DNA of 34,786 nt. Origin: an uncultured archaeon (GTDB taxonomy: Archaea > Iainarchaeota > Iainarchaeia > Iainarchaeales > GW2011-AR10). Below the pieces are notes generated by a model, which saw only the letters and a list, made by a program, of their open reading frames with translations, was not told where the DNA came from and ran no database searches. Location: NCBI GenBank assembly GCA_964362395.1, contig CAYIER010000001.1:1-34786 (forward strand). Direction: 5' to 3'. The translations under genes were made by a program, and so were the position numbers. Positions 1 to 34,786 of this stretch are shown here, one piece after another (the stretch's first letter is position 1; each line of letters starts with the position of its first letter).

Positions 1-85
1 ACTGGCAAAAGAACAATTAATTAATATTCACCTGCCAGTTTGTTACGCCGCATACATGTGCCATCTTCGATGACACGATAATATC
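1..85 (+). repeat. Dispersed palindromic repeat, copy D (module X truncated by window edge, plus module Y)
   Basis: ACTGGCAAAAGAA...TTCACCTGCCAGTTTGTT followed by GCATACATGTGCCATC-TTC-GATGACACGATAATAT; same layout as 12369-12465. Confidence 0.75.
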
Positions 86-125
86 AATATACTTTTTTTG
101 AATATAATGAAAAAACAGAAAAAAT

Positions 126-275
126 TCAGATCTGCATCGGCTGGTTTGGGGCCATTGTTTCCTTTGGAGCGAGCTGCTGCGCGTATTCCTTGAGGTGAGT
201 GATGACCTTTTCCAAAAGCACCCTGTTGCGGAGGCTCTTCTCTTTAACATACATTTTTGTCAGGTCGTTTAGCAT
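126..275 (-). CDS. Small hypothetical protein (about 49 aa)
   Basis: ATG at 275 within ORF 126..359; co-oriented downstream of hjc; no recognisable motif. Confidence 0.4.
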   Translation of the reverse strand: MLNDLTKMYVKEKSLRNRVLLEKVITHLKEYAQQLAPKETMAPNQPMQI

Positions 276-363
276 GATTTCGATTTCAATCAAGAAAAAG
301 CCACTAAAATAAAAAGTGCAAAAACGTTTTTTTAAACCCAACGGAAAATGCCAAGACACAAAT

Positions 364-771
364 TCAGGCTTCTAGCCTTGACTGCTCGCCCAAAACAACC
401 CTCAAGTCCAGCGCACAACCCTGCGCCTTTTTGAGCGAAATGACATAGTTTTTCCCTGCCTTGACAAAGTCTTTTGGGTTCAAAAACAAAAAACCCTTCC
501 TGGGCACTTTCCACACCACAAAAAACTCGGCATTGGATCGCCTTGCCCACCCAATCTGTCCATCCATCTGCTCGATTGAAAGGTTAAGGTAAGCAGCACC
601 CCATGCCTTGCACTCAAAAACAAGCTTTTTGGTCTTGCTTAACGCAACAATGTCAGGCATTGGCAATGAGTTCTTGCCGCTTCCGGCAACGCGCACCACA
701 GAGAGACCGCGGCCATAAAGCTCTTTTATAAGCTCCCGCTCAGCATTTGCGCCCTTCTGGTACCTCGTCAT
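364..771 (-). CDS. hjc: Archaeal Holliday junction resolvase Hjc
   Basis: KGANAEREL...VVRVAGSG...PDIVA...FECK, the Hjc PD-(D/E)XK signature. Confidence 0.93.
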   Translation of the reverse strand: MTRYQKGANAERELIKELYGRGLSVVRVAGSGKNSLPMPDIVALSKTKKLVFECKAWGAAYLNLSIEQMDGQIGWARRSNAEFFVVWKVPRKGFLFLNPKDFVKAGKNYVISLKKAQGCALDLRVVLGEQSRLEA

Positions 772-930
772 TAGCAAAAAAACCCTTTTTTGAACAAAAA
801 ACTGCTTTTCTGCAATATTAATATATGTTTTCTTTTATAAGTCTTAATAGGAATCAGGCTCAAAAGGAGCCATTAAAGGTTTAAAAAAAATCGATTGCAA
901 AAAAATTGTGTTTGCAATTAATTGTTTTTA

Positions 931-1194
931 ATGGAACAGGAAATTTTTTTGAACTTAAAAGTTGTTACGAATTCGAAGGAATTCAAAGTAACGGGTTTTG
1001 ACCCGCACACAAAAACTTTGAAAGTCAAAGTGAAAGCAAAACCCCAAAAGGGGCAAGCAAACAGGGAAATTGAACAAAAGCTCTCAGAGTTTTTTTCAAG
1101 CGACACAAAAATTGTTTTTGGACACAAAAGCAACAACAAAAAAATCCAAGTTCAAAGCGGCAAAAAAGCTTTGGGAAAAATAAAAAACCTTTAA
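931..1194 (+). CDS. DUF167/UPF0235 (YggU-like) protein
   Basis: LKVKVKAKPQKGQANREI...IVFGHKSNNK pattern. Confidence 0.85.
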   Translation: MEQEIFLNLKVVTNSKEFKVTGFDPHTKTLKVKVKAKPQKGQANREIEQKLSEFFSSDTKIVFGHKSNNKKIQVQSGKKALGKIKNL

Positions 1195-1243
1195 CACTCC
1201 TTTTAAAAAAAAACCTGATTCTTTTGGCAAATATCAAAAGGAG

Positions 1244-2590
1244 ATGATTAAATTGGCTAAAACTTACATTAGCGCAGTCAAATACTTAGTGAAAATAAAA
1301 TTCGAAATCCATGGGGTCGTAGACAAGCCGGACATCATTGGCGCAATCTTTGGGCAAAGCGAGGGGCTGTTAGGCGAAGAAATGGACCTAAAAGAACTCC
1401 AAAAAAACGGCAAAATCGGCCGAATTGAAATAAACCACGAACACATGCTAGGAAAAACGGTCGGCGAAATCCTTCTACCAAGCAACATGGACATGGCTGA
1501 AACCACAGTCCTTGCGGCAACGATTGAATCCGTGGAAAAAGTCGGCCCATACGAGTCACAATTCCAAATAGTTTCCCTAGAAGACACACGCACAGAAAAA
1601 AGGGACGAAATCAAAAAGCGGGCACAAGAACTGCTCAAAAAATTCAAGCAAACCATTGAGCCGGACACAGTTGAAATAACCGAATCAGTCCGCGAAGAGG
1701 CACGGACAGGCGACCTGCAGTTAATTGGCCCAGACAAGTTGGCGGCAGGCCCAGAAGTGCAGGCAAGCGAAGAAATAATCGTCGTCGAAGGGCGCGCAGA
1801 CGTGATAACACTGCTGAAAAACCACATAAAAAACGCAGTTGCAATGCAAGGCTCAACAATCCCAAAAACAATCCTTGAACTCTGCAAGACAAAAAAAGCA
1901 ACAGTGTTTGTTGACGGCGACCGCGGCGGGGAAATGATTGCAAGAAACTTTTTGCTTGCAAGCCGCGCAGAATTCATTGCACGCGCACCGGACGGCAAAG
2001 AAGTCGAAGAGCTCACAAGAAAAGAAATAATACAGTCACTGCGAAGACGGGTGACGCCACAAGAATTCACGGAACAGACACAAAAAGGGCCCCAGCAAAG
2101 GGGAATGCAAAGGTTCGAACCAAGGCCAAGAGAAGGCTTCCGCCAAGACAGAAGACCGCCATTTAGGCAAAGGCCAGACAACAGAAGGCCGTTTGGACAA
2201 AGACCAAGGCCCGAATTCGAGGAACAAAGAAGGTTTGACCACCCACGCATGGAACCACGAGAAGAAGCGGAGACGTTCACAAGAAAAGACCTCGAGCACC
2301 TTCCGACAAAAACGGAGCAAGACAAATTCGTCCCCATACTAAAAGAACTCAAAGGAAAAAGCACCGCAAAACTCTTTGACCACGAAATGAAAGAAATCGA
2401 CGAAGTCCAGGTAAAAAACCTTGTCGGGGAAATGTCAAAAAAGAAAGGGGTCAACGCAGTGGTCTTTGACGGAATAGTGACAAAAAGGCTCGTTGCGGCA
2501 GCAGACAAAAACGAAATAAAAATAATCGTCGGTGTAAGGAAAGGCGAACTGGAAAAATCAAACGCAAGAGTGCTGACTTTTGCGAATTAG
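1244..2590 (+). CDS. dnaG: Archaeal DnaG (TOPRIM protein, exosome-associated)
   Basis: GVVDKPDIIGAIFGQSEGLLG, VVEGRADV, FVDGDRGG, RAPDGKEVEEL, C-terminal FDGIVTKRL. Confidence 0.96.
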   Translation: MIKLAKTYISAVKYLVKIKFEIHGVVDKPDIIGAIFGQSEGLLGEEMDLKELQKNGKIGRIEINHEHMLGKTVGEILLPSNMDMAETTVLAATIESVEKVGPYESQFQIVSLEDTRTEKRDEIKKRAQELLKKFKQTIEPDTVEITESVREEARTGDLQLIGPDKLAAGPEVQASEEIIVVEGRADVITLLKNHIKNAVAMQGSTIPKTILELCKTKKATVFVDGDRGGEMIARNFLLASRAEFIARAPDGKEVEELTRKEIIQSLRRRVTPQEFTEQTQKGPQQRGMQRFEPRPREGFRQDRRPPFRQRPDNRRPFGQRPRPEFEEQRRFDHPRMEPREEAETFTRKDLEHLPTKTEQDKFVPILKELKGKSTAKLFDHEMKEIDEVQVKNLVGEMSKKKGVNAVVFDGIVTKRLVAAADKNEIKIIVGVRKGELEKSNARVLTFAN

Positions 2591-2638
2591 AACAACCGCT
2601 GCGCCAGTTGATACCCTTACGGGCACAAGCAACGCAGT

Positions 2639-2670
2639 TGTGTCCCGTCTAACGACGGGATGATAATATT
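2639..2670 (+). repeat. Dispersed repeat, copy F (module Y only)
   Basis: TGTGTCCCGTC-TAAC-GACGGGATGATAATATT, perfect 7-bp stem, downstream of dnaG. Confidence 0.75.
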
Positions 2671-2722
2671 TTTGAATTAAAATAAAAAAAAATATAATAA
2701 TGGGCTAAAACAATAAAATGGC

Positions 2723-3145
2723 TTATCTTCTGATTGCCCACTTTTTTCCTTTTTTTTCAGGCAAAACCCTTTCAGATTCCTCAATAGGCAAAACAAGGTC
2801 GCCTGTTTTGTAAATCAGCCAGCCGATGAACAAAACCGCAAGCCAAACCAAAACATTGGCAATCGGGCCAAGCAAAACACCCCAAAACTGGCGCATTGAA
2901 AGAGCTGACTGGTCAACCCGCACATAAAGGCCAGTGGACTTAAAAGCAATGTCCTGGCAATAAAAATGATCCACGCCAGAATCATGCAGGCAACTGTCAA
3001 CTTCCTTGAGATTGTCCCAAGAATTAAACATCAAAGCGCTTGCCTGAATGAAATACAAAAGCGCAGCAAACAAAACAAAGGCACCAATCAATTTAGGCAT
3101 GTGGACATCGCGCCCGCCAACCCTAAAAAACAATAATCTTCTCAT
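2723..3145 (-). CDS. Hypothetical membrane protein (2 predicted TM segments)
   Basis: Two hydrophobic stretches flanking a loop with two Cys; basic C-terminus. Confidence 0.7.
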   Translation of the reverse strand: MRRLLFFRVGGRDVHMPKLIGAFVLFAALLYFIQASALMFNSWDNLKEVDSCLHDSGVDHFYCQDIAFKSTGLYVRVDQSALSMRQFWGVLLGPIANVLVWLAVLFIGWLIYKTGDLVLPIEESERVLPEKKGKKWAIRR

Positions 3146-3377
3146 AGAAAAAAACCGTATTAAATAATGAAAACCAAGTATTTAAAGGTTTTGATGCAAA
3201 AAAGCCAAAAAAACACGCAAAACAAAAAAAAGCAAAAACACGACAACAGCATGATTTTTAACCATTCAACACCCAAAATAAATCTATTGCCAAACAAAAT
3301 CTGGCGGCACTTTGCCCCGCTAAAACGGGGCCATTGCCATCGCAGATGGCAGGAAAGTGCCGGCTGATTTTGCAGCC

Positions 3378-3448
3378 GCGGTTGTGGTTTAGTGGCAGAA
3401 TTCGACCTTGCCAAGGTCGGGACCCGGGTTCGATCCCCGGCAGCCGCA
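3378..3448 (+). tRNA. tRNA-Gly(GCC)
   Basis: Acceptor GCGGTTG/CAGCCGC, anticodon arm CGACC-TTGCCAA-GGTCG, T arm CCGGG-TTCGATC-CCCGG; no encoded CCA. Confidence 0.97.
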
Positions 3449-3463
3449 TAGCCGATTGCATCC

Positions 3464-3549
3464 GGCTGGTTTGCATACATGTACCGCCTTGCGGCGGGAC
3501 GGTAATATTTATGTCCCGTCGCAGACGGGGCGACGTATGTGGTGCCAGC
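3464..3549. repeat. Dispersed repeat, copy E: two inverted module-Y units sharing a central AATATT
   Basis: GGCTGGTTTGCATACATGTACCGCC-TTGC-GGCGGGACGGTAATATT then TATGTCCCGTC-GCA-GACGGGGCGACGTATGTGGTGCCAGC (reverse-complement module Y). Confidence 0.8.
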
Positions 3550-3562
3550 GGGCGCAAACGCT

Positions 3563-3634
3563 GGGCTTGTAGTCTAACGGCCAGGATGCATCGTTTACAC
3601 CGATGAGAAGGAGGTCCGATTCCTCCCAGGCCCA
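3563..3634 (+). tRNA. tRNA-Val(TAC)
   Basis: Acceptor GGGCTTG/CAGGCCC, anticodon arm CATCG-TTTACAC-CGATG, T arm GGAGG-TCCGATT-CCTCC. Confidence 0.92.
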
Positions 3635-3659
3635 TTTTTCAGACAGCGCTGGCAATTTT

Positions 3660-4277
3660 TTAAAACAAAACATTTTTGGCTTCAGACACAACTGCCGAAA
3701 AAACCTCTTTTTTTGGCATGGAAGCATCAATGATTTTAATGTTCTCTTTTGGCAGAATTTTTGGCAGCTGCAAAAACTTTTCGCGCGCCTTTTGCAAAAA
3801 AGCCTCCCTCTCAAAAACATCACGGGCACCACGTGCAGAGCACGCAATCCGTTTCAGCGCAAGCCTTGGGTCAATGTCCAAAACCAAAACAAGCCCGGGA
3901 ACAACCATCCCATCATGCATCTGCAAAATTTTTTCAACAGAAATTCCCTGAACCGACTGGTAAACAACAGTGGAATACTTGAAGCGGTCACACAAGACAA
4001 TTTTTCCTTCATTCAAAGCAGGCAAAATTTCGTGCTCCAAGTGAAACTCGCGATCCTTCACGTAAAGCTCCAAAAACTTTTGCGCATTGTTTTTTGGGCT
4101 TGACTCGCTTTTCAGCATTTCGCGAAGCTCTTTCCCAAAAGGGCTCTGCGAAGGCTCCGCTGTCAAAAAAACGCGCCCGGCAAAACCGTTTTTTTCCAAA
4201 AAAAGCTTCAGCTTTTTTGCCATCAAGGACTTGCCTGCGGCATCCAGCCCCTCAAAAACGACAAAATTTTTCTCCAA
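3660..4277 (-). CDS. tmk: Thymidylate kinase (probable TTG start at 4277)
   Basis: VFEGLDAAGKS P-loop, TAEP, VLCDRFKYSTVVYQ, LDIDP. Confidence 0.94.
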   Translation of the reverse strand: MEKNFVVFEGLDAAGKSLMAKKLKLFLEKNGFAGRVFLTAEPSQSPFGKELREMLKSESSPKNNAQKFLELYVKDREFHLEHEILPALNEGKIVLCDRFKYSTVVYQSVQGISVEKILQMHDGMVVPGLVLVLDIDPRLALKRIACSARGARDVFEREAFLQKAREKFLQLPKILPKENIKIIDASMPKKEVFSAVVSEAKNVLF

Positions 4278-4359
4278 GCAAAAACACCCGCAAAAACCAA
4301 TCAAAAGCAAATAAAGAGCAAAAACGTTTAAAAAAGCCTTCAAACAAAATAATCAATAC

Positions 4360-4572
4360 GCAGTTGTAGTCTAGCGGCAGGATAGGAGCCTTCCAACAAC
4401 TGGCACACCAGCAACAAATTGGCAAGTGAAAAATGGCTTAAATATTTCTTTTGCCATTTTGTTGGTTGACAGTGCGTACATGTCCCGCCTGTCGGCGGGG
4501 CGGCAATACTCAAATTTTAATAAAAAAATTGGAAGAAAGCTCTTGACCCGGGTTCGAATCCCGGCAGCTGCA
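4360..4572 (+). tRNA. tRNA-Gly(TCC) with 142-nt intron (4396-4537) at canonical position 37/38
   Basis: 5' exon GCAGTTG...GGAGCCTTCCA (4360-4395); 3' exon AGCTCTTGACCCGGGTTCGAATCCCGGCAGCTGCA (4538-4572); BHB has CTTC/GAAG 4-bp helix, CAA and AAA 3-nt bulges, CAA/TTG outer helix. Confidence 0.93.
4412..4510 (+). repeat. Dispersed repeat, copy A (X+Y) inside the tRNA-Gly intron
   Basis: CAACAAATTGGCAA...TTGCCATTTTGTTG then GCGTACATGTCCCGCC-TGTC-GGCGGGGCGGCAATACT; about 80% identical by hand alignment to the reverse complement of 5792-5888. Confidence 0.9.
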
Positions 4573-4620
4573 TTGGGATTATTTTGTGATTACGGTTTAC
4601 TGAAAAAAACAGGTGATTTT

Positions 4621-4944
4621 ATGGAATGCCCAATATGCAATAAGAAGATGGTTAAAGTAAAAGAACCGTACAGCTACGGAAATGTAAAGCTCGGAGAATT
4701 TGAAGCAGAAAAGTGCAACAACTGCAACGAAGTTTTTTTCACAGAAGAAGCCTCAGACAAAATAGACCAAAAAGCAAAAGAAACGGGGATTTGGGGAATC
4801 GGACAAAAAGCAAAAATTGGTTACTCAGGAAACTCGTTGATTTTAAGAATCCCGAAAAAAATTGCCGACTTTTTGCACTTAAAAAAAGGCGAGGAAATAT
4901 TTGTCAGGCCAGAAGGAGAGCACAAGTTAGTGGTTGAAACATAA
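4621..4944 (+). CDS. YgiT/MqsA-type zinc finger fused to AbrB/MazE/SpoVT DNA-binding domain (antitoxin-like)
   Basis: CPIC...KCNNCNEVFF plus GYSGNSLILRIPKKIADFLHLKKGEEI; AGGTGA RBS just upstream of ATG 4621. Confidence 0.85.
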   Translation: MECPICNKKMVKVKEPYSYGNVKLGEFEAEKCNNCNEVFFTEEASDKIDQKAKETGIWGIGQKAKIGYSGNSLILRIPKKIADFLHLKKGEEIFVRPEGEHKLVVET

Positions 4945-4978
4945 ACACAAAATAAAAGAATTATTTGAATTATAATAA

Positions 4979-5485
4979 ATGCCTGTTGAAAAAATGCCCG
5001 AAGGAAAATTTGTCGAGTTGGTTGATGCAAGCGACAAAGTGGTTGGAGCCGCGCCAAGAAAACTAATACACAAAAAGCCACTGCCGCACAGAGCAGTGCA
5101 TGTGTGGGTCTTTAACGCACTCGGCGAACTGTTTTTGCAAAAGCGCCCAAACACAATGGAATTGTGCCCGTCAATGTGGGATTCAAGCGTGGGCGAGCAC
5201 GTTGAAATCGGCGAGACATACAGGCAGGCGGCACAGCGGGGGCTAAAAGAAGAATTGCACATCCGTGGCACAAAACCAAAGCGGCTTTCAAAAAAACTCG
5301 TAAAGCACAAAAACGCGCACGAAATGATAACGCTGTTTGCAACAACCTTTGGCGAAAAAATTAAAATAAACAAAAAAGAGCTGGCGGGCGGAAAGTTTTT
5401 CTCAAAAGCCGAAATCATCGAACTTGTGAAAAAGAAAAAAACAACCCCTTTTTTTAACGTTTTTTTCAAGAAGTGTTTTAAATGA
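4979..5485 (+). CDS. NUDIX hydrolase, IPP isomerase type 1/YfcD-like
   Basis: LVDASDKVVG...HRAVHVWVFN...LFLQKR...WD..VGEHVEIGETYRQAAQRGLKEEL; lacks the catalytic Cys motif of true Idi1. Confidence 0.85.
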   Translation: MPVEKMPEGKFVELVDASDKVVGAAPRKLIHKKPLPHRAVHVWVFNALGELFLQKRPNTMELCPSMWDSSVGEHVEIGETYRQAAQRGLKEELHIRGTKPKRLSKKLVKHKNAHEMITLFATTFGEKIKINKKELAGGKFFSKAEIIELVKKKKTTPFFNVFFKKCFK

Positions 5486-5793
5486 AGCAAAATGAAATAC
5501 AAAAAATCGCGCTCGAGCGGATTTACCGCCTGTTTGAGCTTGCAGGAAAAATGCAGCCAAAAGAGCCGGAATTAAGCAAAAGATATGTTGCACTGGCAAG
5601 GAAAATAGGCTCAAAAAACAAGGCAACGATTCCATGGGGGCTAAAAAAAAAGTTCTGCAAAAAATGCGGGGCATTTTTGAAAAACGGGAAAAACTCAAAA
5701 GAAACCAAACAAGAGCCATTCCTTTTGGTCAAATGCATTGAATGCGGGTTTGAGAGGAAAATTTCGCTCAAAGAGCCAAAAACAGGCCAATAA
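5482..5793 (+). CDS. rnp4: RNase P protein component 4 (Rpp21)
   Basis: IALERIYRLFELA...RYVALARKIG...FCKKC...KCIECG zinc ribbon. Confidence 0.93.
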   Translation: MKQNEIQKIALERIYRLFELAGKMQPKEPELSKRYVALARKIGSKNKATIPWGLKKKFCKKCGAFLKNGKNSKETKQEPFLLVKCIECGFERKISLKEPKTGQ

Positions 5794-5890
5794 TATTACC
5801 GCCCCGCTGCAAAGCGAGGCATGTATGCGCTGCCAACCAACAAATTGGCAAAAGAAGCATTTCACTATTATTCACTTGCCAATTTGTTAC
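5792..5890 (-). repeat. Dispersed repeat, copy B (Y+X)
   Basis: AATATTACCGCCCCGCT-GCAA-AGCGAGGCATGTATGC then perfect 13-bp IR AACAAATTGGCAA (5839-5851)/TTGCCAATTTGTT (5876-5888); terminal AATATT overlaps the rnp4 stop codon. Confidence 0.9.
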
Positions 5891-5946
5891 AGGCGCAAAA
5901 GTTGACACAAAACAATAAATATATCAAAACACAATAATTATCCTTG

Positions 5947-6360
5947 ATGAACAAAGGGCAAGGGTCAATAGAATACCTGCTGATTTTGGGCGGAGTAATA
6001 ATGGTTGCGGTGATTGTAATTGCATTAATAGTCAACATTGCAACGCCGGCAGGCACGCAAACAAAAAATGACACAGCAGACCTGTTTTGCTCAAGAAAAC
6101 CCATCACGGGATGTTGTGGGCAAACGGTAGCCGTGCAAAGCACCACATACACATGCTATATGAAATCTGACAACACACTATGCGCAACACAGTCAGCAAC
6201 AAGCCTTGTTCATTGCTGCAATAGTTTAACTGACCTAGGAGAAACAGACTTGGATTGCGGCGGGACATGCGGAAAAACATGCATTTCCGGAAAAACCTGC
6301 ACCCAAAACTCAGACTGTATTTCAGGAACCTGCACAGGCACACCGCTCAAGTGTGCCTGA
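5947..6360 (+). CDS. Class III signal peptide (type IV pilin-like) protein with Cys-rich C-terminus
   Basis: KG|QGSIEYLLILGG + hydrophobic helix; ETDLDCGGTCGKTCISGKTCTQNSDCISGTC disulfide-rich motif. Confidence 0.85.
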   Translation: MNKGQGSIEYLLILGGVIMVAVIVIALIVNIATPAGTQTKNDTADLFCSRKPITGCCGQTVAVQSTTYTCYMKSDNTLCATQSATSLVHCCNSLTDLGETDLDCGGTCGKTCISGKTCTQNSDCISGTCTGTPLKCA

Positions 6361-6480
6361 AAACAAACCTTTAAAAGCTTTTTTTGACGGTTTTTTGTAA
6401 TAAGACTCTAATTATTGTGATTAGAGTTCGGTGCCTTTTTTGGCATCTGGAACAAAACTGCTCCGAGAGGAGGAAAACAA

Positions 6481-7038
6481 ATGGGCATATTTGACGTAGA
6501 GCCAGCGGTTCTGATAAAGGAAATGGCAAAAGATTTCAAGGGAAAATTCAAGCAGCCGCAGTGGGCAGAATGGGTAAAAACAGGAACCCACGCTGAGCGC
6601 GCACCCCAAAGCAAGGACTGGTTTTTTGAACGGGCAGCCTCAGTTCTGTACCGGGTGTACAAGGACGGGCCGGTTGGGACAGAAAGCTTAAGGACCTATT
6701 ACGGCGGAAGAAAAAAACGCGGAGTACGGCCGGAAAAGAAAAGAAAAAGCAGCGGAAAAATAATCCGGACCTGCCTGCAAACTTTGGAAAAAGAAGGGTT
6801 CATAAAAAAAGGGAAAACCGGCAGGGCAGTCACAAGCAAAGGTGAAAGTTACCTTAACAGGCTTGCAAAAGACGCAAAAGCAGTGCATGAAAAGGAAACA
6901 AAAGAAAAAGCCGAGCAAAATCGGCAAAAAGAAGCAGACGAACTGGCAAAACGGGCACAACAGGAAACAATAAAGCAAAGCGAAAAAAAAGAGGGATTCC
7001 GGGAACAAAAAAAGCCGCAACAAAAGCAGCAAAAATAA
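6481..7038 (+). CDS. rps19e: 30S ribosomal protein S19e with charged C-terminal extension
   Basis: PQWAEWVKTG.HAERAP...DWFFERAAS...YGGRKKRGVRP; GGAGG RBS. Confidence 0.96.
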   Translation: MGIFDVEPAVLIKEMAKDFKGKFKQPQWAEWVKTGTHAERAPQSKDWFFERAASVLYRVYKDGPVGTESLRTYYGGRKKRGVRPEKKRKSSGKIIRTCLQTLEKEGFIKKGKTGRAVTSKGESYLNRLAKDAKAVHEKETKEKAEQNRQKEADELAKRAQQETIKQSEKKEGFREQKKPQQKQQK

Positions 7039-7053
7039 CCGGGGCTTTTAAAA

Positions 7054-7338
7054 ATGGATGAAAAAAAACTGGGGGAATTAAGGGCACAAAAAGAAAAAGA
7101 AATGCAGACGCAAATGCAGATTGAAAGCCTTCTTCGAAAAACTTTGACAGATGAAGCAAGGCAGAGGCTAAACAACGTGAAGCTGGTAAAAAACGAGGTT
7201 TACCTCAAGGCACTGCAGCCGCTCTTTATGCTTATACAACAAGGGCAGGTGCAGGAAAAAATTTCCGACCAGGAATTAAAATCAATCCTTGAAAACATTA
7301 GCGGCTCAAAAAAAGAAATCAACATCAGGAGAAAATAG
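7054..7338 (+). CDS. PDCD5/TFAR19-family DNA-binding protein
   Basis: LTDEARQRLNNVKLVK...ISDQELKSIL...INIRRK; conserved position after rps19e. Confidence 0.9.
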   Translation: MDEKKLGELRAQKEKEMQTQMQIESLLRKTLTDEARQRLNNVKLVKNEVYLKALQPLFMLIQQGQVQEKISDQELKSILENISGSKKEINIRRK

Positions 7339-7339
7339 C

Positions 7340-7588
7340 ATGAGCAAAAACAGGACACAGGAAAAAAAAGAATTCCTCATTGCAAGCAGGAAAGCAATAG
7401 GTGCAAGCCTCACAAACGCCCCCGTCTGGGCAATGCAAAAGGCAGGGAAAAGGATCTGGAACAAAAAGCAGAAACGCCACTGGCGATCAACCGAGTTTGG
7501 AAAGCTGTTTGCAAAAAAGCAGGCAGAACAGGGAAAAGTCCGCAACAAAAAACGGGTTAAAAGCGGGTGGAAGAAAAGGAAAGATTAA
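7340..7588 (+). CDS. rpl39e: 50S ribosomal protein L39e, extended
   Basis: APVWAMQK...KRHWR motif; position before rpl31e. Confidence 0.85.
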   Translation: MSKNRTQEKKEFLIASRKAIGASLTNAPVWAMQKAGKRIWNKKQKRHWRSTEFGKLFAKKQAEQGKVRNKKRVKSGWKKRKD

Positions 7589-7590
7589 AA

Positions 7591-8016
7591 ATGAAGCAAA
7601 ACGAATTCGAATCAGTAATTTCTTTAAGAAAGGTTTTTGGTTTCCCGAAAACAAAAAGGACAAGGAAAGCAATCAATGAAATAAAGGCGTTCGCGTTAAA
7701 GCACGCAAAAAACGTGCAGGTGAGCATCTCAGAGGAAGTAAACCGGCTGCTTTTAGAAAACTCCCGAAACATCCCTAGGAAAATAAACGCGGTGCTTGTG
7801 AAAAACGACAAAAAAGTCACGGTTTATTTGCAGGGCGGAAAACAGTTAAAGGAAGACCAAAAAAGGGAAGCGGAAGAAAAGAAAAAGAAAGAGCAAAAAG
7901 AGAAGGAAGAAAAAGAAAAGCCAAAAGAAGAGGAAACGGAACAAAAAGAAAAGCTCAAAGACAAAAAAGAGAAAGAAAAAGCCGCAAAATCCCTTGAAAT
8001 GCAGGGGAGAAAATAA
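7591..8016 (+). CDS. rpl31e: 50S ribosomal protein L31e with K/E-rich tail
   Basis: ISLRK...PKTKRTRKAINEIKAF..KH...ISEEVN...PRKI; synteny. Confidence 0.9.
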   Translation: MKQNEFESVISLRKVFGFPKTKRTRKAINEIKAFALKHAKNVQVSISEEVNRLLLENSRNIPRKINAVLVKNDKKVTVYLQGGKQLKEDQKREAEEKKKKEQKEKEEKEKPKEEETEQKEKLKDKKEKEKAAKSLEMQGRK

Positions 8017-8679
8017 ATGAACATTTTCAAGACAACAATCAATTCAAGCCCTTTTGTCGGGGTGTTTTCCTGCGCAAGCGAAAAATTCGCCCTCGCCCCA
8101 ATGTCCACGCCGCAAAAAAAAGTCGACGCAATCGAAGAACACCTCCAAGTGAAAGTGGTCAGGGCATCGCTTGCAAACTCTTCACTGTTGGGCGTACTGT
8201 GCGTGCTGTTTGAAGACAAAATAATCATTTCTGAAATAGTCGAGGAAAGAGAAAAAAAATTCCTTGAAAAAAACGGCCTAAAAGTAAAGCAAATAGACGG
8301 CTATACTGCAATTGGAAACCTTATTTCACTCAACAAAAATGGCGGAATTGCAAGCACGCTGCTTTCACCAAAGAATGTAAAGGAAATAGAGGAATTTTTT
8401 GGCGTGAAACTGGTGCAAAAAGACTTTGCGCACTCAAACCTTGCTGGCGCAGCCGCACTCGCAACAAATAAAGGCTTTATCGTGCACCCAAATATCAGCA
8501 AGGCAGAATTTATGGAAATGCAAAAAATATTCCAAGTCGAAGGGAACCCCACAACCGCAAACTATGGCGACTCATTTATCGGAAACGACGTTGTTGCAAA
8601 CTCAAAAGGGGCAATGGTCGGCGAAATAACAACCACGTTTGAACTGACAAGAATTGACGAAGCACTGAGGGGAAACTGA
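8017..8679 (+). CDS. eif6: Translation initiation factor 6 (aIF6)
   Basis: SPFVGVF, TAIGNLI, ATNKGFIVHP, TANYG, VANSKGAMVG..TT.FELTRIDEAL. Confidence 0.95.
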   Translation: MNIFKTTINSSPFVGVFSCASEKFALAPMSTPQKKVDAIEEHLQVKVVRASLANSSLLGVLCVLFEDKIIISEIVEEREKKFLEKNGLKVKQIDGYTAIGNLISLNKNGGIASTLLSPKNVKEIEEFFGVKLVQKDFAHSNLAGAAALATNKGFIVHPNISKAEFMEMQKIFQVEGNPTTANYGDSFIGNDVVANSKGAMVGEITTTFELTRIDEALRGN

Positions 8680-8680
8680 C

Positions 8681-8881
8681 ATGAAAGAAAAGGAAACAAA
8701 GGAAAAAAACTTTGAAATAAATGGAACATTCATTGAAAAAAAGAGCAAAAAAACGTTCACAAAAACAATCAGCGCACAAAACAAAAACAGGGCAAAAGAA
8801 AAACTGCTCACGGTTTTTGGCTCAAAGCAGGGGATAAAGAGAAGGTGCATTTTTATTGAAGACATCAAAGAGGAAAACTAG
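8681..8881 (+). CDS. rplX: 50S ribosomal protein L18Ae/LX
   Basis: FEINGTF...FTKTISA...AKEKL...FGSKQGIKR..IFI; synteny eif6-rplX-pfdA. Confidence 0.9.
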   Translation: MKEKETKEKNFEINGTFIEKKSKKTFTKTISAQNKNRAKEKLLTVFGSKQGIKRRCIFIEDIKEEN

Positions 8882-8884
8882 CAT

Positions 8885-9334
8885 ATGGCAGAAAAAAAAG
8901 TGCAGATGACACAAGAACAGCTGTTCTCTGCGTTCGCCGGAGAAAACCAGCGCCTCGAAGACCTCAACCAGCGAATCAATATGCTCATAATGGGCTTAAA
9001 TGAAATCACCATGGCACTTTTGTCAATGGATGCAATAAAAAAAGAGAAAGACAAAATCATGGTGCCGCTTGGCGCGGGAATTTTCCTGCAGGCACAAACA
9101 GAGGACAACGAAAACGTGGTCTTTGCGCTCGCAGGGGAAGTAATGAAAACAAAAAAACTCGAAGAGGCAAAACAAGAGATTGAAAAAAGAAAGGAATCGC
9201 TTGAAAAACTGCTTGAAAACACAAAAAGAGAGCACCACAGGACTGCCACAAACGTAAACGCGCTGACAGAAGTCATCAGGAAAGGGCAGGAATTTATTCA
9301 ACAGCAAAGAATGGGGACGATAAAAGGGCTTTAA
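8885..9334 (+). CDS. pfdA: Prefoldin alpha subunit
   Basis: Coiled coils flanking IMVPLGAGIFLQA...VVFALAGEV..KK.LEEA. Confidence 0.9.
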   Translation: MAEKKVQMTQEQLFSAFAGENQRLEDLNQRINMLIMGLNEITMALLSMDAIKKEKDKIMVPLGAGIFLQAQTEDNENVVFALAGEVMKTKKLEEAKQEIEKRKESLEKLLENTKREHHRTATNVNALTEVIRKGQEFIQQQRMGTIKGL

Positions 9335-10546
9335 ATGTTTGACTTTTTAAAGAAAAAAGTTTCCGTTTTTGCCGAAAAAATAAAGCAGACAATTGAAAAA
9401 AAACAAGGGCAAACCGTGCAACAAGAACCGGCTGCACAAGCGCCAAAGCAAACCATTTTAGAACAACAGCCGCCAATTGCAAAGCAGGCAAAGCAACAGG
9501 AACACGAAGGGCAGCCGGCAAAAACACAGCCGAATGCAAAAACAGGGGAACTGAAAACCACAAGGGCGGATGAACCAGCCAAAAAAGAAATTCCAGCTGC
9601 AATTCACAAGGAAAAACCGCAACACAAAATACAGATAGTTCAGGATGACAAGCGCGAACTTGCGGCAAAAGTCGGCATCACAAAAAAACTCAAAGGGCTG
9701 TTTACTGGGACAATAACTGTTTCAAAACAAGACATCAAACACTTTTTGGAAGAATTCGAGCTGGCACTCCTTGAAGCAGACGTTGAAGCAGGGACGGCCC
9801 GCGAAATTACAGAAAAAATCGGAAAAGACCTGGAAGGAAAACAAGTCCCCACAGGCACTGATGTTTCAGGGTTTTTAAAAGACGAAATCAAAAAAGTGCT
9901 CCTGCAAATAATGCAGACAAAAAAAATCGATTTTTTGAAGGAAACGGAAAAGAAAAAACCGTTTGTCGTGCTGTTTCTTGGGCCAAACGGCGCCGGAAAA
10001 ACAACCACCATTGCAAAAATCGCAAACTATTTGAAGGAAAATGGAAAAACCACAGTACTAGCCGCGGCAGACACCTTTCGGGCGGCATCCATTGAACAGC
10101 TGGAAACGCATGCAAGCGCAATCGGCGTAAAAGTTATAAAGCAAAAATACGGGGCAGACCCCGCAGCGGTCGCATTTGACGCAGTGGCTTATGCAAAAGC
10201 AAAAAACCTGGACACCGTGCTGATTGATTCGGCCGGAAGGCAGGAAACAAACAAAAACCTCTTAAAGGAACTCAAAAAAATTGAGCGCATCGCAAAGCCT
10301 GACCTCAAAATATTCATCGGCGAATCATACGCAGGCCAAGCGCTTTTAAGCCAGGGAAGCGAATTTGACAAAGAACTTGACTTAGACGGGTTTATTCTGA
10401 CAAAAATGGATGTTGACTCAAAGGGGGGAACCGCCATTTCCCTGCTGCACGTGCTCAAAAAGCCCATAATTTTTGCCGGAACAGGGCAAAGCTATGATGA
10501 CCTGGCGGAATTTGACCCAAAATTCATCGTGGACCGCATAATTTGA
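9335..10546 (+). CDS. ftsY: SRP receptor FtsY
   Basis: MFDFLKKK start, ALLEADV, GPNGAGKTTTIAK, DTFRAA, DSAGR, TKMD, GTGQSYDDL. Confidence 0.97.
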   Translation: MFDFLKKKVSVFAEKIKQTIEKKQGQTVQQEPAAQAPKQTILEQQPPIAKQAKQQEHEGQPAKTQPNAKTGELKTTRADEPAKKEIPAAIHKEKPQHKIQIVQDDKRELAAKVGITKKLKGLFTGTITVSKQDIKHFLEEFELALLEADVEAGTAREITEKIGKDLEGKQVPTGTDVSGFLKDEIKKVLLQIMQTKKIDFLKETEKKKPFVVLFLGPNGAGKTTTIAKIANYLKENGKTTVLAAADTFRAASIEQLETHASAIGVKVIKQKYGADPAAVAFDAVAYAKAKNLDTVLIDSAGRQETNKNLLKELKKIERIAKPDLKIFIGESYAGQALLSQGSEFDKELDLDGFILTKMDVDSKGGTAISLLHVLKKPIIFAGTGQSYDDLAEFDPKFIVDRII

Positions 10547-10609
10547 GGAAAAAAACCAGAATCATTAAAAAAGCTAATGCAGGAAAAATAACAAAAGAGG
10601 TGTATTTTA

Positions 10610-10897
10610 GTGAAAGTAAGCGAACTACAATCAAAAACCCCCGTGCCGGAACTGGTTGGGGAAATTGTTTCAATCGGCGAGCCAAGAGAATTTGCAAACG
10701 AAAGAGGAAGCGGCCGCGTATGCGACGCAGCACTCAAGGACAAATCAGGCGAAATAAAGATCTCCCTATGGAACGAGCAGATAGACCAGGTAAAAGAAGG
10801 CGACAAAGTAAAAATAGAAAATGGCTGGTGCAGCGAATTTAAGGGCCAAAAACAGGTAAGCACAGGAAAAATGGGAAAACTTACAGTGGTGAAGTAA
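10610..10897 (+). CDS. Single OB-fold ssDNA-binding protein (SSB/RPA-like)
   Basis: EPREF...VCDAALKDKSGEIKISLWNEQ...GDKVKIENG; GAGGTG RBS before GTG. Confidence 0.9.
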   Translation: MKVSELQSKTPVPELVGEIVSIGEPREFANERGSGRVCDAALKDKSGEIKISLWNEQIDQVKEGDKVKIENGWCSEFKGQKQVSTGKMGKLTVVK

Positions 10898-10901
10898 ACT
10901 T

Positions 10902-11552
10902 TTAAAGGTCAGGATGCCTCATGTGAAGCCTGGTCACGTCACCTTTCCCTTTCCCACCCAATTTTGCCATCTCGCCCTTCACAAACCCGTGAAAGTGGCG
11001 CTCGCTGACATTCTGTTTGGTTAAGACCCCAAGTTGAACCAAATGGTTCAGGTCAAACTCCAAACTAATAAATTGCCTTTCAGAAACTCTTTTCACAAGG
11101 TCATAAGAAGGGTGATTCAGCACATTCTTGATGTGCAAGCGAAGACGGTCTGCATTCGCACGGTAAATTCCGCCAAAAGAAACAACCCAGAGCGTGTTTG
11201 CGTCATGGTTATGCCAGTCCCCAAGACGCAGCTTCAAAAAAATTTTTCCCGCCAAAGACTCCTCTGGAGTGATAGTTTTTACCTCGATTTTTTCCGGCTG
11301 GCCACGAATCAGCTTAAGTTTATTGACAAAATCATAGCCCTTATTTGAATGCGGCATTTTTGACCAATGGGGGTGCATTGACTGCAAAAATTCCTCGCCC
11401 TTTTGCCCCCACCACCTTGCACGCCTTGAAGCAGCCAGCCTTGCAAGTTCACGGTCAGACCTAAGCACTTGCAGAAGCCTGTTTGTCTGGGGGTCCATGG
11501 CATGTTTTACCCGTTCAATTTCAGGAATCTTCCTTTTGCCGTGCGGCCGCAT
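10902..11552 (-). CDS. Orphan PD-(D/E)XK restriction-endonuclease-like protein
   Basis: GQKGEEFL...NKGYDF...KIEVKT catalytic-type spacing; basic N-terminus. Confidence 0.65.
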   Translation of the reverse strand: MRPHGKRKIPEIERVKHAMDPQTNRLLQVLRSDRELARLAASRRARWWGQKGEEFLQSMHPHWSKMPHSNKGYDFVNKLKLIRGQPEKIEVKTITPEESLAGKIFLKLRLGDWHNHDANTLWVVSFGGIYRANADRLRLHIKNVLNHPSYDLVKRVSERQFISLEFDLNHLVQLGVLTKQNVSERHFHGFVKGEMAKLGGKGKGDVTRLHMRHPDL

Positions 11553-11758
11553 TCTACCAACAAACACGCATTTGGTTAATAATATGATTTTGGCTGCAAT
11601 TTGGCCCAAACCCCACCCAAAGATAACTTTAAAAACGGTTTAAGGCACATATATACTAGGATTGGGTCAATACTTGCTGATTTTTCTTACTCTTTTTTCA
11701 AAGCGTATAAAAAAAGGCTGCTTGATTCAACTCGTCAATTAAAGGAGGAATAATTTAA

Positions 11759-12136
11759 ATGACATTCAGTAATTTCAACCAAAATAGGTTCCAAAAGCCC
11801 ATTCCGGTAAAGGAAGGGGAAGAATATGACGTTACAATTGAGAACGTTGGAGAAAAAGGAGATGGCATAGCAAAAGTAAAAGGCTATGTGATAATCGTCC
11901 CGCAAACAAAAAAGGGCGAAAGAGTCAGAATAAAGGTAAACGCTATCCGGGGAAAAGTTTCATTCGGCGAAGTCATAGAAAGGCTCGAAGGAGAAACAGA
12001 GGAAGGGGAAGGCGAACCAGAAGCGGAAACGGAAGAAAAAAACGAAGAAAGCTCTGAGGGCTCAGATGACTCCGACAACATAGAGGACAGCGGCGAAGAC
12101 ACGGAGGACAGCTTCGACGAAGACGAGGAGAAGTGA
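11759..12136 (+). CDS. Single TRAM-domain RNA-binding protein with acidic tail
   Basis: PVKEGEEYDVTIENVGEKGDGIAKVKGYVIIVPQTKKGERV; GGAGG RBS. Confidence 0.93.
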   Translation: MTFSNFNQNRFQKPIPVKEGEEYDVTIENVGEKGDGIAKVKGYVIIVPQTKKGERVRIKVNAIRGKVSFGEVIERLEGETEEGEGEPEAETEEKNEESSEGSDDSDNIEDSGEDTEDSFDEDEEK

Positions 12137-12143
12137 AAGCAGC

Positions 12144-12356
12144 ATGGACGAAGACAAAGAACTCGAAATGCTGATGAAGCCATCAGAAGAGTTAAGGTTA
12201 AAGCTCCTAAAGCAAGAGTTTCGCCTCCGAAAAAAACAGCCGGAAGCATGGACAAAAACAAAATTCAGGAAATACGCGAACTTTAGGACAAAAAGGAAAG
12301 AGCCACTCACAGAAGAAATCCAAGTGGCAAAAATAATGGAAAAAAAAGTGGCTTAA
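12144..12356 (+). CDS. Small basic hypothetical protein
   Basis: ATG 7 nt after the TRAM gene stop; 70 aa; no motif recognised. Confidence 0.5.
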   Translation: MDEDKELEMLMKPSEELRLKLLKQEFRLRKKQPEAWTKTKFRKYANFRTKRKEPLTEEIQVAKIMEKKVA

Positions 12357-12368
12357 GCCGGTTGCGTT

Positions 12369-12465
12369 AACACTTTGGCAAAGAAACAACCCTTTTTTAT
12401 TCACTGCCAAAGTGTTGCAGGCTGGTTCGCAGACGTGCCCCATCTTAGGATGAAACGATAATATT
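12369..12465 (+). repeat. Dispersed repeat, copy G (X+Y)
   Basis: Perfect 12-bp IR AACACTTTGGCA/TGCCAAAGTGTT with internal AAGAA..TTCAC; then GGCTGGTTCGCAGACGTGCCCCATC-TTAG-GATGAAACGATAATATT. Confidence 0.82.
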
Positions 12466-12580
12466 TTTTAATTAATGCACTAAAAAGCGCTTTTTTTCTT
12501 AACTAATTGTCAAATGAGTTTAAATTATGCCCAAGCCTGCCAGCTATTTAATTGTTTTTCTTCAATAATTTTGTGTTTCT

Positions 12581-13930
12581 ATGAGCCTTGGAGAGCAGTT
12601 AAGGAAGGCTATTGAGCGCCTGCGGAACAGTTCAGGGCTTGACCGTGAAACCGTAAAAGAGGCAGTCAAAGACATCCAGCGGGCACTTATTGGTTCCGAT
12701 GTTTCGGTTGACCTTGTATTAAAACTAAGCAAAGAGATAGAGGACGCGGCATTCGTTGACCTCCCAATGGGAATCAACCGCCGCGAGCACATACTCAAAA
12801 CAACCTATGACTTGCTTGCAGAATTGTTGGGTGGCTCGCCGCAGCCGCCACAAAAGCCAAAAAAAATACTTTTGATCGGGCTCTTTGGGTCCGGAAAAAG
12901 CACAACTTGCGGAAAGCTGGCAAAATGGTACGCAAAGCGCGGGTTAAAAGTGGGGTTGATTGCTGCGGACACTTTTCGCGCGGCAGCGGTTGAACAATTG
13001 CGGCAGGTGGCAGAAAAGGCAAATGTGGAATTTTTTGGGCTGACTGCAGAAAAAAATGCAGCAAAAGTTGTAAGGGAGGGGCTTAAAAAATTTGAACAAT
13101 TTGACCTGATAATCTGTGATTCGGCGGGAAGAAGTGCACTTGACAGCGTGCTTGTAAAAGAAATAAAGGAAATCAACTCTGTTTTTTCGCCTGACCAGCG
13201 CTGGCTTGTCCTTGGCGCAGACATTGGGCAGGCTGCAAAAAAGCAGGCAAAGGCATTCCATGAAAGCGTGCAGGTGAACGGCGTCATAATCACAAAGCTT
13301 GATGGCTCCGCAAAGGGCGGCGGGGCGCTTGCAGCGTGCCGTGAAACAAACTCGCCGGTTTACTTTGTCGGATTGGGAGAAAAACTTGATGACTTCCAGG
13401 AATTTGATGCAACACGCTACCTCAGCAGAATAATGGGCTACGGCGACCTAGCGGCGCTTCTAGAAAAGGCAAAAGAAATACAGGAAGAGTCAGGACTTGG
13501 CATTGAGGGAATGCTTGGCGGCGAATTCAACCTTGATATTTTTTACAAGCAACTAGTGTCTGCACGAAAGCTCGGGCCGCTAAGCAAGGTCGCGGAAATG
13601 ATGGGGCTTGGCTCGCAGGTCCCAAAAGAAATGCTTGAAGTCGGCGAAGAAAAGCTTGAAGGATTTGCGGCAATGATGGATTCAATGACAAAAAAAGAAA
13701 AACAAAACCCCGAGCTGTTGAACAAAAGCAGGATTGCGCGCATTGCAAAAGGAAGCGGGAAAACACAGGAAGACGTGCGCGAACTCCTGAAAAACTACAG
13801 GACAACCGCGAAAATGTTTTCACAATTCAAAAACATTGACGAAAAAAAACTCGAAAAAGGCGGAATGCAGGGGCTCTTGAAAAAATTCGGCGGGCTTGGA
13901 AAGAAAAAAAAGAAAATAAAATTCAGGTGA
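12581..13930 (+). CDS. srp54: Signal recognition particle protein SRP54
   Basis: DIQRALI..DV, GLFGSGKSTT, DTFRAAA, DSAGR, TKLDGSAKGGGAL; M domain with DSMT..E..NP...SRIARIAKGSG. Confidence 0.97.
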   Translation: MSLGEQLRKAIERLRNSSGLDRETVKEAVKDIQRALIGSDVSVDLVLKLSKEIEDAAFVDLPMGINRREHILKTTYDLLAELLGGSPQPPQKPKKILLIGLFGSGKSTTCGKLAKWYAKRGLKVGLIAADTFRAAAVEQLRQVAEKANVEFFGLTAEKNAAKVVREGLKKFEQFDLIICDSAGRSALDSVLVKEIKEINSVFSPDQRWLVLGADIGQAAKKQAKAFHESVQVNGVIITKLDGSAKGGGALAACRETNSPVYFVGLGEKLDDFQEFDATRYLSRIMGYGDLAALLEKAKEIQEESGLGIEGMLGGEFNLDIFYKQLVSARKLGPLSKVAEMMGLGSQVPKEMLEVGEEKLEGFAAMMDSMTKKEKQNPELLNKSRIARIAKGSGKTQEDVRELLKNYRTTAKMFSQFKNIDEKKLEKGGMQGLLKKFGGLGKKKKKIKFR

Positions 13931-13943
13931 ATAAATGAATAAA

Positions 13944-14040
13944 AACATTAATGGACAGCCCCCGTCAAAGACGGGGCAAAAGCGCCACAACAAATTGGCG
14001 AAAGAAAATTGGGCAAATTGTTCAATTGCCAATTTGTTGC
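13944..14040 (-). repeat. Dispersed repeat, copy C (Y-like hairpin + X)
   Basis: CCCCGTC-AAA-GACGGGG then CAACAAATTGGC (13988-13999)...GCCAATTTGTTG (14028-14039). Confidence 0.85.
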
Positions 14041-14077
14041 AGATTTAGCGGGAGAAAATAAATTAAAATTCAGGTGA

Positions 14078-14914
14078 ATGGAAAAAGGAAAAGATAATAT
14101 GGTTGAAACCCTGATTTTGCGGGAAGCGATTGCAGTGATTGGCTCGGCGTTGGCCGCAAAAAGCGACATAAAAACGGGGCTGATTTTCGACGAAGTGACA
14201 TACCCCATGATTTTGCTTGGCGCACTGTTCAATGCCGCGGAGTTCAACCTCATGGCTTTTTTGGTCGCGGGAACAGTTTTTGCAGCAGGGTATGCAATGT
14301 ATGTTGGCGGAAAAATCGGAGGCGGTGACGTCAAGCTGTTCACCGGCCTTGCGCTGTTGGTGCCGTTTTTGGGCAACAATGTTTTTGTAGTAAACGTTTT
14401 TGTGATAAGCGGTTTTGCAGCAATATTTTATTTTTCTGTTTATTACCTGTTAAAGTACGCAAAAAAAGGGATAAATTTTGAGGAAAACAAGAAAAGCACG
14501 AAAAAAGCGGCTGTTTTGGCGCTTATTCTTGCGGCCTACATGTACTTTGGGCTATCAAGCGGCCTGTTTTCGCAAAAATTTGCCGCAATAATCGGCGTGT
14601 TTGGATTTTGCGCAATAATTTTTGTGGCGCTAGAAAAAGGGATAAAAAAAGAGTTTTTCCTCAAAAAAATCAGGTTAGAGGAACTCGAAGAAGACGACAT
14701 CATTGCCTTGGAGTTTCTTGACGAAAAAACAAGCAAAGGGCTCTCGCTGAATTTCAAGGGAATAGTTGACCAAAAAACAGGGCAAAAACTAAAAGAATTA
14801 AAGCAGACACACGTGTCCGTGTACCGCAACCTCCCAAAATTTGCGCCGTTTGTGCTGCTGGGAGTGGTTGCCGCAATAATTTTTCCGGACATTTTTTCAG
14901 TGGTTTTTTCATGA
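14078..14914 (+). CDS. A24 prepilin/preflagellin peptidase (PibD/FlaK-like); start may be 14099
   Basis: SDIKTGLIFD and IGGGDVKLF catalytic Asp motifs, multiple TM segments, C-terminal PKFAPFVLLG. Confidence 0.9.
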   Translation: MEKGKDNMVETLILREAIAVIGSALAAKSDIKTGLIFDEVTYPMILLGALFNAAEFNLMAFLVAGTVFAAGYAMYVGGKIGGGDVKLFTGLALLVPFLGNNVFVVNVFVISGFAAIFYFSVYYLLKYAKKGINFEENKKSTKKAAVLALILAAYMYFGLSSGLFSQKFAAIIGVFGFCAIIFVALEKGIKKEFFLKKIRLEELEEDDIIALEFLDEKTSKGLSLNFKGIVDQKTGQKLKELKQTHVSVYRNLPKFAPFVLLGVVAAIIFPDIFSVVFS

Positions 14915-15975
14915 ACGAAGACGAAAAATTCATGCAAAAATGCATTGAGCTTGCAAAAAAAGGAAGATTGCACGTTTCGCCAAACCCGATGGTTGGCGCG
15001 CTTGTGGCAAAAAACGGAAAAATAATTGCGCAAGGGTTCCACGGTTTTTTTGGTTCGCCGCACGCAGAGGCAATTGCGCTAAAAAAAGCCGGGAAAAAAG
15101 CACGGGGCGCAACGCTTTATGCAAGCCTTGAGCCTTGCTGCCATTTTGGAAAACAGCCACCGTGCACTGATGCAATAATCAGGGCCAAAATAAAAAAAAC
15201 CGTGGTCGGGGCAATAGACCCAAACCCGCTGGTTTTAGGAAAGGGGATAAAAGAACTGCAAAAGCACGGGATAAAAACGGTTACAGGAGTGCTTGGAAAA
15301 GAATCACAGGAACTAAACGAAAAGTTTTTCAAATTCAAAAAAACAAAAAAACCTTTTGTGCTGGTAAAAAATGCGGTGAGCCTGGATGGAAAAATTTCGT
15401 TTGAAAACCCGCGCAAAAAAATCAGCGGCACTAAGAGCATCAAAAAAATGCACGAACTCCGCAGCGAATTTGACGCAATACTTGTCGGCGCAAACACTGC
15501 CATGGCTGATGACCCGCTCTTGACTTCAAGAATAAGCGGCGCAAGGAACCCGCTTCGGGTAATTGTTGATTCCAAGGCAAAGGTGCCGCTTGATGCAAGG
15601 GTTTTTGGCAAAGAAGCCGGAACAATTGTTGTGTGCACGAAAAAAGCCAGCGCAAAAAAAATCCGGCAAATAAACGAAAAAGGCGCAGGAGTGATTGTTG
15701 CAAAGGAAAAAAACGGGCAAGTGGATTTGAAAAACCTTGCAGAACAACTGGGCAAGATGGGAATTTCAAGCGTGCTTGTAGAAGGCGGGGCAAAAATAAC
15801 GGCCTCTTTCCTGAAAGAAAATCTGGCAGACAAAATGATACTGATTGTTTCGCCGCTAATAATCGGTTCCGGAAAAGATTTTTTGGCGCAAAAAAAAATG
15901 CTTGACAAAATGCGGATAAAAAAAATAGGGTTTGTTGGAAAAGACGCCTGGGTAACGCTTTGCCCGCGCAGTTAA
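14911..15975 (+). CDS. ribD: Bifunctional riboflavin deaminase/reductase RibD
   Basis: SPNPMVGA, HAE, LEPCCHFGKQPPC, SLDGKI, DDPLLTSR, VEGG. Confidence 0.96.
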   Translation: MNEDEKFMQKCIELAKKGRLHVSPNPMVGALVAKNGKIIAQGFHGFFGSPHAEAIALKKAGKKARGATLYASLEPCCHFGKQPPCTDAIIRAKIKKTVVGAIDPNPLVLGKGIKELQKHGIKTVTGVLGKESQELNEKFFKFKKTKKPFVLVKNAVSLDGKISFENPRKKISGTKSIKKMHELRSEFDAILVGANTAMADDPLLTSRISGARNPLRVIVDSKAKVPLDARVFGKEAGTIVVCTKKASAKKIRQINEKGAGVIVAKEKNGQVDLKNLAEQLGKMGISSVLVEGGAKITASFLKENLADKMILIVSPLIIGSGKDFLAQKKMLDKMRIKKIGFVGKDAWVTLCPRS

Positions 15976-16997
15976 AAAACCCCCGCACCCTGCACGGAAA
16001 TTTCAAGCAGGTTTCCTTTCTGTTCTTTCACAAATTCCACTTCAAGCATTTTTTCAAGCACTTGGATATTGCTTTTGGCATGCCCGGTTTCGTTTGCGCA
16101 CAAAATCGCGCTCTTTCCCTTTGCAAGCGCCATGAATGGCAAAAGCTGGTCGGACATGTGCGAGTCAACAGCCGCGCCAGAACCAAGTTCAAGCAACAGC
16201 CTCTGCGCGGCCTCTGCGCCTACAATTTCTGCGCGCTTTCCTTTTTCACCCAATGCATTTGCGCCAATGCACACTCCATTGTCAAAGCATGCAACAAGGT
16301 CAATTGCGCTTCCGATTGTGCCAGCGTTCTGTGCGGCGTCAATCTGTTCCACAACCTCCACACCCAAGTGCCCAATCATTTTGCGCGCAGAAACAGCCTG
16401 TGCCTTTGCAACGCTTGACGGAATCTGCGAGCTATGCGAAAAAATTTTTATCAACGAAAGTTTGCCGCACGACAAAATATTGATTGGCTTTAGTTTTTTT
16501 ATTTTGTGGGACTTAAAAGAAACCGCACCGCCGCCTTTGGGATAAAAACCGTAGCTTAAAAGGCTCAGCTCTGTTTTAGCGTTAAAGCGCGAAAGCGTAT
16601 AGAGAAAAACTTCCCGAAAATAATTAAACGAAGGCGCAAATGGAACGTCGGTCCCACCAGAAATGCGAAGCATTGTTTCCTCAAGAAAACACGCTGGCAA
16701 AAGCTCTGAAAGCAAAAGCATGGTGCTGCCCGCAGTGCCGATGTTCACGTTCAGGTGAGTACCCACAAATTCTTTGGGAGAAAAAACAATTTTTGTCGAA
16801 CCATTGAATGCGCCATGCACTGTTGCCCCACAAAGAACACCCATTGCCTTGATTCCGGCAAGGTGCTGTGGAAAAATCCCCGGCTTTGGCCTGTTTTTGC
16901 GGATGTTTAAGACAGTGACCTCTTTGCCCAAAAGGGCACTCAAGCCAATGGTTGTGCGAAGAACCTGCCCACCGGCAGAAGCATCAATTTCTATCAT
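15972..16997 (-). CDS. rtcA: RNA 3'-terminal phosphate cyclase
   Basis: GGQVLRT, IRKNRPKPG, GGTDV, GFYPKGGG, VDSHMSDQL, ETGH. Confidence 0.94.
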   Translation of the reverse strand: MIEIDASAGGQVLRTTIGLSALLGKEVTVLNIRKNRPKPGIFPQHLAGIKAMGVLCGATVHGAFNGSTKIVFSPKEFVGTHLNVNIGTAGSTMLLLSELLPACFLEETMLRISGGTDVPFAPSFNYFREVFLYTLSRFNAKTELSLLSYGFYPKGGGAVSFKSHKIKKLKPINILSCGKLSLIKIFSHSSQIPSSVAKAQAVSARKMIGHLGVEVVEQIDAAQNAGTIGSAIDLVACFDNGVCIGANALGEKGKRAEIVGAEAAQRLLLELGSGAAVDSHMSDQLLPFMALAKGKSAILCANETGHAKSNIQVLEKMLEVEFVKEQKGNLLEISVQGAGVF

Positions 16998-17057
16998 ACA
17001 CAAATGCCTCTTGAAAAAGCTATTTAAAATAAAGGCTGTTAAAAGGTTTTAGTAAGC

Positions 17058-17966
17058 ATGAAAATCCTTGTAACCGGTTCAGGCGGCTTTGTCGGAAAAC
17101 GCCTTGTTTTAGCCCTAAAGCAAAGAGGGCACGAAGTTTTTGGCTTTGACAAAAGCACAGGAAACGACATCCTTGACTTTGAAGGCGTAAAAAAAGCCGC
17201 GAAAAGAATGGATGCGGTCTTTCACCTCGCCGCAAGCCTAAACGAGCATGACAAAAAACTTTTTGAAACAAACGTGGATGGCACAAAAAATGCCCTTGAG
17301 GCAAGCGCACAAGAACAAATACAGCAGTTCATTTTCCTAAGCACCGTTGGCGTAATGGGCGACGTTTCGAAAATTGCTGACGAAAGCACGCCGCTTAATC
17401 CACAAACCCCTTACGAAAAAAGCAAGGCAGCGGCAGAAGAGCTAGTGCTAAGTTACCAGGAAGTTTTGCCTGTGACAATCGTGCGCTCCGCACTTGTCCT
17501 TGGGCCAAACAAGGAATGGAAACAAATAATCAAAACAATAAAAAAAGGCTTTCCACTGATTGGCAGCGGAAAAAAATTCTGGCAAATAGTGTCCGTTGAC
17601 GACTTGGTCAACTCACTGGTATTTTTGCTTGGCAACGAAAAAGCGGTCGGAGAAACATTCATTGTTGCCGAACAAAACCCAAAAAAACTCATCGAACTGG
17701 TTGAACTCATAAAAAAAGAACTGGGTATTTTGCAAAAAACAAAAACAATCCCTGTGTGGATTGGAATGCTTCTTAGTTACGCGATGCTGTTTTTTGCAAA
17801 AATAACAAAAAAAGAAACAGTATTGCTCCCCGAATACGTGGCGCGCCTTGTGCGAAACAGGCAATATTCAATTGAAAAAATAAAAAAAGCCGGCTGGATG
17901 CCAAAAACTTCAACAGAAGAAGCGGTAAAAAAAACAGTTGCGGAAATAAAAAGGGTTTCGGGCTAA
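17058..17966 (+). CDS. NAD-dependent epimerase/dehydratase (extended SDR)
   Basis: ILVTGSGGFVG, VFHLAA, YEKSK. Confidence 0.92.
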   Translation: MKILVTGSGGFVGKRLVLALKQRGHEVFGFDKSTGNDILDFEGVKKAAKRMDAVFHLAASLNEHDKKLFETNVDGTKNALEASAQEQIQQFIFLSTVGVMGDVSKIADESTPLNPQTPYEKSKAAAEELVLSYQEVLPVTIVRSALVLGPNKEWKQIIKTIKKGFPLIGSGKKFWQIVSVDDLVNSLVFLLGNEKAVGETFIVAEQNPKKLIELVELIKKELGILQKTKTIPVWIGMLLSYAMLFFAKITKKETVLLPEYVARLVRNRQYSIEKIKKAGWMPKTSTEEAVKKTVAEIKRVSG

Positions 17967-18063
17967 TAGCAAAGGGCATAAATAATTGAATTTTTAATTG
18001 CTCTTTGCATATGGCAAACTGCCGCAAAAAGTTCAAAAACAAATACAGTTTGCCATAGTTTTG

Positions 18064-18861
18064 CTATTTTTTCAATTTCTCTTTCCCCGCTTTTTGGACC
18101 GATGCAACCATCCGGGAAAGTGTTTTTTCAACGAGCGAGACATCGTTGTTTGTTTCCTCTGCCGCCGTGCCGACATGGATTATGTCCGCGCCGGCCCTGA
18201 TTGTCTGGTAGGCAAATTTTTCGTCACGCACCCCGCCCGCAACAATGAGGGGAACCTCAATGAGCTTTTTCGCGTAGGAAATCATTTCAGGGGGCACAGG
18301 TGACTCGGCCCCGCCGCCGCTTTCAAGAATCACAAATTTTGAGCCAAGATACTGCCCCGCCAGAGCAGTAATTCCGGCAAGATAAGGGAGATTTCTAGGG
18401 ATCATCTGTGCCCTGCCAACCCAGCCGACTGCCCGGCCCGGCTCGACAACAATGTAAGAGGTAGGGATTACCTCGATTCCAAGGCTCTTAATCGGCCCCG
18501 CGCTTGCAATCTGCGCACCAGTGATGTAATAAGGGTCGGTTGAGTTAAGCATTGACATAAAATAAAGCGCATCCGCATATCTACTGATGCTTGCAATGTT
18601 GCCCGGAAATAAAATCACAGGGAGGGCACAGTTTTCCTTCACTGAAAGGATTGTAGTGTCCAAAATGGCGCCCTGCGCGCCAACACTGCCGCCAATGCAA
18701 ATGGCGTTCACGCCTGCTTTTTGGGCAGCCTTTGCAATCTGGCCAGCAACTTTTGGCTCCTGGTTTGGCGGGTCAATTACAAGGAAAACAAGGCCGCCCA
18801 AGGCATCAATTTCACCCAAAATTTGCCGATAAATTTTGTCTTTCACAAAAAAAACTTCCAA
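18064..18861 (-). CDS. Geranylgeranylglyceryl phosphate synthase (PcrB family)
   Basis: LVIDP, IGGS, PVILFPG, SMLNS, LESGGGA, VAGGVR, GADIIHVGT. Confidence 0.92.
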   Translation of the reverse strand: MEVFFVKDKIYRQILGEIDALGGLVFLVIDPPNQEPKVAGQIAKAAQKAGVNAICIGGSVGAQGAILDTTILSVKENCALPVILFPGNIASISRYADALYFMSMLNSTDPYYITGAQIASAGPIKSLGIEVIPTSYIVVEPGRAVGWVGRAQMIPRNLPYLAGITALAGQYLGSKFVILESGGGAESPVPPEMISYAKKLIEVPLIVAGGVRDEKFAYQTIRAGADIIHVGTAAEETNNDVSLVEKTLSRMVASVQKAGKEKLKK

Positions 18862-19056
18862 ATTTGCATTATTATGGGGGGAAAAGAAAATAAAAAGCTG
18901 GCGTCCAAAAAAAAACCAAAAAAAATCAGAAAAAACAACTCTTACAGCTTAGAAACCCCCAAAAAAAACCGCACCCTTTGTCAACAATTAAATAATGTAG
19001 GATGGATACTTATTTTGGGGATTTTTCTGGAACAGGCATCGGTCTCAAAGGAAAGC

Positions 19057-20340
19057 ATGGTTGAAAAACTTCTTGCGCAATCAAAAAAACCGCGCGAAGA
19101 AATACTTGCCATGATTGAGCAAAAAAAACAAAAATTTGCAGGGCTATTGACCGATGACGGCGCGGCATTCATGATTGCAAAAGAGCTCGGCGAAAACATG
19201 CCCTCGACACAATACGAACAGGAAGCGGCAAAGCTCTCAGACCTACGCGACGGCCAAGGCGGCCTGACGCTAAAAGTCCGCCTCATGCACGCCTTTTCGC
19301 CAAAAACATTTGAAAAAAACGGAAAAAAAGGGGTGCTCTGCAACGCAATAGTTGCTGACAGCTCAAAAGAAATGCGCCTCACACTCTGGCGCGACGATGT
19401 CAAAAAACTCTTTGACGAAAAAATCGAGCGCGGCGCAATGCTTGAACTCTCAAACGTGAGCGTTTCATCATACAACGAACAAGCACAATTAAGCATCGGC
19501 TTTGGGGGGACATTCACGGTGCTTTCAAAAGACGATGCAGCGTTCCCAAAACCAAAAGAAACCGCGCTAAAACTAAAAGACGTGGCTGCAAACCAGAACA
19601 ACCTCGATGTTTTTGCAAAAGTGCTGCGCGTTTTTGAAGAAAAACAATTCGAGTCAAACGGAAAAAACGGGAGCGTGATAAATTTCCAGATAGGCGACGA
19701 GACAAAAACAATCCGCGCGGCCGCATGGAACGAGCTCACAGAAGCAGTGAAAAAACTCTCTGCCGGCGACACGATAAAAATAGAAGGCGCCTACACAAAA
19801 GAAGGGTTAAACGGGCCGGAACTAAACCTCGGCTGGCAGGCACGAATAATCGAAAAACCATCAAACATTGAAATAAAAACACAGCAAAACGAAGTGCAGG
19901 CAAAAAAAATCAGCGAACTTGCAGAATCCATGAACGCAAGGGTAAACGCGTTCATTGAAAGGGTGGAAAACGGAAAACTACACTACTTTGTGTGCCCCAC
20001 ATGCGGAAAAAAACTTGAAAAAGAAGAAGACGAATTCCGCTGCATTTACTGCAAGCAGGCAAAAGAGCCCGACATCAACCTCGTTGTGGGCTTGACAATC
20101 AAGGACGAAAATGGGTTGCTCCGCGCAGTGTTTTTTGGAAAACAGGCTGAAACGGCAACTGGAATTTCAAAAGAAGAAATGAAAAAACTGCTCGAAGAAA
20201 AACACCCGGACGAAATAGTCGAAGAATTGAACAAAAAGCTTGCAGGAAAAGAAATAACGCTCGAAGGACGCGTGCGAAAAAATGCGGCCAGCGACGAAAC
20301 AGAACTGATAGTGCAGAATGTTGTAGCAATCGGAAAATAA
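19057..20340 (+). CDS. rpa: Replication protein A (multi-OB fold with zinc finger); start approximate
   Basis: N-terminal GLLTDDGAAFMIAKELG, repeated OB folds (ADSSKEMRLTLW, GDETKTIRAAAW), CPTC...CIYC. Confidence 0.92.
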   Translation: MVEKLLAQSKKPREEILAMIEQKKQKFAGLLTDDGAAFMIAKELGENMPSTQYEQEAAKLSDLRDGQGGLTLKVRLMHAFSPKTFEKNGKKGVLCNAIVADSSKEMRLTLWRDDVKKLFDEKIERGAMLELSNVSVSSYNEQAQLSIGFGGTFTVLSKDDAAFPKPKETALKLKDVAANQNNLDVFAKVLRVFEEKQFESNGKNGSVINFQIGDETKTIRAAAWNELTEAVKKLSAGDTIKIEGAYTKEGLNGPELNLGWQARIIEKPSNIEIKTQQNEVQAKKISELAESMNARVNAFIERVENGKLHYFVCPTCGKKLEKEEDEFRCIYCKQAKEPDINLVVGLTIKDENGLLRAVFFGKQAETATGISKEEMKKLLEEKHPDEIVEELNKKLAGKEITLEGRVRKNAASDETELIVQNVVAIGK

Positions 20341-20349
20341 GGCGAAAAA

Positions 20350-20829
20350 ATGCCACTCAAAGCAAACAAAAGAAAACCTCCAATAATAAAAACACTTTTA
20401 AAGTATCATGACTTGCCTGCAGATGAAATATACAGATTGCTTTTAGATATGGGGTTTAATCCAAACCCAAGGTCAGTCACTACAGCAAGAAGACAATTGG
20501 AAATGGCCGGAAAAATTCCGGCTGCAGACAAAGAAAAAGGGCTACAAGTAGCCATATCAAGACTACTTGAGTATTATGAAAAAAATCCAAGCACAGACCC
20601 AATCAAGGCAGCAAAAGAATTAGGAATAGATAAAAAATTTGCAATAAATTTTTCACGCCTTAATGCAGTGTTCCGCAGAACACGCGAAACAATAAAACTC
20701 ATTAAAACTCACCCTGGGCAAAATGACAAAGAAATCGCAAAAATAACAGGACAACGCGAAGAAACCGTTGCATATGCAAGAAAATTTATTGCAATGCAGC
20801 GCCAAAAACAAAAGAAGCCACATAACTGA
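20350..20829 (+). CDS. Hypothetical basic protein with 2-3 putative HTH repeats
   Basis: PADEIYRLL..PRSVTTARRQL, PIKAAKELGI, NDKEIAKITGQREETVAYARK. Confidence 0.7.
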   Translation: MPLKANKRKPPIIKTLLKYHDLPADEIYRLLLDMGFNPNPRSVTTARRQLEMAGKIPAADKEKGLQVAISRLLEYYEKNPSTDPIKAAKELGIDKKFAINFSRLNAVFRRTRETIKLIKTHPGQNDKEIAKITGQREETVAYARKFIAMQRQKQKKPHN

Positions 20830-21034
20830 TGGAAAACTTTGCCTTCAACTTGTGCTCGCGGTTCAAAAAACCAATCCGAAGCAAACCCAAAAGGTAAAGG
20901 CCAAAAACAATGATTATGATGCCGCCAAGGCGCGAAACCCAAAGCCGCAAATCATTTGAAACCCCAATCAAGACAGTGCTCAACAAAACGCCAAGCAGGG
21001 AAAAAACAACCGAAATCCCATAGCTCTTTACCAT
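20786..21034 (-). pseudogene. ccdA: Internal fragment of CcdA/DsbD-type cytochrome c biogenesis membrane protein
   Basis: VFSLLGVLL...SRLGGIIIIVFGLYLLGLLRIGFL.REHK...SYVASFVFGAA resembles the CcdA mid-region; both PC-motif regions are absent. Confidence 0.6.
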
Positions 21035-21195
21035 AAATGCTGATTGCTATTTAAAACCTAAAACAGAAAAAAAATTCGCACCGGAAATCCACCCGGATAT
21101 TATTTAAAAACTTCAAAGCAATTCTCTTACAGCAGAAAGGCAAGGGAGCAACACCACCCCCACGGTTTGCTTCAAAAAGCTGGATTCTGCAGGAG

Positions 21196-23643
21196 ATGAA
21201 ATCCATGGGAAAAGAAAAAGAAATCAAAACAATACAGGACCTGCCGGGAATCGGCCCACAAGGCGCAGAAAAACTAATTGCAGCAGGGTACAAGACACTT
21301 GAAGGAATTGCGGTCGCGTCCGCTGCCGAACTGGTTGAAGCGGCAGGCATCGGGGAAGTGACTGCGGAAAAAGCGATAAAGGCAGCGCGTGACGCACTGG
21401 AAATGGGCTTTGAAACCGCAGATGTTTTGGCAAAAAGAAGGGAAACAATAGGAAAACTCACAACCGGAAGCAAAGAAATTGACGCATTGATTGGCGGCGG
21501 AATAGAAAGCCAAAGCATTACAGAAATTTACGGAAAATTTGCGAGTGGGAAAACTCAATGGTGCTTTCAAACAGCCGTGACCGTGCAGCTCCCAAAAGAA
21601 CAGGGCGGCCTTGAAGGAAACTGCCTTTACATTGATTCCGAGAATTCGTTCCGCCCAGAACGGGTAATTGACGTTGCAAAGCACTTAGGGCTTGACACAG
21701 ATGAGGTGTTGAAAAACATTTTCGTGGCCCGTGCTTACAACTCAGAGCACCAAATGCTTTTGGCAGAAAAAGCAGGCGACATGGTAAAAGAAAAAAACAT
21801 CAAGCTCGTGATAGTGGATTCGCTGACAGCACAGTTCCGTTCAGAATTCGTTGGCAGAGGAACACTTGCAGGCCGCCAGCAAAAATTAAACCAGCACATG
21901 AGGACACTGCAAAAACTTGCAGAAATGCACAACATTGCAGTTCTTGTAACCAACCAGGTAATGGAGCGCCCAGACATTTTGTTTGGCGACCCGACAGCGC
22001 CAATCGGCGGGAACGTAGTGGCCCACGCGTGCCTTGACCAAGAAACATTTATTCAATTAAGTGACGGGGGCTTGCAGCAAATGCAGCACCTAAACCAAAA
22101 CAACGCAATGGCAGCCGATTTAAACGGGAATTTTTTGGTTAGAGGAACCGAAATCAGCTTGAAGTCTTTTCGGCCAGACATAAAAGAAGTGTTTGAAATT
22201 GACACTGGCTACAAAATTACTGCTTCAGGGGAACATGGATTTTTCAAACTTGATGGGTTCAAAATAAAAGAAATCAACGCACGGGAAATAAAAAAAGGCG
22301 ATTACCTGCTCCATGCAAAAACGATTGAGTGCACGGGGGCAGAACAGGCACTGCAAGAGCAAGAATTAAAAGAAATGGTTATTGTAAACCAAGCAGGGGC
22401 AGAACTCATAAAAAATTCAATGCAGCAAAGGGGCATCTCAAGAAAAGAAGCATGCAATTTAATTGAAATAACCCCGCGGCAATTGCGAAGGGTTTTAAAC
22501 CAAGGTTACCCTACTTCAAAAACAAATATGCTCCTGCTTGTTAAAGAAGGGTTTGACAGCCAGCTACTTGAAAATATTGGCCAACACGCTTCGCACAAAT
22601 TCAAAGAACTGCATGTTCCGCAATATTTCACAGAAGAAACCGCGCAGATAACCGGTTATCTTTTAGGGGACGGAAACCTCGACAAGCGCTCCGTCAGGTT
22701 TCGGGACGCAAGAAAAGATGTTTTAGAAACCTATGCAGGCATTATTAAAAAAACATTCAATGCAGACACGAACATCACCAAAATAAAAAATAAAAACTGC
22801 CACCAGATTAGCATTAACAGCAAAGAGATAAAAGAGTTTTTTGAAAACATCAAAAAAAACTGGGCGAACCTTGTCCCAAACTCAAGCCCTGCAATAGTGA
22901 AATCATTCATAAAGGGGTTTGTTGATGCAGAAGGATATGTCGATAAAAAAATCAGGAGGATAAGCATTGCACAAAAAAACGAGCAAACGCTAAGAATAAT
23001 CCAAATGCTTTTGCTCAGGTTTGGCATCAACAGCAAAATCAGGCCAGCAGGCAAAGCAAAAAAGCAATTCATGATGCTTGAATTGTTCAGCACAGACGTG
23101 GTAAAATACAATGAATTGATTGGCCTAAGCGCAAAAGACAAATCAGAAGAATTAAAAAAATGGGCTGATTCGTTCAAAGAACACCTCGCAAAGGAAATAG
23201 TGCCGCTGGACAGGAAAGAGATGGAACAGTTCTTGGCAGGAGTGTTCAAACACCAAACAAAAATCCTCAAATCAAGAAATTACAAATATATCACAACTGC
23301 AGACCTAAAAAAAATAGTGGCAGCACTACAGGAAAAAGAATTAAATCCAATACTGCAGAAAAAAAAAGAGTTTTTGGAAAAACTATTGAATGGAAACCTG
23401 AAATTTTTAAAAGTCCAAAAAATCACTAAAAAACCAAACACACGGCCACTATACGACCTTAGCATTCCAGAAAAAGAAAACTACATTGCAAACGGCTTCA
23501 TAGTGCATAACAGCAAAACCCGCTTATACCTTCGCAAAAGCAAGGAAGACAAGCGCGTAGCAAAACTCGTTGACTCGCCATCGCTTCCTGACGGGGAAGC
23601 GCTTTACCGGGTGACTTCAAACGGGATAGAAGACATAGATTAA
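21196..23643 (+). CDS. radA: DNA recombinase RadA interrupted by an intein
   Basis: DLPGIGP HhH, TEIYGKFASGKTQ Walker A, YIDSENSFRPER, VIVDS, RGTLAGRQQKL, TNQV, RLYLRK...DSPSLP. Confidence 0.98.
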   Translation: MKSMGKEKEIKTIQDLPGIGPQGAEKLIAAGYKTLEGIAVASAAELVEAAGIGEVTAEKAIKAARDALEMGFETADVLAKRRETIGKLTTGSKEIDALIGGGIESQSITEIYGKFASGKTQWCFQTAVTVQLPKEQGGLEGNCLYIDSENSFRPERVIDVAKHLGLDTDEVLKNIFVARAYNSEHQMLLAEKAGDMVKEKNIKLVIVDSLTAQFRSEFVGRGTLAGRQQKLNQHMRTLQKLAEMHNIAVLVTNQVMERPDILFGDPTAPIGGNVVAHACLDQETFIQLSDGGLQQMQHLNQNNAMAADLNGNFLVRGTEISLKSFRPDIKEVFEIDTGYKITASGEHGFFKLDGFKIKEINAREIKKGDYLLHAKTIECTGAEQALQEQELKEMVIVNQAGAELIKNSMQQRGISRKEACNLIEITPRQLRRVLNQGYPTSKTNMLLLVKEGFDSQLLENIGQHASHKFKELHVPQYFTEETAQITGYLLGDGNLDKRSVRFRDARKDVLETYAGIIKKTFNADTNITKIKNKNCHQISINSKEIKEFFENIKKNWANLVPNSSPAIVKSFIKGFVDAEGYVDKKIRRISIAQKNEQTLRIIQMLLLRFGINSKIRPAGKAKKQFMMLELFSTDVVKYNELIGLSAKDKSEELKKWADSFKEHLAKEIVPLDRKEMEQFLAGVFKHQTKILKSRNYKYITTADLKKIVAALQEKELNPILQKKKEFLEKLLNGNLKFLKVQKITKKPNTRPLYDLSIPEKENYIANGFIVHNSKTRLYLRKSKEDKRVAKLVDSPSLPDGEALYRVTSNGIEDID
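22030..23511 (+). mobile_element. 494-aa intein with LAGLIDADG homing endonuclease and HTH insert
   Basis: Starts C1 (CLDQET), block B TASGEHGFF, GYLLGDG and GFVDAEG motifs, ends YDLSI..ENYIANGFIVHN with +1 Ser. Confidence 0.96.
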
Positions 23644-23664
23644 AAGGGGCAAAAAAAGCCCCTT
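23644..23664. terminator. Hairpin between convergent radA and M42 genes
   Basis: AAGGGGC-AAAAAAA-GCCCCTT. Confidence 0.4.
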
Positions 23665-23683
23665 CCCGGCATTGCAACGCACC

Positions 23684-24712
23684 TTAAATCAATTTTGTCG
23701 GCGGGTCATTCAAAAAAGCGGCAAGCAGCCTAACCGCATTTTCAACGTCTTGGAGGCTTGCAATGCCGATTGTTGAATGCAGGTTGCGCACCGGAACACC
23801 CACAACGGTTGATGGGACACCGGAGCGGGAAATGCTGATGTACATTGCGTCAGTCGTGCCCGCATCGGTCACTTCGAGCTGTAAAGGAATGCGCTTTTTT
23901 TTGGCAAGGTACTCAAACCGTGCATTGATTTTTTTGTTAGAAATCATCTCTGCATCCTTTATGGTGATGAAAGGCCCCCTGCCAACAACATTTATATCCT
24001 GTTTTTCCGCATCGCTTGCATTTGTGACGTCAACTGCAATCGCCAAGTCAGGCTCGATTGTGTACGCAGAAGTCTTTGCGCCATACAAGCCAAACTCTTC
24101 CTGCACGGTAAAAACATAGGCAATTTCCTGGTTTAGCTTTTTCAGTTTCCTTGCAAGCTCAATCAGGATAAAGCACCCAATGCGGTCATCAAGGGCCTTG
24201 CCTGAAACATACTTTTTGCTTCCGGCAAAATACGCCTTTTCCTCTAGTGCGGCATAGTTTCCGATTTTTACGCCCGCATTTTTGAGCTCGGTTGAATTCA
24301 AGCCAGTGTCAATGTAAAGGTCTTCCATTGAAGGAACCGTGTCAGAAACCTCTTTTGCGTCCTGCAGGTGGGCAAAAGTAATTATTCCGTGCAGGGGCTT
24401 TCCGGGCTTTGTTGTCTGAATGTGAATTTTTTGCCCAATCAAGGCAATTGATTCAAGGCCGCCCATCACGCCAAAAAAAATTTTCCCATGCGGTGAAATT
24501 TTTTTTACAACCAAGCCAACCTCATCCAGATGCGCCGCAAGCATGATTTTTGGCTTTTTCCCTTATTTAAGTCAAATAAGGTTGCCCATCTTGTCAACAT
24601 ATGTTTTGCCAACAAGCCTTTTCATTTCCCGCTGGACAATTTCCCGCACAGGTTCCTCGTAACCGCTGACCCCATAAGCATTAATCAATTCAAACAACAA
24701 ATCCGTATCCAC
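23684..24712 (-). pseudogene. M42 (TET-type) aminopeptidase with two in-frame stops (TGA 24574-24572, TAA 24565-24563)
   Basis: GVSGYEEPVR...DKMGNLI*LK*GKKPKIMLAAHLDEVG all in one frame; KALDDRIG, VQEEFG, AVDV and RNLHS are intact; GGTGA RBS before GTG 24712. Confidence 0.85.
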
Positions 24713-24716
24713 CAAA

Positions 24717-26006
24717 TCACCCGAATTTTTTAAGCGAAGACCCCAAAATTTCAAGCCCAACCATTGCCTGCTTTTCCGATAAAACAAGAGGCGGGCAAAT
24801 CCTTATAACATTTTTCCCGGCATGAAGCAAAAGCAATCCCTTGTCGCCCGCATCCAAAAGCACATTTTCAAGCAGTTTTTCGTCAATTTCCTTTGATTTC
24901 TTGCTTTTGACAACCTCAACCCCAATCATGAGGCCGATGCCGCGGACATCCCCGATTATTTCAATCTCTTCCTTCATTTCATTCAAAACTTTCAGCATCA
25001 TGTTTCCGACCTTCACTGCATTTTGACCGAGCCTTTTCTTTTTCAAAAAATCAAGCGTTGCAACCCCTGCGGCGCACGCAAGCAGGTTTCCGCCAAACGT
25101 GTTTGAGTGCACCCCCTCGCCCCAGTCCATGATTTCTTTTTTTGCAATTGTTGCGCCAAGCGGGACACCGCCGCCGATTGCCTTGCTCAAAGAAACAATA
25201 TCCGGCACGACCCCAAAATTGCTTATCGCCAAAAATTTTCCGGCCCGAAAACAACCCGACTGCACTTCGTCCACGCAAAAAATAACACCATATTCATCGC
25301 AGAGCCTGCGAACGCCCCTTGCAAAATCTTTTGGAGGGACAATGTAGCCGCCCTCCCCGCAGATTGGCTCAAAAAAAATCGACGCAACGTTGCCATTGTG
25401 TTTTTTGAAAACACGCTCGATTGCGTTAAGCGAGTGGTTTGCACACTCGCCTTCATCCTCATTTTTGAACCGGTAAATATACGGGTACGGGACATGCTTG
25501 ACCGGAAGGAATGGCTCAAAGCGCGCCCTTGCAACCGGGTTTGAATTGGTCATTGAAAGCGAACCCATTGTTCGCCCATGAAAGCTTGGCGTGAACGCAA
25601 CAGCCCACTTTTTTTTCGAGTGCCAGCGCGCAAGCTTGAATGCCGCCTCAACAGATTCAGTGCCGGAGTTTGACAAAAAAACCTTGTTCAATTCGCGCGG
25701 AAGAAAAGAAACTAGGCGCTCTGAAAAACGCACCGGCAATTCCGCATAAAAATCCGGAAACGCGGCATGCAAACCAAACTTTAGCTGTTTCTTAATTGCA
25801 GCAACAACTTCAGGGTTTGAGTGCCCCGCATTCATGACAGCAATGCCTGCGGCAAAATCAAGGAAACGATGGCCGTCCAAATCCCACAGATAACAGCCCT
25901 TTGCGCGCTTGTAAACAAAACCCGAATGGCGATCATAAGAGGGAGACATCAATTTATGGTCGCGACGGATTATTGCCTGCGATTTTTTCCCGTGAGAGAC
26001 GTGCAT
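24717..26006 (-). CDS. Class III PLP aminotransferase (ornithine/acetylornithine/4-aminobutyrate type)
   Basis: FLDFAAGIAV, NSGTESVEAAFK, SFHGRT, EPICGEGG, DEVQSG, SKAIGGG, HSNTFGGN. Confidence 0.95.
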   Translation of the reverse strand: MHVSHGKKSQAIIRRDHKLMSPSYDRHSGFVYKRAKGCYLWDLDGHRFLDFAAGIAVMNAGHSNPEVVAAIKKQLKFGLHAAFPDFYAELPVRFSERLVSFLPRELNKVFLSNSGTESVEAAFKLARWHSKKKWAVAFTPSFHGRTMGSLSMTNSNPVARARFEPFLPVKHVPYPYIYRFKNEDEGECANHSLNAIERVFKKHNGNVASIFFEPICGEGGYIVPPKDFARGVRRLCDEYGVIFCVDEVQSGCFRAGKFLAISNFGVVPDIVSLSKAIGGGVPLGATIAKKEIMDWGEGVHSNTFGGNLLACAAGVATLDFLKKKRLGQNAVKVGNMMLKVLNEMKEEIEIIGDVRGIGLMIGVEVVKSKKSKEIDEKLLENVLLDAGDKGLLLLHAGKNVIRICPPLVLSEKQAMVGLEILGSSLKKFG

Positions 26007-26182
26007 AAAAAAAACCCGTTATAAGTTATTGAAATCAAGTTGAATATTAAGATTTTGCTTAATTTGTTTTTTTAGCATCTCTATAAGCCCAATATTCTTT
26101 TTGACCCTCCCATGGCACCATAAATGCCCGCCCTTTGGCAATGAGGAAAATTTTAATGGCATTAAAATTTTCTTTTATGTAT

Positions 26183-27643
26183 TCAATCATCAATCTGCGC
26201 TCGCTGCAGCTTTCCCGAATAATCAATGTAAACGGTTTTTGTTTCAGAGAACTCGTTGATTCCTTCTATTCCCGCTTCACGCACACCGTTGCCTGTCCCC
26301 TTCACGCCGCCAAATGGCAAGTGGACTTCCGCGCCAATTGTGCTTGCGTTCACATAAACGATTCCCGACTCCAGTTGTTCAATTGCCTTAAATGCATTGG
26401 AAATGCCTTTGGTGTAAATGCTTGCACTCAAGCCATAATCGACATCATTTGCGGTTTTTATTGCCTCGGCCAGATTTTTGACTTTAATCAGGCAAACAAT
26501 TGGCCCAAAAATTTCCTCGCGTGCAACCCTCATTTTTTGGGCCACACCAGAAAACACTGTTGGCTCGAAAAAAAAGCCAGAATGCGGACCGCGTTTTCCG
26601 CCGCACAAAAGCCTTGCGCCCTCTTTTATTCCAACAGAAACAAAATACTGGGATTTTTCAAGCGCTTTCTGGTTGATTAACGGGCCGACATCGGCTGAAG
26701 AACTAGCACCGCTTCCAAGGCGCAGTTTTTTTGCGGCCACAACAAGCATTTTTTCAAATTCTGCAAAAACTTTTTCGTGCACAATCACCCTGCTTGCTGC
26801 AGTGCAGCGCTGCCCGGTTGTACCAAACGCACCCCACAAAACGCCTTCAAGCGCAAGATGCAAATCAGCGTCATCCATAATGATGATTGGATTTTTTCCC
26901 CCAAGCTCCAACCCGATTTTTTTCACGCCAGCATTTTTTGCAATCCACTCGCCGGTTTCACGGTTTCCGGTAAATGAAACAGTGCGCACATCAGGATTTT
27001 GCACAAGCACCGGGCCGACAATTCCCCCGCTTCCGGTCACCATGTTTACAACACCACCAGGAATTCCAGCTTCATGCAGCAATTCCACAAACATTGCAGC
27101 ACAAAGTGGGGTGTCGCTGCTTGGCTTGAACACAACAGTGTTTCCGCACACAAGCGCCGGCATCATTTTCCACGCTGGAATCGCGACTGGAAAATTCCAA
27201 GGAGTAATCAGTGCACACACCCCAATCGGCTCGCGCACAGTGAATGCAGCCTTGTTTGGGAGCTCGCTTGGCGCAGTGTACCCAAAAAGGCGCCTGCCTT
27301 CCCCAGCCATGTACTCTGCGGCATCAATTGCCTCCTGCACGTCCCCGCGGGCTTCAAGCAAAACCTTGCCCATTTCCTGCGTCACAACGCGGGCAAGCCT
27401 TTCCTTGTTTTTGCGAAGCAGTGACGCAAAGCGCAACAGCACCTCGCCACGCTTTGGCGCAGGAATCGCACTCCACTTCGGGAAGGCAGCCTTTGCGATG
27501 GAAATTGCGTACAGCACATCCTTTTCGTTCGCTGAAGGAAAAGACGCAACCGGTTTTTTTGTCGCAGGGTTAAGAGAAATAAAACGCGCCTTAGAATCAG
27601 GCACAACCCACTTTCCACCAATAAACAGGCCAAACTTTTTCAT
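26183..27643 (-). CDS. NAD(P)-dependent aldehyde dehydrogenase
   Basis: ITPWNFP, FTG, LELGGKNP, GQRCTA, EEIFGP, PFGGVKGTG. Confidence 0.96.
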   Translation of the reverse strand: MKKFGLFIGGKWVVPDSKARFISLNPATKKPVASFPSANEKDVLYAISIAKAAFPKWSAIPAPKRGEVLLRFASLLRKNKERLARVVTQEMGKVLLEARGDVQEAIDAAEYMAGEGRRLFGYTAPSELPNKAAFTVREPIGVCALITPWNFPVAIPAWKMMPALVCGNTVVFKPSSDTPLCAAMFVELLHEAGIPGGVVNMVTGSGGIVGPVLVQNPDVRTVSFTGNRETGEWIAKNAGVKKIGLELGGKNPIIIMDDADLHLALEGVLWGAFGTTGQRCTAASRVIVHEKVFAEFEKMLVVAAKKLRLGSGASSSADVGPLINQKALEKSQYFVSVGIKEGARLLCGGKRGPHSGFFFEPTVFSGVAQKMRVAREEIFGPIVCLIKVKNLAEAIKTANDVDYGLSASIYTKGISNAFKAIEQLESGIVYVNASTIGAEVHLPFGGVKGTGNGVREAGIEGINEFSETKTVYIDYSGKLQRAQIDD

Positions 27644-27702
27644 AAGACAACAAATAATACGCGTTTTTCGTATTTAAAGGTTTAGAACAATTGCTTAAGC
27701 GC

Positions 27703-29019
27703 CTAAATTTTGAGCTTTTTTAAAACGCTTTGCAGGTCCGGTTTCCCGATTTCGTCCAAATCATACTTTACCTGCAGGATCGGCTTTTTTGTTTTAACAA
27801 GGAGTTCCAAGTTAATTGGAGTGCCAGATAAAACCAAATCGGCATTTGAGCGGTTAATTGTCTGCCCAAGTTCATGGATTTGCTTTTTTGAATACCCCAT
27901 GGCAGGCAAAATTTTTTTCAAGCGGGGATATTTTTTGTAAAGTCCTTTAATTGAGCCGACTGCAAACTTTTGTGCATCAACAATTAGTGCCGCACCAAAA
28001 CGCTGCGCGGCAACAGTTGCGGCGCCGGTGAACATTTCGCCATGCGTCAACGTGGGGCCATCCTCCACAACAAGAACGCGCTTTCCGCGAATTTGAGAGG
28101 GAACATCAACTGTCAATTTTGAATTGGCTTTAATTACAACCGCACGCGGATTGAACTTTTTTATGTTACCCAAAAGACGCTTCACGTCAGCCTTTTTTGC
28201 AGAATCCATTTTGTTGATAATCAAAACATCCGCCATGCGGAAATTTGTTTCGCCAGGGTAATACGAAACCTCGTGCCCTTGGCGCAACGGGTCACAAACC
28301 ACAATCTGCAAATTCGGCTTAATAAAACTAAAATCATTGTTTCCTCCGTCCCAAATTATTACATTTGCCTCTTTTTCTGCGCTTCTCAAAATCTTCCCAT
28401 AATCAACACCCGCATACACTACTATTCCGCGAGAAACATATGGCTCGTACTCCTCGCGCTCTTCAATGGTACAATTTTGTTTTTTTAAATCTTCAAAAGT
28501 TGCAAACCGCTGCACTGCCTGCTTTTCCAGGTTTCCATAAGGCATCGGGTGGCGGATTGAAACAACCTTCAAACCCCTGCCCTGTAGCAACTGCGCAATT
28601 TTTCGGGACGTCTGGCTCTTTCCCGAACCTGTCCGCACAGCGCAGACAGAAACAACTGGTTTGGAAGACTTTAACTGAGTGGAAGCAGGCCCAAGCAAAA
28701 CAAAATCAGCACCATTTGCCTGCACCATTGACGCAAAATGCATCACATAATCATGCGGCAAATCAGAATAAGAAAGAGCAACTTCCTGCACCTTAAATTT
28801 TTTAACCAGCTCCGGCAATTTTTTTTCGTCAAAAATCGGGATTCCTTTTGGGTAATTTTTTCCAGAAAGCGACGCAGGGAATTTTCGGCCAGCAATTCCC
28901 GGAATCTGGGTTGCGGTAAAACAAACCACATTATAGAAATCATGTTTTTTATAGTAAGCCAAAAAATTGTGGAAATCACGCCCGGCAGCGCCGGCAATTA
29001 TAACATTCTTTTTTTCCAC
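27703..29019 (-). CDS. arcE: Arginine synthetase ArcE-like P-loop protein (often annotated GTPase/cDPGS-like); probable GTG start 29019
   Basis: GAAGRDFHNF, FTATQIP, RTGSGKS, RHPMPYG, TIEEREEYE, WDGGNND, VEDGPTLTHG; adjacent to carbamate kinase. Confidence 0.82.
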   Translation of the reverse strand: MEKKNVIIAGAAGRDFHNFLAYYKKHDFYNVVCFTATQIPGIAGRKFPASLSGKNYPKGIPIFDEKKLPELVKKFKVQEVALSYSDLPHDYVMHFASMVQANGADFVLLGPASTQLKSSKPVVSVCAVRTGSGKSQTSRKIAQLLQGRGLKVVSIRHPMPYGNLEKQAVQRFATFEDLKKQNCTIEEREEYEPYVSRGIVVYAGVDYGKILRSAEKEANVIIWDGGNNDFSFIKPNLQIVVCDPLRQGHEVSYYPGETNFRMADVLIINKMDSAKKADVKRLLGNIKKFNPRAVVIKANSKLTVDVPSQIRGKRVLVVEDGPTLTHGEMFTGAATVAAQRFGAALIVDAQKFAVGSIKGLYKKYPRLKKILPAMGYSKKQIHELGQTINRSNADLVLSGTPINLELLVKTKKPILQVKYDLDEIGKPDLQSVLKKLKI

Positions 29020-29074
29020 AAAACCGCCAACAAAAACAAACACCAAAACACTTTTTTAACAAATCGAAAAAAAT

Positions 29075-29995
29075 TCACTTGACAATCCATGTCCCGCTTT
29101 TCCCATGCAACGCATCAAACATTTTTTCAACAGAGCAAATAATGACCTTTTTGCCTCCACCCTGCAAAAATTTTATTGCCGCCCCGATTTTTGGCCCCAT
29201 GCTCCCCTCAAGGAAATGCCCCTGACGAAAAAACTTTTTTGCAAGCGGAACGTTCATCTTGAATACCTGCTCCTCGTTTTCCCCCCCAAAATCCAGACAG
29301 ACAAAATCAACGCTGGTGACAATCAGCAAAACATCAGCACTGATTTCCAGCGCAAGCAAAGCGCTTGCCAAGTCCTTGTCAATCACCGCAGGAACGCCGG
29401 AAATTTTTCCCCCAGATTCCACAACAGGGATTCCGCCGCCGCCACAGGCAATTACAATTACACCCTCCTCAAAAAGTTTTGAAATTGCCTGCCGCTCAAT
29501 TATTTTTTGCGGAACAGGGCTTGCAACAACACGCCTGTAGCCGCGGCCCGCGTCCTCAATCATGCGCACGCCTTTTTTCTTTAGGGCGAGTGCCTGCCTT
29601 TTTGAATAAAACGGGCCGACTGGCTTTGATGGCCTCTTAAACGCCCTGTCCTTTTTGTCAACAAGAACCTGAGTCAGGACAACCGCGACACCCATTGAAA
29701 CATTTTTTTTTGAAAAAGCATTCTGCAGCGACTGCGACAAAACATAGCCAATCTGGCCCTGCGACTCCGCAACAGACACCTCAAGCGGGACCTTTTCTCC
29801 GGCAATTTCGTGGCCAAGCATGAGTTCGCCGACCTGCGGCCCATTGCCATGAGTAATGGCTATTTTGTGGCCAAGAGCCACAAGCCCCGCAACATGGGCC
29901 ATTGCCTTTTGTGCCTCCCTAAATTCGTTTATTACGGAAACCCCCTGTCCCCGCAAAACCAATGCATTTCCACCCAATGCCACCACGATTTTCAT
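29075..29995 (-). CDS. arcC: Carbamate kinase
   Basis: IVVALGGNAL, THGNGPQVG, PSKPVGPFY, GYRRVVASP, GGGGIPV, AVIDKD, GSMGPK. Confidence 0.97.
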   Translation of the reverse strand: MKIVVALGGNALVLRGQGVSVINEFREAQKAMAHVAGLVALGHKIAITHGNGPQVGELMLGHEIAGEKVPLEVSVAESQGQIGYVLSQSLQNAFSKKNVSMGVAVVLTQVLVDKKDRAFKRPSKPVGPFYSKRQALALKKKGVRMIEDAGRGYRRVVASPVPQKIIERQAISKLFEEGVIVIACGGGGIPVVESGGKISGVPAVIDKDLASALLALEISADVLLIVTSVDFVCLDFGGENEEQVFKMNVPLAKKFFRQGHFLEGSMGPKIGAAIKFLQGGGKKVIICSVEKMFDALHGKSGTWIVK

Positions 29996-30072
29996 AAAAA
30001 AGCAAAAAAAATAGGCTTTAAGAGTATAAAAAACATTATATTCCAAAACATCCATTAAAATTGAGACATTTT

Positions 30073-30801
30073 ATGACATTGCTGGTTTTTGCATTCGCGG
30101 CACTGCTTAGTGTGGCACACTTATTTTCAGGGAAAGTGCAGAAACAAATTGAAAAATTTCATACAAAAATAATCAGCCTCTCGGCAGGAATTTTCACGGC
30201 ATACATTTTTTTGAGCATGCTGCCAGAATTTTTCAAAGGCACACAATTGCTTGGAGCCACGGCATTCCAATTATTGCTTGCCGGCTTCATCGTTTTCCAC
30301 GCACTTGAAAAATACCTTTACCAGCACATAAAAAACAAAAACGAGCTGATGACCGACCTTGCAGAACTGCACATAATCGGTTTTTTCTTTGACCACTTTG
30401 TCACAGGGATCATACTTTTTTTTGCGCTCACAACAGAAAACATTTTCATCGGAAGCCTGATTTTTTTGCCGCTTTTTTTGCACACGATTTCGTCATCAAT
30501 GTCATTGCAGCACATTTACGAGCGCTTCAACAAAAACATGGCAATGAATGCGCTATTGTCTTTTTCCCCCCTGATTGGCACAATTTTTGCACAAACGCTA
30601 AACCCGACGCCGGCACTGCATTACTCGATTTTTTCATTCATAATTGGAACGCTGCTTTACGTCGTAATAAGGGACACAATGCCCGCAGGAAAAAAAGGGA
30701 ACATAGAACTTTTCATATTCGGCGCAATAACCACCGCAATTTTGATACTGCTTACAACAGAAGCGCAAAACACAGGGCTGTTTTTTGTCAGCGCCCTGTG
30801 A
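30073..30801 (+). CDS. ZIP-like metal transporter membrane protein
   Basis: SLSAGIF.AYIFL.MLPE, FHALEK, His residues in TM segments, GTLLYVVIRD. Confidence 0.7.
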   Translation: MTLLVFAFAALLSVAHLFSGKVQKQIEKFHTKIISLSAGIFTAYIFLSMLPEFFKGTQLLGATAFQLLLAGFIVFHALEKYLYQHIKNKNELMTDLAELHIIGFFFDHFVTGIILFFALTTENIFIGSLIFLPLFLHTISSSMSLQHIYERFNKNMAMNALLSFSPLIGTIFAQTLNPTPALHYSIFSFIIGTLLYVVIRDTMPAGKKGNIELFIFGAITTAILILLTTEAQNTGLFFVSAL

Positions 30802-31978
30802 CACCTGACTCAATTGCGGCCGCACCGACGGCAAAAGCAATTTTTTTTACAACACCTTTGTGAAAAGCCGCCGGAATAAAATTGTTTTTTGACGGATTTT
30901 TCACAACAGAGGCAATCGCATGCGCGGCAGCGACAAGCATTTGCGGATTGACTTGGGACGCACGCACCATCAATACGCCCTTAAAAATACCAGGAAACGC
31001 AACGGCATTGTTTATCTGGTTTGGGTAATCGCTTCGCCCAGTGCCCACAACAGCCGCGCCGCCCAAAAGCGCTTCCTTTGGGCTGATTTCAGGCTCCGGA
31101 TTTGCCAGCGCAAAAACAATCGCACCCTTTGCCATCAAAGCAACCATTTCCTTTGACAAAACATTTGGATGGCTCACGCCGATAAAAACATCCGCCCCAA
31201 CAATTGCATCAGCAAGGCCGCCTTTTAGTTTCTGCAAATTTGTGAACTCTGCCAGCCCAGCCTTTTGCGCATTCAACCCATCGCGGCCGGAAAAAATAAT
31301 CCCCTTTGAGTCAACAACGATGACGCTTTTGACCGGCCCAGAAACTTTTTTGCCAACGCCAATGCAAAGCAAAAGCTTTGCAATCGCGGTTCCCGCCGCA
31401 CCCGCACCATTTACCACCACGCTTAATTCACGAAAAGGCTTTTTGACCACCTTTGCCGCGTTAATCAGCGCAGCCAAAACAACAACAGCAGTGCCATGCT
31501 GGTCGTCATGAATTACGGGAATCCCCAAATCCTGCAGTTGCCTTAACACCTCAAAGCACTTTGGCGCCTCAATGTCCTCAAGGTTTATTGCACCAAACAC
31601 AGGCGCAATCTGGCGCACGGTTTCAACAATCGTTTCCAGGTCCTGCGACTTAATGCAAATCGGAAAAGCATTTATGCCCGCAAACTCCTTGAAAATCATC
31701 GCCTTGCCCTCCATCACCGGAAGCGCTGCAAGCGCACCGATGTTCCCAAGACCCAAAACACGCGAGCCATCAGTGACAATCGCAACAGTATTGTCCTTAA
31801 TTGTCAGGTCAAAAACCTTTTTTGGGTGGGCAAAAATTTCACGGCACGCCTGTGCAACTCCAGGAGTGTAATTGAGAGCAAGCAGGCGGTTTGAAGAAAG
31901 CGGGCTCTTTGAGCGGATTTCAAGCTTGCCCTTGAGCTTATAATGAAGTTTAAGAGAATCGGAATAAATTCTGTCCAT
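30788..31978 (-). CDS. NAD(P)-dependent malic enzyme
   Basis: YTPGVA, VMEGK, INLEDI, HDDQHGTA, GAGAAG, ALANP.PEI, TGRSDYPNQINN. Confidence 0.97.
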   Translation of the reverse strand: MDRIYSDSLKLHYKLKGKLEIRSKSPLSSNRLLALNYTPGVAQACREIFAHPKKVFDLTIKDNTVAIVTDGSRVLGLGNIGALAALPVMEGKAMIFKEFAGINAFPICIKSQDLETIVETVRQIAPVFGAINLEDIEAPKCFEVLRQLQDLGIPVIHDDQHGTAVVVLAALINAAKVVKKPFRELSVVVNGAGAAGTAIAKLLLCIGVGKKVSGPVKSVIVVDSKGIIFSGRDGLNAQKAGLAEFTNLQKLKGGLADAIVGADVFIGVSHPNVLSKEMVALMAKGAIVFALANPEPEISPKEALLGGAAVVGTGRSDYPNQINNAVAFPGIFKGVLMVRASQVNPQMLVAAAHAIASVVKNPSKNNFIPAAFHKGVVKKIAFAVGAAAIESGVTGR

Positions 31979-31996
31979 TACCGCACCAAATAAAAC

Positions 31997-32233
31997 TCAG
32001 GAAAGATGGAGGGCCTTTTTCATCGCTTCCCTGTCAAAGCCAATGATTATTTTGCCATCAATATCGATTACCGGCACACCCTGCTGGCCGCTCTTCCCAA
32101 TCATTTCCATAGCACGCGACGGGTCTGAGTCAACAAGGACGTCCTCGAACTTTATGCTGTTTGCCTTCAAAAACTCCTTTGCCAAGTGACAATAAGGACA
32201 GGTCTTTGTGGAATAAACAATCACGTTAGCCAT
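31997..32233 (-). CDS. Glutaredoxin-like protein (NrdH/YruB type)
   Basis: YSTKTCPYC, SGQQGVPVI, IIGFD; GGTGAGG RBS. Confidence 0.93.
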   Translation of the reverse strand: MANVIVYSTKTCPYCHLAKEFLKANSIKFEDVLVDSDPSRAMEMIGKSGQQGVPVIDIDGKIIIGFDREAMKKALHLS

Positions 32234-32440
32234 TGCCTCACCACCAGAAATTAAAGTTAAATTGTTTAAAAGAATATGCTTTCCAGAGGTTAAAATAAAT
32301 TATGGCAAGCAGCATTAATTTTTTAGCATTGATCCACTCAATAGACAGCAAATGGCCAAATTTAGCCAAAATATTTTTGCCATTTGCCATAATGAGAAAA
32401 AATCAAAAAAAATAAAAAAAGAAAAAAATTAACCCGCGCC

Positions 32441-33187
32441 TTAATTCAGCAACGGGTCAATTATCTGCTCAAAACTTGACTGCGGCTGCGCGCCGACCAA
32501 CAGTGCACCATTTACGAAAAATGTAGGTGTCCCGCTAACGCCGCTTTTGTTTCCAAGTGAAGTGTCAGAATCAACCTTTTGAGCATACTTTGAGGAATCA
32601 AAGCACTGGTTGAACTTTGCAGCATCAAGACCCAAATCAGCGGCATATTGCTTCAGATTTGCTCCGCTTAGAGCAGTCTGGTTTGCAAACAATTTGTCGT
32701 GGAATTCAACAAATTTGCCCTGCTCCGCCGCACACTCTGACGCCAAGGCAGCCGGCCTTGCGTTTGGGTGAAGAGACGTCAGCGGAAAATGCCTATAATA
32801 AATTGCAATTTTGCCCACACCATATTTTTGCTCAAGGGCCTGAATTGTCGGATAAACCCTTCCGCAAAAAGGGCATTCAAAATCAGAAAACTCGACAATT
32901 TTAACCTTAGCCGAATCAGTTCCAAAAATTTTGTTCGAGCCATTAATAAGTTCGGCCATATTTACCTGCGCAGGCGGCGCATTTGCACCAGCCCCGGCAT
33001 TTCCGCTTGGAGCAGCATTTGCCGTGCCAGCACCATTGCCCGCGCCAGCGCCCAATGAACCCGCATTGACCCCAACAGACAAGCCGGTTAAATTGTTTGA
33101 AATTGTCCCGCCGACCAAAAACAGGGTCGCTGACAAAATCAGTGCCGAAAGCAAAATGCTGACAGGCAAATAAAGTTTTTCAGCCAT
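32441..33187 (-). CDS. Membrane-anchored DsbA-family thioredoxin (CPFC)
   Basis: N-terminal TM, G/A/N-rich linker, EFSDFECPFC, RHFPL, GTPTFFVNG. Confidence 0.93.
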   Translation of the reverse strand: MAEKLYLPVSILLSALILSATLFLVGGTISNNLTGLSVGVNAGSLGAGAGNGAGTANAAPSGNAGAGANAPPAQVNMAELINGSNKIFGTDSAKVKIVEFSDFECPFCGRVYPTIQALEQKYGVGKIAIYYRHFPLTSLHPNARPAALASECAAEQGKFVEFHDKLFANQTALSGANLKQYAADLGLDAAKFNQCFDSSKYAQKVDSDTSLGNKSGVSGTPTFFVNGALLVGAQPQSSFEQIIDPLLN

Positions 33188-33375
33188 AAAAGTTCTCCTC
33201 CGTGTATCGCATATGCGTTAGCTATTTTTTAATTAAACCCATTAACAATTTAAAAACCATTCATATATTGAAAGCAAAAAAAACAAACACCCACCCAAAC
33301 CGGTTTCCAAAATAACAAGCCAGCCCCAAATAATATCAGCCAAAGAAGTATATAAATGTTCTTTTTTAACGTTAA

Positions 33376-34020
33376 TTAGTTATTATTTGCCAGTTCGCGG
33401 TCAATCACCTGTTTTAATTGTTCATATGCCATGCCATTGTAGCGGTAGCCGTTTATGAAAAAAGTCGGCGTCCCCGTGGAACCCAAAGACTGGGCATCGG
33501 CACCGTCTTTTGAGACCTTTAAGTTCATTTCCCCCGAATCAAGGCACTGGTTAAACTGACCCAATTCAAGCCCTAAATCAACCGCGTACTGCTTGAGGTC
33601 AGCGACCTCCAGACTCTGCTGGTTTTCAAACAACTTGTCATGATATTCCCAAAATTTGCCCTGCAAGGCCGCGCACTCTGAGGCCTCCGCTGCTTTTTGT
33701 GCAAATGGGTGAATTGGCAGCGGAAAATGCCTGTAAACAAACTTTATTTTGCCGCCATATTCGGATTCAATCCTTTTAAGCACAGGGTACATTGCACCGC
33801 ACGCCGGGCACTGGAAATCAGAAAACTCGACAACCGTGACCTTTGCATTTTCGCCGCCCTTCACATGCCCGCCATCCACTATCCAGGCCATGTCAAGACC
33901 CGGGCCATTGGAGCCTGCAAAAAAAGCAAAATAAACAATTGCGGCAACAACAACGCCGGCAACCGCCAAAAAAACGTAAGTGAAATCAAACCCTTTTTCT
34001 TTTTTTTTGGTTTTTTTCAT
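33376..34020 (-). CDS. Membrane-anchored DsbA-family thioredoxin (CPAC)
   Basis: N-terminal TM, EFSDFQCPAC, RHFPL, GTPTFFING. Confidence 0.93.
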   Translation of the reverse strand: MKKTKKKEKGFDFTYVFLAVAGVVVAAIVYFAFFAGSNGPGLDMAWIVDGGHVKGGENAKVTVVEFSDFQCPACGAMYPVLKRIESEYGGKIKFVYRHFPLPIHPFAQKAAEASECAALQGKFWEYHDKLFENQQSLEVADLKQYAVDLGLELGQFNQCLDSGEMNLKVSKDGADAQSLGSTGTPTFFINGYRYNGMAYEQLKQVIDRELANNN

Positions 34021-34068
34021 TTCCTTTAACTTGCTCAAAAACACCACCACCAAAGGGCATTCAACAAT

Positions 34069-34749
34069 TCAGTGCAGCCCTTCTTTTAATCCAACCGCAA
34101 GGACAGACAAAGCCTTTGCCCGGTTTTTTGCCAAAACAACACCTGACGCAACAAAAATACCCACCGTGCCGAGTTTCACGGCAAGCCTTGCATCCTCGCC
34201 AGATTTGACGCCGGCCCCGGTGATGATTTTTATTTTGCCACTAATTTCGCCGATTTTTTTGACCGACGAAACAATCAGCCCCGGCTTCGCAGTTGAAACA
34301 GAAACATTGCCGCCGATAAGTTCCGGCGGCTCCACCGCAATGAAATCCGGGGCAAAACGCGCAAGCTCTACCGCGCGCGCTTCTGACTCAGCACAAACAA
34401 GCACCTGCAAGCCAACGGCTTTTGATTCAGCAATTGCTTTTTCCACAAACCCGTTGCCGCGCTTGTTTTCGGCGTGATTTAACACAACGCCGCGGCAGCC
34501 AGCGTCCTTTAAGGCAAATGGAAGAATGCGGCCCGTGCTTGCCCCAGGCTTTTCGTGGTCTGCGTGCTGCGCAAAAACAGGCAAAGAAACGCCCTTTGAA
34601 ATAAGGCGCAAATCAACCGCCTGCACGACCAGAACAATTTTTACGCCGGTTTTCCTTGAAACCGCCTGCGCTATTCTTGCAAGCTTCACCGCATTTTTGC
34701 CAGTCGCCTCCTTATAGGTCTTGAAATTCAAGAACAAAAACGGCTGCAT
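34069..34749 (-). CDS. tpiA: Triosephosphate isomerase, archaeal type
   Basis: LNFKTY, AQH, LNHAE, AVEPPELIGG, GAGV, VASGV. Confidence 0.96.
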   Translation of the reverse strand: MQPFLFLNFKTYKEATGKNAVKLARIAQAVSRKTGVKIVLVVQAVDLRLISKGVSLPVFAQHADHEKPGASTGRILPFALKDAGCRGVVLNHAENKRGNGFVEKAIAESKAVGLQVLVCAESEARAVELARFAPDFIAVEPPELIGGNVSVSTAKPGLIVSSVKKIGEISGKIKIITGAGVKSGEDARLAVKLGTVGIFVASGVVLAKNRAKALSVLAVGLKEGLH

Positions 34750-34786
34750 GCAACTAAAAATAGGCAAATAAATTTTTAAAACGCAG

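Follow-up and report, generated by a model that had tools for sequence, protein, structure and literature searches.

Background

Integrative elements that target tRNA genes, as well as the eukaryotic tRNA-flank retrotransposons Ty3 and TRE, insert at tRNA ends or at the anticodon loop with a fixed polarity, and leave a duplicated tRNA 3' fragment behind the insert. Single-strand, peel-and-paste transposition makes no target duplication. Among short palindromic repeats, the REP superfamilies carry an unpaired conserved GTAG or CGTC tag at the hairpin end, and the REP reports, to the extent covered by the consulted part of the source, list bacterial phyla only (PMC3733652). A different case is presented by the transposed tRNA introns of Thermoproteales, in which related introns reside in different isoacceptors of one genome (Fujishima et al. 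2010, as relayed in the consulted parts of PMC4090602 and of a 2026 Asgard preprint). According to the same parts of these sources, the gain of such introns is thought to occur at the DNA level, by an unknown mechanism (PMC4090602, 2026 Asgard preprint). The arrival of archaeal tRNA introns is an open question, and the repeat family described here bears on it.

The repeat family and its host

The window analyzed is a stretch of 34,786 nt (all features are given in window coordinates) from a small groundwater archaeon of the DPANN group with a 1.14 Mb genome (hereafter G000; 90% complete), whose relatives bear the name Candidatus Iainarchaeum. A first-pass annotation had described here a bipartite family of palindromic repeats with modules X and Y, and these modules are present at 7/7 of its loci. 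A profile search of G000 seeded with the window copies only identifies 55 X loci and 80 Y loci at E<=0.01, the latter rising to 86 after one iteration, and a covariance-model scan yields 80 matches, with the best E of 4e-18, so that further copies do exist. Overall, G000 contains about 100 copies of the folded repeat; there are no additional ones at 14100-34786 of the window. Covariance-model matches number 80 in G000, 94 in G001, 50 in G004, 23 in G003 and 13 in the closed genome G002, i.e., 13 to 94 across the family, and in a sample of the phylum, 17 of the 150 genomes have a match, mostly with 1-2 copies. The vicinity of contig ends (<=150 nt), which makes up 3.8% of the genome, holds 14 of the 86 Y loci and 9 of the 55 X loci.

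All seven window loci are spanned by independent public contigs from two studies, with differences limited to 1-nt indels; the repeats are therefore not an assembly artefact. The contigs of four sequencing runs, compared with window positions 1-14500, contain no allele lacking the element, and one joint of 4383 to 4544 in the run contigs (depth 2, side 26) is too shallow to interpret.

The description of the family as new is in agreement with the lack of a matching Rfam family and with the literature on archaeal REP/RAYT palindromes, archaeal tRNA introns, Iainarchae tRNAs and DPANN MITEs, the titles and abstracts of which mention no such family. At gathering scores, only two tRNAs in the window pass the Rfam search, with no match for the elements; at E<=1, the remaining matches (E 0.00041-0.6) all score far under the gathering thresholds of their own families. 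The strongest of these, tmRNA at 4489-4575 (E 0.00041, 18.5 bits vs 47), overlaps the intron 3' end and exon 2 of a tRNA-Gly(UCC) gene and is interpreted here as a signal from the tRNA 3' half, not from the element. The two others, at 2651-2809 and 3286-3379, partially overlap units or lie outside them. A search of viral contigs with the exact degenerate Y pattern gives 0 matches.

Anatomy and fold of the unit

The unit is a non-coding sequence of ~65-150 nt that consists, in the 5' to 3' order, of a hairpin (L), a 4-6 nt segment, the motif ATACRTG, the Y hairpin, the motif CGRTAATAT and a variable tail. The segment directly preceding ATACRTG pairs with the loop of L. Two smaller hairpin modules, X and Z, are nested inside the unit in fixed positions. 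Thus, both modules of the original bipartite scheme are real, but X does not rank equally with Y: it lies nested inside the unit, between L and the Y part, is located 5' of Y in 28/28 adjacent pairs, and occurs in both orientations (17 same, 11 flipped).

All three helices (L, loop:segment and Y) covary. Among 20 simple units, 90% of the cells pair, compared with 75% in shuffles, 0/500 of which reach 90%, and with 30-41% in slid controls; double changes are found in 4/5 L pairs, 4/5 loop:segment pairs and 4/8 Y pairs. The X stem comprises a 12-bp outer stem and a 3-bp inner helix (15 pairs), with 95% Watson-Crick cells (631/666), including compensations, and the module carries 12-14 bp terminal inverted repeats. 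Two units placed tail to tail form a long palindrome; apart from the dimer in the window, such inverted dimers are found on C9, in the C62 intron and at L150 of G001.

Units in the window

The unit at 1-117 (plus strand), cut by the window start, retains a flipped X (1-44), the pairing segment, Y hairpin and CGATAATAT (43-88), and an A-rich tail. The L-Z-Y unit at 2591-2680 (plus strand; Y hairpin 2643-2660) begins right behind the DnaG stop codon; the repeat originally delimited as 2639-2670 is its 3' half. The entire spacer between tRNA-Gly(GCC) (3378-3448, plus strand) and tRNA-Val(UAC) (3562-3635, plus strand) is a tail-to-tail dimer, 3449-3561, in which two Y units had been correctly recognized, with narrower bounds (3464-3549). 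The dimer consists of L-Y on the plus strand (3449-3512) and L'-Y' on the minus strand (3503-3561), with covariance-model matches at 3447-3510 (+) and 3503-3566 (-). Both L ends face the flanking tRNA genes: the L hairpin begins 1-2 nt past the 3' end of tRNA-Gly(GCC), and the minus-strand L' abuts the 5' end of tRNA-Val(UAC). One long hairpin is formed on either strand (-55 and -51 kcal/mol, z -3.5 and -4.2).

On the minus strand, the L-X-Y unit at 5789-5905 contains Y at 5789-5837, with a tail that overlaps the Rpr2 stop codon, X at 5839-5888 and L at about 5891-5905. Another L-X-Y unit, at 12357-12480 on the plus strand, includes a flipped X (12369-12417) and Y (12420-12468). The repeat first seen at 13944-14040, between SRP54 and the next gene, is also genuine and is reclassified here as a minus-strand unit of a variant subfamily (13931-14054; hairpin 13955-13972, X 13989-14039, L-like part 14040-14054). 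This unit is flanked by the left (13908-13930, plus strand; SRP54 gene end) and right (14055-14080, plus strand) copies of a duplicated target, as delineated by repeat comparison and the empty site of the relatives. The gene context of the units comes from a rough ORF model made for the present analysis.

Association with tRNA genes and introns

The gene for tRNA-Gly(UCC) at 4360-4572 (plus strand), missed by ARAGORN and Rfam in default runs, consists of exon 1 (4360-4395), a 142-nt intron (4396-4537, plus strand) and exon 2 (4538-4572). The repeat reported at 4412-4510 is real and resides inside this intron, which contains L (4397-4411), X (4412-4463), the pairing segment with Y (4465-4513) and an A-rich tail. 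The two exons, 71 nt together, are colinear with the intronless tRNA-Gly(TCC) of G002 (54/71 identical), located with ARAGORN on the whole closed genome; five relatives searched with a tRNA-Gly exon pattern yielded no match. As read from the sequence, the splice sites are predicted to form a bulge-helix-bulge structure, with two 3-nt bulges (4394-4396 and 4536-4538), a 4-bp helix between them (4390-4393 with 4532-4535) and an outer helix (4397-4399 with 4529-4531). The last 9 nt of the intron pair with the anticodon loop.

This intron is not an isolated case: in G000, at least 7 of the 42 tRNA genes have introns with profile matches inside, and the introns of this family sit at or near the canonical 37/38 position. 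The genes for tRNA-Gly(UCC) and tRNA-Ala(CGC) are intronless in G002, and an L-Y unit is present in the tRNA-Ala(CGC) intron of both G000 and G017, which belong to different families. With a fixed polarity, the L hairpin begins 0-2 nt away from the 3' end of a tRNA or from a 5' splice site, and the L end faces the tRNA in 11/14 flanking cases in G000 and in 6/6 in G002. In the closed genome G002, 9 of the 12 matches are in a tRNA gene or within 150 nt of one; such persistence at low copy number, confined almost entirely to tRNA genes, would also be compatible with a host function. The initially noticed placement of the repeats after genes and at or within tRNA genes is borne out at the window loci.

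Evidence for insertion

Comparison with the relatives reveals empty sites at 3/3 syntenic protein-gene loci. The site 3' of SRP54 (unit 13931-14054) is empty in all four relatives, G001-G004, whereas those 3' of DnaG (unit 2591-2680) and in the Rpr2-pilin spacer (unit 5789-5905) are empty in G001 and G002, the two relatives that keep the same neighbor gene. In addition, the unit at 12357-12480 is missing from the syntenic spacer in G003 and G004. New copies are found in short AT-rich spacers, at tRNA gene ends and at the anticodon-loop intron position; the junction with the target is sharp at the L end and ragged at the tail end.

Several copies are flanked by target duplications of 12-32 nt. 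Unique host sequence is duplicated at the SRP54 gene end (~22 nt), at the 3' ends of tRNA-Met (25 nt) and tRNA-Gln (21 nt), and on C4 (24 nt) and C22 (20 nt); among the relatives, duplications are present at the equivalent tRNA-Gln site of G001 (20 nt), in G003/G004 (24 nt) and in G022 (32 nt). Clear duplications are a minority, with 4/68 units at or above the threshold vs about 1 in mismatched-flank controls, and the examples beyond these scored units come from visual inspection. Many units have A-run repeats at both ends, which may belong to the element itself and not to a duplicated target, and no clean target duplication is readable at X. No intermediate, enzyme or fresh polymorphism was seen, and the public contigs of the two studies hold the seven window loci unchanged. 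Orthologous copies display compensatory changes (the Ser(GCT) intron in G000 vs G002, and a copy in G003 vs G004), which argues for selection on the fold after insertion, unneeded by a purely selfish element.

Search for a mobilizer and alternative explanations

The first-pass annotation considered the repeats to be non-autonomous elements mobilized in trans by a Y1/RAYT-type enzyme. Their insertional behavior agrees with the former part of this proposal; the gene class, flanks, co-occurrence and duplications all speak against the latter. Under this reading, REP/REPIN-like elements would be moved through the single-stranded Y hairpin by a Y1 (RAYT or IS200-type) HUH transposase, and the conserved flanks of the hairpins, the occurrence of inverted dimers and the mosaic arrays do recall REP, REPIN and BIME. 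The pairing of the L loop with a segment beside the hairpin may also resemble the guide pairing at IS608-type ends, and an L-Z-Y unit lies just 3' of the one Y1 gene in G000. However, the link to Y1/RAYT was rejected: this gene scores as an ordinary IS200 (103 bits with the IS200 model; 43 with the RAYT model vs the cut-off of 80), the unit occupies one flank only, and the hairpins beside the resident tnpA differ from Y, contrary to the proposed likeness of Y to IS200/IS605 end hairpins. Among 40 relatives, 5 have both the repeat and Y1, 9 the repeat only and 6 Y1 only, i.e., there is no co-occurrence: no Y1 gene was found in the closed G002 (13 copies) or in G001 (94 copies), G005 has five Y1 genes and no repeat, and 0/11 Y1 loci of the relatives have a Y or X match within 1.5 kb. 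The 12-32 nt target duplications do not fit the single-strand mechanism of Y1 either, and the unpaired GTAG or CGTC tag, as defined in the consulted part of PMC3733652, is absent. Mobilization by Y1 thus appears very improbable.

Searches for other mobilizers in G000, which is 90% complete such that a mobilizer gene may be unassembled, found no TnpB, DDE_3 (the DDE family searched) or Cas1, and reverse transcriptase (RVT_1) was found neither in G000 nor in any of the five family genomes, including the closed G002. Two ORFs located between units were also considered. The 533-aa ORF between inverted units on C21, which belongs to no Pfam family, was rejected as an autonomous element, being a conserved single-copy gene in 35/40 relatives; the one found between tandem units on C17 encodes GatD, not an element gene. 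An RNA-mediated, SINE-like route, in which a transcript with a defined end at L is copied into nicked A-rich targets, would account for the sharp L junction, ragged tail and variable duplications. The A run that precedes L in most intergenic units and the presence of A6 or longer within 70 nt downstream of 42/86 units, vs 24% of intergenic windows, are compatible with this route. Nevertheless, we consider it improbable, given that a single A rather than an A run precedes the tRNA-end insertions and that, among the repeat-holding genomes, only G009 and G022 possess a reverse transcriptase.

Two further explanations assign the units a function in the host. The units might be genes or cassettes for a small structured RNA that is co-transcribed with tRNAs and freed by RNase Z, RNase P or the splicing endonuclease, with the high copy number in this genus being secondary. 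The position of L at tRNA ends and splice sites, the mostly tRNA-linked copies in G002, the tRNA-Ala(CGC) intron shared by two families and the compensatory evolution of orthologous copies are all compatible with such a role, as is Z, whose G.U pairs and GUAA loop occur on just one strand and which alone shows a strand preference, for the strand opposite to L-to-Y. Yet the counts of wobble vs A.C pairs favor no consistent strand for Y (18 G.T vs 32 A.C) or L (balanced), and intergenic units occur in both orientations relative to co-directional neighbors (29 same vs 13 opposite). The empty sites, the lack of an Rfam match, and the nested insertions, flipped X and target duplications, which are transposon traits, likewise make a host RNA rather unlikely. 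Alternatively, the units could be movable regulatory cassettes, with CGRTAATAT as the BRE/TATA box, ATTACWAT ~25 nt downstream as the initiator, and the hairpin with a T run as the terminator. The constant spacing of TAATAT to the ATTACNAT-A-run in a subset of units (12/86) and the T runs at the ends of some units fit this scheme, but the distance from Y to the next co-oriented start codon ranges between 2 and more than 1000 nt without any peak, and some units, e.g., the one at 5789, point into convergent gene ends. Furthermore, host promoters inside the duplicated targets read TTTAAAAA, not TAATAT, and 11 of the 21 genome-wide occurrences of the ATTAC motif are in unit tails; we give this scheme hardly any credence.

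Proposed mode of propagation

The observations support a real, undescribed family of mosaic palindromic repeats that behave like mobile DNA and are REP/BIME-like in siting. Probably, it is a lineage-specific family of small, non-coding, non-autonomous, structure-dependent, copy-in mobile repeats with tropism for tRNA ends and introns, for which we propose the name tRNA-linked palindromic elements. A donor copy would be copied into a staggered or stalled site, possibly by a host polymerase that switches templates, often at A runs, or by an unrecognized integrase, rather than being excised and pasted by a Y1 transposase; the fold might be required by the copying step or by the carrier strand. 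Copies would survive where they are harmless, namely, in spacers, tRNA flanks and tRNA introns, and those in introns would be removed by the splicing endonuclease, so that, in this lineage, tRNA intron sequence could derive from the elements.

More tentatively, it is conceivable that these elements represent a working route of archaeal tRNA intron gain that involves no element-encoded or linked transposase. Host replication or repair enzymes, or an unrecognized enzyme class, would copy the repeat into tRNA ends and anticodon loops, and a copy at 37/38, being removed by the splicing endonuclease, would turn into an intron. The stages of this process, i.e., intergenic insertion, tRNA trailer and full intron, could then be caught in one family. 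Because a single family is found in the introns of several isoacceptors, in tRNA trailers and in intergenic insertions, comparison of a few genomes gives access to the steps between mobile DNA and intron. A 1.1-Mb DPANN genome would also possess a REP-like system that has no dedicated transposase, which bears on the tolerance of repeats in streamlined genomes and on why such assemblies fragment. On the practical side, standard tRNA finders miss or misname genes with repeat-built introns.

Comparison with known systems

Like REP, REPIN and BIME, the tRNA-linked palindromic elements are short, GC-rich hairpins bounded by conserved flanks, occur in high copy number, lie in intergenic positions right behind genes, pair up as inverted dimers that form long hairpins, combine with other small motifs in mosaic arrays and persist vertically in a lineage over long times. 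Unlike the REP/RAYT systems, they reside in an archaeon, with no RAYT and no Y1 co-occurrence. Their flanks are ATACRTG (5') and CGRTAATAT (3') instead of the GTAG/CGTC tag described in the consulted part of the REP literature, and they possess an extra 5' hairpin with loop-to-segment pairing, 12-32 nt duplications, strong polarity at tRNA ends and intron residence. These duplications, the ends distinct from the resident tnpA hairpins and the lack of TnpB also set them apart from IS200/IS605-derived elements. Similarly to DDE-derived MITEs, they are small, non-coding and palindromic, form nested insertions and break assemblies, and X has inverted repeats of 12-14 bp; however, no parent insertion sequence was found (DDE_3 was searched, and the C21 ORF is a housekeeping gene), the duplications are long and of varying length instead of short and constant, and one end is sharp whereas the other is ragged.

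With tRNA-targeting elements, including Ty3 and TRE, the family has in common the insertion at tRNA ends and the anticodon loop, the polarity and the duplicated tRNA 3' fragment. It differs in that the element, which is shorter than 150 nt, is not accompanied by an integrase or a reverse transcriptase, and in that the duplicated sequence differs from site to site, so that there is no fixed attachment core. Finally, as in the transposed introns of Thermoproteales, insofar as these are described in the consulted parts of the sources, closely related sequences are present in tRNA genes for several isoacceptors within one genome. Compared with those introns, as described there, the present family additionally occupies protein-gene spacers and tRNA flanks and is distinguished by empty orthologous sites, target duplications, the ~37/38 position and a defined covarying fold.

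Repeat unit anatomy and structural conservation

The repeat modules that the first-pass annotation noticed in the window (1-85, 2639-2670, 3464-3549, 4412-4510, 5792-5890, 12369-12465 and 13944-14040) are present at all seven loci. Module Y of that annotation is a real repeat but an incomplete one, given that the aligned copies reveal a larger unit around it. The unit starts with a 5' hairpin, L, whose loop of 6-8 nt is closed by a stem of 4-6 bp (mostly AAC..GTT or AGC..GCT). A short linker of sequence TTAC or TTGC leads into a stretch of 4-6 nt, the segment, that complements the L loop; next come the motif ATACRTG, the Y hairpin (TCCCGYC-N4-GRCGGGA), CGRTAATAT, and a tail of variable length that, in a subset of the units (12 of 86), ends in ATTACNAT and an A run. 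The loop:segment pair classes in the source genome include TTGCG:CGCA, CTGGC:GCCAG and CAGAT:ATCTR; relatives add AGGT:ACCT and TTCCGT:ACGGAA. Module X, a hairpin of 50 nt, occupies a nested position after L and ahead of the segment. In all 28 adjacent pairs X lies 5' of Y (same orientation in 17, flipped in 11), and another 27 copies of X are more than 60 nt away from any Y. Module Z is a third type of hairpin, found at two positions, one flanked by L and the segment and the other within the loop of Y. There is also a variant of Y, denoted Y' (ACGTCG-hairpin-CATAAATATT), and Y and Y' units pair up as tail-to-tail dimers with both L ends facing outward (e.g., window 3449-3561).

A further module of the mosaic is an AT-rich repeat of about 90 nt, beginning with ATATAGCAAACTGC, that in several copies of the source genome adjoins the tail of Y or substitutes for L (contigs C17, ~4010; C87, ~4270; C40, ~10120; C32, ~2870). 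The leader 5' of tRNA-Gly(GCC) (window 3290-3377) contains two GC hairpins, CCCCG-CTAAAA-CGGGG and GCCATC-GCAG-ATGGC, that resemble the variant-subfamily hairpin, and possibly represents a degraded unit oriented toward the 5' end of this tRNA gene.

Comparison of the copies indicates that the structure of the unit is maintained. In 20 simple units, the L stem, loop:segment and Y hairpin positions are 90% paired, compared to 75% in shuffles (with 0 of 500 as well paired as the data) and 30-41% in slid controls, in a test where the structure model was derived from the same related sequences. Double changes are detected in 12 of the 18 pairs of these helices, a count that, like the polarity counts below, overstates the number of events because related copies are not independent of one another. 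Of the 666 cells at the 15 pairs of the X stem (an outer helix of 12 bp and an inner helix of 3 bp), 631 (95%) are Watson-Crick, and five of the pairs show compensatory variants. Orthologous copies change in a paired manner as well: between the tRNA-Ser(GCT) introns of the source genome and the closed genome G002, both bases of a pair have changed together in the L stem, in the loop:segment helix and at three hairpin pairs, and the copies upstream of one gene shared by the relatives G003 and G004 are distinguished by a compensatory C-G to T-A change. In minimum-energy folds, the loop:segment pairing appears as a nested helix around X or Z; the actual topology may be either a pseudoknot or a pair of alternative folds. 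Units fold about equally well on both strands, and counts of wobble versus A.C pairs in Y and L favor no consistent strand; Z alone folds clearly better on the strand opposite to the L-to-Y direction, with G.U pairs and a GUAA loop.

Copy number and distribution

The window makes up the initial 34.8 kb of a contig of 42 kb in an assembly of 1.14 Mb (146 contigs, 44% GC, 90% complete); public sequencing runs that contain this stretch are labeled groundwater metagenome, and the relatives retrieved via its SRP54 carry the name Candidatus Iainarchaeum (DPANN). A genome-wide scan yields many further copies, namely 55 X loci and 80 Y loci at E<=0.01 with profiles built from the window copies only, and 86 Y loci after one profile iteration. 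Contig ends (within 150 nt), which account for 3.8% of the genome, harbor 14 of the 86 Y and 9 of the 55 X loci, indicating that the assembly breaks at the repeats and that the true copy numbers are probably higher. Each of the seven window loci is spanned by public contigs from two studies that differ by 1-nt indels only, and no insertion polymorphism is seen at these loci among those contigs.

A covariance model detects 80 copies in the source genome, 94 in G001 (same genus, 60% complete), 50 in G004, 23 in G003 and 13 in G002; in other families of the order, 9 of 35 genomes contain 1-11 copies, and in a phylum sample, 17 of 150 genomes have a match at E<=1e-5. The source genome, G001, G004, G003 and G028 make up the high-copy group. 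Two stretches elsewhere in the window (32595-33713) are separated by 941 nt and share 73-74% identity over 62 and 95 nt (repeat families D6 and D16); they are probably tandem paralogous genes.

Insertion and target duplications

Empty orthologous sites, a check suggested in the first-pass annotation, are found at all three syntenic loci that can be compared, which indicates that the element inserts. The spacer after SRP54 is 5-12 nt long in 4 of 4 relatives and is occupied in the window by a 124-nt unit (13931-14054), and the spacers after DnaG and between Rpr2 and pilin are empty in G001 and G002. The gene context is taken from our own rough ORF model, and because the relatives are ~70% identical in protein sequence, the insertion boundaries are approximate. 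In G004, the spacer downstream of DnaG (locus L051), empty in G001 and G002, contains ~300 nt of other hairpin repeats (e.g., CCACCGGTC-ATAGA-CCGGTGG, twice), so that different small repeat families may occupy the same kind of site in relatives.

The SRP54 unit is flanked by a ~22-nt duplicated copy of the SRP54 gene end, with the target copies 147 nt apart. Similar duplications accompany units at the 3' ends of tRNA-Met (25 nt) and tRNA-Gln (21 nt) in the source genome, at the tRNA-Gln site of the sister species G001 (locus L150; 20 nt, with the copy still 19/20 identical), on contigs C4 (24 nt) and C22 (20 nt), where each includes a host TATA box, and in the relatives G003/G004 (24 nt) and G022 (32 nt). 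All these duplications consist of unique host sequence, and the element begins exactly with the L stem, whereas its opposite end varies. In a systematic scan, 4 of 68 units attain the score threshold for duplications, compared to ~1 in mismatched-flank controls; what many units share is just an A run at both ends, which may be part of the element. Short sequences (20-25 nt) that duplicate tRNA 3' ends from the T arm to the discriminator lie behind inserted units at C68:1030-1380 and C9:2296-2510 and resemble tRNA pseudo-fragments.

Association with tRNA genes

Among the 42 tRNA genes of the source genome (ARAGORN, long introns allowed), 7 have introns that contain profile matches, and three further introns contain Y' or variant units by eye. 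The tRNA gene at window 4360-4572 is called neither by default ARAGORN nor by Rfam, and is called as tRNA-Trp(CCA) by ARAGORN with introns allowed. The exons of the gene align colinearly with tRNA-Gly(TCC) of G002, which has no intron (54 of 71 positions identical), and the splice junctions, as read from the sequence, form a 4-bp helix between two 3-nt bulges, so that this locus is tRNA-Gly(UCC) with a 142-nt intron. This intron is L-X-Y plus the tail, almost end to end. Taken at face value, the tRNA-Trp call would make the assembly appear to lack tRNA-Gly(UCC); no tRNA-Trp gene is found in this 90%-complete assembly. The tRNA-Ala(CGC) intron is a 144-nt L-Y in the source genome and an 86-nt L-Y in G017, from another family, and is absent in G002.

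Outside introns, the L end points toward the tRNA gene, such that units at 3' ends share the strand of the gene and those at 5' ends lie on the other strand; this polarity holds for 11 of 14 flanking cases in the source genome and 6 of 6 in G002. Two of the three exceptions are outer halves of dimers, in which the inner half follows the rule. In the closed G002 genome, 9 of 12 matches are either inside a tRNA gene or no more than 150 nt away from one, by comparison of coordinates with the tRNA list.

Candidate mobilizing activities

The proposal that a Y1/RAYT-type enzyme mobilizes the element finds no support. The assembly has a single IS200-type transposase gene, a solo tnpA with no accompanying tnpB (L001:1474-1899, contig C117), which is of the ordinary IS200 type, scores below the RAYT cut-off and is flanked by hairpins unlike Y. 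None of the 11 Y1 loci of relatives has a Y or X match, and among 40 genomes, Y1 and the repeat co-occur in 5, with the repeat alone in 9 (including the closed genome) and Y1 alone in 6. Peel-and-paste transposition by Y1 does not fit the target duplications. The hairpins on both sides of the C117 tnpA are GC-rich, and an L-Z-Y unit on the other strand abuts the 3' one.

Genes for TnpB, DDE_3, reverse transcriptase and Cas1 are not found in the source genome (90% complete). The only ORF between inverted units, considered as a potential autonomous element, is a housekeeping gene: it encodes a 533-aa protein without a Pfam family (L132:271-1869, minus strand, contig C21) that occurs once per genome in 35 of the 40 genomes of the order, and whose N-terminus, by eye, may resemble the N-terminal regions of family B DNA polymerases. 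The sharp L end, the ragged tail end, the variable duplications of 12-32 nt and the frequent A runs at junctions would best fit copy-in at staggered or stalled sites, where the copying agent could be a host polymerase that switches templates or an unrecognized integrase, both of which would suit the footprint. RNA-templated copying would leave the right footprint as well, but no enzyme for this route is found, and reverse transcriptase is missing among the genes detected in 5 of 5 genomes of the family.

Comparison with known repeat systems

No Rfam model matches the repeat family, and a literature search, mostly at the level of abstracts, finds no account of an archaeal family of such repeats. 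In form, the closest are the bacterial REP/REPIN/BIME elements. The archaeal family does not pass the tests that define the REP/RAYT system or IS200-derived elements, and appears to differ from DDE-type MITEs by its long, variable duplications. Its introns most resemble the 'transposed' introns in tRNA genes of Thermoproteales, the mechanism of which is stated as unknown in PMC4090602 and in section 2.5 of a 2026 Asgard preprint. The family belongs among the small non-autonomous palindromic repeats, within which it stands out for its pseudoknot-like fold, its orientation toward the ends of tRNA genes, its formation of whole tRNA introns and the lack of a detected linked transposase.

Follow-up and report, generated by a model that had tools for sequence, protein, structure and literature searches.

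The long intron of a tRNA-Gly(UCC) gene of a groundwater archaeon is, in all but ~8 of its 142 nt, one copy of a modular repeat that consists of a head hairpin (h0), a palindrome (module A), a GC hairpin (hairpin B) and an A-rich tail. The intron owes its length to this lineage-specific, hairpin-rich repeat, of which it contains one complete copy. We believe that non-autonomous structured DNA repeats were probably nested into an older, short intron, the intron being the landing site and host of the repeat and not its source. The gene lies in a window of 34,786 nt, by which we mean the whole stretch of DNA analyzed. The genome under study (G000) is an Iainarchaeota-like genome of 1.14 Mb, 90% complete, and the comparisons described below are based on MAGs, on ARAGORN calls and on a crude map of ORFs.

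The tRNA-Gly(UCC) gene occupies positions 4360-4572 of the forward strand. Exon 1 (tRNA positions 1-37) is at 4360-4395, the intron at 4396-4537, between nucleotides 37 and 38, and exon 2 (A38 to the discriminator A73) at 4538-4572. Reading by hand identified the acceptor, D, anticodon (GGAGC/GCTCT) and T arms, and an anticodon loop CTTCCAA with the anticodon TCC; the D loop is one base below standard length. From the sequence with the intron removed, ARAGORN predicted a 71-nt tRNA-Gly(tcc) whose anticodon loop has 7 nt. Orthologues from 10 relatives could be aligned exon to exon, with an identical anticodon loop. Since an A flanks both ends of the intron, the splice boundaries can be moved by one base (4396-4537 or equally 4397-4538). 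When ARAGORN was run with introns allowed, it returned a tRNA-Trp(cca) i(37,140) on the identical interval 4360-4572; this candidate was rejected, as it would need a 9-nt anticodon loop. Neither a default ARAGORN scan nor Rfam detected the gene. In practice, standard tRNA finders miss or misname genes holding such repeats.

The BHB motif was read directly from the sequence. A central 4-bp helix of CUUC (4390-4393) with GAAG (4532-4535) is bounded by two 3-nt bulges, 5' at 4394-4396 (CA/A) and 3' at 4536-4538 (AA/A), with the anticodon stem on one side and a 3-bp outer helix of CAA (4397-4399) with UUG (4529-4531) on the other. The free-energy fold favors another register, in which CUUCCAA and UUGGAAG form a continuous 7-bp helix; therefore the BHB is one of two registers and its outer helix is weak. 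A 142-nt intron with a canonical BHB at 37/38 had been proposed in a preliminary description of this DNA, and direct reading, ARAGORN after splicing and the alignment of orthologues all agree with it. The genome encodes an EndA domain (PF01974, 100 bits) at C46 and RtcB (PF01139, 562 bits) at C2, and these enzymes of the cell should remove the intron from the precursor.

Within the intron, the repeat unit begins 4 nt from the 5' splice site with h0 (CTGG-CACA-CCAG, 4400-4411), its head, identified by folding and covariation. All parts of this copy lie on the forward strand. Module A (4412-4464) follows, a 53-nt palindromic hairpin that folds with a 14-bp stem and an A/T-rich loop and is also found alone elsewhere. 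Positions 4472-4509, defined by folding and covariation, comprise the 3' strand of the pairing P1, a conserved linker, hairpin B (4482-4501) and a conserved 3' flank (4502-4509). As judged by reading, P1 would form in this copy between GTGC at 4472-4475 and the complementary GCAC at 4403-4406. The A-rich tail (4510-4531), recognized by blastn and by the tails of other copies, ends in the TTG of the outer BHB helix. In this orientation the repeat puts no run of ≥5 T into the pre-tRNA. No C or D boxes were found by reading in the intron, and no K-turn or C/D boxes in hairpin B. An Rfam search over positions 1-15000 with E up to 5 gave no credible match to any repeat copy; its best match on the intron was a tmRNA fragment over the T arm. 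A separate Rfam search at the gathering score reported two tRNAs only.

The preliminary description had also noted, by hand, that ~99 nt of the intron (4412-4510) is roughly 80% identical to the opposite strand at 5792-5888. Formal alignment gave 79-82% with E ~1e-20. Using blastn against the whole 1.14-Mb genome, we found that intron positions 1-112 match C1:5904-5794 (78.6% over 112 columns, E 4e-20), and a second genome search gave 82% with E 1.1e-20 for the intron against the copy at 5793-5905 on the reverse strand. A repeat search of the window detected inverted arms at 4440-4508 and 5794-5862 (69 nt, 81% complementary), and blastn aligned intron positions 2-139 to C5:20635-20771 at 72.7%.

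This nearest paralogue (5793-5905, reverse strand; blastn, nhmmer, Pfam) contains h0, A and B and lies between the Rpp21 and class III signal-peptide genes. Its flanks, in its own orientation, are T-rich and not A-rich. Other related loci in the window were recovered by iterated nhmmer. They comprise a copy with A and B at the window start (2-84, forward), a B module with h0 and an alternative small hairpin upstream of it instead of module A (2629-2669, forward), 3472-3508, a full copy with h0, A and B upstream of SRP54 (12369-12464, forward), and a variant copy with SRP54 on one side and a type IV prepilin peptidase-like gene on the other (13960-14039, reverse; nhmmer, Pfam). The last is flanked by a 41-nt imperfect direct repeat (13908-13948 and 14055-14095, 78%). 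A covariance model, R1, added a copy at 3505-3564 on the reverse strand. Together with the R1 match at 3449-3508 on the forward strand, it makes a tail-to-tail pair of core units, which takes up all of the spacer between tRNA-Gly(GCC) and tRNA-Val(UAC) (3449-3562), each h0 head abutting a tRNA end. Over the whole genome, nhmmer gave 145 matches, which merged into 98 loci: 38 with A and B, 16 with A only or partial, and 44 with B only or partial.

The core unit of the family is ~60 nt long and is made up of h0, a covarying pairing of the h0 loop with downstream sequence (a pseudoknot), GC hairpin B with conserved flanks, and an A-rich tail. Across 21 units, 96.6% of the cells of the h0-B core are paired and 11 of 17 pairs have changed on both sides. 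The covariation score was 0.513, compared with 0.187 in shuffles, none of 500 of which reached 0.513; slid controls paired in 31-40%. Changes on both sides occurred in 4 of the 5 pairs of helix 1 (h0; 21 units), all 4 pairs of helix 2 are compensatory, and 97.6% of the cells of helix 3 are paired. Module A has arms of 13-14 nt; its 57 arm pairs genome-wide, a few rows of which are due to chance or duplication, also covary, and its flanks read TA..TA or CA..TG. Inverted doublets of units occur (3449-3562; the Cys intron). Many intergenic copies are edged by A-runs, and none carries exon or BHB remnants. Mismatches in 42 parsed B stems (12 G.T, 9 A.C) show no strand bias and are uninformative.

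We also examined the orientation of units relative to flanking genes, which was the same in 42 and opposite in 27 cases on the tail side, and the same in 32 and opposite in 38 on the head side. A promoter role of the A-rich tail was rejected by reading, as unit-free tRNA genes have TTTAAA-type boxes ~25-35 nt upstream and the tail has none; unit orientation relative to the downstream gene is only weakly biased (42 versus 27). A terminator role was rejected as well: full copies do have T-runs on their reverse strand, but a consistent role finds no support in the orientations observed.

Repeat loci are found near tRNA genes in excess. There were 22 of the 98 within 100 nt of a tRNA, whereas placing loci at random in non-coding DNA gave 7.5 ± 2.6 (at most 16 in 500 trials); the other 76 are >100 nt from any tRNA. 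Loci that overlap tRNAs are not elevated in number (7 versus 4.3 ± 2.0 for random non-coding placement). Modules are present in 7 of 19 ARAGORN introns of at least 30 nt (Gly-UCC, Ala-CGC, Ala-UGC, Pro-CGG, Cys, Met and Ser-CGA), a count that omits one false 308-nt ARAGORN call. The h0 head is placed 0-3 nt from tRNA ends or splice sites, and 3' ends, 5' ends and splice sites are all used. Units point forward at tRNA 3' ends and are reversed at 5' ends, as also at the Cys 3' splice site. The 13 units of the complete genome G002 include 5 that directly adjoin a tRNA end or splice site and another 4 that are no more than ~100 nt away from a tRNA. Many tRNA genes of G000 are unit-free, with ordinary TATA-like upstream regions and T-run ends, and only in some tRNA genes are both flanks occupied by units. 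Among the repeat families that we can name, so strict a geometry of head to exon, at 5' and 3' ends as well as at splice sites, is unusual. It points either to insertion directed by structure or to units that take part in the handling of pre-tRNA.

In order of copy number, R1 matched 86 times in G001, 66 in G000, 41 in G004, 22 in G003 and 13 in G002. Among 55 other genomes of the same order, 8 had any match (1-6 each) and 47 had none at the threshold used. Units are thus present in 13 of 60 genomes, and the core is abundant (13-86 copies) in this family of genomes only. The 37/38 site of tRNA-Gly(UCC) forms a graded series: the intron is absent (0 nt) in G002, G030 and G032, 13-18 nt long in G040, G043 and G059, 42 nt in G031 and G035, 105-109 nt in G003 and G004, which have h0 and B without module A, and 142 nt in G000. 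Of the five introns of 13-18 or 42 nt, three have GAAG and two further letters at their end, like the G000 intron. In the congener G001 the Gly-UCC intron holds a different B subfamily, and the positions that correspond to 5793-5905 and 13960-14039 carry no copy. Between the tRNA-Met introns of G000 and G001, module A is a clean 50-nt presence/absence difference. Turnover of units is also seen in a related strain (run X11), which, as read from loose ends, carries another unit subfamily both 3' of tRNA-Gly(GCC) and 5' of tRNA-Val; its Gly-UCC intron region differs too. These repeats break MAG assemblies.

The earlier suggestion that a small element landed in a short pre-existing intron fits these data, namely the short introns in relatives, the core-only introns and the indel of module A. 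The comparison of orthologous tRNA-Gly(UCC) genes, which had been proposed as a check, supports insertion, since short introns without the element were found at the same site. From these observations we infer an order of events, a movement as DNA and a reason for tolerance. There would first have been an old short intron; the core unit would then have been gained in the lineage of the family, and module A in that of G000. The two parts would move independently, the 53-nt palindrome being seated within the ~60-nt core unit. The family probably spreads as DNA, a view backed by units that lie in both orientations to flanking genes and point opposite ways at tRNA 5' and 3' ends, and prefers tRNA exon boundaries, always with the h0 head on the exon side. 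The copy would be tolerated because its modules fold on themselves, leaving the BHB free, and because its orientation adds no run of ≥5 T. No family-wide target-site duplication was detected, the best flank repeats averaging 7.54 compared with 7.56 for mismatched flank pairs. We count against nested insertion that a covarying pseudoknot is more typical of functional RNA, and that units abut so exactly on exons.

How archaeal tRNA introns are gained and enlarged is an unsettled question. At a single site we see a graded series from no intron to a short intron, to a core unit, to a core unit plus palindrome. With a living repeat family of ~100 copies and matching empty sites in relatives, the growth step becomes visible and datable. 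The repeat-filled intron may show one way in which archaeal tRNA introns grow.

A different reading, possible but in our judgment unlikely, would make the core unit a functional cis-acting module of pre-tRNAs, located in introns and trailers, with its complement in leaders. It would build long leader-trailer or intron stems that steer or protect processing, or would itself be set free as a small RNA. Its maintenance would be due to selection, with the intergenic copies arising as by-products. The covariation in three helices, including the pseudoknot, and the placement of the head within 3 nt of tRNA ends and splice sites agree with such a role. So does the conservation of the tRNA-Met units, which between G000 and G001 are 86% (61/71, intron) and 91% (51/56, trailer) identical, compared with 68-73% for coding DNA (shorter stretches up to 80%), with the B stems of intron and trailer each differing by a compensatory pair. 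This conservation looks like purifying selection or gene conversion and not like neutral junk, and we count it against nested insertion as well. Folding of pre-tRNA-Met with its flanks also predicts that leader and trailer pair in a long helix, which stacks on the acceptor stem (z = -5.76), and folding of the Gly-Val spacer predicts one long hairpin whose base touches both tRNAs, although here the signal is weak (z = -2.03). A functional module is, however, difficult to reconcile with a copy number that varies from 13 to 86 within one family, with its absence from most other genomes of the order, with the many G000 tRNA genes that have ordinary ends and with the 76 copies far from tRNAs. Reversed copies would yield the complementary RNA, a different motif, and the unit subfamily at a given tRNA end varies between close strains. 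No Rfam family was matched, and no BHB was read in the tRNA-Met leader-trailer helix.

A bolder idea, which we consider quite unlikely, is that the unit of h0, pseudoknot and B is an undescribed kind of element specialized for tRNA-exon boundaries. EndA at splice sites, and a 3' end-maturing nuclease at trailers, would free its RNA, and exon-side insertion would create or enlarge BHB introns. If this were true, the arrival of archaeal tRNA introns would become directly testable in this lineage.

We regard it as highly unlikely that the units are REP/REPIN-like or PATE-like repeats moved as single-stranded DNA hairpins by a Y1 (HUH) transposase, in which case, by analogy, the pairing upstream of B might be the guide/cleavage-site pairing of IS608-type ends. 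G000 does have one Y1_Tnp gene, at C117 (96 bits; 103 bits on the NCBIfam IS200/IS605 model NF033573, cut-off 55), and a unit directly adjoins its 3' end. Hairpins with conserved flanks, a 4-5-nt covarying pairing just 5' of hairpin B and a consensus kept across species, like that of REPINs in the parts of the reports consulted, also fit. Yet the C117 protein is of the IS200 type and scores 43.1 bits on the model of REP-associated transposases (NF047646; cut-off 80). No further copies were found of either the left end or the right-end hairpin of its IS; what is repeated there is solely the adjoining unit. Of the five unit-rich genomes, only G000 has a full Y1 gene; fragments occur in G003 and G004, and there is no Y1 match in G001 (60% complete) or in the complete G002 with its 13 units. 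Y1 matches were found in 19 of 60 genomes, with no co-occurrence with units: G005 has 5 matches and no unit, and the Y1-rich G005, G044 and G056 are without units at the threshold used. According to the part of PMC6006769 consulted, Archaea have the ordinary IS200 subclass only. TnpB (PF07282) was not found in the 90%-complete G000 assembly. DDE transposases were tried as partners of module A and rejected: in the 90%-complete genome none of the three DDE_Tnp_1 genes is enclosed by an arm pair 100-4000 nt apart. At C37, one module A arm pair lies ~1 kb downstream of a transposase.

Nested insertion at the DNA level also has to be weighed against the second suggestion of the preliminary description, in which the excised intron RNA is the source or vehicle of the family. 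Here EndA and RtcB would release units from introns or trailers and re-ligate them into BHB-like sites, to be copied back into DNA, so that introns would seed the family. Unit heads do coincide with tRNA-processing cut sites (the 5' splice site and the tRNA 3' end), modules occur in 7 of the 19 long introns, EndA and RtcB are encoded, and A-runs bound many intergenic copies. We found no support for this suggestion, however, and think it very improbable. Units occur in both orientations, and insertion of sense RNA cannot account for the reversed ones beside tRNA 5' ends and the Cys 3' splice site. No RVT_1 (PF00078) match was obtained in the 90%-complete G000. The flanks of the 5793-5905 copy are not A-rich, intergenic copies are without exon or BHB remnants, and overlap with tRNAs is no higher than stated above for random placement.

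An assembly artefact as the origin of the long intron, or chance as that of the similarity, has next to no probability: MAG assemblies do break at repeats and contig C8 of G001 terminates within that genome's own Gly-UCC intron, but the similarity of the intron to its paralogue has E-values of ~1e-20 and independent contigs, one of another sample (X2; 3300-4832, 2 differences) and one of another study (X4; 3300-6400, 26 differences), cross the whole gene without an intron indel, so that the misassembly feared in the preliminary description was not found.

Several known systems can be compared with this family. The tRNA-Trp intron of Euryarchaeota carries a box C/D RNA. The present intron is similarly a long BHB intron at the canonical position with a structured RNA, here predicted, but it contains no C or D boxes by reading and no Rfam match up to E 5, and it is a dispersed repeat and not a single-copy guide RNA. 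In archaeal rRNA operons, inverted repeats around 16S and 23S form processing stems with BHB motifs. Inverted copies flanking a stable RNA gene, with long helices predicted at its base, are common to both systems; unlike rRNA stems, the tRNA-Met leader-trailer helix has no BHB by reading, and both flanks are filled in some tRNA genes only. MITEs resemble the family in being small, non-coding and multi-copy, with palindromic ends (as in module A) and presence/absence between relatives. They differ in that here no autonomous partner with the same ends was found in the 90%-complete genome, there is no consistent target-site duplication and the arms covary as in a selected hairpin. Unlike an IS200/IS605-derived PATE, the repeat does not equal the ends of the resident C117 IS.

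Bacterial REP/REPIN sequences with their RAYTs resemble the family in that they are short hairpins outside genes, have conserved flanks, number tens to hundreds and form inverted doublets. In the parts of the sources consulted, their consensus is kept across related species, as it is here, and in G000 a single-copy Y1 gene lies beside a repeat. A GTAG or CGTC tag is named in the title of PMC3733652, and RAYT subclasses are not reported from Archaea in the part of PMC6006769 consulted. Unlike REP/REPIN, the present family is accompanied by a Y1 protein below the cut-off of the RAYT model, without co-occurrence, and its units possess a third, pseudoknot-like helix and are linked to tRNA exons.

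The preliminary description knew of no described case. This holds in so far as the titles and abstracts searched yielded no archaeal BHB intron made of a genome-wide intergenic repeat. It does not hold for shared introns: families common to different tRNA genes are already reported from Thermoproteales and were read as 'large-scale intron transposition' (Fujishima 2010, as cited in the consulted parts of PMC4090602 and of the preprint 10.64898/2026.10.13.758758). In both cases different tRNA genes of the same genome have BHB introns with related sequences (here, 7 of the 19 long introns contain modules), and the portions of these sources consulted likewise place the gain or growth of introns in DNA, under a constraint set by the BHB. 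Unlike the Thermoproteales families, as far as those portions describe them, the present family belongs to a DPANN lineage, is mostly intergenic (98 loci), is modular with a self-moving palindrome and also abuts the 5' and 3' ends of tRNAs.

When its 142-nt intron is left out, the interval 4360-4572 reads by hand as a full cloverleaf, a tRNA-Gly with anticodon TCC. The acceptor stem is GCAGTTG/CAGCTGC with discriminator A, D and T arms are present, and the anticodon stem GGAGC/GCTCT closes a CTTCCAA loop. Excision of 4396-4537 (equally 4397-4538, since an A stands at either end) gave a 71-nt tRNA-Gly(tcc) in ARAGORN, and the gene aligned exon to exon with 10 orthologues. The bulge-helix-bulge (BHB) motif could be read directly: a central helix of CUUC (4390-4393) with GAAG (4532-4535), bulges at 4394-4396 and 4536-4538, and an outer helix of just 3 bp (4397-4399 with 4529-4531). 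A free-energy fold preferred a competing 7-bp register over this motif, and the whole precursor had z = -5.4. These results bear out the preliminary description of a 142-nt intron with a BHB at the canonical site 37/38. An EndA splicing endonuclease domain and the ligase RtcB are encoded elsewhere in the source genome (1.14 Mb, 146 contigs, 44% GC, 90% complete).

Neither a default ARAGORN scan nor Rfam at the gathering score found this gene. With introns allowed, ARAGORN called a Trp(cca) with a 140-nt intron over the same interval, which we rejected because it requires a 9-nt anticodon loop. A second such call, tRNA-Ala(ggc) with a 308-nt intron at 30738-31141 (-), resembles coding DNA, is probably false and was excluded from all counts. 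tRNA-Trp was not found in the 90% complete assembly. In two genomes of the same order (G053, stretch L018, and G006, stretch L019) the tRNA-Trp(CCA) introns are 119-131 nt long and contain box C/D-like words; box C/D words in tRNA-Trp introns are known from Euryarchaeota. Directly downstream of tRNA-Gly(UCC), the gene at 4622-4944 (+) has a C-terminal MazE/AbrB-type antitoxin-like domain (Pfam 26.2 bits), and its longest ORF call, beginning at 4426, is an over-extension into the intron. The RNase P subunit Rpp21 is encoded at 5482-5793. A tandem duplication of two paralogous genes is suggested by direct-repeat pairs at 32678-32772/33619-33713 and 32862-32911/33797-33846, whose members lie ~940 nt apart and are 73-76% identical. 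SRP54 relatives (58-71% identity) come mostly from MAGs, including three Candidatus Iainarchaeum, two of these from groundwater; the organism-labelled DNA runs containing the stretch are groundwater metagenomes.

The resemblance first noted by hand between the intron and an element at 5792-5888 proved significant on formal alignment. Against the copy at 5793-5905 (-), the intron was 81% identical over 69 ungapped nt in a repeat search of the window, 78.6% over 112 columns by blastn against the source genome (E 4e-20) and 82% in a genome search (E 1.1e-20). Iterated nhmmer on the source genome gave 145 hits, merging into 98 loci: 38 with modules A and B, 16 with A only or partial and 44 with B only or partial. 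Since a locus on contig C5 (20635-20771) aligns with intron positions 2-139, the intron is repeat except for its first base and last ~7. The assembly is sound here, and the concern over misassembly is answered by independent contigs that carry the intron: the first, from a different sample, covers 3300-4832 (2 differences), and the second, from a different study, covers 3300-6400 (26 differences) with an intron free of indels. Contigs end within repeat copies in both MAGs (C8 of the congeneric genome G001, stretch L021; C12, C23, C24 and C36 of the source genome). The family thus breaks assemblies, and the copy numbers given here are minima.

As read from the copies, the core unit is ~60 nt long: a small head hairpin (h0) is connected by a linker to a GC hairpin (B) whose flanks are both conserved, and an A-rich tail usually follows. 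The other module, A, is a palindrome of 53 nt whose loop is A/T-rich; it lies between h0 and B and is also found free-standing, as in the intron of tRNA-Ala(UGC). The h0 loop is complementary to the linker immediately 5' of B, and both co-vary between subfamilies. Over 21 units, 96.6% of cells were paired, and in 11 of 17 pairs both partners varied. The covariation score, computed on paralogues with a structure derived from those same sequences, was 0.513 versus 0.187 for shuffled data (0/500 reached 0.513), while slid partners paired at 31-40%. Covariation was present in h0, B and the pseudoknot-like helix, the last with 4/4 pairs compensatory. Single-stranded DNA would be expected to pair in this way no less than RNA, and the wobbles in 42 parsed B stems (12 G.T, 9 A.C) favour neither strand. 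A 26-nt motif, often directly after the unit tail, occurs at 21 places in the source genome at ≤3 mismatches, 13 copies being identical (e.g. C2:6532, C6:11935 and C117:2075); it is either a conserved element in its own right or a promoter-like signal that is shared.

The repeats are linked to tRNA genes. Within 100 nt of a tRNA lie 22 of the 98 loci, compared with 7.5 ± 2.6 (maximum 16 in 500 trials) under random non-coding placement on a crude ORF map. ARAGORN predicted 43 tRNAs in the source genome, many with long introns; 7 of the 19 introns ≥30 nt contain repeat modules and three more show variant B hairpins by eye. In all four tRNA settings the h0 head lies 0-3 nt from the exon. Forward units directly follow the 3' ends of Gly-GCC (in the window), Leu-CAG, Met, Ser-CGA and Gln-CUG, and occur at 5' splice sites. 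Reversed units directly precede the 5' ends of Val-UAC (in the window), Met, Pro-UGG, Ser-GGA, Thr-UGU and Ile, and the Cys intron has one at its 3' splice site. The 113-nt tRNA-Gly(GCC)/tRNA-Val spacer in the window is exactly two units tail to tail. G002, a complete genome, has 13 units, of which 5 directly adjoin a tRNA end or splice site and another 4 are no more than ~100 nt from a tRNA. On contig C68 of the source genome (~1096-1140, -), the intact tRNA-Met gene is followed ~140 nt downstream by a degenerate copy of its 3' half, which stands immediately before a second unit; G002 has similar acceptor-like fragments in front of tandem units (L062, L070).

A core covariance model matched 66 times in the source genome, 86 in G001, 13 in G002 and 22 and 41 in G003 and G004, of the same family; under stricter filters, the other 55 genomes of the order gave 1-6 matches in 8 and none in 47. 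This is an expansion at family level, of widely variable copy number. At site 37/38 of tRNA-Gly(UCC), among relatives of the same order, G002, G030 and G032 have no intron, G040, G043 and G059 have 13-18 nt, G031 and G035 have 42 nt, and G003 and G004 have 105-109 nt comprising h0 and B without module A. Of the five introns in the 13-18 and 42 nt classes, those of G040, G043 and G059 end, like the 142-nt intron, in GAAG plus two letters; in G035 three letters follow GAAG, and in G031 it lies five letters from the end. In G001 the intron of this gene is long and carries another B subfamily, and the contig ends within that intron; in a relative from sequencing run X9 the intron ends with a B module whose tail is much shorter. 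The orthologous tRNA-Met gene has h0+B in the source genome versus h0+A+B in G001, a clean 50-nt difference. G001 lacks counterparts of the copies at 5793-5905 and 13960-14039, its intergenic spacers there being at most ~27 nt. The latter copy is bracketed by a 41-nt direct repeat (13908-13948 and 14055-14095, 78% identical) that duplicates the junction of the SRP54 stop and the next gene's ribosome-binding site, single in G001. Read most simply, this record starts from a short intron, which acquired first the core unit and later module A.

We believe that the intron probably hosts nested insertions of non-autonomous structured DNA repeats. The lineage-limited expansion, the empty sites and the way subfamilies change at the same tRNA ends argue for selfish DNA, as do the two orientations and the mirror-image placement on two strands. 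Of the two origins proposed in the preliminary description, insertion into a short older intron is accordingly the one we favour with moderate confidence, given the graded lengths and empty sites.

A functional RNA module of the pre-tRNA is a less likely account, though one with evidence of its own. The pseudoknot covariation is consistent with it, and between the source genome and G001 the tRNA-Met intron unit is identical at 61/71 positions and the trailer unit at 51/56, compared with 68-73% for coding DNA (up to 80% in shorter stretches), each unit having a compensatory change in B. Leader-trailer helices are also predicted. Conservation of the units alone is not decisive, because REPIN-like populations (inverted doublets of REP elements) are reported to retain their consensus long-term.

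REP-like mobility driven by a Y1 (HUH-type) transposase is improbable. The source genome has a single IS200-type Y1 gene (C117:1593-2018; L025:1474-1899) with its own hairpin ends, between a SLOG/LOG-like and a KH-domain gene, and a repeat unit abuts its 3' end. These IS ends are not repeated elsewhere in the genome, the protein scores below the cut-off for REP-associated transposases (RAYTs), and units do not track Y1 presence across the 60 genomes. TnpB was not found in the 90% complete assembly. Of the three DDE transposase genes, none has a module A arm pair around it, and family-wide target duplications were not detectable among the copies. Three of four tyrosine recombinase genes adjoin tRNA genes and resemble ordinary integrated elements: C52:154-654, C62:1794-2174 and C97:2662-3147 (frames of 367-402 aa) lie within ~1 kb of the Thr-UGU, Cys and Asn tRNAs, which suggests elements integrated at tRNA genes. 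RNA-mediated spread, with the intron RNA as vehicle as the preliminary description had alternatively proposed, is very improbable; no reverse transcriptase was found in the 90% complete source genome.

Among the titles and abstracts searched, none describes such a repeat-filled intron. The nearest precedent in the parts of the literature consulted is in Thermoproteales, whose tRNA genes share intron sequences (as cited in PMC4090602 and preprint 10.64898/2026.10.13.758758). The nearest mechanistic analogues are REPINs and MITEs. What sets the family described here apart is that it is mainly intergenic, nests its modules, abuts exons and resides in a DPANN host.
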